Below, one piece after another: positions 1-64,000 of a stretch of 64,000 nucleotides of DNA; positions within the stretch are counted from its first letter, which is position 1, and every line of letters begins with the position of its first letter. The stretch is taken from contig CP075492.1 in the NCBI GenBank assembly GCA_021613535.1, positions 17,794,001 to 17,858,000 of the forward strand, read 5' to 3'. A program made the translations under genes and the position numbers. Origin of the DNA: Adineta vaga (taxonomy: Eukaryota > Animalia > Rotifera). The notes beneath the pieces were generated by a model. That model did not search any database. It was not told the DNA's origin and was given only the letters and a program-made list of their open reading frames with translations.

Positions 1-360
1 ACATGTGGGGAATCAGTTTCGTCATCAGATTGATTCTTTCCAATTCCCGGAATCGTAAGGGTTTCTTTATAACTGATGACCAAAGACGGACATTGATTCT
101 GCCATGTTCAACATTGAGATACAGGTTGTGTTCTTTCAATAAAAACATTATTTCTTAAAATAATTTTGTAAACAAAAAATATTTTATTTGTACAAATAAT
201 AGAAACAAAAAAAACTTCTTCTTTTCACATCTTAAGATCATAAATAATTTGTTTAGTTGATAAGTCGAGTTATTGTTATATTGGTGGTCCATGTAATACT
301 CAAGTTAAAGGTATTGGTTTAACACTTGATGATATTTTACGTCATAGAATTAATCGAAAT

Positions 361-1296
361 ATGACGATAAAAGATCAACCATTTGTTATCAAAATAAGTG
401 CTGCTTTGACAATGATTATGCTTGTTGTGGGTGTTCTAAGTAGCATTTGTTCAATTTTAACATTTCAAAATGAAATTTTACGAAAAGTTGGATGTGGAGT
501 GTATCTTTTAGCATCATCGATAACTTCTCTTTTAACAATTATTATGTTTACAATTAAATTTTGGTTTATTCTTGTTACACAAATGAACAATATATCTATT
601 CATTTATCTATTCTTGAAGGTGGTTGTAAATCAATTGAAAGTCTTCTTAAATTTTTCATTTATTGGGATGCTTGGCTCAATGCATGTATAGCTATTGAAC
701 GTGCAATTAATGTTTATAAAGGAATTCGATTTAATAAAGAAAAGAGTAAACGTTATGCGAGATGGATTATATTTATCTTGCCATTTTCTATCATGGCTAC
801 AATCATTCATGAACCTTTATATCGTCAAATCTTCAATTATGGAATAAAGGAAATGAACGTAATCCATACATGGTGTACAACTTCTTATTCAGAATCAGTT
901 CAAAAGTATAATACAGCCATTTTATTTATTCATCTTCTTGGTCCATTCTTTGCAAATCTTTTCTCTGCTTTATTCATTATTATTGGAAATGCTCGACGAA
1001 GAGTAGAAGCTCAAAAAAGACAAACATATAAACAACATATTTATGAACAATGGAAAGAACATAAACAACTTGTTATCAGCCCCACAATTCTTCTTCTTCT
1101 ATCATCACCACGTTTAATCACTTCTTTGTTATCTGGATGTATCGATGTATCTGGTCATTTATGGTTACATCTTTCTGCTTATTTTATTTCATTTTTACCA
1201 TCAATCCTTTTCTTTGTTGTTTTTGTTATTCCATCGACTTTGTATAGAAAAACTTTCAAAGAATCGGTTCTTCGACTTTGTCGAAGACAACGATAA
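361..1296 (+). CDS. Rhodopsin-like 7TM GPCR (probably the C-terminal part of an EGF-GPCR gene)
   Basis: Seven hydrophobic segments and ACIAIER (DRY-like). The frame stays open upstream to ~244 with CYIGGPCNTQVKGIGLTLDDILRH, so the gene may be 5'-incomplete. Confidence 0.8.
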   Translation: MTIKDQPFVIKISAALTMIMLVVGVLSSICSILTFQNEILRKVGCGVYLLASSITSLLTIIMFTIKFWFILVTQMNNISIHLSILEGGCKSIESLLKFFIYWDAWLNACIAIERAINVYKGIRFNKEKSKRYARWIIFILPFSIMATIIHEPLYRQIFNYGIKEMNVIHTWCTTSYSESVQKYNTAILFIHLLGPFFANLFSALFIIIGNARRRVEAQKRQTYKQHIYEQWKEHKQLVISPTILLLLSSPRLITSLLSGCIDVSGHLWLHLSAYFISFLPSILFFVVFVIPSTLYRKTFKESVLRLCRRQR

Positions 1297-1360
1297 CATA
1301 ACAATTCTGGAAATATTTCCCAATAAATTCATTAGTAAGACAAAACAGCAAAAATTTTCA

Positions 1361-1418
1361 TCTTGAGGATGTGGGTGGTCTTTCAATATAAGCCATACTC
1401 TAACCCACATCCTAAAGA
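1361..1418. repeat. Telomere-like palindrome P1
   Basis: TCTTGAGGATGTGGGT ... ACCCACATCCTAAAGA, between the GPCR and NHL genes. Confidence 0.9.
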
Positions 1419-1458
1419 TAATCATTGAACCGAAACGAACTTAAATTAAGTATAAAAA

Positions 1459-2958
1459 CTAAACAGTACAGTAACGCGAAGTACAATACGGTGGTCTTAT
1501 GAGGAAAAACACATAAAAACTATCGCATTTTGTCACTGACACTGTGTTCGACCAAATGCATGGATTTCCACTCCAATGGTAACAAACAGTTCCAGATACG
1601 GTGATGCCAATTTCGGATGGAAATGCACCAACAAACCAACCGGTGGCTTCGGTTCCGCATCGATTTATAGGTACAACATATTGAACTAGCATTGTTCCTG
1701 CACCATTCGAGAAGCGAAACCATGATCCTGAATTTATTATTGGATCTGATTGATCGCACAATTTAATTGTAGATAGACTATTAATATTTCGTGTACTATC
1801 GGTGATCAATATATAATTTGAACATTGTGAGGGAAGAGAAGACGTCGTAGTTGTTATTGTACTCACTAAATGCACGTACAAATTAAAAAAAAGGAAAACG
1901 TGTTAGAAGAATGGAATAAATAAATTCATTGAATAATACAGAATCAATATACTTACTACAATCATTTTCAATTAAATGAAACTTTTGAATGCGATGATTA
2001 TTTGAATCTGTAACGAAGATATTACCGTTACTATCGAATGCCATTGTATGTGGATGATTCAACTGATTGGCTGATGTTCCACTTGTACTTGAACATCCAA
2101 ATAAACACTGAAATTCATCGAATATTGAACGAATAATTCGATGATTTCCACTATCGACAATAAATAAATGACCATTGCCATCTCGAATGACACATGTTGG
2201 ACGATTCAAAATGAAACTAATTCTTGCTCCGTATCCAGCTATTGTAATTGCATTTATTTCACCTGGATGGAAAAGTTGAATTCGATTGTTATAACTATCG
2301 GCGACGATCAGATGAAACTCATTATCAACAAAAATTCCATATGGATGATCGAGCATATTCATCAATGGTCCAGGACATCCAGTACCCGCTATAATCGTCG
2401 GTCTTAGTGTGATACTATTATAATCTAATTTATAAACAGAATGTGTCTCTGCTGATGAACAGTAAAGACTATTGATTATATCAACAAAAAGTCCCGTACA
2501 TGAACTAGATATTTTCATGACCGGTTTATTGAAAGTACTGTTCCATGACCATTTATCTACTCGATTATGGCTATTTCCATTGTCAATATAGATATCATTA
2601 TTGTCATCAACGAATAGACTCGATGAATTAATAAACTTTCCCGTGATAATTTTCCTGCAATTTATCAATTCTTCGTAACAGATAACAATCTGACTGTTTT
2701 CTGGCTCGGTTACAAAAATGTAGTTCTTTTGATTGATAAAGATATTAGTTGGCTGTTGGCCAATAAAACTTTGATTAACTAATGTGATTGCTGTATCATT
2801 CCATCTCACACATGAACTGAATTTAGGTTGATTAAAAGAAATACCTAAGAAAATAAAATGAAAAACTTCATTTTGATTTAACTATATAAAAGTATATATT
2901 TACCTAAACAATTTTGAATAATCACTACAAAAATAATTATCCAAGTTTTCAGTAACAT
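1459..2958 (-). CDS. Secreted NHL-repeat protein with C-terminal uromodulin/GP2/OIT3-like D8C domain (3 exons)
   Basis: Signal exon MLLKTWIIIFVVII (ATG at 2958). Exon 2 has FNQPKF..C.RWN and NHL repeats (VADSYNNRIQ, VTDSNNHRIQKF). Exon 3 has a Thr linker then WFRF..CGTEATGW..VCYHW..RYCT. GT-AG introns. Confidence 0.85.
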
Positions 2959-3408
2959 GCGAATCAAGTCTTATTCTTTATAAAACTTTAAATTTGCTTA
3001 ATATATCATTTCATGAGAGAAATTTTCATAAACAAGAATAAAATTTATTATTTAATACAAATTCAATCTAACGGTAATTTAATCCTTCAAAAAAAAACAA
3101 ATCATGACATCCGACAAATAGTATTTATTTAGAAAAGTCACGTACGATATTTTTTAAAATAAAGAATTGTTTGCATCAAATTATTTTTTTGTCAAAGATA
3201 AAAAAAAGCATTTCGAACATGATGGTTGACAGAATATAAATATGAATAAAATGAGACCTAAATCTTCATAAACATTATACATTGAATTTCGATTTATTTT
3301 AATATCATATTTAGATCTATGCACTGAAGAAATCTTAATTTTTTTCGATTCCTAGATCAATTTCAAGTCGAGTTTCTCATGAAGATATTTCTTTGATTGT
3401 TACACACT

Positions 3409-3472
3409 TTAGGGTGTGGGTGTGGGTGAGAAACAGGAGAATGTCTACACCTATACCCACACCCACACCCTG
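3409..3472. repeat. Telomere-like palindrome P2
   Basis: TAGGGTGTGGGTGTGGGT ... ACCCACACCCACACCCTG. Confidence 0.9.
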
Positions 3473-3733
3473 ATCCATATAGTCAGTATAGTAATTGCGA
3501 ACAAAAATTGAATGTAAGCAACCGTTACATAAGCGTCTCACCTGGCATTGTAAAAGAATTTTTCGATCGAATTCTCTTTACAAGAGCATTAGAATGAGAG
3601 AATTTATGAAGTATATGTATTCACTGTAAACAACAGAAAGAAAGCACGTGTGATGTTTTGTAATTGTTTATATTGGTTTGCAAGAGTCTTGAATTTTCAT
3701 AAATATTTTATTTATTATTAGATATTAAATACG

Positions 3734-6139
3734 ATGGATCACAAGAATGATTCGCTCGACTACAATACATTCAATTCAAAGAAAGATGTATCAATTACAA
3801 ATATCAATGAAAACATTCACGAAGAAAGAATGTCTCCTTCATATTTATCGTCAAAATATACTGTTCCTACAACGGAGAAGAATGAAGAACAATTTGATTC
3901 AATGTACGAAATTTTTAGTCATTATCGATCAAGAATATCAGACGATCAGATCAAGTCAAACTCTAAAACAAAGTCTGAGAAACGTAAGTTTTTTTTTTTT
4001 TGAATAATATTATTTTATAACTATTATATATGATCAAAATCTACAGTTATTTGTAATCTTCTTCAAATGGAAATAGAAGACACAAAAAATCTTGAAGATT
4101 TTTCTCTTATATGGTGTGATACTAATGTAAATTCATATGAGAACCAACAGATGCAACATGAACTACGCAAAGAAATCAATTTCTTCAAAGCATTCACGAC
4201 ATTCAAAGATTGTTTCTCATATATTCAATGTCATACAGATGAAAAAATTGTTTTAATTGTATCAACTATCTTAGTGAAAGAACTTGTCCCTATGATTAAT
4301 CATTTTCCATCTATAATATCGATTTATGTTTTGTATCAAAATGATGAGAAATGTAATCAATTGATAAATGAATATGAAAAGGTGAGTTTCAACGAACTGT
4401 TTTTATCGATTAATTTTTCAATTTTTTGTGAAACCGTTTAGGTAAAGATAATCTTCGGATCGTCTGAGAACTTGATTGACGAAATAAAAATTGATCAAAG
4501 AATAAGAAATAAAGCAGAAACCGAGCAGTTATCAATTAGTATCTTCGACTCCAAAAGCACTGTTGAATCTACACATGAAAAACGTGGGAGTGATTTTATG
4601 TGGTTTCAGTTAATTATTGAAGCTCTTATGAGATTCGAAGTTTGCAGCATGGTACTAGCGGTTAATGAACTTTTTGAAATCTGTAAAAAGCAATATATTG
4701 ATAATGAAAGAAACTTAGCCATTGTTAACGAATTAGAAACAGCGTACAGTGCAGAGAATGCTATTGAATGGTACACAAAAGATACTTTTGTTTACAGAGT
4801 GGTTAACAGAGCTCTAAGACAACAGGATGTCGACACGTTAATCTTATTCTCATTTCTAATTCGAGATATAAACAAACAATTGCAAGACGAGCAACATTTT
4901 ATCGATGATAGTATTAAAACATATCGTGGTCAGCTCATGTGTCAAGAAGAACTAGAAAGATTACAGATCAGTAAAGGGCAATTTATATCGATCAATACAT
5001 TTTTTTCAACAACACTTAACAGAGATCTAGCTCTTATATTTGCTGGTTCTGAGAATACGGACATGACAAAAAAGTCTGTTTGTTTTGAGATCACAGTCAA
5101 TACTCGTTTAAGTGCAACGAAACCGTTCGCTGCCATTGATCATCTTAGTGCTTTTGGAAATGGTGAAGAAGAAGTATTGTTCATGGCAGGAAGCATATTT
5201 AAATTAAATGATATTTCTATGGGCGAAAATGACAACATTTGGATGATCAATATAGAACTAGTCAATGATGAAGTTGATGAATTAAAGTCATTATTTGAAT
5301 CAATGAAAAATGAGATTGCACAAGAAACAGATTTTCTCTCGCTTGGAAATTTATTTCGTGTTCGAGGAAAAATTGATGAGGCTGAAAAATACTTCAAACG
5401 AGAAATTCGATCAGTACCCGAACATCATCCAAACTCATGGCGGTGTTGTGCCAGTCTTGGAAATATTGCTGCTGATAGAGGTCGTTTTGATCAGGCATAT
5501 GATTATCTTACAGCTGCACTTGAGCTTGCACAAAACTCACCACTTTTGGATCGTGGTTTCATAGGTGGGATATACACTAACTTAGGCGTTGTTTTAACAG
5601 CGATAGAAGATTATGAAAATGCTTGCAACCATTATTCTAAAGCTCTAGAAATCACTGTAGAAGTATATGGTAACAGACATCTCTATGTTGCAGATATTTA
5701 TCTCAATATGGGTAATGTGTATGCAGAGCAACATAACTATGACTTAGGTCTCTCAAACTATAATAAGTGCTTGGACATTAAACAGATATTACTCCCTGAT
5801 GATCATCCTGCGATTGCTCAAATATTGGTGAATATCGGAAATATACTGAGAAAACAACAAAAATGGAATTTATCTTTAGTTCACTATCAAAATGCGCTCT
5901 CTATCCAATTGAAATCCATTCCAAACCATACTTATACAGGCACTACTTACCTTAATATAGGTCGTCTTTATAACGATGCCTTTGAAAACTATAGTGAAGC
6001 GATGGACAACTACGAAAATGCTCTTATGATTTATTCCTCTGCTTTTCTCCCATCAGATCATCCAAACTGTATTTTACTCGAAAAATTAATTCATAAGTGC
6101 AAGACAGCTTTGGAAGCAAATGATGAGAAAAACACATAA
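3734..6139 (+). CDS. ADP-ribosyltransferase (R-S-E type ART) + TPR repeat protein (3 exons)
   Basis: Introns at ~3984-4046 and 4382-4441. ART motifs TYRGQ / FFSTT / EEEVL, then kinesin-light-chain-type TPRs (LPDDHPAIAQ..NIG). Confidence 0.9.
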
Positions 6140-6859
6140 ATTAAATTTACAGATGCGAAAATTTTTAGTTTAGACTTTTCTATTGAATCAAAAAAAGATA
6201 AATGAAAATAGTTTCTATTCTTATTCGAGAAAAATAATTTGATAACTTCGTGAAATCTTCATTTTTTTAAGTAGAAATTATGTGAATATTATTTATTAAT
6301 AATTACAATCTTAGATCTATATGTTTTGCTGAGTGAACTTCTTCTTATTTCTATTTGTTAACATCTTAACGAATAATTTAAAATGATCACTCAAAATTCT
6401 ATTTGTACTTTTGATCAATCATTATTTCCCATTGTCTTTTTATGCATAAAAATTCTATTTATCAATTAAAAAGTCTTTTGGTCCTTTTTTATCAATTTTG
6501 ATCAAGATCTTTGACACGAAAAAACATCGAACGAACAGACCAAGAGCTTCGACATGATACAAGATAAGACATAGTTAAATAAATGAATTGATATTTTCGA
6601 GAAAAAAATCTTATTTCGATTATTATTATTGGTATTAATATTTCCATAAAAAACTACTTTATGTTCCACAAAACGATAAATCATCGTCTTAAAAACACTT
6701 TAAAAAAATCGAATACAAATTTTCTAAACTAAATTACGTAATAATTAGATGCATAACAATACAGAAATCTCTTGTGCATCGTATCGGATCAATAAAATGT
6801 TTCGAATGTATTTGGACTTTGGTAAAAGGTATTTCATAGACTCATCGTTTTATCTTTGT

Positions 6860-7047
6860 CTTGAAAACACGTTTCTAATAATGCCTAAATGAAATATATT
6901 TTCGCATTTTAGAGGCGTTTGAACACATCTACAATTGGAAATGCGTAAAAACGCATCCAAATATATAAAGAGATCAATCATATTTCTATTGATAATGTGT
7001 CTAAACGCGTCTCAACACGTTTAGTCTGCGTTTCAGAGTTACATGGG
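6860..7047. mobile_element. Right-end remnant related to the 19869-20584 element
   Basis: ACGCGT/ACGCAT subterminal motifs ending in TTACATGGG. Confidence 0.4.
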
Positions 7048-7142
7048 AAATGAAAATAAAACGAAAGAGCAAAATAGTGTTTTGATGCCTTTTTTGACAT
7101 AACGACTTTTCTTTTCCATTTGTATATTGCTAGATCATTCAT

Positions 7143-7223
7143 CGAGATGGGTGTGGGTGTGGATGAAGACTGAACACCCACACCCACACCCTCACCCACA
7201 CCCACACCCACACCCACCCTCAA
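7143..7223. repeat. Telomere-like palindrome P3 (right arm duplicated)
   Basis: GATGGGTGTGGGTGTGG ... (CACCCA)nCCCTCA(CCCACA)nCCCTCAA. Confidence 0.9.
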
Positions 7224-7355
7224 TTGGACAAGTTTTAATGGCTACTTGATTATCGGCGCATTTATTTGTTTTGAAAGTCTATGAATCGTTACGATGACTA
7301 GAGAAAAAAAAACATCACAATTCGCTCGGGAATAAATAACGGGTTTCGGTTGAAC

Positions 7356-9338
7356 TTACTTTGATTTATGTAAAAATCGTTCAGAAGACGTAAGATCAGT
7401 TTTCGTAGATGGATCTACAAGTTTTTCATAGCATATTTTGCATTTAAATGAGCTTGAAGAATCGATTAATGAGAGAATACGTAGAAGACGTCTTTTTAGT
7501 ATATCCATTAGCTGTTGTTTCTGTTCAACTATTGGAACTGTCTGAAGATTATGCATAATAGACGAAATCGGACTATTATTTTCTACGCAAAAACAAACAT
7601 CTCGAAATATCCGTGTTGGGTTTTGATTTTTGCAGTATCGAAAGAGATAAGTGAACTTTGTATATATATCTTCTAGATTCGCTTCAAAAGAAGTCATAAG
7701 TTCTTTTACTGTGCGTGACAGATAATTTACTTCGTCTTCGAACAAGACAGCATTACTGATTTCGTTACTAATTTCGGACCCGACAAATGCACCATACCAG
7801 ACATCTGTTGATGAAATATTCCAGAATTGTTGCCAAGGTGTTAAACCATAAACAGATATGGAAGTACGATGTCCACCAGTATGAGCACCTTTGTGTTGAT
7901 AACAAAAAACAGGACTTTCACTATCTCCTTTTTGTGATGATCGACCTTTACCACTGTAGACTGCTTTACATGGTTGAAATTCATCTAATTTGTCAAATAA
8001 TAACTTTAAAGCTTTTTTACATTGTTCGCGAATTATTCTTTCTGATATTAGCTCACGGTGATACAATGACATAACTGCTAGGCAATGGCCCAAAACGTTC
8101 ATGGCAAATCGACGACAGGTAATAAACCAATCTGGCGTATGAACTGATTTTTCATTATAAAATAGAAGAAAACTATTCATAGCAATATCAATACTATCGC
8201 CATTATTCTGACCAACAATTTCGCCTAGAAGGGTATGCAAAGAGACGGATTTACCACTATGCACAATTTCCAGTACACGATGCAATAAATATAACCATTG
8301 GGCATGAGTGAGTAATCGATGGGAATTACGATCACCTACGACACCTATCAGCTGCTTTAACTCAACTATCTGTTGATCAAATATCTGGCGACCGTCCAAA
8401 ATTGTTCCAATTCTTGTACGTTGTAATAGTTCGCTGTGCGGCAGACAAAAGCATTTGATTTCTGAAAAATAATCTTGTAACGTCATTGCTTCCTGTCCAT
8501 GAATATCAAAGAAGTTTTTAGTAACATCATCCAGAGCTAATGATTTTACAACAGAACACTTGTTTTGTATAATAACGAGTACTGGTCGATAAGGTATTTG
8601 ACTGACTCCGTCATTCGCTTTCAATGCGAATTCATGACACCGAGTGAGATAATCTGTGGACGCAAGATCTTCATTCCCCAAAAGAATAACCACATCACTG
8701 AGAATGTAAGCAAGTTTTGGAAAATAGTCGGTGACGGCTTGTCGTCTCTGTTTAGCTTTCTCTGCTGTTCTTGTCAAACGCTCCCAACCGCGTCGTGCAT
8801 AAAGTAACAAGGGAAATCCTGATCCTTTTTCACCTTCATAGTCTAAGATAAGTGTTTTTATATTATTATTTGATTTGGAACCATAGCAATTCACGTTGCC
8901 AGTAGTAGCACCTTTTTTTTCCGTTTCATCGATACATACGGGGCCATTATTATTATAGTCATAGCTTGACTCACATAGTAGATGTCGTGCCACGAAACTT
9001 TTACCACTCGATGTATTACCTAAAAGACTAACAACAAAAACTTTGTCTTCTTGGTAACAACTCGAACTATGGATAGGTAAATTGTAATGACTGATTAAGT
9101 TTTGTTTTTCATTTTTTTCAATAGCGATTGTTAAAGTCTCTTGAATATCTCGCCATTGTTTATAAAAAGCATGACCCAAATCGAGTTTCCACGTTCCATC
9201 TATGTCATTCAGCGCAATTATTTCATTTTGTTGTTCCATGTTAGCGCGTGATTGAGTATCGGCATCGATTTTCGGTGGGATATAATCAGCGTTTAGTGTA
9301 TACGGTGGCGCAGATGGCTCTGGGTCGGTAGTATCCAT
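7356..9338 (-). CDS. P-loop GTPase of the GBP/atlastin-like superfamily, intronless
   Basis: 660-aa ORF with G1 GNTSSGKS, G2 GATTG, G3 LDYEGE and an AYILSDVVIL strand. Confidence 0.7.
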   Translation of the reverse strand: MDTTDPEPSAPPYTLNADYIPPKIDADTQSRANMEQQNEIIALNDIDGTWKLDLGHAFYKQWRDIQETLTIAIEKNEKQNLISHYNLPIHSSSCYQEDKVFVVSLLGNTSSGKSFVARHLLCESSYDYNNNGPVCIDETEKKGATTGNVNCYGSKSNNNIKTLILDYEGEKGSGFPLLLYARRGWERLTRTAEKAKQRRQAVTDYFPKLAYILSDVVILLGNEDLASTDYLTRCHEFALKANDGVSQIPYRPVLVIIQNKCSVVKSLALDDVTKNFFDIHGQEAMTLQDYFSEIKCFCLPHSELLQRTRIGTILDGRQIFDQQIVELKQLIGVVGDRNSHRLLTHAQWLYLLHRVLEIVHSGKSVSLHTLLGEIVGQNNGDSIDIAMNSFLLFYNEKSVHTPDWFITCRRFAMNVLGHCLAVMSLYHRELISERIIREQCKKALKLLFDKLDEFQPCKAVYSGKGRSSQKGDSESPVFCYQHKGAHTGGHRTSISVYGLTPWQQFWNISSTDVWYGAFVGSEISNEISNAVLFEDEVNYLSRTVKELMTSFEANLEDIYTKFTYLFRYCKNQNPTRIFRDVCFCVENNSPISSIMHNLQTVPIVEQKQQLMDILKRRLLRILSLIDSSSSFKCKICYEKLVDPSTKTDLTSSERFLHKSK

Positions 9339-9699
9339 TTATTCGATATCTGAAATATAAAATAGAAAAAAAATAAATAAAATGAACAATTAATCTATGC
9401 TAAGTGTCACGTCATGCGATTCCACGCAGTGAACGTATATATTTATGTAAATATATGAAGAGTTCTTTGTTGGAAATAAGCAGAAAAGTGGACTGAAAGG
9501 AGAGAGAGAGAACCAGAAGAGAAACATAAGATATATATGTATATTTTCACACACACACTTCATATAGAGAAACACATATACGTCATGTATATGTAAAAAT
9601 CCATATGATCATGTAGGAATACACCCTACTACACATCATACTGAGCTAGTCAAAAGTTTGACAACATTTTTTATCTTTTGAGAATATTTGATTAAAGAA

Positions 9700-10365
9700 A
9701 TACTGTGGAGGAATACGTTTTTTATGGAGCGATATAGAAATAAATTCTATACATAAGAACGTATAAAATTTACTATAAAGGAGCAGAATCAAAATAATTT
9801 TATGGGTTACATTGTAAAAATAAAAGTTTATCAATTTCCAACGTATAAATAATTCTTTTCTCCCTTTTTGAAGTGCTCTGTAAATCAAGAATGATTTTAT
9901 AACTTTGCCAAATAATGCGATTTAAAAATCTTTTCCCGTTTATGAGACCATCATAAACGATTTTTATCGTTGTTTATTCTCCCTTTATGCACTGTATATA
10001 TAAGAAAATGATTGAGGATGCTGGTGTAGAGATGAGATAAATCTATTCAATAATTTCAGCAACACCATCAAGAAAGAAAAAAATCTTTGTTGTTAATCTT
10101 TTGTATCGAACAGAATGTGAAACATAGATTTTATTATAATTCTGAAACAGAAGAATATCCAAAATTTCTTTTCATATTTTTAATTCCCTCTTTCCACCAT
10201 CGCAATATTAGAATGATTTTGAGATAAATTTTTCATCCATACTCTTCGAGTTTTGTGATAGCGTGAAAGAACTTCATAAGAATTACCAATAATATCATAT
10301 ATTTGACCAATATTATAATATAAGGCAGCTATATCGGGATGATCTGACGGTAAAATTTCCTTCAG
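9700..10365 (-). pseudogene. Decayed TPR gene fragment whose 5' end abuts palindrome P4
   Basis: Minus strand reads KEILPSDHPDIAALYYNNIGQIY, then frameshifts and stops. Confidence 0.6.
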
Positions 10366-10366
10366 G

Positions 10367-10421
10367 ATGAGGGTGGGTGTTGGTCAGACTATACTCTTAA
10401 TCTACACCTACATCCACCCTT
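10367..10421. repeat. Telomere-like palindrome P4
   Basis: TGAGGGTGGGTGTTGGT ... ACACCTACATCCACCCTT. Confidence 0.75.
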
Positions 10422-10810
10422 GTTCAGACAAAGACTTAATTCGATAAAATGACCAATCATAATCTCAACATCTCTTTTATTCTCATAACTTTGACATTCA
10501 TGTTTCATCATACATTGTATTAGACTTATATTTAATTGAGCAATAAAAATATTGGAATGAGCAATAATCAAATTTAGCAATAAATATATTAAATGAGCAA
10601 TATATATACTGAATGAGGGATAATTAGATGAAATGAGCAATAATTAATTTAAATAAAATAATGTGTGTATAAAAAGGGCAATAATAATCCGTTCATTTAA
10701 TACAAAAAAATGTTGAGGGGGCTCCGCCCCCTTAAACCTTATATTTTTCTGAGAAAATCATCAATTTTCTACGACAATTCTAAAAAATCTGAGGAGGCTC
10801 GAATGATTTC

Positions 10811-10854
10811 TAGGGGGGCTCAGCCGCCGTCAACTCCCCCTTGGCGCCGCCACT
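10811..10854 (-). mobile_element. hAT-like transposon terminus remnant
   Basis: Minus strand TAGTGGCGGCGCCAAGGGGG..GGCTGAGCCCCCC, a GC-rich terminus style common in hAT MITEs. A similar end lies at ~55557-55602. Confidence 0.35.
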
Positions 10855-10921
10855 AGGTGTAGGTGTGGGTGTGAGGGTAAGGGTGGGTCTGAATATAACA
10901 AAGACACCCACATCCACATCT
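10855..10921. repeat. Telomere-like palindrome P5
   Basis: GGTGTAGGTGTGGGTGTGAGGGT ... ACACCCACATCCACATCT. Confidence 0.8.
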
Positions 10922-12240
10922 TGCACCTCTCCATCATTCATGAAAAACTATATTTGCAAGCACACCATTGGTATGTCCATTAGATTGAAATATTGCAAAC
11001 CTCCACCTGAGGCAAAAAAGTAGAAATTGGTACAAAAAGAAAAAGAGGCAGACCATCGAAAGCAAAAAAAGCTTTATTGATTCAATGATTAGTTATATAT
11101 ATTCCATTTTTCTTTTTTTTCTTGCCAATTGTAAAGAAAAATAATGTAGTTTATTTTCTTTTTTGTTGCTCAAGTATGAAATTAATATTGTTATATAATA
11201 AACTATTTATTGTTCATTTAATATTATAAAATTGTTCAGATAATGTTTTCTTATTGCTCGAAAGTTACTGCTAAATCATGTTTTAATTATTGCTCATTCC
11301 AATATTTTCATTGCTCAAATAAATACAAGCCATTGTATTATACATTTATCACATCTAATTATTTTAAAAGATCTATCGAATATTTGGTTGGTTTCGTCCT
11401 TCGCTTGGATTTTTAAGTGTAATCACAAGGTTATATATCATTCTTTGTCTCATTACGAGTATATAAAAAGCGCTTGACGTGTTCTCATCTAGGTAACATC
11501 ACATAAAAATATATAAATAAATGTCTATAATCAAATACGCTTATATTACTTGATGATCTTGAAAGAGCATTAATAACGTATTCTTTGAGATTTGTCGATG
11601 ATTAATTAATCTGCGTCTTATAGAAGATACTTTATTTCTTTAAGAACACCTCTTTCTCGATTTTCATTGGCAGCTTGTTCATTACAGGACATATACAATA
11701 CTAATTATACTGAAGATAAAACTATATTTTTCTCTACCTATATTCGGTAATTATTTTGCAAGTTCGTGTTCTCTAATATCAAGTTTTTAAAAATCTTGTA
11801 AAAACTACCTGTAATTCTTCATTTGTGCTTAACTATCCTGTGCTTATAATTCCTTGTGCTCATCGTCATCGTTCATCAACTTTTATAATACTATAATACA
11901 CTTTTATGCAACACATTAGATAGATGATGTAAAACGGGATTGTCAAGAGAAAACTAACATTCATCCTTGAGATAGTATTAATATTTTTGTTTGTTCTCAA
12001 AAGAATGCAGAACAGAGCAGGATACGTTAAGGATTACGCAAATTTTAGCAGGGCAAGGCGGTTGCAGCAAAAAACTCATAGGCCAGAGTAGGGTATAGGT
12101 TACTATAATGTCTTACCCTGTCGACCTTTAGTCACGAGTTTGATGATTTATTTAGTCAATTTTTCGTTTTCCTATGCAAATTCATCAATATACACAAATA
12201 CTTATTTTATAAGAAAAAAGAAAAGTTCCGTGTATGTGCT

Positions 12241-12296
12241 TGGGTGTGGGTAGAGATCTCAGGCGGATGTAGTACCCACAACCTCACACACCCTCA
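12241..12296. repeat. Telomere-like palindrome P6
   Basis: TGGGTGTGGGT ... ACCCACAACCTCACACACCCTCA. Confidence 0.75.
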
Positions 12297-12701
12297 CCGT
12301 CATACGCGGATTTTGAAGGTGTTGTGAGAAAATAAGTACTACGAAGAACATGGTTGATTTTTGATAAAGATTCACTGCTCTTCATTGGTTGTGAAGAATT
12401 TTTTGTTTTCTCTCTCCACAGCCACCAATTTTACGAATGCTGAAGACTATTTCTATGACGAAAGTGACATTAGACTAATATGTCTAACGAAAATTCATAT
12501 GCTATACCAGCTGAATCGTCTGTTCAAAACATAAAGATACAAACAGTCTCCTATTGTATGCGTGTGTTTCATAGTAAAATATCAACTACAAAATACTTTT
12601 GTAATAACGACTTATACTGAATGCGATTAGACAATTGTTATTACAGATAATAACTTGAAATCAAACTAATCATGTCAATAATCGCCATAAAAATAGTGTC
12701 T

Positions 12702-14448
12702 TCATATTAGCTCATATAACTCTGCGCTATGCACTGTGGAAATAGTTCCACCAATTACTAGCACGTTACCATTTGCTAATGTTGTTGATGTGTGTCCAAG
12801 TCGTCCTTCATTCATTTTACCAGCACTTGTCCAACGTTCAGTTAATGGATCATACAACTCAGCACTATCGAGAGGTCTATAACCATCCCATCCACCAGAA
12901 ACTAACACATTTCCATTCGTTAATATGCTTGCTGTGTGACTATGTCGATTCGTTATCGAGTAATCAGTAATGACCCAAATTCCTGTTGATGGATCATACA
13001 ACTCAGCAGCTTTATTAGAACCACCGCCAGTAATTAACACTTTTCCATTTGTTAATACAGATGCTGTATGCTTATATCGTACTATATCCGTGTCACCAGT
13101 GATTGTCCAAGTTTCTGTTGATGGATCATACAGCTCGGCGCTAGTTCGATCATTCATACCAATAGATCCACCTGTAACTAACACTTTTCCATTTTTTAAC
13201 ACTGATGCCGTATGATCTGATCGTTCATGATTCATGTCACCAGTAGCTGTCCACATTCCTGTTGATGAATCATACAATTCTGCACTAGCTAGACGACTAC
13301 CACCATAAACTCCACCAGTAATTAATACTTTTCCATTTGTCAGTATAGATGCGGTATGATCACGTCGTGGTTTGTTCATTTCACCAGCACTTGTCCAACT
13401 GTTTGTTGATGGATCATACAATTCAGCATTTTTCAAAGAACTAAAACTATATGTTCCACCCGCAACCAACACTGTTCCATCTCGTAATATTGATGCTGTG
13501 TGACCACGTCGTGCATTCGTCATACTACTAAGTGTTGTCCAAGTTTCTGTTAATGGATCATACAGCTCAGTGATGTTTAGAGGCTGTTCATAAACATCTC
13601 CACCACCAATAATCAACACTTTACCATCAGTTAATATCGATGCTGTATGATCACGACGTGCTTTCTTCATATCACTAGTATAAGACCATTCTAAAACATA
13701 GTATTTCAATTCAATGATGAGTATCAAAGATTCCCTTATTTCACACAAATACTCTCGCCTATCTTCACACGTTATTCGAAACTCACTTGACTGTTGACTA
13801 GTTGTTGTCGTTAAAATTTCGGTCGTAGTTGCCGTTGTAGTGTTCGTCGAAACTAATTAATATGAAATATAGATATTAAAAAAACGGTTCGTTTTTAGTT
13901 TGATATAGTAAAGGATAATATAAACTCGGTAAGCTTAAACTTATTGATAAGAGACTATATAAAGTATTAAAGTTCAACTAAAATCATAAATCAACCTGAA
14001 AACAAGTTGTTTCTATTGAATATTCGTTCTTCGTATATAAGCTATGAATATAAAAAGAGCCATACTATGTTTTCATCTTTTGCTAGATACACTATAACGG
14101 ATGTTCTATTAAAGATGTATGTTTTTCATTCATGAGTGACTATTCCACCTGCATATCAGTGCTTATCGGGTTACCTGTTGGTGGTGGTGGTGGACAGATT
14201 CGTTTATCAGCCATTGATATTGGATAACAAACTGGATGTAAGTGACATCTAGTGTGATATACACAGATATGATCAGGTTCATAACAAGCATTATTTTCAC
14301 ATGAAACAAGTTCAGAACAAGTCACCCAAAGAAAGGCACATATACCGGAATCCTTAGCGCCTTTCATAAGCAGACAACCGCATGCACTATTCGTTGAACA
14401 TTGGTCATTGTGAGAGCCGTAACATATTTGAGAATCTGCTGGAGCCAA
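12702..14448 (-). CDS. Cys-rich domain + Thr-rich linker + Kelch/galactose-oxidase-type beta-propeller protein (multi-exon; start uncertain)
   Basis: Seven repeats R..HTASILTNGKVLI.GG...AELYDP (12702-~13690), a Thr-rich exon at ~13785-13853, and a Cys-rich exon at ~14177-14450. Confidence 0.8.
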
Positions 14449-14913
14449 TAACAGACTACATTAACAAGAAAAAGAATATAAGATCAAAGTTGAGTTTTAC
14501 AACTGGGATCGATTTTGAGATATAAGGACTCTGAGTATATGAGATAGTACAGCGCCATGGAAAGACGACATTCGACCTGGCTGATATTTCTAAATAAAAC
14601 TTTGGCAAAAATAATTACAGCAACATGACTTTCGAACACTTCTTTTACAAATTCATATGAATAAAAAATCTTTTTTTACACTCACACAAAAAGAACGAAA
14701 ATCAAATATTGAATTATTGTTGTTATCATAGCTTTAATCAGAATGGAAAAGAATCATAACACCGTTCGTATTATATATCAAACAGACTGATAGCGTTTGT
14801 TACATTCATCGAAAAATGAAAAAGCTTACTAGTTAAGCTTTTGATTCAAAGATAGAATCGATTTTTATTTCAATCTAACACATACCATCATTCACTTTTC
14901 AATCTCATGAGAC

Positions 14914-14961
14914 TAGGGTGTGGGTATGAATATTTCTTCTTTACCCACACCCATACCCTCG
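14914..14961. repeat. Telomere-like palindrome P7
   Basis: TAGGGTGTGGGTA ... TACCCACACCCATACCCTCG. Confidence 0.85.
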
Positions 14962-15267
14962 ATGCTAATGAATCAGTGACAAAACACATCAAACATTAAT
15001 ATTTTTATTTTTATTTCTTACATGCGGTCTATTCATGATATACATATTTGAAGAACATTATTATTTGGCATACTTTTCTTTTTCAATTAAAACTTTGTCT
15101 GAATAACTGTAGAAAATAATTATATTGTTAAGTGTGTAGTTTTTTCAAATTATATTCCTATCTTCTACTAATAGAAATTTCAGTATTTATTTTTTCATCA
15201 AATGTAAATTCTTTAGAAAATATTAGTGGTTATTAAATCCTTTTTGAAGATGATATATGACTTTCAT

Positions 15268-15340
15268 AGGGGGGTGTGGGTGTGGGAGAGTGTGAATACA
15301 ACAGACTCCCATCCTCACCCACACTCTCGGACACATCCTT
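15268..15340. repeat. Telomere-like palindrome P8
   Basis: GGGGTGTGGGTGTGGGAG ... CTCCCATCCTCACCCACACTCTC. Confidence 0.8.
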
Positions 15341-15779
15341 GAGTACACAAAAGTAATAAAGATATTACTGCTGTATAAGTGTGACGGACGACTGTTGTGA
15401 GTGCATTTCAAATACTCAACGAAATGGAATGACGAAATCTTCCCTCGTTAGTTATTATTTCATAAAAACAAAAACAAAAGCAGTAAACTTCAGATTCACA
15501 AGAAGAAAAAACACAGTACGAAATAATCACTTAGCATATACATTCTTTTATTCTCTCGAACAATCGAACAACATCGACAAAATTTCAAGGTAAAAGAGAA
15601 ATTCTAGAATACTTTATTTGCGTTCGTTTATATAAAAAATGATATAAAATCATCAGCAGTGTAGAAGTTCCATGAATTACGATCTTTTAAGGAATTTAAT
15701 TTTCATTTTTTACTTTTGAATATTAACTATCTGTTTTTCATGCATTAGGGTCCAATAAACAATAGATTAGCTTACACAG

Positions 15780-18700
15780 ATGGAAACTATTAAAAAGCAA
15801 TTGAACGATATTTCATCGTATACAGACACTAATGGTGGTGTGAAGAAGTTCTTAAAGAATAATTTTCAAGATTCAATCGAAATTATCAATGTAATGTCGA
15901 AATTTAATGATCAATATATAGCCGACACATTCAATTCGAAAACATCAAATAAGGCAATGAGAATAATTTGGAAATCAGCATTACATCTATTATCGAATAG
16001 CAAATATTTAAAAACACTCGAATGTAAGCATCTATACAAAATTGGATTATTAACTATTAAAATTATGCATAATAAACACATTGGACATACTACGAAAAAT
16101 GAGTTTTGTGAATCAATTTTCCTATATAGATATCACTCGAATAATTTGACAGAATGTCTTGTACAACATATTCAAAGTATAACAGATTCATCATCAATTC
16201 AAATTATTTGTTTATGGTTAGATATTGTAGTTCATTATCAACATATCGTTAGAGAACAACAAGACGACTTTGAATATAGTTATTTTGATCCAAGAAAAAT
16301 CATCTCAGAATGTATTATTAAACAAAAATATAATCTACCAAATGATTTAAGATTACGTGGATCATTTTTATTTTATTTAACATATATACCATATCCTCAT
16401 CTACACCCTGATGAAAAACTTGCATCAATTTGTCGCCATCATATTCTTTCACAAATGAAAGATTTAGATAAATGGACATCAGCAACCGTACATTGTGCTA
16501 TGGGAAGTATCTGTCTAATGACAACGTATTATTCTGAACAATTTAAATTTGATGAAATATATTATCATTTTTTATTATATATTATTACTTATGAAAAATT
16601 TCAGCAAATGTTAGTTTCAACATGGAGAAATGATGAAACGATTTTAATCCATACGATTACAAATTATTTTTATAATACTATTGATAATAATGAAAACATG
16701 AAAGTTACACTTGGTACGGCTCTCGATAAGTTAAATAATCTGTATAAAAATGTTAAATATGAATCAACAAAAATGAATATATGTTACCTAATTCTTATAT
16801 CAGCACACGAAAAAAGTGTTATTTCTGATGAAATTATCATCGGATGTTTTCAGCATATAAAAAGATGTAATATGCCTCCAATTCCTCAAGAAATAAAAGT
16901 ACGGTCAATTTGTCAATACGATCAAAATCGTGTTGTGCGTTTCCGAAATCAAAAACTAGAACAAAGGAAAAACCCGGATAAATTTCTTCACGGTTTAAAA
17001 CACGCATGTCAATACGATTCTGTCAAAGATGCAATTATTAGATTAAAGAAGATTGATGAGTTAGCGGATATGATCGAAGGGCATAGTGAAGTAGTATGTG
17101 ATATTCTTGCGCTTTTATCGACAAAAACAAATGCTCAAAAGATATTAAAAGAGAATTCTAAGTTCTGTTGTTATATGGATTCTCAGACGAGCAAGATAAA
17201 AGTTAGACAATCAAACTCACTGAAATTTGAACAGATTGCGAATAGTTTTCAAAGAGAACGACTTATTTCACCTCATCTTGTTAAAGAAAAGGTTGTACTG
17301 AGCTGTTCTGATACAAAGCTCAGCAATCATATCAAACATCATTTAAAGAAAGTTGGTCATGATATATTAGTTTTAAATGAATACAAAAACGAAATGGAAA
17401 AGGAAGAATTTATCTTGAAATGTAAATGTATGCTTGTTTGTTTAACTAATAATTACAGTCAATATCAATCAGATTTAATTTTTGGTTATAAAAATCAAGT
17501 AAAAATTATACTGATTATAATTGAAAATGAACAACCATATTGTCCCAATGAACCTTTTTTGAAATTTATTTTAAAAAGATATTCATCATCATTGATTCGT
17601 ACAAATATCGACAAACTTGATAAATTATACGAATTATTATCAAAAGAAATCGAACGTCTTTCATCTACATCATCACAAAAAATAATGCTTTCTTCAGATG
17701 AAAATAATAAATTAAAGGGTTCACCTCTACAAGCGATTGTAAGTTACATTCTACTTACAGAAAAGAACGATATATGAAATTATCAATTTCGATTTTAGGA
17801 AAAAAGTTGTACAGCTGAAGATCTGTACAAGGCATGTAAAGAAAATTATATTGATAAAGTGAAACAATATCTTCAAAATACCACTAATGAAGTATTAGAT
17901 GAATCTGTTTTCAAAGAAAGTACAGCATTACACATAGCATCTTATAATGGTCATGATGAAATCGTTCGATTACTTCTTAAAGTAGGTGCATCTCGATGTA
18001 TACGTAATTATCATAATTTAACAGCTTTTGAAGAAGCGCGAACACAAAGTACAAAAGATTTATTTCAAATTAAATCAGATAATAACGAACAAAATCGTTT
18101 TATTAACAATGATATTTATACTGAATGGACGACTGCTTTTCAAGATCCTCTGAAAAAACGAAAATATCTTCGACGAAAGTTATATGAATTACGGGAACAC
18201 GATCTAGATGGTATTCATGAAAATTTAATGAAATATATGCATATTTTTATTGATACATTACCTTTAGCAAACCAAAAGAAGCAAATCGTCAAACAATTTT
18301 TCTTAGTAATGAGAAAGAAAGTTGATCCAATTTATATTATTGGAGCGTATACAAGTGCAACTTGTTTTCATAAATATTATAATGAATATATAGCACAACA
18401 TGCCATTAATTTCTTTGATTCATCAATTGTCGATATTCATGTTAATTATAAAATAGTTAAATATGTGGTGAAAAGTATTGCTATACTTATGTTTCATTGG
18501 GCATTTAATCAATATAGATATTCGGGAAAAACATATCGTGGAATGTTAATGACTAAAGAAGATTTATATAAATATGTTGTTAATTCGAAAATAATGAACA
18601 AATCATTTTTATCAACATCGAAATCTAACGAAATTGCAGAATGCTTTAGTGGCTGTTTAAACGACGAAAATAACCTACGAAAAACACGTGACAAACAAGC

Positions 18701-18911
18701 AATTCAAACTGCTGTTCTTTGTACTTATATTATTAAAAATTCTGAAACAGCTTTATCTCTTGAAACAATATCCAGACAGAAAGTAGAAGAAGAAGTTTTA
18801 ATTTTACCATTTTCAGTCTTTGAAGTTAAAAGTGTTCGACGTACACCAACAAATACAATTGACATTCTATTAGAAGAAGTTCTTGATGAATCAAGTGAAA
18901 AAGATAATTAA
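15780..18911 (+). CDS. Helical/ARM-like region + degenerate TIR-like domain + ankyrin + ART fusion protein (2 exons)
   Basis: A phase-0 GT-AG intron at 17739-17798 joins the two ORFs in frame. Ankyrin TALHIASYNGHDEIVRLLL; ART TYRGM / FLSTS / EEEVL; TIR-like VVLSCS..CMLVCLTNNY..IILIII..YCP. Confidence 0.8.
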
Positions 18912-18974
18912 ATAGATTTTACTAAAGTTTTATTCTTTTTTTTAATAAACGCGATATATCTTTATATTCATTTG

Positions 18975-19088
18975 GAGGGAGTGTGGATGTCGGGTGACTT
19001 TAGGGTGTGGGTTAAAGTGTGAGTATGCGTATCCCTTTCTTCTGGCACTCACACCCACCCTCTTGAAGGTGTGGGCGTAGGTGTAGGT
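18975..19088. repeat. Compound palindrome cluster P9
   Basis: GAGGGAGTGTGGATGT, TAGGGTGTGGGT, ACTCACACCCACCCTC, TTGAAGGTGTGGGCGTAGGTGTAGGT. Confidence 0.75.
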
Positions 19089-19467
19089 CAGATTGTACTC
19101 TTTTTTCGGTATAAAACTTCGAATATGAAATTTAATTCACTTAAGCGGGATTTCTTACATTCTCACAGAAGCTGTGAAACGATATATGAAATTATCAATT
19201 TCGATTTTAACATTTCAGATCCAAATTGCTAAGAACATGAGAAGAAAAGTTGGCCAATATTAACTAAGTATAGTGGAATTACTTTCGTTCGCTAAATATT
19301 AACTGAAAGAGCTTTGAATAATCTGAAACCAGGGTAGGTGAAGGTGAGCGAAGCTGTCATTATGTTAACATTTCATCTCAGCTACGAGGATCATTAAATG
19401 GTTACGTTTCAATTTGGTCCAAAGAAAGAATTAAAAAGAGTTAATTCGATAATTATTATCGAAATAA

Positions 19468-19625
19468 TGGGTGGGTGTCAGTCATCTCTTTCTTCTCATC
19501 CACACCGTCGCTAGATCATTAGAATAGAACTTGCCTATTTTTAACATAAAATCATCTGCTAAGATTCTTAGCTGGATTAAAACTGATCATGGTTAGTAGT
19601 CAAACCCACACTCATACACCCTCAT
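19468..19625. repeat. Degenerate palindrome/half-sites P10
   Basis: TGGGTGGGTGT..CATCCACACC and ACCCACACTCATACACCCTCA. Confidence 0.55.
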
Positions 19626-19868
19626 GTGGGTCCGGATCCAAAAATATTGGACTCGGTGGACTCTAGACCAGGAATACATGTAAAGAATGAAATGCGAGGA
19701 GGGAAAAATCCGATAGCAATATTTCATTTGAATAAAAGAATTTAAACATGGAATTGTTCCCATATGCAGGTTTCATGATTCTTAGAATAACTTTAAAGTT
19801 TCAATGCGAAGACATGTTTTTTTTCTTGAAACATTTACGTTTCAAGAAAATTCTATTTTCTGACCGTA

Positions 19869-20584
19869 CCCATGTAAATATGAAACGTACAATGGACGCA
19901 TCGAGTCGCGTTTAAACGCAATTGCTTGTTGCGAATTCGATGCGGTTTTTCCCAAAGGAATATATCACTGTCAGTCAAAATCGCGTGAAGGACTTTGTGA
20001 GTCTTTGATGAACTATTCATCTATCTTGGTAAATGAAATACGTCAAAGTTATAGCTAAAACTATCGTTCGATGGATTTATGTGGATCATTTGAATTCCAT
20101 TTATTATTTCAATAAGAAGAATTTCTCAAAAATATTTCATCATGAGATCTTAGAAAAAATCTGTCTAATATTTATTATGCAGAATAGAAGATAAGAAGAC
20201 AGTTTATCTAAAACTACTAGGCCTATTTAAAAAGATATTAAAAAATATTAAAACTTGTTTTTTGAAGAAACGATAGAATTATTTTCGTTGATGTATCTAA
20301 CTTCTAAAGTCCATGATCGACTAGATTTCGAGTAAATATAGCTCAGCGATGTATGTTCACGACTTCTGATCGATGGTTCACATGTTCAAATCTGCTTCTC
20401 GTCATGTAAATAAAAAATTCAGTTCTTTTGCCACAGTAGGCTAAGATCATCCGAATGTAATGTCGATGGCGACTGTGTTCGAATTTGAGATGAATTTATG
20501 TATTTTTTGCTTAATTTTAAAATTTAACCGAAACGCGTCGTAGGCGCGATTGAGACGCGTTTCAACTTAAAATATTTACATGGG
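19869..20584. mobile_element. Non-autonomous TIR element (CMC/CACTA-like), nested in an older TIR element
   Basis: TA|CCCATGTAAATAT ... ATATTTACATGGG|TA with ACGCG subterminal repeats. The flanks ~19760-19820 and ~20630-20690 are degenerate inverted repeats of each other. Confidence 0.7.
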
Positions 20585-20978
20585 TACTTTGAAATACGAG
20601 TATGCATTACGAATGTATTATGTTGGGAAGGAAACATCTGTTTGCGCTGAAACTTTCAGAGTAATCTAAGAACCATAAGAGCTATATATGAAGAAAAAAT
20701 TTAGAAGTATTATTATAGACGATGTGTTTTTTTCGTTTGAGGGATCATATCTAGTCATTCGTATTTCAAGCTTGTAGAATAGAACGATAGGCCGTGATTA
20801 AGAAGAATAATCAAGAAAAACTTCTGTGTGAAAATCTCACCATTTGTGTTAGATAAATATTAATCCTACGTGCTATTGACTAAATAAAAGTACCTGCTTT
20901 TATTATCGCGACGAGAGATATTTATACGAAGTATATTCGAGTGGTAGCTGTTAAACACAAAAATTAATTGAAAAAACG

Positions 20979-21875
20979 ATGTACAAAACCCTTATTTTTA
21001 CTTTAATTGTCATAATTGGTATGACTAGTGCGTCCAAAGTATTGAATATTCAATCTCACAATATTCAACATAAACAACTTAACTTTGGCGAAAATAATTT
21101 ACCCATTTTATGCAAAGAATGTCTCAATGTTGCTAATGAATCAATCAATGTTTTACTTCAATTGATTCTTGACACTGGTATTCTTAGTTCTTGTCAAAAA
21201 TTATGTCGAGCTGTAGCTAACAAAACTGGATCACTAACTCTTGGTTTAATATGCGATGTAGCCTGTGCTGCTGTTGGTATTGACGAATTTGTCAAAATCC
21301 TCGATAAAGCAGATATTGATCCAATATAGTATTGTGAAATGGCTAAATTATGTCCAAGTAAATAAAAGAATATTGTTTTCATTATTTATGTGTGAAAATT
21401 TTGAAATACTTATCTTTATAGTTAATGATCATGGTGATGCTAAAATTACCCAGTTCTCACTTTTACCAACCACTGGACGTAAAGGTACAACATTTACAAT
21501 TGATTTCACTTACGTATCTATTAATGGAACCGGCACTGGTGAACTTAATATTGATATTAGTTGTCCTGATCGTATGCCAGCTGGTGCGACTTTTTTGACA
21601 GAAATTAAGAAACCTGGTACATACACTGAAAAAATCGATATCAAAGCTCAACTTGATCCACGATGTGATCCATTTAAAGGTAAGATGTTTTTATTAATTA
21701 TCTTCAAATGTATAGGTTTATCGTTTTCATTTCTTTTATTATAGAACCCTGTGAAGAATGGTTTCCAGGTATCTACAACGTAACAGTACGACTTTGCAAT
21801 GGTGAATGCGGTTCTAAACATCCTCATTCAGCTATCTATGATACAGCAAAAACGTCATTTGTACTCACTAAATAA
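20979..21875 (+). pseudogene. Countin-like saposin-B domain secreted protein with one in-frame TAG (21327-21329)
   Basis: Signal peptide and saposin Cys pattern; DIDPI*YCEMAKLCP|INDHGDA; C-terminal CNGECGSKHPHS. Introns 21358-21421 and 21680-21744 keep the frame. Confidence 0.8.
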
Positions 21876-21998
21876 AGACTTATGTTGCTTTTTTGTAAAA
21901 CATTATTATTACTTTTGTCATTGGTTATTGGTATAAATCTATAATGTGTGTTTTGGGTAAAGGTTTAATACAAGTCGAAGAATTAGATACAAAAAAAG

Positions 21999-22043
21999 TT
22001 GAGGGTAGATGATAGTAGTATATACACCCACACCCACACCCTA
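21999..22043. repeat. Telomere-like palindrome P11
   Basis: TTGAGGGTAGATG ... ACACCCACACCCACACCCTA. Confidence 0.85.
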
Positions 22044-22790
22044 CTTCTAATTTTTGTTTTTTATCATCATATTCAGAACCATACAATAACTCTGAACATA
22101 CAAAAAAGTATTGATATGTTTCTACACTATTTTGTAAAACAATACATTTACTATTATTGTTACAATAATCTGATGTACAAAACATTAATAGAAGACAATG
22201 TGGACATACACAAATTGAATCATTTGAACAATCATCAACAGTAACAGGTATATCACAATATAAACCAGTCCAATTCGAATAACAATAACAGAAGAATTTT
22301 TCTATATTATTAACATATTTCATGCATTGACCATTTTGATTACATGTTAAATTACGATTTTGTAAAGTTCGAATACTTTGATATGGTATAATTAAATTTG
22401 CTACAATTCGATTTAACGATAGAAAAAGAAATGGAATTGATAAGTACCAACTGTGGCATGATAGGTCATTGTATATTCATCAAAAACATCAATATGTATG
22501 TAATAAGTTTTCGATATATTCTTAGGACGAGTGGAATATAAAAGATAAATATTACATGTTTTTGAACAATTTCATTGTGTTGTAAATATAAATTGTTCAT
22601 ATGAATTAATTTGTCGATTTTCATCCATTAATAATACTAAAAATGTATATGCACTATCTTGATTATACTATAGGTAATAAACGTAATGTAAGACTAACAC
22701 GTTCATTTTGATATTGACATAAATCACCATAATAAGTTGAAGGACATAAACATTGTTCTATGATTGTTTCATCATCTTCTCATGTAAGAA
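22044..22790 (-). pseudogene. EGF-repeat fragment of an EGF/LDLa-GPCR-type gene, ending at palindrome P11
   Basis: CLCPSTYYGDLCQYQNERVSLTLRL and CYCYSNWTGLYC, with frameshifts. Confidence 0.7.
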
Positions 22791-22964
22791 TAGGTAATCC
22801 ACAATGGCAACGCCATATCCATCCATGATAGGCAAAATCAGATCGAATATTTCTAATATACGTTTCATAATTATTATTATCTTTCTGTCGACTTATAATG
22901 TTTTTATGAAATATATTTATTTCTATTCGAGGATAAATATGTGCAGTTATGTTATTACCAAGAA

Positions 22965-23045
22965 AAACTTATCAATGATAAGTGAACTAACGATAATCGA
23001 AATTGTTTCTACCAATGAACCAAATTTATCACCAATACCAGAACG
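22965..23045 (-). pseudogene. Short ABCB/MDR transporter exon fragment starting at palindrome P12
   Basis: RSGIGDKFGSLVETISIIVSSLII resembles the GIGDK motif of the P-glycoprotein transmembrane domain. Confidence 0.45.
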
Positions 23046-23116
23046 TAGGGTGGGTGTGGGTGAAAGAGATATACCCATAGTCATAGCCACATCCACACCC
23101 ACACCCACCCTCAAGA
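23046..23116. repeat. Telomere-like palindrome P12
   Basis: TAGGGTGGGTGTGGGTG ... CCACACCCACACCCACCCTCAAGA. Confidence 0.9.
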
Positions 23117-23646
23117 AGGATTGGTAAATTCTCTTTCAAGAATAAGTTGCTTGTTTGTGTGTCCGCACTTCATTGATTGGTCAAAAAATAAATATAATAC
23201 AAAGATTCTTTTCTATAAGGGTTGACGGAAGGATAATCAGTGTTGATAGCACCAATCTAATGTTAGTTTTTCGCAAATTGTATGTATGAAAAGCTCGATA
23301 GCAGTTTAAAACATCGATTCTACAAGAAAGAGCTGAACGAGCCCTTAGACGAACGTTACCTGTTTAAGTATGTCATTGATAACATTGAAATGTTCTGATA
23401 TTAAATAATAATTCATCGTTTCAAAAAAATAATAAATTATTCTTATTAGTTTTGACAATACTAAAAATCCTGATAATTCTCCCTTTCTTTTTACAAGATT
23501 TATTTAATGAATAATTATACTGCACCGAGAGGGAAACAATATGCCTTTAAAAATGCAATACTCCATCTTACTTCATAGAAGAATTTTATAGAATGAGAAT
23601 GTAACAATTATGTTTAACACTGATGTTCAATTCTTTATTGACGATA

Positions 23647-25348
23647 TTATGTTGATTTTTTATCATTTTGATTGAAGTACAATTTGAAACATTCATGTCC
23701 TTAAAAGTCAAACACAATGAAATACATAAAATGTAAATCTAACTTAAAGAATTACCTTTGACTGAGAGTTTTGTCAAGTCCAATTTACTCACATGGTTTT
23801 CGAAAAGATCAATTTGTGCTTTATGATCAAGATCTTTGTGACAGTTTATAAACCAGTCGAAACCGAGTTCATGTTCAATTGAATTGGTTTGTTCATTTGA
23901 TATTAACATGTTCCATAACTTTTCACAACATTTATGTATCAAATATAAATGACCCTTTTTCAGTATAATTGAAAGCAAATTCAGATGAATTCGAATTGCC
24001 TCTTCATATGTTTCTCGTCCATGAATTAACATGACATATTTTATATGACTCTCTATCTTATTATGAATACCTAATTGATAAAAGGAAATATTTTCAATTA
24101 ATATATCGATAAGATTGTTCTTGTCCACGTGTAATGAAATTATATCTAAATTACTGCGTTCGCCTGCATCTGTGTGAGCTGAACCGAGAATTTTGATAAG
24201 ATATAGAATCGTTGGAATAATCCATCCTTGTTTTTGTTGAAGATGAACAAGACATTTGAGACAATACTCACGTTTTAGTCCATCACGTGGTAAAAGTCCT
24301 TGATTGAATATACGATAGTGATAGTTGAAAATACATTGTAGTATTCCTTCACTAATTCGATCATCATGTGCTAAATTCCATAAAATTTCTAAGACCTTAC
24401 ATATATGTAACTTTAGATCATTCGTATTTAGTTTAGAAAGAATAAACATACTCGTGCAGTCAAGTTATGATGACAATGCTGACCAATAGTACCGAGCAAT
24501 GCAATATATTTCAGTTGCATTGTTACTCCTTCAATATAACAATCCCATAGCTGCATTTTACAAATAAAAATAAATGATTTCTTTCTGATATAATGCTACT
24601 CACTTCCTCAACCAAATCGATTATATAGTTGTACTGCTCCAAGGTAAGATTTGATAATGTAGATTCAATAAACTTCAATAAATTGTCGACAGTTACTGAT
24701 GATAGTTTTCGCTAATAAAAATAGAATTATTAATTCATTGATATTTAACGACAAAACTCATGATTTCATACTGCTAAATCATGTATTGCTTACCTTAAAA
24801 TTAGGTTTATTTAATACAACTGTTGTTGTTTCTTGTTTGATTTTGATCATCTGAATGGGCATCATTTCCTCATCATTCAATAATCGAATTGTCATTGTTG
24901 TATTCAACTGTTGACGCATGTTTTCTAGTGTTTTCGTCCATTTAATAATATTAACTTCAGAAATAAAATGATCTGATTTTTGACTTGATCGAATTTCATC
25001 AATAATCTTTACACATGACATCTGCATTGTATCTTTTAAATCCTCAATTTGCTTTTCAACATCCCTACGAGCTTTATCTGCAACTGTTCGAATCTTTATA
25101 ATCGATTCGTTTTCCCATTGATCAATTTCAGCGAAAAGAGAATGATGCGTAGAAAGTTTATTCAAATCTTCTCGAAGTAAATCATGTTCTTGTGCAACTA
25201 TATCCATTTGAAGAGAAAGTTCAGATTTATGTTCTTCAATATGTTTCCAACAAAATGATTTGCGACAACCATGACACATAAATAAACCAACATTTGAAAC
25301 TTCACATTTTATACACGAATTATTCTCTTTCGTATTGTTAGTAGTCAT
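23647..25348 (-). CDS. B-box/coiled-coil protein spliced to a USP9/USP24-like helical region, no catalytic USP domain (~5 exons)
   Basis: CIKC..CHGCRKSFCWKH plus coiled coil. GT-AG-linked exons continue to VLEILWNLAH..CEKLWNML..GFDWF. Stop at 23647. Confidence 0.6.
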
Positions 25349-25727
25349 GTTGAATAATCAATCGTTTACACTTTACTTGTCTTACAGTATATATTGTTGA
25401 AAAACGAAAAAAACTATCATTATTGTGATAAAAATAAGTAATTTGGTTTTTTCCGACTGTACAGATATAAAAATTTTCTCCATTATGTAATTTCATCATA
25501 AAATGTGTGGAGGATACAAATTAACGTTATATACCCTGACATCTATTTCGTTACCTTTGGTATATTTAAATATGTAAAAAGGAAGAAAACAATCGTTCTT
25601 TTACTTATGTTTTAAACGAAAATAAATCGTTCATGCTCTGAACTTAGGACACTGGCGTCCAAAGGACAGTTATTCACATATTCGACAATGAATATCCATG
25701 TTTTTGAAGGTGCCTATTTATATTAGA

Positions 25728-25790
25728 AGGTGAGGGTGAGTGTGGGTGTGGATGAAGGAGATCTTCCCACACCCACACCCACACCCTCAT
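25728..25790. repeat. Telomere-like palindrome P13
   Basis: TGAGGGTGAGTGTGGGTGTGG ... CCCACACCCACACCCACACCCTCA. Confidence 0.9.
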
Positions 25791-27867
25791 CATATGTACG
25801 TTCATTGGACGATGGTTTTAATAGCATTATATTATACTTTTTGGAAAAAAGAATATTCATCGGTAATGAATATTCTCTACACAAGAGAGCTGCTCTTCCT
25901 GACATTGTTATTGCTTGGTCATGCTGTTTCATTTTATGATATATTCGACTAATATTCATCATTTGTCGAATCATTTTGCTTATCTCTGTTGCATGATTGA
26001 ATGCATTTTGATAATTTTCTAATGCCATTGAATACTCACCAATAATTTCATAAACTTCAGCAATTGATTGATAAGTTTTGAAAACAGTAAAATGCTTTGC
26101 ATCTCTAGATACTTTTAAAATTTCGATTGTTTCAATATAACATTCTAATGCTTTCGAATAATTCATTGTACTTTTCTGCAAATATCCGATATTGAGATAT
26201 GTTATTGCTATGTGATAATGTTTTTTTGGTAAAAATTTTAGCTGAATTTCCAATGTTTTTGATAAATAATAACGTGCTGCGCGGTACTGCTTTAACGATA
26301 GATAAGCAAATCCAAGACTATTATAAACATTTGTCAATTTAATTTCATCGCCAAGCCATGTATTTATCCATTTATAATCTTTCTGAGAACATAAATCCTT
26401 CAATATCACACGCAGATTATTCCCTACGATTTGCATTTGTTCGATACTTTTGTAAGACACATATATTGCAGCATGTCAGTCTTCTTTACCAAGATATACT
26501 AGTCCAAGGTTATAGTAAAATCGAGCTAAATCCATTTTGTACAAGAGTGATTCACCGAAGCCTTTCGCAAAAATTAATCGAGACGATTTCTGAATACATG
26601 CTAGAGCATTGTCATGTTGTCCGAGTTCTTTGTATATCAAAGAGATTGTTTCGAAATAGTCCATCAACTGTTCAACATCGTTTTCAAATTTTGTTATTGA
26701 CCACTGACCGTAATGAAGCGCTGCACTATATTCTCCTGATCTATATAAAACACCGAATAGACTTGATTTAGCCGTTTCATGTCTTATATGTTGTAATAAG
26801 TCTTTTATCTGATCTGTTTCTGTTTCTGAAATTAATTCAACAATCCAGATTCTAAACTCTGAGTCAAATTGTATATTTTGTATACGAAAAACAAAACCCA
26901 TAGAAAGTAAAACTTCAGCCTCATCCATAGAACTAAAAGCATCAATCTTTGCAAACGGTTTTTGTCGAATATTTGTATCGAGTTTCATGTCAAATAGAAC
27001 AGGAATGATGCCTGGTAGGTCTACATATGGAGCAGCAAATCCGAAAGCAACAGATCTGTCTCGACTCGTTGACAGGAAACTTTTGATAGTGATCAAATTA
27101 CCAATATTGTTTCTTAATTTATTAAATTCATTTGTAGACATACATTGTCCTCTATAAACAGGCATGATCTTATTCTCATTACCGAATTGTTCTTCACACA
27201 AATGTCTTAAATGACAATGTAAATGACAAATGAAGAAACGATAATGAAGAATTTCTTCAATACTATTCGTACGCAAAGCTTCGTTGATGTATCGATAAAC
27301 AAACGTATCCGTCGTATACCATTGAAAAAGATTGTTTCCTTTGTAATTATCGTAGAATTCATTTATTTTATTTAATGTTGAAATATTTCCCTTGCATTCT
27401 AAACGACATTTATCTAACATAACTTCTTTTTCGATATTAAACCATTTTATCGATTTTGATGTCTGTTCTCCATTATGCTCCATGGCTTCAATCAATGCAT
27501 GAAACCTTATAAATTCAGCACTTTGTGCAGTAGACGAGAAGAAATTGAAGTTTAAAAAACTTTCACAAGTCATACGAATATCAATACGTAATTCACGTAT
27601 TAGTTGGTCAAATGTATCAAAAATCTTTGTAAATATTTGACTATTTTTTAAAGTAACATGATGAATATTAACAAAATAAATAATTGTACATTTATTTGGT
27701 AGTTCTTCGGTCAGATTCAATATATTTTCGTTCGAGATAATTAAGAAAAGCTTTTCATCGTTTTTAATCGAATTGATCAGTGCGATGCATTGTGTTGCAT
27801 CATTAACTAAGCGTACGCTATCAAATGCTTGAAGTAATTGTTTAACTGTATTTGCTTCATTGTCATT

Positions 27868-29413
27868 CCCACGGAAAAATTTTTCGATCAAAACCGTGGT
27901 TTATCGTGGTGTAAGAAAACTTTAATGTTAACGGTTTAAATGCACCGCGAAAGTCAGACCTTTTATTAGGTTTTTTCACACCGTCCGGAACCGCGGTATT
28001 TTCAAACCGCGGTTATTAACGGTTTCAAAAGAAAAATAATTCACCATCTCGATGGTATTTTATTTCTGACATCTACCTTGTTATCATTGACTTTCTACGT
28101 TCGCAACCTACCTACTATCTTAATACGGTCATTTAACACCTCGGTCAACTCATTAAATACCACTATCTATTTTTTATTTATTTTCTTCTGATTAGATTCG
28201 AACTTCTTACCTTGTGATTGTAGTCCACTAATTCCATTGAACCATCTGGTGATGTTCATACTAATATTAAATATGATAGTCTATCTGATCAGTGATGAAA
28301 AATCTTTTCATTTAGACTAATATGTTCCATTTACTAGTAGATTTATAAAAATCTTAGAATTAATAGTAATTCATACTATCTCTATAATTTTATCGAACTT
28401 TCTGAGATGTTCTTGTTTATTAAAAAAAACTATGTAATTAAATTAAAAACTCTTATCGTTTATACTAATAATTGTTACCTTATGGATAAATAATCTATTT
28501 TAATAAATAGTAACTATAGTAAACTATAGGTTCACTAGAATTTGCAGTTGATAAACCGCGGTATTGTGCTGTTACGAAAAGTCTAACTGTATTAAAAGTG
28601 CTATTTTATTACAATTTAGAATAAATGTAAATCTATACTGCTAAACATATATGATAAGTATTCGATAAATATATCTGAATTTTTATCAATTGAAAAGATA
28701 GATTTGTACAAAATTTACATCTGAATCTCTAGTATTTTGTGAGTATCATTATAAATAGTTATCTTTGCAAAATCTGACTGATAATTATAATACATATATT
28801 TAAAGCTATTTTCTTTTTATTACATATAATATTAGATTAAATTGGTGTTTATTTAAATTTTTATAAAAGTCTTAAATATCTTCCTCATAGTTCGACCTAC
28901 ATAATTAATAATTTTTTTTTAAGTGACTATTTTTATAATTTGTTTCATTTCACAGGTAAAAGAAAACTAAATTTAATTTTAATTAGAATTTTTTCTCTCA
29001 AGCTATCAGTTGATGTATCGAAATTATTGTCATATATTATAATCATAAAAATAATGTAAAAAATTCTATCTATATACGAAGACTACGTTATTTCGAATAA
29101 CAATATCTTTTGAGAAAATCCGAAGAGCGCAGTTTATAATAAGAAGTTTGCAAAATATAAAACTATGAAAGATGGTGCTTCTTGAACACCGCAATTAATA
29201 TATATCTCATCGAGCTTTTTTGAAACCGCGATTTTCAACGGTAACGAAGTTGCGGTTTCTTTCAAACGTAGCGCGGTAAATCTATATTGCGGTGCAACAT
29301 ACCGCGGTCAACCACGGTCTATTTCGGACACCGCGGTCTTCAATGATATAACCGCTGTCAGTACGAGAAAACCGCGTCTAACAGCGGTATCTCTTTAAAA
29401 ATTTCTCCGTGGG
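27868..29413. mobile_element. Non-autonomous CMC/CACTA-like element inserted in an ART-TPR exon
   Basis: TT|CCCACGGAAAAATTTTT ... AAAAATTTCTCCGTGGG|TT with a 2-bp TSD and many ACCGCG(G) subterminal repeats. Excision restores LNIVWFVD-N-DNEANT. Confidence 0.9.
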
Positions 29414-32400
29414 TTGTCAACAAACCAGACAATATTAAGTTCTTCTTTCGTTTTTAAAACATCACAAGAATCAATATTTGATATTGTAGGCACTAAAAAA
29501 TATATCTGAACTATAAAAATCTATATTTTAATCTCATCTCATCAAGTATGTAAATTACCTTCAACATTTGATTTTTCATTATTATTTCCTTTACTAACAT
29601 CCAAAGTGCGACTGATGGTATCGATATTCTTCTGTCGAATTAATTCTTCGAAACTTTTAAGTTGTAATTTTAACCATTCGTCAACGTGATTAATTATTTG
29701 CTCGATGTCAGAATCACTCAGTGAATCTTTCTTCATATAGAACAATTGGAAGTTTTCTCGTTTTGATGTTGGAAATAAATTAATATCAGTTAATGTAGGA
29801 GAAAGTATAAAAGCGATAGTTCGACTTATTTGACTATCATTTTCATCTAGTAATTGAATATGTTGATAAAGCTCCGAAAGATTGTTGAAAGTTTTACAAC
29901 TAATAGAATATTTGTCTTTTGAACATGTGCGTAATCGGCCCATCAATGAAATGTCTTGATTGATATGACTATTAAGTGTAAGAAAATAAACATAATTGTT
30001 GAACAGTTATTCATCATAGATACATATGTGCACTGGTACATTTATATCATATCGTGATAACAAACCATAATCAAAGTCAAATTTTTCTTCTAGTGTTGGC
30101 TTATCAAATTTGAAATGAATGATATGATTAATTTGTTCATATATTTGAATAAATGTCATTTCTTGTCCATTTATTAAAATATCTTCTAGAATTTCAATCG
30201 CAAAATCATCCTTGTCACAAACTTTTTCTCGATAGAATTTAATCAAAATTTTCATTTGTTTTAATGCTTTATCATAATCATGAAGATAATAATATGAAAA
30301 AGTTAAAAGTTTATAAATCTGACCTTGATTCGGTATTTCTCCAAACTTTTTATCTTTTGTATTAATCAGTGCTTGTTCCAAATAATTGATAGTTTTTGTA
30401 TACATTTTCTTACGTAGGCAAACAATACCTATTGATTTATATATAAAACCTAGCTTTGGATGGTCATTGGACGCCCATTTTTTATAAATTGAAAGTGCTT
30501 GATTTAAATAGACTAATGCTAAATTATACTGCTCCAAATCTATGAAGATAACACCTTGAACATTATATGATTCTGCTAACAGAATATGATCCACTGAACG
30601 AATAGTTCTTTGTATTTGTATAGCTTTCTTAATGTTTATATTGGCAAACTGCAGATATTTTTTTTCCATTCCTGAAGTATATTCCCTTTGTTTATAATGT
30701 AAATAATAATAATCTATTGCTAACAAATCCGATGTTGATTCAATATATTTTGAACGTATATTAATTGCCATCTTTCGACTATTGATTGCATAGAAAAGCT
30801 GTCTATCCTGCAGATGTTGTCGAGAAATTACACTGTAAAGTTCAGCAACCATTTTATGATCAAATCTCATTGATCGATAGTAATATTTTACCAATAATTG
30901 CATAAGATTTTCATGTGTCATTTTACTATCATCGAGGATCTTTTGAATAAAAGGTACGAATCTAGTTTCAGGAGTATTGAAATGAACAACGACATTTTGA
31001 AGATAGCGGCTTTCTAATCTTTTCAATCTATGTTCGATACATACAATATTTTCTCCGTGTTTTTCAATTATGATGCTGTATTCAGAAATTTGTAACTGAT
31101 TTATAAGGATTTTGCGATAATACTCGTAACACATCGATGCACTCATATATCTACGCATCATTTCATGAACATAACCAATACTAAGGAAACTCTTTGGAGA
31201 ATAGCAATCAAAATCAATGCTTATTTTCTTTCTATTTTCGATCTTCTCATAATAAACAAGTGCTTTATCCAGTGAATTTTGTTGACAATATATATCTCCA
31301 AGTGTTAAATATAAAGGAATAATAATACCATCAATATTCTCAACGTTTCGAAGTATTTTGTATGTATTTAAAGCTAACCAGATAATCGTTAATGAAGCTG
31401 ATGGATCGTCAATATATGCATGTAAAATAGCATCGGCAAGTAGTTGTAAAAGAGCCAGATAACGATAACTAATTGTCGAAAAGAGTTTCAATTGTTCAAA
31501 AAGGAAATCAGTTGCTAATTGATATTCTTTGAGTGCATTCAATGTTACACCAAATATGTACGCATCTGTAACATATTTTTTCTCGATAAAAAAGTTTAAA
31601 TAATTTTGTGTGTCCCAATCATCTTGAGAATAAAGTGTTAAGTTGAGATGACAAAGTTTATTTATTACATCGTAATTCATTGATTGAATTAAGAAAATAG
31701 CACATGGTACAATTACTATGGATCCATTTGCATTGTTTATATAAGGCTTTGTTTTTAATTTTGGTATCAATCGTAATCTCGATTAGGAATAGTTTCATAT
31801 CATCCATAGTATTTATATCATTCAAAATTATATTCTTATCTACATTTAATAATAAGAATTTGTTTATTACTAATTTTTTATTAAGATTTCCATCCAAGAG
31901 TCCAAATTGAACGTCGGAAATATGTTCAATATAATATGCCGTTAAACTGAAATTTTCTGTAGAAATATCTTCATTATTCCTAAAATTTCTTTGTAAATTC
32001 CATTTTTTATCTATGTCTGAATACAGTTGACGAATGATATAGCGATTATCTAAAATAATCTTGAAATCTTCGCTTGCCAAAATTTTATTAACTACATTAA
32101 TGCTAGATGTTGTATCCAGATGCTGTACAAATGCATCTTTATTTGTTTCATATAAACACATTAACTGAATCCATGTACATAAAGCGTCGTTTTTATCAAT
32201 AGTTTTTGCTATCAATGGTTGTAAATTGAACGGTGGAACCAAGAAACTTAGTTGCCAAATATCTATAATACTTGTATGAGTTTCTTGTGTAGATGATAGA
32301 AGGTGAAAAACCATGTCGATATATCAAATAATAGAATATATTCCAAGATAATAGTGTGTAAGTTCCCTAAAAAACGAAATTTCAATTATTTTTTCTCTAA

Positions 32401-32525
32401 TATATATTATCATAAAGATGCGATATGAAATCTTCCAAAATTTCGTTGAAGAATAGTTTGATATAGGTTCAGTTGAATATGAAATTTTCAGAAATTTCTG
32501 CTTTTGTAAGTATCCATATATGTCT

Positions 32526-32577
32526 TTGAGGGTGTGGGTATGGGGGTGTTGGATAAATGTAGTACCGACACCCAAGA
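32526..32577. repeat. Telomere-like palindrome P14
   Basis: TTGAGGGTGTGGGTATGGGGGTGT ... ACCGACACCCAAGA. Confidence 0.85.
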
Positions 32578-32817
32578 TGCGTATTTTCTTCTTTAAAAGT
32601 GAAAACATTTTTTTTTGTTGAGGATGAAGGTAACAAATGTACGGATCGATTTCGCCTCATCCTATACAAACTTTTTCACGCTATTAGAGAATAATTAACA
32701 AATAGTAATATTTCCTAAATATAACATATAAGAAACATAATTCAGAATTAAATGGCGATTTTATGAAAAAGAAGTTGAAATAAAAGAAGTAATTTAATAT
32801 TTCACTAAATCTTTATT

Positions 32818-33468
32818 TTATCTAGATTTTCTTATTGATCTCAAACTTTTTAATGATTGAGAAATATTATGATCTCTAGCTATCAATGCTAATATATAGA
32901 TGGCATCAGGTATTTGTTTAGAAAATATTTCTAAATCATATTTGTTTCTCCAAATAAATGATATCCAACGTCGATGAAATTGTGCCAATAGAGTTTCTTG
33001 ATTTTGATAATAAAATGTTGTTGTTAATGAAAAAACTTTCGTTTCCATAACAATCGTTTTTCCATTCCATTCAATAGTATAATGATCACCAAAGAATTGA
33101 AAATGTTTTCGAATTCGTCCATGTAACCATTCATTTGATGAAGAATCAAATATTGAAATATTTGCATTATATAACAAAGCAAGCCATCGCATATGAAGTT
33201 TTCCGATTACTTTATTTGATGGATGTTCAACTAGTTCACTGATTTGCCAAAGAGCATATTGAGATTCAATTCGATAGTGTAATTGTTGTTCATTAGAATC
33301 ATAAATAGAAAATTGACCAGCTTTCAATACAGTGAACCAATCTTTGGTAATTACATAGTTTCCAGTGACATTCCTAGATTGACCAAATCTAATAAAGAAG
33401 ATTAAAAGAAATAGAACGCAGAAGGATGCTTGAATGAATATTGTGCGTGGAGTTTGTCTATAACACAT
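32818..33468 (-). CDS. LURP-one/tubby-C/scramblase-like protein with N-terminal hydrophobic segment
   Basis: FSIYDSNEQQLHYRI, IRKHFQFFGDHYTI, LAQFHRRWISF.WRNKYDLEI; intronless. Confidence 0.65.
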   Translation of the reverse strand: MCYRQTPRTIFIQASFCVLFLLIFFIRFGQSRNVTGNYVITKDWFTVLKAGQFSIYDSNEQQLHYRIESQYALWQISELVEHPSNKVIGKLHMRWLALLYNANISIFDSSSNEWLHGRIRKHFQFFGDHYTIEWNGKTIVMETKVFSLTTTFYYQNQETLLAQFHRRWISFIWRNKYDLEIFSKQIPDAIYILALIARDHNISQSLKSLRSIRKSR

Positions 33469-33724
33469 TATATTATTCTTAAAAAATAGAATCGATTGTA
33501 AATAGCGAACGTATTTACTTTTATGTGTCAGCACATCACTGATTATTCATTCATGACGACATGTTTAAAAGGCAACATCGTTGGTTACTCATTCTACTGC
33601 TTAGTCACATGTGGTTGTTGATCGTAAGAAAAAAAATACTTTATTCTTCTATGACACACCAATAAAATAGGTGAAATATTTAACATAAAGCGACAAAAAA
33701 GAATCAGGTAATGGTTTGGATAAA

Positions 33725-34213
33725 ATGATGGCATTTGAGATATGCTTATTTGTTTCGTTAAAACTAGAGCATTTACCAGATGAATTGCATATTATTCTAT
33801 TAAAATATCTCAGCTTCTACGATCGTTACCTCAGTTTTTTTGGGGATCAATCGTCGATTTGATTTACTCGTTAAACATTTAACACCGACCAAAATTGACA
33901 ATGCACACATTAAACAAAGGATTCAACGTGTTTGCGTTCATCATCTTGTTGATTTACACTTATTTTTCTCTGCTCAATTAGACACGGAAAAATGTTGAAT
34001 TATGTTGACGAAGGGATTATACGAGCAGCACAAAAAATTTGGACCGAATTATCAGAACGCAATCTTATCAAACATTGTTTTTATTTTGAACGAACAGAGA
34101 GTGTGAAGGTAATAGTATCATATTTACACATCAGTCGCATCATCATCATCACTTTCACTGCCATCTTGATTAATTTTTTATTTTTCGATCAATTAGTAAA
34201 AAAGTATGGATAG
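33725..34213 (+). pseudogene. F-box protein remnant
   Basis: KLEHLPDELHILLLKYLSFYDRYLSFF, then a frameshift to GINRRFDLLV. Confidence 0.55.
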
Positions 34214-34260
34214 AAAATTAATATTTGTTAGATTTTTTTCTAGAAAAAATAAAAATGAGT

Positions 34261-37200
34261 TTAAATTTGATCATTAATTAAATTTTGTTCAATATTCTGA
34301 ATTTTTTCTCTAAGTTGTTGTAATTCTTCTTCGGAATCCAATGGATTTTGTTCATAAATAGATACTACTTGTTTATAATAACTTAATGCTAAAATTTGAT
34401 TATTAAAATGTTCATAACATTGACCAATAATGAATAAAATTCTTTTAATATCATCTGAATTTGGTAGAGAAATTTGTTCAAATATTGATAAAGATTTGAA
34501 TGCATATGAAAGACAAAGATCATATCGATTCGTAAATTGTGTCATTAAAATACACAGAGTAAGTGTTGTTAGCAATTCTATATGTTCATAAGAAAGATTT
34601 GCTTCTTGAATTCTTAAACATTTTGTCAAATATTCCATACCATTTTCATTATTTGATTGTTGAAAATATGATATGGCCATATTTTTAAATGCACATGAAA
34701 TATTTAAATATTCATCGGGATAATATTTTTCAATAATATTTAGATATTTTTCATAATAATCAATTGCTTGTTGTGAATTATTTTGTTCATAAAATATATC
34801 AGCAATATATTTCAATTTATTTGCAATATTTTTATAATCAATTGAATTATATTTTTGATAAATTTCAAGTGATTGTTGAAAGAAATCAGCAGCATCATCA
34901 TATTTTTGTTGAGCTTTTGAAATTTCACCTAAGAAATTAAGATAAATAATAATTGGATTATAAATTGAAGGAAAAACATATTGTCGAATATTTAATGCAT
35001 CTTCTTGATATTCAAATGCTTCATCATATTTTTCTTGTTGATAATAAATATAAGCAATACTATGAAGAATATTCGAAATAAATATTTGATAATATGGAAG
35101 AGTTATTCGATAAATTGTTAATGATTGTTGATAATAATCTATTGCTTCTTCATATTTTTTTTCAACATATTTCATCATACCAATACCAACTAATGCATCA
35201 GCAATATGAACATCATCAGTTCCATAAAATTTCTCTTGAATATGAATTATTTTTTTATAATACTCAAAAGCTTGATCATATTTTGTTAATTTAACTGAAA
35301 CATAAGCAATTCTATTAAGCGTCATTGTATGTTGAATTGTATCTGAATGATAATAATTATTTTGCATAGTTAATGCTTGTTGATATATATCAAGAGCTTC
35401 TTCATATTGTTCTTTTTCTTTTGAAATATTACCAATATTAACAAGAGTTTCAGCAATTTGATTATAATAAGATGGATAATCTGTTTCTAACATTTTCATA
35501 GCTTGTTGATGACAAACAAGAGCTTGATCATAATTTCTCTTTCTATTTAAAAATATTGTACCACTATGATTTAATAGAGTAATTATATGAATATGATTAG
35601 AAGAATATATTTGTTTTTGTATTTGTAATACTTGTTGAAATAAATCTAAACTTTCATCATAATTTTCTTGTTGTTGTTTGATAAGCCCATAATTACTTAA
35701 ACTAACAGCAATATCAATATGATCAAATGGATAATATTTCTTTTGTATTGTCCATGCTTGTTGAATAAAACGAAATGATTCATCAAACATTTGTCGATGG
35801 CAAAGAATATTACTTAAATCATTAAGTATCAAAGCTATGTTTACATGACCTAATGGATAAAATTCTTCATAAATTTCTAAAGCTTGACAAATATAATCAA
35901 ATGCTTTATCAAGTTTATTTTCTCGAAGGTAAGTTTCACCAATTTTCCATAAAATTTTACCAATATTAATATGTTTATTTGAATTATAATATTTTTTTCG
36001 AATTGTTAATACTTTTCCCAAATAATCTATTGATATATTATATTTTTGCCTTTCTGCTTGAATAAGACCAAGATTTTCAAAACTAGAAGCAATAGAAATA
36101 TGATCATGTGGATAATATTTCTCTTGTATTGTTAATGATCTTTGTTGATAATCAAATGATTCTTCATATTTTCCATCTAAATATAATAATTCAGCAGTAC
36201 TCGACAAAATTATAGCTGAATCTTTGATTCCAATGCGTTCATTATGAATGATTCGATCATAATATATTCGTGCTTCATTCCATTTTCCTTTCCATTGAAG
36301 ACAATAACCAATATGATATTCAATCCATAATAAATCTTCCTTATTATTCAAATCATTTAATAAATATTGAAAATAAATTTGTGATTGATTCCATTGACAC
36401 ATTTCACAAATAAATCTTCCCAATAGAATTGGTAAACTAAAATCTTCATAAATATTATCAAGATATCTTTCAATAATCATTTCTCCATCTTTAACAGAAA
36501 TAATTCTTATTATCCATTGCCCATCATCATTTTCTTGAATATTTTCTATAGAAAATGTTGTATTAAAATCAAAGAGAATTTCATTTGTATCAATAAAAAT
36601 AATATGATTATCATTTGTATTACATTCGATTTCAAATACAATGGAATTATCTGATGAAATTAATGATTGAGAACGATAAGCTAAAATGAAATTTTTTATT
36701 GATAAAAATTGTTTTTGATTATTTTGAAATTGTTTAAATTCATTAATTGATAATTTTATTGGATAATAAACAATTATTTGTTCAGGAATAAAATCGTTCA
36801 GATTTTTATTAATTAAATTTTTGAGAAAACTTCTTAATAAATAAAGTTGTTCGATATCTTCTGTTTGTAATGCTTGAGTTATGATTTGTCTTAAAAATGA
36901 ATATTTGAAATATAAATCAATAGATTGACATTGCTTTTCAATATCATTTTGATAATAAAAACGACAAATTTCAATCAGTTGTTTTTCATTTTGTTCATTG
37001 TCTGGTAAATATAAAAGAACTTTATGTAAAAGTTGTAACCATAAAAAATGACTTTGATTAGAAAAACATAAACGAGAAAATCTTTGATCATAGAAATAAA
37101 ATTGTTCTTCAATTGATGAATATAATAAATGAAATTCTGAATAAATTCCAATAAGTTTTATATGTTCAAATCGATAATCAATTGAAGAATTAAAAATAAA

Positions 37201-37449
37201 TATTGAATGAATTTCATCGAGATCATTGATTTCAGATAAAATTAAAGGATCAGTTGTAATGAAAAAAATTTTTTGATTTTTAATTGATTTTAAATAATTT
37301 AAACAAGAATTAATTTCATCGTAAAACATAAAACAATGATTTAAATGAGATAAACGATTTTTGTAATATTTATTTAGATTAGTTGAATCAAATAAAACTA
37401 AAATTATATTTTCATCATTTAGTAATTCAAATTGATTATACGATGACAT
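34261..37449 (-). CDS. Degenerate ART-like domain + long TPR array (1062 aa, intronless)
   Basis: Same N-terminal architecture as the 3734 gene, but the catalytic R/S/E motifs are replaced (IVYYP, FILAY, TNEIL). About 15 or more TPRs follow. Confidence 0.85.
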   Translation of the reverse strand: MSSYNQFELLNDENIILVLFDSTNLNKYYKNRLSHLNHCFMFYDEINSCLNYLKSIKNQKIFFITTDPLILSEINDLDEIHSIFIFNSSIDYRFEHIKLIGIYSEFHLLYSSIEEQFYFYDQRFSRLCFSNQSHFLWLQLLHKVLLYLPDNEQNEKQLIEICRFYYQNDIEKQCQSIDLYFKYSFLRQIITQALQTEDIEQLYLLRSFLKNLINKNLNDFIPEQIIVYYPIKLSINEFKQFQNNQKQFLSIKNFILAYRSQSLISSDNSIVFEIECNTNDNHIIFIDTNEILFDFNTTFSIENIQENDDGQWIIRIISVKDGEMIIERYLDNIYEDFSLPILLGRFICEMCQWNQSQIYFQYLLNDLNNKEDLLWIEYHIGYCLQWKGKWNEARIYYDRIIHNERIGIKDSAIILSSTAELLYLDGKYEESFDYQQRSLTIQEKYYPHDHISIASSFENLGLIQAERQKYNISIDYLGKVLTIRKKYYNSNKHINIGKILWKIGETYLRENKLDKAFDYICQALEIYEEFYPLGHVNIALILNDLSNILCHRQMFDESFRFIQQAWTIQKKYYPFDHIDIAVSLSNYGLIKQQQENYDESLDLFQQVLQIQKQIYSSNHIHIITLLNHSGTIFLNRKRNYDQALVCHQQAMKMLETDYPSYYNQIAETLVNIGNISKEKEQYEEALDIYQQALTMQNNYYHSDTIQHTMTLNRIAYVSVKLTKYDQAFEYYKKIIHIQEKFYGTDDVHIADALVGIGMMKYVEKKYEEAIDYYQQSLTIYRITLPYYQIFISNILHSIAYIYYQQEKYDEAFEYQEDALNIRQYVFPSIYNPIIIYLNFLGEISKAQQKYDDAADFFQQSLEIYQKYNSIDYKNIANKLKYIADIFYEQNNSQQAIDYYEKYLNIIEKYYPDEYLNISCAFKNMAISYFQQSNNENGMEYLTKCLRIQEANLSYEHIELLTTLTLCILMTQFTNRYDLCLSYAFKSLSIFEQISLPNSDDIKRILFIIGQCYEHFNNQILALSYYKQVVSIYEQNPLDSEEELQQLREKIQNIEQNLINDQI

Positions 37450-37877
37450 TATTTATTTTCTAAAATAAGCAAAATATGTTCGATTGTTTAAAAAACAAAA
37501 ACAAATGGATTGTCCAATCTAAATATCTCTTTGATGGAGTCAAAAAATCAACTTCAATAAGAAAGAAAATATTCAAATGATGAGTCGAAATTACCTTTTT
37601 TCTCCCTCTTCCATTATCTGATTATGATTCATTGGTTTATTCCCAAACAAAAAATCAGTCAAATGTATCGAACGACAAACTATATCATGTATTTTTATTT
37701 TTTCCAACAGAAAAGTGATATGTTTATTCATTAAATCAGAATGACAAAAACATTGATTTACAACATAGAAGAAATTTTTCTTATCACGTTGTTTGTTGAT
37801 TATAAAGTACATCTGAAACGAAAGACGATATTAATAAATAACTATAATAATAAAAACGATCATTACTCGATTAATTT

Positions 37878-37936
37878 GGTGGGTGTGGGTGTGAGTGAAG
37901 GATAAGGTCTCTCTTTTATTGCTCACCCACACCCTT
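37878..37936. repeat. Telomere-like palindrome P15
   Basis: GGTGGGTGTGGGTGTGAGTG ... CTCACCCACACCCTT. Confidence 0.85.
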
Positions 37937-39032
37937 ACTTCCCATATTTTGGCATTCCAGAATATCGTAGTTATGTAATTGCTTCAGTTTTTAATTTATC
38001 TAATACTCTTATGTAGACTTTACACGTGATGTTCTGCTAGAAACACCATGCGATTTGGAAAAGAGCTATGTGCCCTTCAGAAGTTCATCATGGTTACAGT
38101 GTGTAGAACGGATTATCTATTCAAACAGATTGCCGCCAGAACAATATATACCATTTCGCCACTACAGACTCGAAAATATTGCCTTTAATGTTATTAGTTT
38201 AACTTTCACTTTGACTTACAATGTTATGACAAAATATCATGTGTATATAGACAAAGTCTTAATGAGAAATCAATGGGCAGAAAGTCCGAGCTTATCAGTT
38301 TTTTAACTAGCTAATAATACTCATTTAGTGTTTTCGAGTGTGAGAGTACCAGAGTGTCATTTCCCCTTTGCATTTTTGTCATCCCTGTAATTTCACGAAG
38401 AGCACACGCTTTACACTCGAAACTTTTAATGTAAATAGATATCGTAGGTGTGTGCTACACAAATAAAAATGAGCTCGAATGGATGAATAACTGATGAGCT
38501 GACCTATACCACAAAGTCTAGATCGAAAATGTCATTTTTTCACATTTTGTGTGTGTGTGCATATGTTGTGAATAGATTGTGAAGGAGACCTTGCGAGCAT
38601 AATTGATTGATATCCATCCCATTAAAATCACTCGACAATTTATCAAAACGTGCGCAATCATTATGAGAAAACATTGCTGTCGTCCATCTTGTACTGTCTG
38701 CTGCTTTAGTTTTGAAGTTTATACTCATCAAAATGAATAACACTCTGAAGCGAATATCGTGAGTAGTTCTATCAAAACTAGCGGCATAGCAAACCGAAGT
38801 GATTTTATGGCATCAGAAATATGGGTTGAAAATAGCCCTATTTTTTAAACCGAGCCAGTTCCCATCAGATTTTTCATCTAGCCAGGCTTGAAACTATGTC
38901 AGAAAATGGACTGGAATGGTGTCCTGTTGAAATATAATATTATTGTTTAGTCTCCTTCATCTTCATTGTATGGGCGGATAAAATAACTTTCCAACATATG
39001 CAGATAATTCTCCTTCATCACAGTTTCATCGT

Positions 39033-39323
39033 TAAGGGTGAGGATGTGAGGGTGAGGCTACAATTTTGCACACTATTGTATAAGGTTATCCTTACGAAGA
39101 GGCCAGTGTTCGTCTTCACCTCCGGCAATGATCCATGAGCACATTTCCTCGACGTTGTTATCAACACATCACACCCTCATACAAAAGTGAATACTATATT
39201 GTTTGAATCAACTATCTGCAGAAGTGCTCGTGGATGAAGCAAACTAGTGATTCTGAATTCTTTGAGATCCATACCTTAATACAACCGATACAAACTTTGA
39301 GAAAACCCGCACACTCTCACCCT
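39033..39323. repeat. Degenerate arms P16
   Basis: AAGGGTGAGGATGTGAGGGTGAGG (39034), ACACCCTCA (39171), ACCCGCACACTCTCACCCTT (39305). Confidence 0.45.
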
Positions 39324-39906
39324 TTCTCAAGATCTAACATAGATCATCCAAAGATCTTCGACATGATAATTTCGATCATGTCCAAACCATGATTGTTGTT
39401 CAAGCATTTGTGTAAAAGATTGACTGGTGAGTGATAAATAGGTTGGAATTGTATCGACAGAATTCTCTTCTTTTCTTTCTGTCCAACTGTAATCGTCTCT
39501 TTTTCCTCGATCAAAAACCGTTTCTTTTTTCGTTATATTCTAGATATACTTCCACACAGCCCTAAAGAGTACTATCTTTTCAAAGATACGAAACGCGTCG
39601 GAGAAATTAACTCTATATTTATTCGTACATCGAAAAGCACAATTTAAGATTAGCAGATCGAACTTGTTTTTTCTTCAAAAGATAGGTCGATATGTTTTCA
39701 GTCATACATAAAGATATCGATATGTCGACTTAGTCCGTCGTCACTTGCTGACTCTGTCAAAGTGATAGCTCTTCGAGATATTGAGCGATAGAGTTAAAAT
39801 TTTCTATTTGTAGGCTTTTCAACACGCTTTTTCATTTGATACTAAAGGATCTCATAAAAAATTTTTCAAGTGCCTTTGACGGCGGTGGTTTCGTGGATTC
39901 TCTCTT

Positions 39907-40300
39907 AAAATTGTTAAGGTTTTGATTGGCGTATAGTCTAATATATGTATATGCAGTTATGTGACGAGAGTCATCGCTCCTTCAATTACTGTTGAATGCA
40001 AGATGGCAGGTTACCTTGGATAAATACCTGTACTTTCTTTCTCGCTCATTATCGGTATATGCAATTAAAATGGTTAAAGTTTTGATTGACGTATAGCTTA
40101 ATATGTGTATATGCAGTTATGTGATGAGAGTCATCGCTCCTTTGATTACTGTTGTACGCAAGATGGCAGGTTACCTTGAATAAATATTTGTACTTTCTTT
40201 TTCGTATTACTTTTTTATTATTATGCGTTCTTTCTTTCTTGCTCATTATCAGTGTATGTAATCAAAATTGTTAAAGTTTTGATTGACGTATACTCTAATA
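39907..40300. repeat. ~160-200 bp tandem repeat, two copies plus a partial third
   Basis: AAATTGTTAAGGTTTTGATTGGCGTATAG.. recurs at ~39908, ~40068 and ~40265. Confidence 0.85.
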
Positions 40301-41364
40301 GTTGTATGGAAATTTTCGTAAATATGGTAGTTTACTTTAAGTAGACGAGTAGGTGCTGAAAATTTTGAAATAAATATTAAAATATGAAGGAATAAGAAAC
40401 AAAACTACTTTCAGCAGCAAAAGAAGAAAACCACAATAGAAAATAGAATAAGAATCGATTCGCACCTTGGTGGAAAAGAATTACAATCCAGCATGTTGAG
40501 TGAAAGAAAACAAATGATCCTTTTTATTATTGTTTTTCACAGACAAATATGGGAGCCCTATCAATGTGAACATTGGAGGATGGGATTCTACAGAGATATT
40601 GAAATTATTTTTATTTTGTATTGTAATTTCGCTTGATGACATTTATCAAGTGCTCAATTGAGTTGAGAGTAAGAAGTGAGACGAGTGCACAACCAAATCT
40701 CAAATAAAATAAGAAAAAAAACTGTGCGCGCTAAAATCGTCCTCGAAACATAGGAAGATTGATAATCCTTAAGTTATGACCTGAAGATCAATGCAAAGTA
40801 CAGAGGCATTTGATAAGATTCTCAAAAACAAAAACAAAACGATTTTAATGGTTCAGGAATATTCTAATTCCACGGTGAAGACCTTGTAAAAACTCACACT
40901 TCACCCCTGATCAAACTCATGATCAAGTGAATGTGGAATTTTCAACTAATCAAGGAAAATATAGATTGTTCATGATTATTGCAAATATCTCGTTTTGTTC
41001 TCAAGAATTCAACCGACAGATATGTATGTTTTGGACACGCATATTTTATTGAAATTAAAAATTCTTGGAAATACAGTAAAAAAAGAAAAGAGAAATTCGT
41101 TGAGAAGATGATAAGAGAAACTAAATGGTCGATAAGAGTCAGTGACGATGACGGCAGTTGATGAACGCCGTTGATATTCGACTTCCAGATGTGTTTTTGT
41201 CATCTCTCCTAAAAAGAAAAACACATACAATTCATTCATCATCATCAATTATTAGAAATAGTAATCTCCAGCACCCATGAAGGACTGATAAAAAAAAATT
41301 TCAGCTCCATTCTATGGTTGAGTTCCAGCAGAAACAATCTGCCTAAAAAAAGAACATACCTTGC

Positions 41365-41727
41365 TTATGAATTAAGATCAGGATTAGGTTCAGGAATAGG
41401 TTCAGGATTAGGTTCGGGCTGAGGTTGAGGAGCTACATCATTATAACAAACACAGTGATCGGGAGCAGTATCAGTAGTACAAAGAGGATTGCCACGAAGA
41501 TCATCATAGAAATCTCGACAACTAGAACCAGGACAACACTTAAGAGTAGAACCACAATTACCAGGAACACCAGGAGGAAGACAATCAGGGGGACCACGTT
41601 TGCTGAGTAAATAATTGAGAAAGTCCAATCGATTCATCTTTCCAAGGGTTCGTGCTCGAGCCATATCATTTTTTGTCACCAACACCAAGAGGATGGTTAA
41701 CCAAACCAATTGACTTATCTTTTGCAT
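41365..41727 (-). CDS. Secreted Cys-rich (knottin-like) prepropeptide with PE/PN tail
   Basis: Signal peptide, pro-region ending in KR, 8 Cys in the pattern C-C-CC-C-C-C-C, and a PQPEPNPEPIPEPNP tail. Confidence 0.7.
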   Translation of the reverse strand: MQKISQLVWLTILLVLVTKNDMARARTLGKMNRLDFLNYLLSKRGPPDCLPPGVPGNCGSTLKCCPGSSCRDFYDDLRGNPLCTTDTAPDHCVCYNDVAPQPQPEPNPEPIPEPNPDLNS

Positions 41728-42159
41728 TGTTGTTTATTGTCGGTCGACGGTTAACAAGAGAATGCTATATCAAATAGAATCAACTATGTAAATACTGTGA
41801 TGCGACAGTCTTACTCTGGGTTAATATATACGTCGAGCATCAAGCAAGATTGAGTTTAAGAAAAAAAAATTATTTATAGATAGAGAAAGGCAGATTTATT
41901 ATTTTCTTTTGTAGGGGAAAGGCGAGGGAGAATAACGTTTTGCTCGCAGGGAGACACATTGGTTTTTCTCTCGTAGAGCTAAAGAGAGAGAAAATTTCTT
42001 TTCGTTCTGTTCTCATGCAATTGTCAATAAGAAAATAGGTCTTGATCAAAAATCAACTACCTGTAACATTTATTTCGACAGGGGATATTTCTTTACAAAG
42101 CACAAATCAACAAAACAACATGTTGACACGGTAGCTATCAATAAAAATAAAATCCTGTC

Positions 42160-42270
42160 GAAGGGTGTGGGTGTGGGTGTGGATCAGCGAAGGCAAGGTT
42201 GATGGTGCCAGTAATTAGTTCATACAATAATGTCACTCTTACCCACACCAACACCCACACATCCTCAAGA
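42160..42270. repeat. Telomere-like palindrome P17
   Basis: GAAGGGTGTGGGTGTGGGTGTGG ... ACCCACACCAACACCCACACATCCTCAAGA. Confidence 0.9.
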
Positions 42271-42587
42271 TGTATGCGAGGGATGTTATAGGAAGACAAG
42301 TACGAGTAAAAATACCATAATTTACTGAACAAAGAAGATTTTATACTGATATTTTAATTATTTTACTGATCAAATGAATAAATTACTGATCATTTAAATA
42401 CGAGCCTTTATTTTTTAGGAGCACAATCCAATCAAGAAGAAAGCTTATAATAACATGAACATAAAATATGATGTATTATTGGCGATTTCCACGAGAAAAT
42501 GCAGCACTTCTGCATCCCTCTGTATAGGAAAAGATACGTGATGTTTACTTCTTTCTAGTAATAAAAAAATAAGATCCGTGGAGTATC

Positions 42588-43841
42588 CTATTGTTGAGCC
42601 AATATGGTCTCGTAATCTGGAAACGTCACTTTCTCAGCCGTCTTTGATTTGGTGAGTTTTTTAATAAGGCCAGTAAAGGCAGGTTTGGCTGCAAAACTCA
42701 GGAAAGTATTCCTGAGCGCAATCGCAGTACGCGTTTTTGGTGAAACAAGACGAATTGATCCTGGAGCCATTTCCTGAGCTGCGGTAACGTATGGACGCAA
42801 CAGTGTTTCGTATTGTATGAAAGCCTTTGTATGATCTTGATGGCAACCTATCTCACCAGCGAGGATGTAAGCGCCAATAAAAGCTAGAGTTGTACCCGTA
42901 CCACTGACGCCTGAAGAATAGCCTGCATCACCCACCAAGGCAACTCGTCCCTGTGACCATCGATCCATCTTGATGTGTGCAACAGCGTCAAAATAGAAAT
43001 CATTTGCGTTCTTCATCCCACTCAGTACCCGAGATGTTTCGAAGCCTGCATCTGCGAATACGTTTCGTAAAAGGTCTTTTTGTGTATCTACATCAAGGTC
43101 TTCATAACCACGCTGTGAAGTGCGAAATAACAACAGGGCACGTGTCGTGCCCTGATTATCTGGACGAAGCACCACTGTTCGTTCTTTGGGAGCATTGTAC
43201 CAGCGTGCCCATCTGCCATCTGAATGACTGTAGGGAATCGTAAAATATGCAGTATACATATCTTGAGGGTGGGTCGAAGTATTGTTCCCAAAGACGAGAT
43301 GGCGAGTTTTTGATTGCGTACCATCAGCACCGACGACCAAGTCGAATTCACGCTCATTACCGCTAGCAAACGTAACTTGCACATGATCTCCACGATCGTT
43401 GATCGATGAGGGATGATCACCAAAGATATACTCGGTATGATTACGACTGTGCTCATAAAGTATGCGTACTAGCTCACTGCGAAGTATTTCAATATCGGCA
43501 ACGAAACCTCCATCGCCTAAGTTTTCCACACTGAATGCGGCTCGTGTGCGCCCTGCACTATCAACAATAGCCACTCCTTCCTCTCGGGTGATGTTTTCGC
43601 GAATTATGTGATCGATACCCATGCGTCGTATGACCTCTCTTCCGGCACCACGTACATCAACAGTTTGACCAGCTGTCCGCAATTGCGATGCACGCTCGAC
43701 TATTACAGGTCGTACACCAAAACGATGAAGAAAATACGCTAATACAGGACCAGCCACACCTGCACCTACGATAAGAACCTTTCGGTTTTCCGACAAATTC
43801 TTTGCACTATACGAGAGTGAACGTAATAACATGGAATGCAT
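42588..43841 (-). CDS. FAD-dependent monooxygenase (FAD_binding_3 family), bacterial/fungal type
   Basis: GAGVAG, DLVVGADG and RVALVGDAGY motifs; intronless; visibly more GC-rich than the flanks. Confidence 0.9.
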   Translation of the reverse strand: MHSMLLRSLSYSAKNLSENRKVLIVGAGVAGPVLAYFLHRFGVRPVIVERASQLRTAGQTVDVRGAGREVIRRMGIDHIIRENITREEGVAIVDSAGRTRAAFSVENLGDGGFVADIEILRSELVRILYEHSRNHTEYIFGDHPSSINDRGDHVQVTFASGNEREFDLVVGADGTQSKTRHLVFGNNTSTHPQDMYTAYFTIPYSHSDGRWARWYNAPKERTVVLRPDNQGTTRALLLFRTSQRGYEDLDVDTQKDLLRNVFADAGFETSRVLSGMKNANDFYFDAVAHIKMDRWSQGRVALVGDAGYSSGVSGTGTTLAFIGAYILAGEIGCHQDHTKAFIQYETLLRPYVTAAQEMAPGSIRLVSPKTRTAIALRNTFLSFAAKPAFTGLIKKLTKSKTAEKVTFPDYETILAQQ

Positions 43842-44739
43842 TTGACGTTAGTAATGCTCTTTCGAAGTGAAGATAAGAAGATAAATTCTATTGTTTTGAT
43901 ATCAAATTTTTGTATACTTTGAAGAAGAGTCAAGTAGGTAAGAAATGTGTAGATTATTCGTTTTCCATAGCGATCTGACACAAACTATTTCAATAGTAAT
44001 ATGACGAATGAATATTTCTATCAAAAAAAGAAGAAGAATAGAAAATAAACATATTCGCTGATGTACGCACCCCGTTTTAAGAAATAAAATGACGGTCGTA
44101 TAAATATGATTCTATACTAAAAATAAAGGTAAAAAAAGTAAGATTTGCCTGCTTTTGTAATGATGTGAACTGTATCTTCATTACATTATCTCGTATAGTA
44201 TCAAGTATATTTTTGATAAGAACTAAATGTTCGAAAAGAGTAAATGAAGACCACACATTTAAATAGCAGGATTAGAATTTTGAAAAACTGAAAAGATAAA
44301 CTACTTCGTAGCTGCAACCACTGTAGAATTAAAATATATAACCAAACAAAACACGAGCAGCCTTCCAATGAAGATACAACCAATCACAACGTTTTGTAAA
44401 AGATATGAAAAGATATTTTTCTTACTGGACGTAAAAATTCTCTGGACATTTAAGATCCATCAGTTGCATTGTTGTGTAATATTCTATTCTTTTCTATTAA
44501 TCACTATAATTTTAGTACGTTAGATGTCGCATACCAGCAGTAGGGAAGGAAAAGACGATGATATATTATTCATTAAAAGGAAATTCAATATCCTAAGCCT
44601 AATATGAGCATTCATATATAACAAATTGGGAGTGTTTTCATTTTTTTTTGTATATAGCCATGTTTACTATTACGATGAAATTACTTACACGTTCTATTTA
44701 TATCGATAGTGAAGTATATGTAATATTGAGAGAAAAACA

Positions 44740-45530
44740 AAAATATATACAGTATACACAAGTTATTATTGTTGGTGGAGGTGTTTCTGGTCTTGTCGCA
44801 GCTAAAGTTTCAAGTAATAAAATCAATTATGTTTTGATTGAAGCACAAAATTATCTTGGTGTTCGAGTTCAAACTATTGATGCAGGTTAAATAAATTCAA
44901 AATAATATAATTGAAATTAAGTTTGTTTTTCTTTTAGCATCAAATCTATTTATTGATATGGTAATATGAATTTAAAGGATAAGAATCTAATCATTTATTC
45001 TTTTCTATAGGGCGCTCAATTTGTTATTGGAGTTAAATCTGAACTTTATAAATTCTATAAATGAACGACTCTTTGTTTATAGAATATGTAAATTATGAAG
45101 ATCCAGAAGGTGATTATGAAAATGAACTAAAAAATGGTGGTTATCGTCGCTTTATTAATTATCTTAAATCATTTAAATCTATAATGAAGTAATACATGTA
45201 AAATATCTTGAAAAAGAAAAGAAATTATTAGTTGAAATAAATGTTTTAATAAAACAAGAAATAAAATTTATGTTATGTAATCATTTAATTTGAACAACAT
45301 CATTAAGATTTTTAAAAGAAAATTTTCAACGAATATTTTCTAACGAACAAAATTTAATTAGACAAAAACAAAATGCAATTTAAAATATTATTGGTTTTGG
45401 ATTATTAAGTAAAGTTGAAAATTTCTCTTTTAATTTCCATTAAAATCTATTTATTTTAGATGCCAAGAATTTTATTTGCCGTTGAAGCAACATATGAAGA
45501 TTTTTATGGAAGTTCTTCATTAGCTGTACG
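44740..45530 (+). pseudogene. Flavin-containing amine oxidase remnant
   Basis: VIIVGGGVSGLVAA..LIEAQNYLGVRVQT, then intron-separated exons with stops and frameshifts. Confidence 0.65.
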
Positions 45531-45807
45531 GAAACATTCGATAAATTCTTTTTTATTATTCATAAATATCGATTTCAACTGATTTCATCACTAAATATTT
45601 TTCTAAATTACACATACAATGTATTCTGTTTGTTCTATAATTGTCTCGGCCATCAAATTTGAATCAGTTCAAGATCACACATGCTACTTGTAATTCATCA
45701 CTTTGTTATTCAAATAATTTACATGAGATTTGAGAGTTTATATTTAATAAAATCGATGTAATCTAAAACATACATCAATCAATTAATCATTTTTTTTTAA
45801 ATTTTTC

Positions 45808-46643
45808 TTAAAAACATACTGCTGCATACGTATAGAGTAAATAAGTACCCCAATAATATAATAAAAATATAATTTTTCGTTCATTACTCGAAGGACTACG
45901 CAGAACATTAACATAATAAATAATAATTTGTATAAATGTTCGTAAAGAATTCAATATAATATAGAGTAAAACTTGTAAAAAGGATAAAAGAATAAATTGT
46001 AATTCTCGTTTTCTTTTTAATAGTCTTTCAAATTGATTTCTACCATCCGTAATCATCATTACTGGATTTATTCGACGACTTATATAACGCATATTAATTA
46101 ATGTTAAAATACTAAATAAAATTATAATTAATAATGCACTTATACTAGTAACAATATGATATATTCAAGAAAGTACAATAGAATCACGTGCACTGGTACA
46201 TACAGTCTCATTTGAATAATAATCTGTTGCTGTATGAATATTAAATATTAACCAGAAACTTAAATGTTATAATAACAGTCTATCGAGCTATTTTAAGTGA
46301 ACTTTGTTTACGTATCCATAGATCGGGCGATGTTATCATCCAGCGATTAATACAAATTAAACAAAGCAAATTTCTTGAAAGAACGAGACTAAAAATATCT
46401 ATACGTCTAAAGACATTATAATTAGTGATTATAGTAATAATACGAAATAAACATGGACAATTAAACATAAGAAGATGAGAAAATGTTAAACAAATAAAAC
46501 ATATTGAACAATTATTTGAACGCAATTTTGATTGAGAAAAAAATAATTATATTTAATATATTATCAATTAAACCAATTGTATATACAAATGGTAAATAAT
46601 AAATCGATGGTTGACTAGTAAAACGAGCTATTAATGAAGACAT
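45808..46643 (-). pseudogene. Rhodopsin-like GPCR pseudogene
   Basis: MSSLIARF..IGLIDNILNIIIFSQSKLRSNNCS; LCLICINRW; TM6-7 lie in a different frame. Confidence 0.7.
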
Positions 46644-46872
46644 TGCTAGTTTTCAAATGTTGAGAATAGAAGAATGATGTGTTTTTAATACATTTTTCTT
46701 TTATTTAATGACAATTATAATGAGCGTAAGAATATTTTATTATCATGCAAATGTGTCAATTTTCGTCAACTAAAGATTAATAATTCTATTTTGAAATGAA
46801 AATATATGACTCAAAAAAAAAAAATAAGATAAACGATTGATAAGAAACTTGTATATATAAAATGATGTTATT

Positions 46873-46963
46873 TCTTGAGGGTATGGGTGAGAGTGTAGGT
46901 GAATGTGAGCTGAAGATAATACCCATATCCTCAAGAACGACTCACTTCCACACCCACCCTCGA
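46873..46963. repeat. Telomere-like palindrome P18 with second right arm
   Basis: TCTTGAGGGTATGGGT ... ACCCATATCCTCAAGA, then CCACACCCACCCTCGA. Confidence 0.9.
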
Positions 46964-47039
46964 TATGATGATACAATCCTCTTTTTTCCTTCCTGCTCGT
47001 TTGTTATACATTTATATTCTATGCGCTTTCTTTCGTTAT

Positions 47040-47268
47040 GTATGATAACGCGTACTATCTGTCATTCTAGTGCATTCCAGTACAATCACTGTGATGCACC
47101 TCTATGTATTGTTGACTGCTTCAAAGAGTACCATACAAAGTTAAACTTCTAATGAGTGTTTGGGACAAAAATGCAGTTTCTTCATGAAGAATAAAGGTCA
47201 TGTGTGAACATTTCATTGAAAAAGTTTCGATTCCTTTTCGAAAACAAGGCTGAGACTTAAACGGTTAA
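47040..47268 (+). mobile_element. piggyBac-like right-end remnant
   Basis: Cys-rich C-terminus HCDAPLCIVDCFKEYH*, followed by the terminus GACTTAAACGG|TTAA. Confidence 0.65.
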
Positions 47269-47428
47269 ATTTACTTGAGGACATAAAATGATCTAAATCG
47301 AGTTTTTTCATCAATGCATCAACCATTTTTCGTTGCGACTATTTTTTATAAATGAATCGATTTGTTTTCAAGCTCACTGTTCTATGTAAAACATAGAATT
47401 TTTCTTGCAATCAATCTGCTTAGTAATG

Positions 47429-47475
47429 TTGAGGATGGGTGAGGTTTGAGAAGATTATGACACTCACACCCTCAA
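47429..47475. repeat. Telomere-like palindrome P19
   Basis: TTGAGGATGGGTGAGG ... CACTCACACCCTCAA. Confidence 0.8.
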
Positions 47476-47629
47476 AACCATGAGTCTCATTTCTTTTTCA
47501 CTTGTTGCACAAAGAAGCAGCATGCTGTTTTCAACAACTTTGTGCGTATGTGTTTTTGTCTTTTCGATAAAAGGTTTGAAACTGAATTTTTTTCTCAACG
47601 GGATCATTCACGGAATATATAATTATCAG

Positions 47630-48789
47630 GTCAAACTACAGAGGCACCTAGTTATTCTTGTAATGAAAGTGGTACTTCTATCAAGTTTACATGGACTTTG
47701 ACAAATCATTCGGCATGGAATCTAACATCAAATTGTTCTTTACAACAATGCTATGGAAGCTCGAATACTAGCCATTACTGTCGTTCATCGTCCACACCGT
47801 GTTTCGATTATCGTACAATTAACAATACTAGTTACTGCGCACCGGGTATTATTTGCTCGATTCTGGAACCCTGTAATAATATTACCTATGTCTGTGAGTC
47901 CAATAATTCCATATGCATAGTTAATTCATGTTGTTCGCAACAAGCAGTGTGTTTACCGTTATTAATGGCTAATTTCTGCACACCAGGTATAGCTTCTATC
48001 ATACTGTACTATCAAAATGTTTAGATATTGGTGATTTAACCCCCTTGAATCAGATGGGATTTCGCACTCACGGAAAGAATTAGAATCATATGACTTCTTT
48101 AAAAGTGGAGGACAGCGTAAAGTATAAAGAGATACCTCTCAGAGATCAACCTCATAGCGAGATTAGAATGACGGCAAAATGAAAGTTCTTAAACATTTTT
48201 ACAATTCACTGCGGACCAGTAGAGAAACTAAATTCGTTAGAATGAGTAACAATGAAAGCATAATCCGAGCAATTTGCGTGTGAAATAGATTGGTTTATAC
48301 GAAGAGTGAGTGCGATTGGGCTGTACCACATTGTCAAATCGAACTTTCCATGTATTCTATATAAAATCAGTCAAAAAGGTTATTTTAAAGAAATTTCAGC
48401 GACAATTACAACAGCGACCACTGCTATAACATCGACGACCGTTGCCAGTGGTAAGAATTACTATCGGACAAGAAAACGATTATAGAACTCTTATGTTTTT
48501 ATTCTTTTCCAAAGGTGAAGTGACTTATGCATGCAATGAAAACGAGTTAGTCAATCTCACGTGTACAAATTCGACGTCACTCACGATTATCAACGCTTTT
48601 TTCGGTGTTCTCGTTTGCGTTAGTTGCACTTGTGGTGGTTGTAATTGCGCAGACATGAATGTAACATCCATTGTCGCTTCTAACTGTACGGGTCACACCT
48701 TTTGCATGTTTTCCGCGAGTACATACGTTCTCGGTGATCCATGTTATTTCAGCATCAAAGTTTTCCAAGTTAAATATTCCTGCAGTTAA
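47630..48789 (+). CDS. Cys-rich domain + Thr linker + SUEL (rhamnose/galactose-binding) lectin; start uncertain
   Basis: Exons at ~47630-47987, ~48400-48451 and ~48515-48789. ACNENELVNLTC..IINAFFG..CTGHTFC..LGDPC..VKYSC. Confidence 0.75.
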
Positions 48790-49352
48790 AAGGAGGACTG
48801 TATTCTTCTGTTCCCTTTTCTGAAAGAAAGGGTTATACAGCGTAAAAACCATCGGCTTGAAATGCAAAAAGTTTGTCATTCTGTCCTATCGAATCAGAAT
48901 TCACCATTCTATAAGCTCGTAAAAACTGATCTTAGTCACCATAAAAGGTTTCGCCATCTTAAGGGTGGATGCACTGAAAAACAAATTGATGTTTTGCCGA
49001 ACCTGAAAGGTTCTCTATGCTTCCACCGATCGATTTTAAGTTCAGAAAAATGAAAAACGTTTCGTGCTTTATCTGCCGAACTAGTTTAAGTTCAGTAGGA
49101 TCGAGAAGGTTCGGCAGTTGACAACAAAAACCATCTGAAGGTTTTCTATGCGGTTCATAAAACCATTGATAGTTCTGTAACATGTCTACAGAACCAACAG
49201 CGGTTTCGTAGTCTGACGATAGGTTTCGTCTATTTTCTACCAAACTATTCCTAGTTTCGTAGGCCAATTGATGGTTCGTCAGTTTTCAAAAAGTTCAGAA
49301 TATTTTAAACTGAACCAAACATGGTTTCATATTAAAACTAAAGGTTTCTTCC

Positions 49353-49402
49353 GAGGTGTGGGTGTGGGTGTTATAAAGAGAAGAACTACACCCACACCCT
49401 AA
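49353..49402. repeat. Telomere-like palindrome P20
   Basis: GAGGTGTGGGTGTGGGTGT ... ACACCCACACCCTAA. Confidence 0.9.
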
Positions 49403-49623
49403 CATAGGGAAGGACTATTCCGACTCGTAATTACTCAGCACAATTTCCTCAGTTTCCTACCATAAACGGCAAAAAATGCACAGAAATTGACCGGCAAACA
49501 CCAATATTCTCCGTCATTCGAACCGGTTTAAGGAACCAGCAGGAAACTTACGGGACCAAAAATCACGTCCACACAGCATCGTCTTGCGTCTTCCATTTGA
49601 AGTTCCTATAATTTTTTTACCTA

Positions 49624-49686
49624 TCTTGAGGGTGTGGGTGTGTATTTGTCTTTTACTAACAACCCAGACCCACACCCACCCCTCAA
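49624..49686. repeat. Telomere-like palindrome P21
   Basis: TCTTGAGGGTGTGGGTGT ... ACCCACACCCACCCCTCAA. Confidence 0.9.
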
Positions 49687-49786
49687 ATCAGAAGAGTATA
49701 ATCCACTACTTTAAGAAACAGGCAGGTTGTGTGGTCACAATGCATCTCAACGTATTCTGTTGTTATATAGCAATCAATAAAAATCT

Positions 49787-49858
49787 TTTGAGGTTGTGGT
49801 TGGGTGTTAGAGTCGAGAGAAGATATTCACATTCATACACCCACACCCATCCTCAAGA
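49787..49858. repeat. Telomere-like palindrome P22
   Basis: TTTGAGGTTGTGGTTGGGTGT ... ACACCCACACCCATCCTCAAGA. Confidence 0.9.
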
Positions 49859-49949
49859 AAACATTTCAAATTCTAACTGAGAAATATGTATCGCCTAAAA
49901 AATCTTTCTTTCGAAAGGAAACCGAACAATTAATTTTATTCTAAAGATC

Positions 49950-51536
49950 TTAAACGTTCAATGTTATAGATGTACTTCGAAACAAGTGCACAAGATTTTG
50001 TCGTTCAATGGAAGTTATGTTATTATTAGCAGCATAGAACGTTTTCAGTGTTCTCATATTTGTCATTTGATATGGAATACTAATCAATCGATTATAATTG
50101 ATAGATAACATTTGTAATGTCGATGATAATTTCATGATTTCAAGTGGAATTGAAGAAATTTGATTAAAAAATATATCTAATCTTTGTAATGACTTATATT
50201 CTGCAATTCCATCCAGCGATGTCAATGAGTTATTATTAAGATAAAGTTCTCGAATATAAATAAGAGGTGGTTGAAAAATCTTCTCTTCAAATTTATTATT
50301 CATTAATTTCAAAATTTGTAAATTTGGTAAATCATTTGATAATGTCGAAGGTAACGATGATAATTGATTGAATTGCATTGTTAATGTTTTTAAAGATTTT
50401 AACGATAAAATACTTTCAGGAAATGATTTCAATTGACAGTTTGATAGATCAAGTTCTTTGATCGATGGTACATTTGTAAATGAAATATTTTCTAAAAGTA
50501 GACTTCCGACAATACGAATACTTGATATCAACGGTAGATTTTCAAACGAAATTGATTGAAGATTTGAAAGTGAACTTGATTCAAAAATAGACAATGAAGG
50601 TAAATTGTTCAATATAATTGTTTTTAATTGTACACTATTCGTGAGTGATATTGATTGAAGTGTAGATATATTTTCCATATCTAATGAAATTAATTTTGTA
50701 TTTGATGAAAGTGTAAACGATTGTAATAGATTTAGATTTTGTAGTTTTAATTCTAATAATTCATTATTGTATGAAATATCAATGGAAGATAATTTCAACA
50801 TATCCGTAATTTTAAGTGATGCTAAGATTAAATTCGATGTCATTTTTAGAAAAGATAAATTATTTAGATTTCGTAATTCGACTTTATTTATATTCGTTTT
50901 TGTTATTTCTAATTTTTGTAATAATTGATAATTGTTTATTGTTGAAGGAATATTGGATAAATTCGGTAAATCGATCAAGTTTAAAATGTAAAGATTTTCT
51001 AATTTTCCCATATTTTCATCAGAAAGTTTTTTTAAATTTGGAATTTGTTTAAGAGTTAAGGATCGTAATTGAATTAAATATTCAATTTCATCTGGTAAAT
51101 CTTCAAGATTTTTTATATCGGTTAATTCTAATTCCTTCATAGATGTTAACTGTCCTATTTCCGATGGTAAATGTTGATTAATCATTCCATTGTCTGATTG
51201 AATTACTAATAATGCAAGATTTCGAAAATTTTTTATATCAGATAAAATCGTTAAATTTGTATTGATTAATCGAAGGGATTGTAAACTTTTCAAACAATAG
51301 ATATTTGAAGACGGATTTTTATCATTAAATATACCAAAACTCATTACTTGTCGTGATGTTGCATTGTAATCAACTGATGAAACAAAGGGATATAGTAATG
51401 GTCGTACATAAAATGGATTTAAATTGATTATATCGATGTCATCAGAATAGATAGTACAATCGATTTGTGCATTGATAATTGGATTCAAATTGATGAATGA
51501 GAGATAAATAAAGAGTAATACTGGAATAGATTTCAT
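49950..51536 (-). CDS. Secreted leucine-rich repeat protein, intronless
   Basis: Signal peptide plus many LxxLxLxxN repeats. Confidence 0.9.
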   Translation of the reverse strand: MKSIPVLLFIYLSFINLNPIINAQIDCTIYSDDIDIINLNPFYVRPLLYPFVSSVDYNATSRQVMSFGIFNDKNPSSNIYCLKSLQSLRLINTNLTILSDIKNFRNLALLVIQSDNGMINQHLPSEIGQLTSMKELELTDIKNLEDLPDEIEYLIQLRSLTLKQIPNLKKLSDENMGKLENLYILNLIDLPNLSNIPSTINNYQLLQKLEITKTNINKVELRNLNNLSFLKMTSNLILASLKITDMLKLSSIDISYNNELLELKLQNLNLLQSFTLSSNTKLISLDMENISTLQSISLTNSVQLKTIILNNLPSLSIFESSSLSNLQSISFENLPLISSIRIVGSLLLENISFTNVPSIKELDLSNCQLKSFPESILSLKSLKTLTMQFNQLSSLPSTLSNDLPNLQILKLMNNKFEEKIFQPPLIYIRELYLNNNSLTSLDGIAEYKSLQRLDIFFNQISSIPLEIMKLSSTLQMLSINYNRLISIPYQMTNMRTLKTFYAANNNITSIERQNLVHLFRSTSITLNV

Positions 51537-51810
51537 GTTTTGTGCTGTGTCCTTTTGTTTTTTTTTCTGATTTTCATCAATTTTTATTCATAGAGAAATA
51601 GCAGATGTTTGTTTTCTCATTTGCTTTTTATTCGTCATGATCAATACAGGTGATTATGTTCTCAAAGAGCAAAAAAAAAATTTAGAACTGAGGACGTGTT
51701 AGTAATAAATACGAGGCAAAAAGAGATTAAGTAGTTTTCGTAGTTTTTTTTTTTAATATTTTATTTATTGAAATCGTTTTTTGTCAATATCTAAAAACTC
51801 AGTGTAACAA

Positions 51811-51867
51811 ATGAGTGTAGGTAAAGCGAACAGTTATCCTAGTCCTAATTCAAACCAACACCCTCAT
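51811..51867. repeat. Degenerate palindrome P23
   Basis: ATGAGTGTAGGT ... ACCAACACCCTCAT. Confidence 0.6.
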
Positions 51868-52215
51868 TGATATATATATATATAAGTACAATATCAAATT
51901 AGTTTTCATTTGCGAAAGTTTATTAAATAAAAACGAAGCAGATGAACAAAAATATCAAAATCTAATATAACATAATCATATACATCATAAAAAGTATAGG
52001 TGAAATAAATGAAATAAAATATCCAACAAGAAATAACCATGAGTCATCAACTGATTTGATACAAAAGAAATGATTAATCGTTAATGGAGCAAAACAAAGT
52101 CGTTCACCGCACCCAGACTATCACATATGCATTCTTCATAGTGATTGTAAACAAAAGCAAGATGTTTCTTTGAAAAATAGAAAGCCTTAGTTTATCTTCT
52201 GTTTTCTAGAAAACA

Positions 52216-52254
52216 TCGAGGGTGTGAGTTATCTCTTTTCATCATCTACACCCG
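52216..52254. repeat. Degenerate palindrome P24
   Basis: TCGAGGGTGTGAGT ... TCTACACCCG. Confidence 0.6.
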
Positions 52255-52337
52255 AACATCTCCATTTTAATTAAACTTTATTCTTCATCAATCTGTTTCA
52301 AACTGCGTATAGAAGAAAACAATTTCGTAAATACTGC

Positions 52338-52590
52338 TCAATGGACGTTTGAAAATTGGAATGTTACGAAAAGTGACATGATTAGGACAGATGTGAGAGA
52401 CGAAGTCACACTAGCGGATGATGTTCCGAAGAATTTATCAAAATCGAATGTAATCGTGGTTGATTGACGAATTTTATTGATATTTTCCATCGAATTGCAT
52501 CTTTCGTGTTGAAATTCGATATTTTTGTGATTATAAAGCTGTGTTCGATTGTTCAATAAAAATCTCGATTCACTATTTACAAGATTACCG
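52338..52590 (-). pseudogene. Orphan 3' fragment with a hydrophobic (GPI-signal-like) C-terminus between P24 and P25
   Basis: Ends SSASVTSSLTSVLIMSLFVTFQF; no convincing start before palindrome P25. Confidence 0.35.
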
Positions 52591-52646
52591 CTTGAATGTG
52601 GGTTTGTTTAATACACTTCTCTTCATCTACACCCACACCCTCAAGA
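52591..52646. repeat. Telomere-like palindrome P25
   Basis: CTTGAATGTGGGT ... ACACCCACACCCTCAAGA. Confidence 0.85.
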
Positions 52647-54376
52647 TTCTATTTGGATAGAAAATCATTTGAATTTACCTATTGAACAAAAAATATAATA
52701 TTTTATTACAATTAAAATTATATAAATATCCAAATTTACGTTATTCTGTTAATAAAATGCAATTAAGATACTTATAGAAGATCATTATTCATTATTTTTC
52801 GAAAAATTTATTATTTATTTCTGTAATAATTTATGTTTATAATTGATAATTGATGATTATGTAGATACACTTTGTAAAGGTAGTCAAAAAATAATATTTA
52901 ATAATGAAAATGATCCTTTCTTTTGTATCATGAATATAAAAAAATTTAGTTCCCCTAAAGATTATAATGATGAAACCAAATTTTTATCTATGGAAGATAT
53001 TGAAAAGAATTTTAAGAAAAGTATTCAACAGATAAATGGAGAATCACTTTGATTCTTTTTAAATTAAACATCATTTTAATAATTATAATTAACATATTTG
53101 AAAATATTTTATTAAAGAAGTTCATCATTTATTATTATGATCAAATCTTACATCTGCACTTATCATTTGAATATTATCTGTGGGTTTTTTTTAATATATC
53201 TTTTTAATGTAGTAATTCATTTCATTTTATGTGTTTTATTTATGTTAATTGTAGATTTTAGTCAAAGGAGGAAAAAGCAGACTTCTGTACTTCTTTATAC
53301 CTCATAACACTTATATTGGCATATGTTAAAAGTTTCATCCCAAAAAAACAGAACAAAAGTGACCTGTCACTGGAATTATTGAAAATTGTATTCCCAATAA
53401 ATAACGCTCGTCGAGGCTGACTCGCTTGACCCTCGACTGAATTCTCATTAATCAGCCTACATTATGTCTTCTGTGAATGTGCTTTAAAAGCTTCCGTTGT
53501 GTGCAGTCTCATGCAAAGTTTGTTTGAATTTGTTTTATGAAAATGAGATGTCGATTATTTTTAACAATTGTTTTATGAAGAATGTGTTACATTATGATTT
53601 GATAGAAATGCTTCATGTTTACTCTATCGATGTAAATTATCAATTAAACAAGAAAATTATTGTGTTGAATTTACTTCAGGATATTTACATCGATACATTC
53701 CACTCAAATATTATCATTATTATTCAAAAAGTATGATTAAACAATCTCATAATAATTCACCTCGATAAACTAAGAAAAGACAATACAATTAATTAAATGT
53801 TCATTAAGTAAATAATTCTTAGTCGAATTTAATTCATTTAATATTACAACGATCGTTTACTTTTGGAAAAATACCATTAGAAATGAAATTATAAACTCTA
53901 TTCATTGTAATATTTGAGGATACTGAAGTAATTGTCAAGTTTGTTACCGAGAGTACGATAAAAGTTTTCAATAATTTTGCAAATAAATATGTTCAATATT
54001 GTTTTGAAATAATGTGTAGGAATTCATATTTTTCAAAATATCTAACATGTTTGAAAGAAAATTCTACATTATATTTCGATAAAGAAACATCTCCATTACT
54101 GAATCTCATCTGAACTATATAATGAACTTTTAAAAAATATAAATATATACTCATTTTCTATGTTTGCGTGTGTTAAAGTTAGCACGCATCTTTTTAAATG
54201 CAATTAATTAAAATATTTATTCGAAGAAAAGGCAAATAAGTGTACTTTGATATTCTTTTCTTTGTATTTCAAATTAAAAGAAAGATCTTTTATCTTTTAT
54301 AATATATTAATGAATTAATTTTATATAAGTAATCATAAAACATTTTTTTATTTTTCACATCGCAAAAACTATTTCA

Positions 54377-55425
54377 ATGTCATCAGCAACTATAGCTTCT
54401 CTATCGTTGATATCAAAACAATTGATTATTTATTCGGGAATATTTTGTTTTACTCTTGGTATGATCGGTGCTGTTCTTAATATATTAATATTTCTTAGTT
54501 TAAAAATATTTCGACAAAACTCATGTACATTTTATTTAACAATTATGTCTATATCAAATATTGGACAAATATTTTTAGTTATTCTAGCTGATTTTATGAA
54601 TGTTGGTTATAGTATTGATTGGTCAAGAAATTCATTATTTTATTGTAAACTTCGACCATTATGTTTTCATGTTATTCGATTGACTTCTTCTACAAGTCTT
54701 TGTTTAGCAACAGTTGATCAATATTTATCAACATGTTCTCGACCTCAATGGCAACAATGGGCTAATATTAAATTTGCACATCGTCTAATTATTATATTTA
54801 TATCTGTATGGATTATTATCGAATTACCATGTTTAATTTATTATACTCATATAATTTCATCAACTACAGGACAAACATCATGTATGATAACAAATGAAAT
54901 ATTTACAAAATTTAATTATTATTTTACAGAAATGATTGCTTGGCATTTTCTACCTTTATTAGTTACATTATTATTTGGAATATTAGCATTTTATAATATC
55001 AAACAGATAGCTCATCGAACTGTACCTTTAGTTCGACGTCAATTAGATAAACAATTAACTATAATGGTTTTTCTACAAGTTCTTTTCAATTTTATGGTTG
55101 TTGTTCCTTATTTAATTATAGTTTTTATATTACGATATGGAAATATTATCATTCAAAATAATATTTATACTGCTGTACTACTTTTCTTATATAATTTATT
55201 TGTATGTTTTTATTATTTATATTTTGCAGTAAGTATAAAACGACATTTTATTTCAATATTAGAAAAAATTCATTTTTCATTTTTCATTTTTAGTGTCCAT
55301 TTTATGTATATATATGTGTATCGGAAAGGTTTCGTCGACAACTATTATTTGTATTGTCTAAAATCTATCCACATCAATGGCGACGACAACATATCATTAT
55401 TAATCAAGTATATCCTCAAACATAA
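54377..55425 (+). CDS. Rhodopsin-like GPCR (2 exons)
   Basis: 7TM with CLATVDQY. Intron 55229-55293 restores CPFYVYICVSERFRRQL. Confidence 0.9.
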
Positions 55426-56226
55426 ATAATATATCTATTGAATATAACTGAAATTATTTAGTTTATTATAAAGTATATTAAATTCATCACTAAAAAGTTA
55501 TCGTAAAGGTGAAGGCGTGTTCATCTTATTTGTATCATACTCATGTGCATTCATACATAGCGGCGACGCCAGGAATTTTCATCTACGGGAGGGACTCAGC
55601 TCCTTATTTTTAAAAGTGTTTTATTTCATTCAGATTAATACTATATCTTTGTACATAGTCGAATATTGACACTTATCTGTAAATAATTTAGTTTCTTTGA
55701 TTCATAAAATGTCAAAATATATAATCTAACACAATAGAATTTTTAATCATTTGAATTGTTTGTAGAAATGAATTAATTGTTTATTAATTTGATTCTGCAT
55801 AAATATGAAGATTAAACTCATCTATATGATTAGAAATTTTTTTACTTTCTGGACAAACTGTAGAAATACTTTTCATGATTGAGAATATTTTTGATGAAAA
55901 TCTATCGTTCAGCTCAACAAAACGATCATGAAAAAGTCGACTGATCTGCTTATCCGACTTTTTATGAACGCTAAAATTCATCAATAATAATACGCTCGTA
56001 AAAGATGCGATAAATCACTCAAAAATCGCCATTTACAGTCGTACTGACTTGACTAGAACACATAAAATACTAGTTTGTTTCGTTTTCTGCAAGACGATAT
56101 TCATATTTCTACAACAATTGGACAAAATAATAGGATAAAAGAGAATATGTATGTATAATCATTGTAATGAAAGATAAAAGTGAAAATGAACATCGGCGAG
56201 TAGAAGTTTTACGGTTGCCATTCATG

Positions 56227-56250
56227 ACACCCATATCCACTCTTACCCTA
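56227..56250. repeat. Degenerate right half-site P26
   Basis: ACACCCATATCCACTCTTACCCTA. Confidence 0.45.
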
Positions 56251-57151
56251 TAATGACGAGCGCATTATGTAAGCTTGTCTGTAACACTGAGAATGTATGT
56301 ATATATGACAAAACAAAACTAAGAAGCAAGACCTCCACAATGAATCAAATGTATATAAATGAAAGAGTAAAAGAATGATATCGTAAATAATATTCTTTCT
56401 CAAAGAAAAAAAAGTGAAACAAAAAGGCACAGAACACCATGTGAATGAAGAGATAAAAACGAATGTGTCCAAGAGTAATGTGTTGAAGAAGAAAAATTTA
56501 TTAAAATCCACTAATTGAAATTATAGTTTCCTTATTTTTATTTTTCATTAATAAATTCATTTCTGATGGCACCTTGACTCAAATGTTTAAACGAGTTTTC
56601 TAATTATAGTTAGAACAAGAAATGAGGAAATTTTTATTTAAGTTTATTAGATTGAAGTTCTAATCCATTTCATCAAGCAACCAAGTCCTGACTACGAGCA
56701 CAACTATCATAGTAAAAAGGATCCGAATATGATTTCACGTTTGATGATCCATCGTCTTTGAATTAAAAAAAGGTTGTTACTAAATTATCTTTTATAATTT
56801 ATTTACTTGATAAACTTTCTGTTCGTTTTGTTTCATCCGTTTTTGATAAAATTGTTGGAGAATTGTCCTAAAAATACTGAGAACTATCAATATTCTTCTC
56901 AAAGTATGAATACGCAACGGAAATAGATTCATTGACGTCTGATTGTTGATCTCTTGAATTCAATGATGTTGATGAATCTATAAAGAAGACGTTTAGTCAA
57001 ATGTTGTGTTTATTCACTAAGAAATACTAATAACATATTGCTGAGTGTCAGAATCACGTGTAGAACCATCGGAGTTATTTTCGAATTCCATCGATTGAAA
57101 AGAGCCTTCACTCGAATAATTTTGTTTCTGAATACTGTTTTCCGTCGGTTC

Positions 57152-57931
57152 CTAGAAAACGAAAAAATGCTCTAATTTTCGAAATAAATATGTATGTAAA
57201 AATTCTATCACTTCTTTAATTGGTATATTCAATGAATCATTTGATTGAAGAATCATTTGTGACCAGAATGATTCTTCTCTATCGACTACATGAAACCATG
57301 CAAATCTTTCTTCTTGTTTAAGAGATTTTGCAATACCTAAAATAAGTTCGTTAACACCCGATGGTTCTTTTCGAATATTCATATCATCATCAATAAATGT
57401 TTCACTATTGACCATAGTACATAAACCAAAATTATTAAAATAAATAATTTTATTTTCTTGAATAGGTTGTATACTTGAATGAACCTTTTGAAGAATATTT
57501 TTAAACTCCTTCACAACAACTTCACGATTTCGATTAGCCCACATATTTGTACAAACAAGAGCACAGAATATATTTTGATTAGCACATTCTGATACTAACC
57601 ATTCAACATGTTTTAATTTAGCAAAAGAACCAGGTGATGCACAATAAATCATACATAATGGTTTTGTAATTTTAATTAATTTATTAAAATGATCACGTAC
57701 ATCATTTTCATGCCATGATTCAATACCAGGTAAATCCCAGAATATTGTTTGATAACAGTGATTATCTTTTGTATATTTAACTTCACATTTAGTGAAATGT
57801 TCAGTACAAGAATCTAAACTGGAACTATTATTGACTAATTTTTGTTGACAAACAGCATTGATAAGACTACTTTTTCCAACACGTGGTGATCCACACAGTG
57901 CAATATTAATCACTATTTGATCTGGATTCAT
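57152..57931 (-). CDS. Small P-loop GTPase (MMR_HSR1/G-domain type)
   Basis: GSPRVGKSS, WDLPG, CTNMW. Confidence 0.85.
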   Translation of the reverse strand: MNPDQIVINIALCGSPRVGKSSLINAVCQQKLVNNSSSLDSCTEHFTKCEVKYTKDNHCYQTIFWDLPGIESWHENDVRDHFNKLIKITKPLCMIYCASPGSFAKLKHVEWLVSECANQNIFCALVCTNMWANRNREVVVKEFKNILQKVHSSIQPIQENKIIYFNNFGLCTMVNSETFIDDDMNIRKEPSGVNELILGIAKSLKQEERFAWFHVVDREESFWSQMILQSNDSLNIPIKEVIEFLHTYLFRKLEHFFVF

Positions 57932-58127
57932 TCGAAGTTTTATTTTCTAAAATAAAAATTATAAAATCATATCTTTTTTTTGTTTCTATAGCTGCTGTTG
58001 CATTAAGAGAAAGAAAACTATTAAAAATCGATAAAATAAAAAGTTTTATTAACATAAATGTACAATTATAATTAATCTATTGACTCAATTTAAAAAATGA
58101 TACGAGTTCATTTACTCAACATTTAGT

Positions 58128-59063
58128 TTATCGTGCATTCAAATACGATTTTATAGCAACATCTAAGACATCGAATCCAATTTCGGCGGCAGATTTTTCT
58201 CGTATACTTAATATTTCTGTAAAACGCGACCGCCAAAATCCTTCTGTTTTATCGCCAAGCTTCTCCCAGAAAGAACGACGATTAAGGGTAGTTGTGCACC
58301 ATCCAAGTAAGTTTTTTCCATCTGTTAGTTCCATGATGCTATTGATGAATTCATCTACTCCTTGAACAGGTCTTTTAACATCCAAATCGTTGTCCTCATA
58401 TTCAATCGAATTTACCATCATACAAAGAGCTCCATTACCGAAAAATCTCACCACTTCTGTATCAGATGAACTCTCTTTATTAAACTTTTCTATGCATTCA
58501 TTACCAAATATCTTTAACTCTTTTCTGAATTCTTCAATAACTGTTCTTCGATCCTTGCCTGACCACATATTTGTACAGATTAAAGCACAAATAATATGTT
58601 TCTCATGGCAATATGTTAATATATTTCGAAGTGGTGCCAGTGGCGAAAAGCAACCAGGAGAAGCACAGAAAATAAGGCACATTGGATCGATGTCTTGAAT
58701 CAATTTTTAAAAACATTTTTCACCATTCTCATCGTCCCATGATTCAATACCCGGTGTATCAAAAATGTTGATTTTACTTGGTGAAAGTCCTTCTATTTGA
58801 AACTTTGGACCTTTCAAGACATATTCCTGTACCTTTTGTGTGCATGCATCAAGACTTGAGCTTGTTTCTGCAATCGAAACACCACACAATGCATTAATCA
58901 ATGAACTTTTGCCAACTCTTGGCGAACCCATAATAATTATGTTGAATATAAGTTTATTAAACACAGAATCGATTTCGTTACTATAATGATCTTGCGACAA
59001 AGTTTGACGAATATTTTCAACGACGGCACGAGTGATTATCTTGCGTATATGATCAGGATCCAT
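58128..59063 (-). pseudogene. Paralogous G-domain GTPase with one in-frame TAA (58707-58709)
   Basis: GSPRVGKSS and FDTPG. IESWDDENGEKCF*KLIQ aligns without gaps to the neighbour's IESWHENDVRDHFNKLIK. Confidence 0.8.
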
Positions 59064-59598
59064 AAAGTTGGAAAAGAATTGTCTAATTTATCTACAAGTA
59101 AAACTACCAGCAGTAAAGTTTTGTGTGAAATGTAAACTCTATCTCTTTTTTTATGCAATAACAAATCAGTAAATAACGCTGCTCGATCTTGGCAATTACT
59201 GAAATATGCACTATGAATGCATGTAGATTGTTTTTATTATCTTTTTTCCAATAAAACTCACCTTTATTTGTAAGCTGATGTTAATAAAACAAATATTTAT
59301 AGAGAAAAAACCATGAAAAAGTGAAGAATGAATTATAAAAACGAGATAAAAGCAGTTGTCTCGGCGGTAATATAGAAGAAAAACACATAAAGAGTGAAGA
59401 TGCAAGTATTTTTTGAGATCTGTTGCGCACACATTAATAATCTCAAGACCATTGTCACTCTCTTCAATATCATTTATGTAAAAATGTTATCTTTTTGTAC
59501 CATACATTTGATTGATATACGATTTCAGTATATTTCAGAATACAATAAGCGACAATATACAAACTTTGAACACACGTAGGATATTCTAGTATAAGATT

Positions 59599-59657
59599 CG
59601 GGTGTGGGTGTGGGTATCTATTGATTATTTCAACACATACCCGCCCACACCCTCAAG
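59599..59657. repeat. Telomere-like palindrome P27
   Basis: GGGTGTGGGTGTGGGTA ... ACCCGCCCACACCCTCAAGA. Confidence 0.9.
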
Positions 59658-59827
59658 AGAATACTTCTGGTATGCGATATCGATAGTATTCGAATTTGAA
59701 CGAGCAAGACATGAAAATAAAGGATAGTTTTGTTTTATTAGGTTAAATATGAATGGAATTCAATAGTTCTTTTTAGCATGGTAAAAGTATGATAGGATAA
59801 AAAAACAATAGTTCTGTTTATTGTTGT

Positions 59828-60850
59828 TCAATTTGCATGTGTGACGAATCGTTGACATGGTTGAACTAATTTTTTTTGAATAATCTGTTTTAATTCTCGT
59901 CGAAATATATCTGATGTTAATATAAAAATTGGAAATGTTAAAGCATAACCAAGATAAATCATATCATAGAATAAATTATTCATAAATGTATCCCGTACAG
60001 CACGCCATCCTGATAATGTAACAATATTAATATATGATCGATAAATACCATATACTGGTAGGGGAATATTGAAAATTAAATAAACAATCACTTGATTAAT
60101 TAACATCTTATGTAGTTGTGTTTCTTTTCTTGATGCAAGATTGATGTTAATATTTTCACTTCCAGTAACTGATTCTGTTGTTCTTACACGGCGTTTACTT
60201 TGATGAACATTACGAAGAGTAAGTAATCCAAAGATTGACATTGGAATAATTGGAAATAAACCATTTTCGAATGTAATAAAATAATTAAAATAGGTGAAAA
60301 AACTTTTTGATTGAATTCGACATTTGTTATGACGAACATCATACGTGACGAGAACTTGAATGTAGAAAAAAATCCAAATAATAGCATTTATAATAACAAG
60401 ACGAAGAGCAATTTTTGATGAACTCCATTGACGAAGATTAGCCTTTTGAGAACTGGAAAAGAAACGATCTGCAGACGCAAAGATAATGTTATACCGAGCA
60501 CTAGCCATTGAAACATAATAAATATAAAAACGAATCTTACAAAACCATGATGGTACAGAATTAACCGAAACACCATAACCATATTGAATCATTCGAATAA
60601 AAGTTGCAAAATTAAAAATAAATAACTGTGAAAAATTTGAAGCTATAAAATAAATAGCACAAGGACTTTTACGAAATGCTACTTGTTGAAATACAATACA
60701 AGTAGAAAGTGCTCCAATATTTCCAATAATCCATGCAAAACCATCAAGAAATTGTGAAAAAGTTTTAATCAAAAGATTAAACAGAATTGTTAATCGAATT
60801 TGTTCATCTACAGTACCAACTATAGTAGTAATCACTGTAAGGTTATTCAT
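59828..60850 (-). CDS. Rhodopsin-like GPCR, intronless
   Basis: 7TM with ASADRF and FPIFILTSDIFR. Confidence 0.9.
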   Translation of the reverse strand: MNNLTVITTIVGTVDEQIRLTILFNLLIKTFSQFLDGFAWIIGNIGALSTCIVFQQVAFRKSPCAIYFIASNFSQLFIFNFATFIRMIQYGYGVSVNSVPSWFCKIRFYIYYVSMASARYNIIFASADRFFSSSQKANLRQWSSSKIALRLVIINAIIWIFFYIQVLVTYDVRHNKCRIQSKSFFTYFNYFITFENGLFPIIPMSIFGLLTLRNVHQSKRRVRTTESVTGSENININLASRKETQLHKMLINQVIVYLIFNIPLPVYGIYRSYINIVTLSGWRAVRDTFMNNLFYDMIYLGYALTFPIFILTSDIFRRELKQIIQKKLVQPCQRFVTHAN

Positions 60851-61346
60851 GTTAGAAAATTAATGTTGATTGTTTCAGTAGTCTCTTCTAAGTGAAATCA
60901 AAAATAAATTAATAAAAAATTCGTGATCGTATAGTGGAAGTCTAGTTTGTTTTGAATAGATGTTTGATGTATTGTATGTAATAACAAGAATTTTGATCGC
61001 TCGAACGAGGAGATTTAGATGGAAAACTAATGTTATTTTTACTTCAGATATAGTTAAGAAGAACTCGGTTATTTTCACGATTTGATCTTTGAATGATCAC
61101 AAAAAAAATGAAAAGGAAAAAATCAGTGAAAAATCAGATTAAAAAAGTCAAAAAGGATTTTTAATTTGTTTAAAAGCATAGACTTTCAGTGAAAACCATC
61201 AACAGGACTATTCTATATTTTCTACACATTGAATATTGATCAGTAAATTTTTCCTCATTAAGCACGTAGATCAAATCTATATTTTGATATAGTATATTGA
61301 TGAAATTCTAGTTGTTGATACCTTAATCATATTCATGTCTTAATCT

Positions 61347-61371
61347 TCTTTGAAGGGGTGGATGAGAGTGA
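61347..61371. repeat. Degenerate left half-site P28
   Basis: TCTTTGAAGGGGTGGATGAGAGTGA. Confidence 0.4.
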
Positions 61372-62750
61372 ACGTGATATAGTAAAAGTAAACATGGGTA
61401 CGGCTAGTCGTTGAGTGGCCGACGAAGCTACACAATTGTTTTCAGAAGAATTAGAAACGATTTGTATTTCTTTCTTTTCAAAGAATAGATAAATATAACA
61501 CTAATAGTATTTTAGTATGTTAAGTAATTCAGACGTAAAAATAGCAACGCGTTAAAAAATATATTCATAGACATTCAATAACTTACTATAGTCAAAGTTT
61601 TCAACAATCATTAGAATTCTAGGATAAATATGAGAAACTGCTTAAGTCCTTGGTTTTCACAAGATATACTTTGACTTATCAAACATCGACTAACAATAAC
61701 ATAGATAGAAACTATCTTAATTTCCTTCTGATTCAGATAGTTCTCATTGTAATCAGTATATCATTGGTAAAATTCGATCTATAATGATAAGAAATAATTG
61801 AAAACGAATGTTTTAATATATTGAATAAATAACATAACATCAATCGAAAAAAAAGCGCATTTTTCTCATTATTCAAACTAATATTGTATGAGAAAAAATA
61901 TTTAATTAGTTAGTTATTTCTTCGATATCACTATTCTATATTTAGACTAATAAAGATAACATGATGAAAAGAAATAAAAATATGAAATTAACCATTGAAA
62001 ACAGGAATATTTATTTTACCTAAAAGATCTTGAGAAAATAATTACCATTTGACTGACCACGTGCTTTCGGTTAAAGAATGATGTCGAGAAAATAATTAAA
62101 TTCCCGGAGCAATAGAGAACGTGACGTTGAATATTGTTCTTCTCACATTCTTGAAAAGTGAGATTCATGTGTAAATATTCTATCCTCATCCTAAATAAAA
62201 GTTTATAATCGTTCAAAGAATAATATATATAACTGATTTTTTTAAAATACTAAAGCAATGATTTTAATATAAATATAATAATAGATTGAAGAAGAAAAAC
62301 TTCTTTTCTCAAATGATTAAAATCTTATAAAGATCAAATTAAAAAAAATTGTTTATTTTCTATGGAATTGATTCTTTACAAATATCCAAATAAGATGGAG
62401 GATCAGTTTGATTTAAACTTATTATTTCATAACTTGGTAAATCATTCGAATTTGCTTTTATGATAATTTCTAACTAAAAATAAATAAAATCAAATGAAAT
62501 AAAAATCAATTTTACATGATAATTAATTAAATTAAATCGATCATTTCGATGAATTTTCTTTGATGAATTAATTCTCCAAAGAAGAAATTTCGAAGATTTT
62601 GAATAAATTTCATTTTGAATTCTTTTTAAACGATTTGACTTAATTTTCAAATGTAAAAAGCAATAAGAAATTGAACCAAAAATTAAGAAAAAAAAACTGC
62701 AAAAGAAATTAAAATAAAATAATATTTTTTATGAAATAAATCATAAAAAT

Positions 62751-62770
62751 ACCCACACCCACACCCTCAA
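62751..62770. repeat. Perfect right half-site P29
   Basis: ACCCACACCCACACCCTCAA directly fused to RING coding sequence. Confidence 0.85.
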
Positions 62771-62962
62771 TATCGCGATCGATTGGTAATGAACTTATCT
62801 GAGTAAGTCGAATTGTAGTTCCATCGTTCTTGGGACATACGAAATTGCCTATACCGCTTCGAGCGGCTCGATCTATGCATTTAAAACAGTATGTATGATT
62901 ACAAAGTAATCGATGTGGATCAACAAATATATTGTGACATATTTCACACATATGATGCATTA

Positions 62963-63394
62963 TAGCGTTTGCCGGGAAATTCCATGTATTTCAGATATCA
63001 ACTAATTTCCCGGAAATTGAGTTTTCCCTTCAGATATACTAAACCAAAAGAATATCTACAATTTCCCAATTTTCATTACGGACGTACAGGGCATATAGGG
63101 CATATAGGGCGTATTTGCCGCTTAAAATATGTAACTCTGTCTACTGAAGGGATATATCTCAGTGCGGGTGCGGGGTGGGTGTCGGTGGGATATATCTCAG
63201 TGAGGGTGCGGGGTGGGTGTCGGTGGGGATATATCTCAGTGAGAGTGCGGGGTGGGTGTCGGTGCCCTATATGCCTTACATGCCTTGAATATCTAAGGCA
63301 TCCAAGGTCTTTGACATCCTTAATTTCCTTAATATGTATGCTTCGAAATTATCATCTATCTGTATGCCAAATCTGGATTTCCCGGAAAACGCTA
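62963..63394. mobile_element. MITE with TA target-site duplication
   Basis: TA|TAGCGTTTGCCGGGAAATTCCA ... TGGATTTCCCGGAAAACGCTA|TA. Excision restores FDALMHHMCEIC. Confidence 0.85.
63149..63264 (+). repeat. 3 x 38-39 bp G-rich tandem repeat inside the MITE
   Basis: GGGATATATCTCAGTG(A/C)G(G/A)GTGCGGGGTGGGTGTCGGT x3. Confidence 0.9.
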
Positions 63395-64000
63395 TAACGC
63401 ATCAAACCTGTTTGTTACAATTTCTTCTACATTGGAATGAATTTTTATCTACTAATCCTGATATTTGTACATACTATTTCTAATTGAATGCATTGTGGTA
63501 ACAATGGAAGATATAACTTTCTCGTCAAAATTATATTCAGGTAAAACTTCATCTTGTTGTTGAAAACTTTCTTCACTGTTGTCGTCATCGGTACCGTCAT
63601 CATCATCTCCTCCTTCTTCTTCTTCACCTCCTCCTCCTACATCCTTCTCCTCTTTCTTTTCCTCCTCTTCTCCCTCCTTTTCTTGGTTTTCTTCAATAAT
63701 ATTGCTATCTAACAGAATTTTAACTCTACGAATTCGGTTGTTGGATGGAAGCTTAACGTTTCTTGTTGAACTGCAACTTGATGAAGACGACGAAGATGTT
63801 TTCCGATCACGATTAGAACATTTTCTATAATATGAAATGTATTTTTTTCTTTCAAAGCAATCTATTGCTTACTTCGAAGACGTATCATCACTTGATGAGT
63901 CTGATGAAACTAATTGATTTAACGAAGACATGGTCAAATTTTATTCCGATTCACTAAAAAGAAACATGGAGGCTAAGAATTAGAATTTTACAAGCAATAC

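Follow-up and report, generated by a model that had tools for sequence, protein, structure and literature searches.

Telomere-repeat palindromes in the outer chromosomes of the rotifer Adineta vaga look like patches where capped broken ends met unrelated DNA

Introduction

Bdelloid rotifers withstand extensive breakage of their DNA, and no other animal is known to have as many foreign genes, most of which lie close to the ends of the chromosomes. At human 2q13, a head-to-head telomere fusion left a G-rich array followed by a C-rich array where two former ends joined. The germline telomere-bearing elements of ciliates (Oxytricha TBE and Tetrahymena Tel-1) are internal segments whose telomere-repeat ends have the C...G polarity of a linear chromosome. 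In bdelloid subtelomeres, transposons, repeat-protein genes, and foreign genes are interspersed with short (TGTGGG)n stretches (Gladyshev and Arkhipova, cited in PMC2861651, PMC6431247, and PMC13564844), and truncated chromosome ends are healed by receiving telomeric repeats (cited in the same three papers). The Athena and Terminon Penelope-like retroelements are endonuclease-deficient. A 3' tail, (ACACCC)n or (TCACCC)n, joins them to G-rich ends that are exposed, and they occur at breaks and at telomeres (PMC6431247, PMC3846280).

Here, we analyzed palindromes of telomere hexamers in a 64,000-nucleotide stretch of A. vaga chromosome 3 (the window), located 2.5 Mb from the right chromosome end. 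Each palindrome consists of a G-rich arm, a loop, and a C-rich arm. As short telomere-repeat stretches near chromosome ends, these units resemble the interstitial telomeric repeats of bdelloids; the papers used for comparison (PMC2861651, PMC6431247, and PMC13564844) contain no description of head-to-head pairing, a TCTTGA leader, or loop families. Whereas Athena and Terminon elements are 6–40 kb long and coding, contain a hammerhead motif, and give insertions with repeats of a single polarity, the rotifer units are 50–110 bp, non-coding, and palindromic, with no hammerhead match in an Rfam search. The 2q13 fusion was one large whole-chromosome event, in contrast to the thousands of short arms (15–50 nt) here, whose loop and leader are conserved. 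The ciliate elements encode a transposase and have target-site duplications (TSDs), whereas the segments in the rotifer consist of host DNA of mixed kinds. Integron attC sites, like bacterial REP elements, share with our units the form of imperfect intergenic palindromes with conserved ends and a variable core; however, both are bacterial and not built of telomere repeats. Helitrons (5' TC, 3' CTRR, non-inverted ends, a 3' subterminal hairpin, and A/T insertion) were rejected, as the rotifer ends are mutual inverted repeats and the whole unit is the hairpin. The palindromes look like patches where broken ends capped with telomere-type repeats met unrelated DNA, and not like integron-style sites.

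Distribution of the palindromes

A telomere-hexamer scan of positions 1361–62770 found about 24 G-arm/C-arm pairs and six solo arms, close to the 29 or so palindromes counted in an earlier sequence-only reading. The features are as follows (window coordinates; strand unassigned (.) throughout).

1361..1418 (.): palindrome 1, between convergent GPCR and NHL genes; left leader TCTTGAGG
3409..3473 (.): palindrome 2, both arms with three perfect GGGTGT units; hairpin z -5.2
7147..7223 (.): palindrome 3, G-arm 20 nt and C-arm 51 nt; hairpin z -3.2
10364..10420 (.): palindrome 4, loop of the GTCAGACTATACTCTTAA family
10856..10918 (.): palindrome 5, centre of a TIR element of ~800 bp (10520-11334), present in all element copies
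12240..12302 (.): palindrome 6, ~320 bp past the 3' end of the Kelch mRNA, not reached by RNA contigs
14914..14960 (.): palindrome 7, right edge (14959) is the exact start of homology to L001
15270..15340 (.): palindrome 8, in both copies of a duplicated 401-bp segment (14959-15359), inherited
18975..19088 (.): palindrome 9 (19000-19062) and adjoining solo G-arm (19064-19088), hexamer scan
19469..19509 (.): palindrome 10, weak and decayed
19601..19625 (.): solo C-arm, hexamer scan
21998..22043 (.): palindrome 11, homology to L010 starts at the right edge (22042); L010 without site
23048..23114 (.): palindrome 12, GA-rich loop, end CCCTCAAGA; hairpin z -6.0
25726..25791 (.): palindrome 13, GA-rich loop; hairpin z -5.6
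32526..32574 (.): palindrome 14, loop of the GATAGATGTAGTAC family
37878..37938 (.): palindrome 15, hexamer scan
39033..39324 (.): G-arm (39033-39059) with distant C-arms (39169-39180, 39310-39324), pairing uncertain
42161..42267 (.): palindrome 16, loop of 54 nt, within a second TIR-element family; homology of the window copy breaks inside the G-arm
43263..43273 (.): solo G-arm with TCTTGAGG, within an ORF, possibly a chance match
46873..46961 (.): palindrome 17 (TCTTGAGG...CCTCAAGA) and an additional C-arm (46947-46961)
47429..47475 (.): palindrome 18, hexamer scan
49354..49403 (.): palindrome 19, dispersed repeat of ~950 bp cut at 49347; six other copies ~550 bp longer
49623..49688 (.): palindrome 20, complete TCTTGAGGG leader; hairpin z -4.9
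49786..49857 (.): palindrome 21, 100 bp beyond the LRR gene stop; common to Adineta ricciae, with the same loop and decayed arms
51854..51867 (.): solo C-arm, hexamer scan
52217..52255 (.): palindrome 22, weak
52597..52647 (.): palindrome 23, homology to L032 from the right edge (52645), L032 without site; L031 with the same loop and different flanks
59599..59659 (.): palindrome 24, 170 bp beyond a GPCR gene stop; hairpin z -5.1
62749..62770 (.): solo C-arm, met by a RING-finger ORF (62709-62990, minus strand) after ~73 codons

The sequence TTGAGGGTGT, at no more than one mismatch, matched the window 26 times, where 2.07 matches were expected and no shuffle gave more than 5. A contiguous 264 kb contained 93 arms of each kind, and neighbouring arms at most 120 nt apart were ordered G to C in 61 cases, C to G in 5, GG in 2, and CC in 2. 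The units measured 50–110 bp and contained no ORF, with individual arms of 15–50 nt. Genome-wide, a strict palindrome pattern gave 372 matches and its reversed control only 3, suggesting a total of roughly 2,000 units or more per genome. All 29 full-consensus copies lay within 3.7 Mb of a chromosome end, and the strict-pattern scan of C1 gave zero palindromes from 2.2 to 11.5 Mb; the palindromes are thus mostly confined to the distal few Mb of chromosomes. When the chromosome ends were checked for the leader followed by at least four repeats, the nearest match was 15.7 kb from an end. Palindrome centres fell inside coding-like ORFs in 9 of 61 cases, compared with 27 expected (p 8e-7). The placement between genes that the first reading had described was therefore upheld, and the subtelomeric clustering that it had proposed as a check was found.

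Architecture of the unit

The unit termini were often TCTTGAGG and CCTCAAGA. TCTTGA occurred at 17% of the outer ends against a background of 0.7%, in agreement with the conserved ends claimed earlier, and A preceded the first GGG in 67 of 96 ends. All eight copies tested formed hairpins when folded as DNA, with energies from -12.8 to -23.1 kcal/mol and z from -3.2 to -6.0, and no shuffle folded equally well. The longest common word in the palindrome flanks was 4.07 for own pairs and 3.98 for cross pairs, which fits the earlier statement that TSDs are lacking. In contrast, the claim that the spacer differs in every copy had to be given up: the loops form recurring families rather than being unique to each copy, and one loop of 19 nt occurs in 17 identical copies genome-wide, with 81 matches at two or fewer mismatches versus 5 in the control. 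Matches to this loop include some at C1:12.51 Mb and at C3:5.43 and 5.45 Mb. At eight loci that share this loop in unrelated flanks, the register between loop and G-arm was the same in eight of eight and that between loop and C-arm in five of eight. These fixed registers suggest that the unit was copied as a whole, which supports the reading of the palindromes as scars of break repair. Two flanks that are 98% identical each end in a unit with the 19-nt loop, 46 bp apart, and their far sides are unrelated.

The arm order, in the 264 kb as well as genome-wide (61 versus 5; 372 versus 3), is exactly that predicted by a simpler variant of break repair, in which telomerase heals each end separately, the healed ends fuse head to head, and no unit-sized template takes part; the loops would be junction filler or read-through into telomerase RNA. 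The weak correlation of arm lengths within a pair (rho 0.27) and the existence of very long G-arms, such as one of ~260 bp in L021, also agree with separate healing, and arms were not more alike within a unit than between units (similarity 0.294 versus 0.284, p 0.165). The similarity result is compatible with both template copying and separate healing of the ends, and it leaves a mirror-image origin of the two arms by foldback copying unsupported. However, random filler would not give loop families, so separate healing followed by fusion explains the polarity but not the loops: the 19-nt loop recurs in exact and near-exact copies with registers fixed on both sides, and Adineta and Rotaria share loop types. 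A telomere–telomere fusion would likewise leave arms that abut or enclose random filler, an expectation at odds with the loop families, exact copies, and fixed registers. We consider this explanation improbable.

Sequence junctions at the palindromes

Six comparisons (five paralogous and one with A. ricciae) and two MITE families provided informative junctions; because the paralogues are 77–98% identical, a few of the boundaries could be blurred by divergence. Paralogue homology broke off at the edge of an arm in four places (14959, 22042, 49347, and 52645) and within an arm in one (42160), and the sequence of the paralogues L001, L010, and L032 runs on past the boundary without any site. In A. 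ricciae, that species' own unit begins after the common GTTGAGATG, and homology to A. vaga stops at this point. BLAST HSP ends fell inside arms 14 times, compared with 4.1 expected (sd 2.0). The ~950-bp dispersed repeat and the RING gene are both cut short at a palindrome or arm, and in both TIR-element (MITE) families the unit lies between the element halves, at an internal-deletion junction. These alignments show the palindromes at points where two stretches of unrelated origin meet. None of the 155 paralogous alignments contained a clean filled/empty pair; every alignment that spanned a unit had it in both copies. A palindrome likewise lies downstream in L014, the paralogue of the gene at 15771-18911, but it could not be aligned with its window counterpart, which left the comparison uninformative.

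The breakpoints coincided with the outer arm edges, flank and leader overlapping by 0–4 nt, and no fixed crossover point was seen. In four cases the leader bases before GGG came from the flank (TCGA, TA, TTGA, or TTGAGATG), with A, GA, TGA, or TTGA of the flank ahead of GGG, and in one case the leader was added after the flank. This variable source of the bases is as if synthesis had entered a fixed template by microhomology.

The sequence-only reading had interpreted the palindromes as recombination or joining sites of gene modules, by analogy with integrons. What remains of it is that they are joining sites between modules, subtelomeric and without TSDs; the analogy itself is not supported. 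Site-specific recombination sites of an integron-like cassette system would lie between genes, bound gene-sized pieces, and combine conserved ends with a variable core, as the palindromes do. However, L001, L010, and L032, paralogues of bounded segments, simply continue where the window copy has a site. The modules are therefore no discrete cassettes, each with its own site; the crossover point is variable, and the bounded segments include truncated repeats or transposons and gene fragments. No recombinase domain was detected among the 20 largest ORFs of the window. We find a cassette system hardly credible.

Alternatively, tiny foldback or MITE-like elements of 50–110 bp, with telomere-like inverted arms and TCTTGAGG termini, might insert alone and later provoke breaks or ectopic recombination, so that the flanks no longer match. 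Such elements would account for loops that recur in families, with many identical copies, and meet the arms in a fixed register, as well as for the enrichment of conserved termini, the occurrence in several bdelloid genera, and the single breakpoint inside an arm (42160), as from ectopic exchange. They would not lead us to expect the lack of TSDs, the absence of a clean filled/empty pair from the informative comparisons, or the position of four of the five breakpoints at the outer edge with the flank supplying the pre-GGG bases, which would be surprising had a complete element already been in place; in addition, we know of no transposase for such ends. Static sequence would fit both a unit made at the break and one that was inserted first and broke later. 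We regard a small mobile element as unlikely, while taking it seriously; it would be an unusual one, with telomere repeats serving as its arms.

Proposed break repair by telomere-type synthesis

We lean towards the reading that each palindrome is the scar of a repaired break, made by templated synthesis of the telomere type, with a putative template and enzyme. The junctions match de novo telomere addition in their polarity, in the bases supplied by the flank, and in the A before the first GGG, and new deletion breakpoints in A. vaga lines are reported to contain telomeric repeats and Athena fragments (PMC13564844). The polarity from G to C is that expected when two ends, each extended at the 3' side with G-rich telomere repeats, face each other. 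A broken 3' end would pair through 0–4 nt of microhomology with the leader of a discrete template, whose predicted order is the leader TCTTGA, GGGTGT repeats, the loop, ACACCC repeats, and TCAAGA. A reverse transcriptase of the telomerase or Athena type would copy this template, and the newly made end would then join another broken end. Units once formed would be inherited, decay, and travel inside transposons, and their arms could be reused as breakpoints. Against this reading, RNA contigs do not extend over the palindromes, although small RNAs would escape such data, the Rfam matches stay below threshold, and the informative junctions are few.

More tentatively, bdelloids may have a dedicated and conserved template in the form of a hairpin, either a small RNA or a portion of telomerase RNA. 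A telomerase-like or Athena-like reverse transcriptase would copy it onto broken ends, and the copy would act as a universal connector for unrelated fragments; we hold this stronger proposal to be possible but doubtful. If true, it would explain in physical terms how chromosome ends are reshuffled and perhaps also how foreign DNA is captured. If the palindromes are repair patches, each would preserve a past break, dated and tagged by its sequence, giving ~2,000 mapped junctions per genome that could be compared across haplotypes, isolates, and species. The fixed leader TCTTGA also predicts the sequence adjacent to the template in rotifer telomerase RNA (CCACACCC followed by UCAAGA) or in another template RNA, which makes the search for it concrete.

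Transcription and other species

The same units were present in A. ricciae and Rotaria. This occurrence across genera, together with the strong avoidance of coding sequence, might indicate selected cis-elements kept between genes, such as insulators, terminators, or binding sites for telomere proteins. However, chromosome cores, which hold most genes, have almost no palindromes, and in the single orthologous pair (palindrome 21) the hairpin was lost in A. ricciae and decayed in A. vaga. They also lie 300–400 bp from transcript ends, outside the RNA contigs. A role as cis-elements therefore seems very improbable to us. A 3' UTR hairpin or terminator was rejected, as one RNA contig ends 320 bp before palindrome 6 and another starts 360 bp after palindrome 8, so that neither is covered. 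An intron or introner-like element was also rejected, as the spliced joints of the Kelch gene coincide with no palindrome. Rfam gave zero families at the gathering threshold in the window and only sub-threshold matches to generic miRNA hairpins, with no hammerhead, for a model unit.

A rearrangement between Rotaria socialis assemblies (L189 versus L190) was set aside because it lies at a scaffold N and a transposon TIR, with no palindrome there. Many metagenome matches to the strict pattern were GC-rich bacterial hairpins and were also set aside; among the metagenome matches, only low-GC contigs of putative moss origin resembled the rotifer units.

Number, Polarity, and Distribution of the Palindromes

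The window lies on chromosome 3 (contig 3, 17,794,001-17,858,000), 2.5 Mb short of its right end; the GC content is 30%. An orthologue labelled Adineta ricciae was 88% identical. The chromosome-level Adineta vaga assembly searched comprised 100.8 Mb in six contigs (18,146,847; 16,274,841; 20,354,754; 15,224,634; 16,930,519; and 13,893,210). The sequence-only reading had described about 29 telomere-hexamer palindromes throughout the window. A hexamer-based scan, with each candidate folded, confirmed this pattern and yielded approximately 24 paired palindromes (G-rich arm, loop, C-rich arm) and six solo arms. TTGAGGGTGT with at most one mismatch occurred 26 times, against 2 expected, and the tested copies folded into hairpins far better than shuffled sequences.

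Polarity was counted in the window joined to the next 200 kb (264 kb). G-arms and C-arms were equally abundant (93 each), and at spacings below 120 nt the order was G then C in 61 cases and C then G in five. This is the polarity that 3'-end extension from both sides of a junction would produce. A strict two-arm pattern matched 372 times in the whole genome, and its reverse 3 times. In the 264 kb this pattern gave 10 matches against 61 pairs counted, so the genome contains, very roughly, at least 2,000 units.

The TCTTGA hexamer was enriched 23-fold at the outer ends. The spacer had been thought to differ in every copy, which proved wrong: loops fell into at least four recurring families, and a GA-rich motif was present in 17 of 61 loops (5 expected). 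As that reading had noted, the units avoided coding-like ORFs, and no target-site duplication was found in their flanks.

Every one of the 29 copies whose two leaders were both perfect was within 3.7 Mb of a chromosome end. Among the matches listed, strict matches on chromosome 1 lay at 0.13-0.68 Mb, with one each at 2.16 and 11.55 Mb, and became dense from 13.1 Mb. The few core-region copies inspected were all carried inside a transposon. The genome scan showed distal concentration; the sequence-only reading had named the subtelomeric-versus-core contrast as a check.

Junction Comparisons

The window was compared with all similar stretches returned by the genome search, and the partner loci were then compared. 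Segment 14,959-15,359 was 98% identical to the paralogous locus L001. The match began at the first base beyond palindrome 7; at that point L001 contained unrelated sequence and no palindrome. It ended at a position where a palindrome was present in L001 but not in the window. Homology to two further paralogous loci, L010 and L032 (the latter at 93%), began at the base after palindromes 11 and 23, respectively, and neither partner carried the palindrome. A dispersed repeat of ~950 bp was truncated 7 bp before palindrome 19; six other copies had 550 bp more in common. Palindrome 21, downstream of the LRR gene, was common to A. vaga and A. ricciae and decayed in both; A. ricciae had an extra palindrome directly after the shared GTTGAGATG, beyond which the species alignment was lost. 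A RING-finger ORF ran into the solo arm at 62,749-62,770.

Among 155 paralogous alignments, 14 ended in arms (4.1 expected), and none presented a clean insertion, that is, a filled and an empty partner. These comparisons place the palindromes at joins between stretches of different origin. The proposal that they are joining sites in shuffled, distal parts of the chromosomes is supported; a cassette mechanism of the integron kind is not supported. With lower probability than the main reading given below, the units may derive from a small mobile foldback element that caused breaks afterwards.

An apparent 8-kb inversion between two Rotaria socialis assemblies (L189, 7962-7966 and 12522-12578) had as its edge a scaffold N beside a transposon TIR, and is likely an assembly artefact.

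Units inside TIR Elements

Two families of TIR elements in the window carried a palindrome.
10520-11334: non-autonomous TIR element of ~800 bp, with 8-9 bp target-site duplication and palindrome 5
42268-42400: right half of the second TIR family, with TACTGATCAAATGAATAAAT subrepeats

The first family had at least 15 copies, chromosome cores included, and palindrome 5 was present in all copies at 90-96% identity. The second, which includes palindrome 16, had at least eight copies at 86-89% identity. Four were complete, with the palindrome between both halves; the window copy and three others kept only the loop, C-arm, and right half. In these half copies, the G-arm varied in length, reaching ~260 bp of telomere repeats, and was followed by unrelated sequence. 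In both families, the palindrome lies at the point where an internal deletion was sealed.

Subterminal repeats of the GAGCAATAAA type were also present in the ~800-bp element, together with a short ORF that had an AT-hook-like KRKRGRPSKAKK at its end. A GC-rich insert of ~150 bp (10707-10855) with its own GGCGGCGCC-type inverted ends abutted the G-arm of palindrome 5; it was found only in the window copy and L002, another copy of the element, and probably represents a further small transposon that inserted into the larger one.

Construction of the Junctions

The bases immediately preceding the first GGG (TCGA, TA, TTGA, and TTGAGATG) were also present in the unbroken relative in four comparisons and are therefore part of the flank. 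In another comparison, the flank ended earlier and was followed by a leader-like CTTCCGAGG absent from the relatives. The base before the first GGG was A at 67 of 96 ends. These junction bases fit synthesis along one fixed sequence (TCTTGA followed by GGGTGT repeats), with the entry point determined by microhomology to the broken end. With slightly better than even confidence, the most likely reading is that the units are scars of break repair, made by templated synthesis of the telomere type. The data show polarity, location, junction position, flank-derived entry bases, loop families, and presence across genera; the template molecule and the polymerase are inferred, as is the sequence of events.

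The 19-nt loop GTGAAAGAAGAGGAGATAC had 17 exact copies in the genome and 81 with up to two mismatches (5 in the control), nearly all distal. Eight readable loci with this loop, all with different flanks, were compared. The G-arm/loop register was identical in all eight, and the C-arm register was the same in five (seven when one substitution was tolerated); TCTTGAG was present on the left, and CTCAAGA on the right, in five of eight each. The left flank of one locus with this loop, L059, was 98% identical to a chromosome 6 locus. Both ended in a GTGAAAGAAGAGGAGATAC-family unit, 46 bp apart, with unrelated far sides, as if each locus had acquired the same module independently. No other copy of the right flank of L059 was present in the genome, implying that the added sequence stopped at the unit end. 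This favours a discrete template over a chromosomal donor as the source of the copy.

Arms of the same unit did not resemble each other more closely than arms taken from different units, so plain fusion of two separately healed ends may contribute. On its own, however, such fusion leaves the loops unexplained, and we regard it as an improbable full account.

RNA Evidence

Contigs from RNA-like runs contained GT..AG spliced joints for the minus-strand Kelch gene, indicating that these runs do contain transcripts. The Kelch mRNA ended at ~12,623-12,683 and the next transcript started at ~15,684-15,747, leaving palindromes 6 (12,240) and 8 (15,270) without RNA cover. A weakly covered 5' exon may include palindrome 7; no other palindrome was so placed. 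Rfam returned no family for the units. On this evidence, the palindromes are not RNA elements.

Other Species and Previous Reports

A. ricciae, Rotaria sordida, R. socialis, and Rotaria sp. Silwood2 all had units of this kind, among them units with the CCCTCAAGA end and with loops that were GA-rich or ATCTTCTCACTCA-like; in Rotaria sp. Silwood2, a 21.6-kb stretch contained about nine pairs. The feature is therefore old and common to bdelloid families. Units also occurred on low-GC moss-metagenome contigs, known only as metagenome sequence.

Bdelloid subtelomeres contain short telomeric-repeat stretches together with repeat-protein and foreign genes, and their Athena/Terminon retroelements prime on exposed ends via a C-rich tail (PMC2861651, PMC6431247, PMC3846280, PMC8494291, PMC7943196). 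A 2026 study of A. vaga lines reported that breakpoints of new deletions carried telomeric repeats and Athena fragments, and used the term neotelomere scars (PMC13564844). In the papers covered by our literature search, no description of head-to-head units, the leader, or the loops was found.

Genes and Other Repeats of the Window

The genes were typical members of families expanded distally.
Rhodopsin-type receptors, NHL, Kelch, ankyrin
TPR with ADP-ribosyltransferase domain, LRR, GTPase
RING fragment; USP9X-like ARM piece

The gene at 4442-6139 combined an ADP-ribosyltransferase exoenzyme-type domain with TPR repeats; in A. ricciae, a WWE-ART gene adjoined the LRR orthologue (L054, 6920-8133). 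The Kelch gene contained 2.8 tandem units of 144 bp each (13027-13428). Apparent joints within them were rejected as introns, being repeat artefacts where RNA contigs of many paralogues aligned. An ORF pair between palindromes 12 and 13 (23739-25357) had a match confined to the final 230 positions of the USP9X/UBP24 ARM-repeat domain and could be either part of a broken gene or a short member of the family; its chromosome 1 paralogue (70-79%) had no arms nearby.

A ~1.5-kb repeat (27862-29420), probably a transposon, started near a 25-nt palindrome centred on ACCGCGGT (27973-28030) and had no telomere arms at its bounds. It had a 97-98% identical copy on chromosome 3 at 0.42 Mb and more than 30 further copies at 70-85%. 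Finally, three tandem 38-39-bp units with a degenerate G-rich telomere-like stretch (GTGCGGGGTGGGTGTCGGTG) at 63149-63264 adjoined an inverted GGGCATATAGGGC repeat at 63087-63287.
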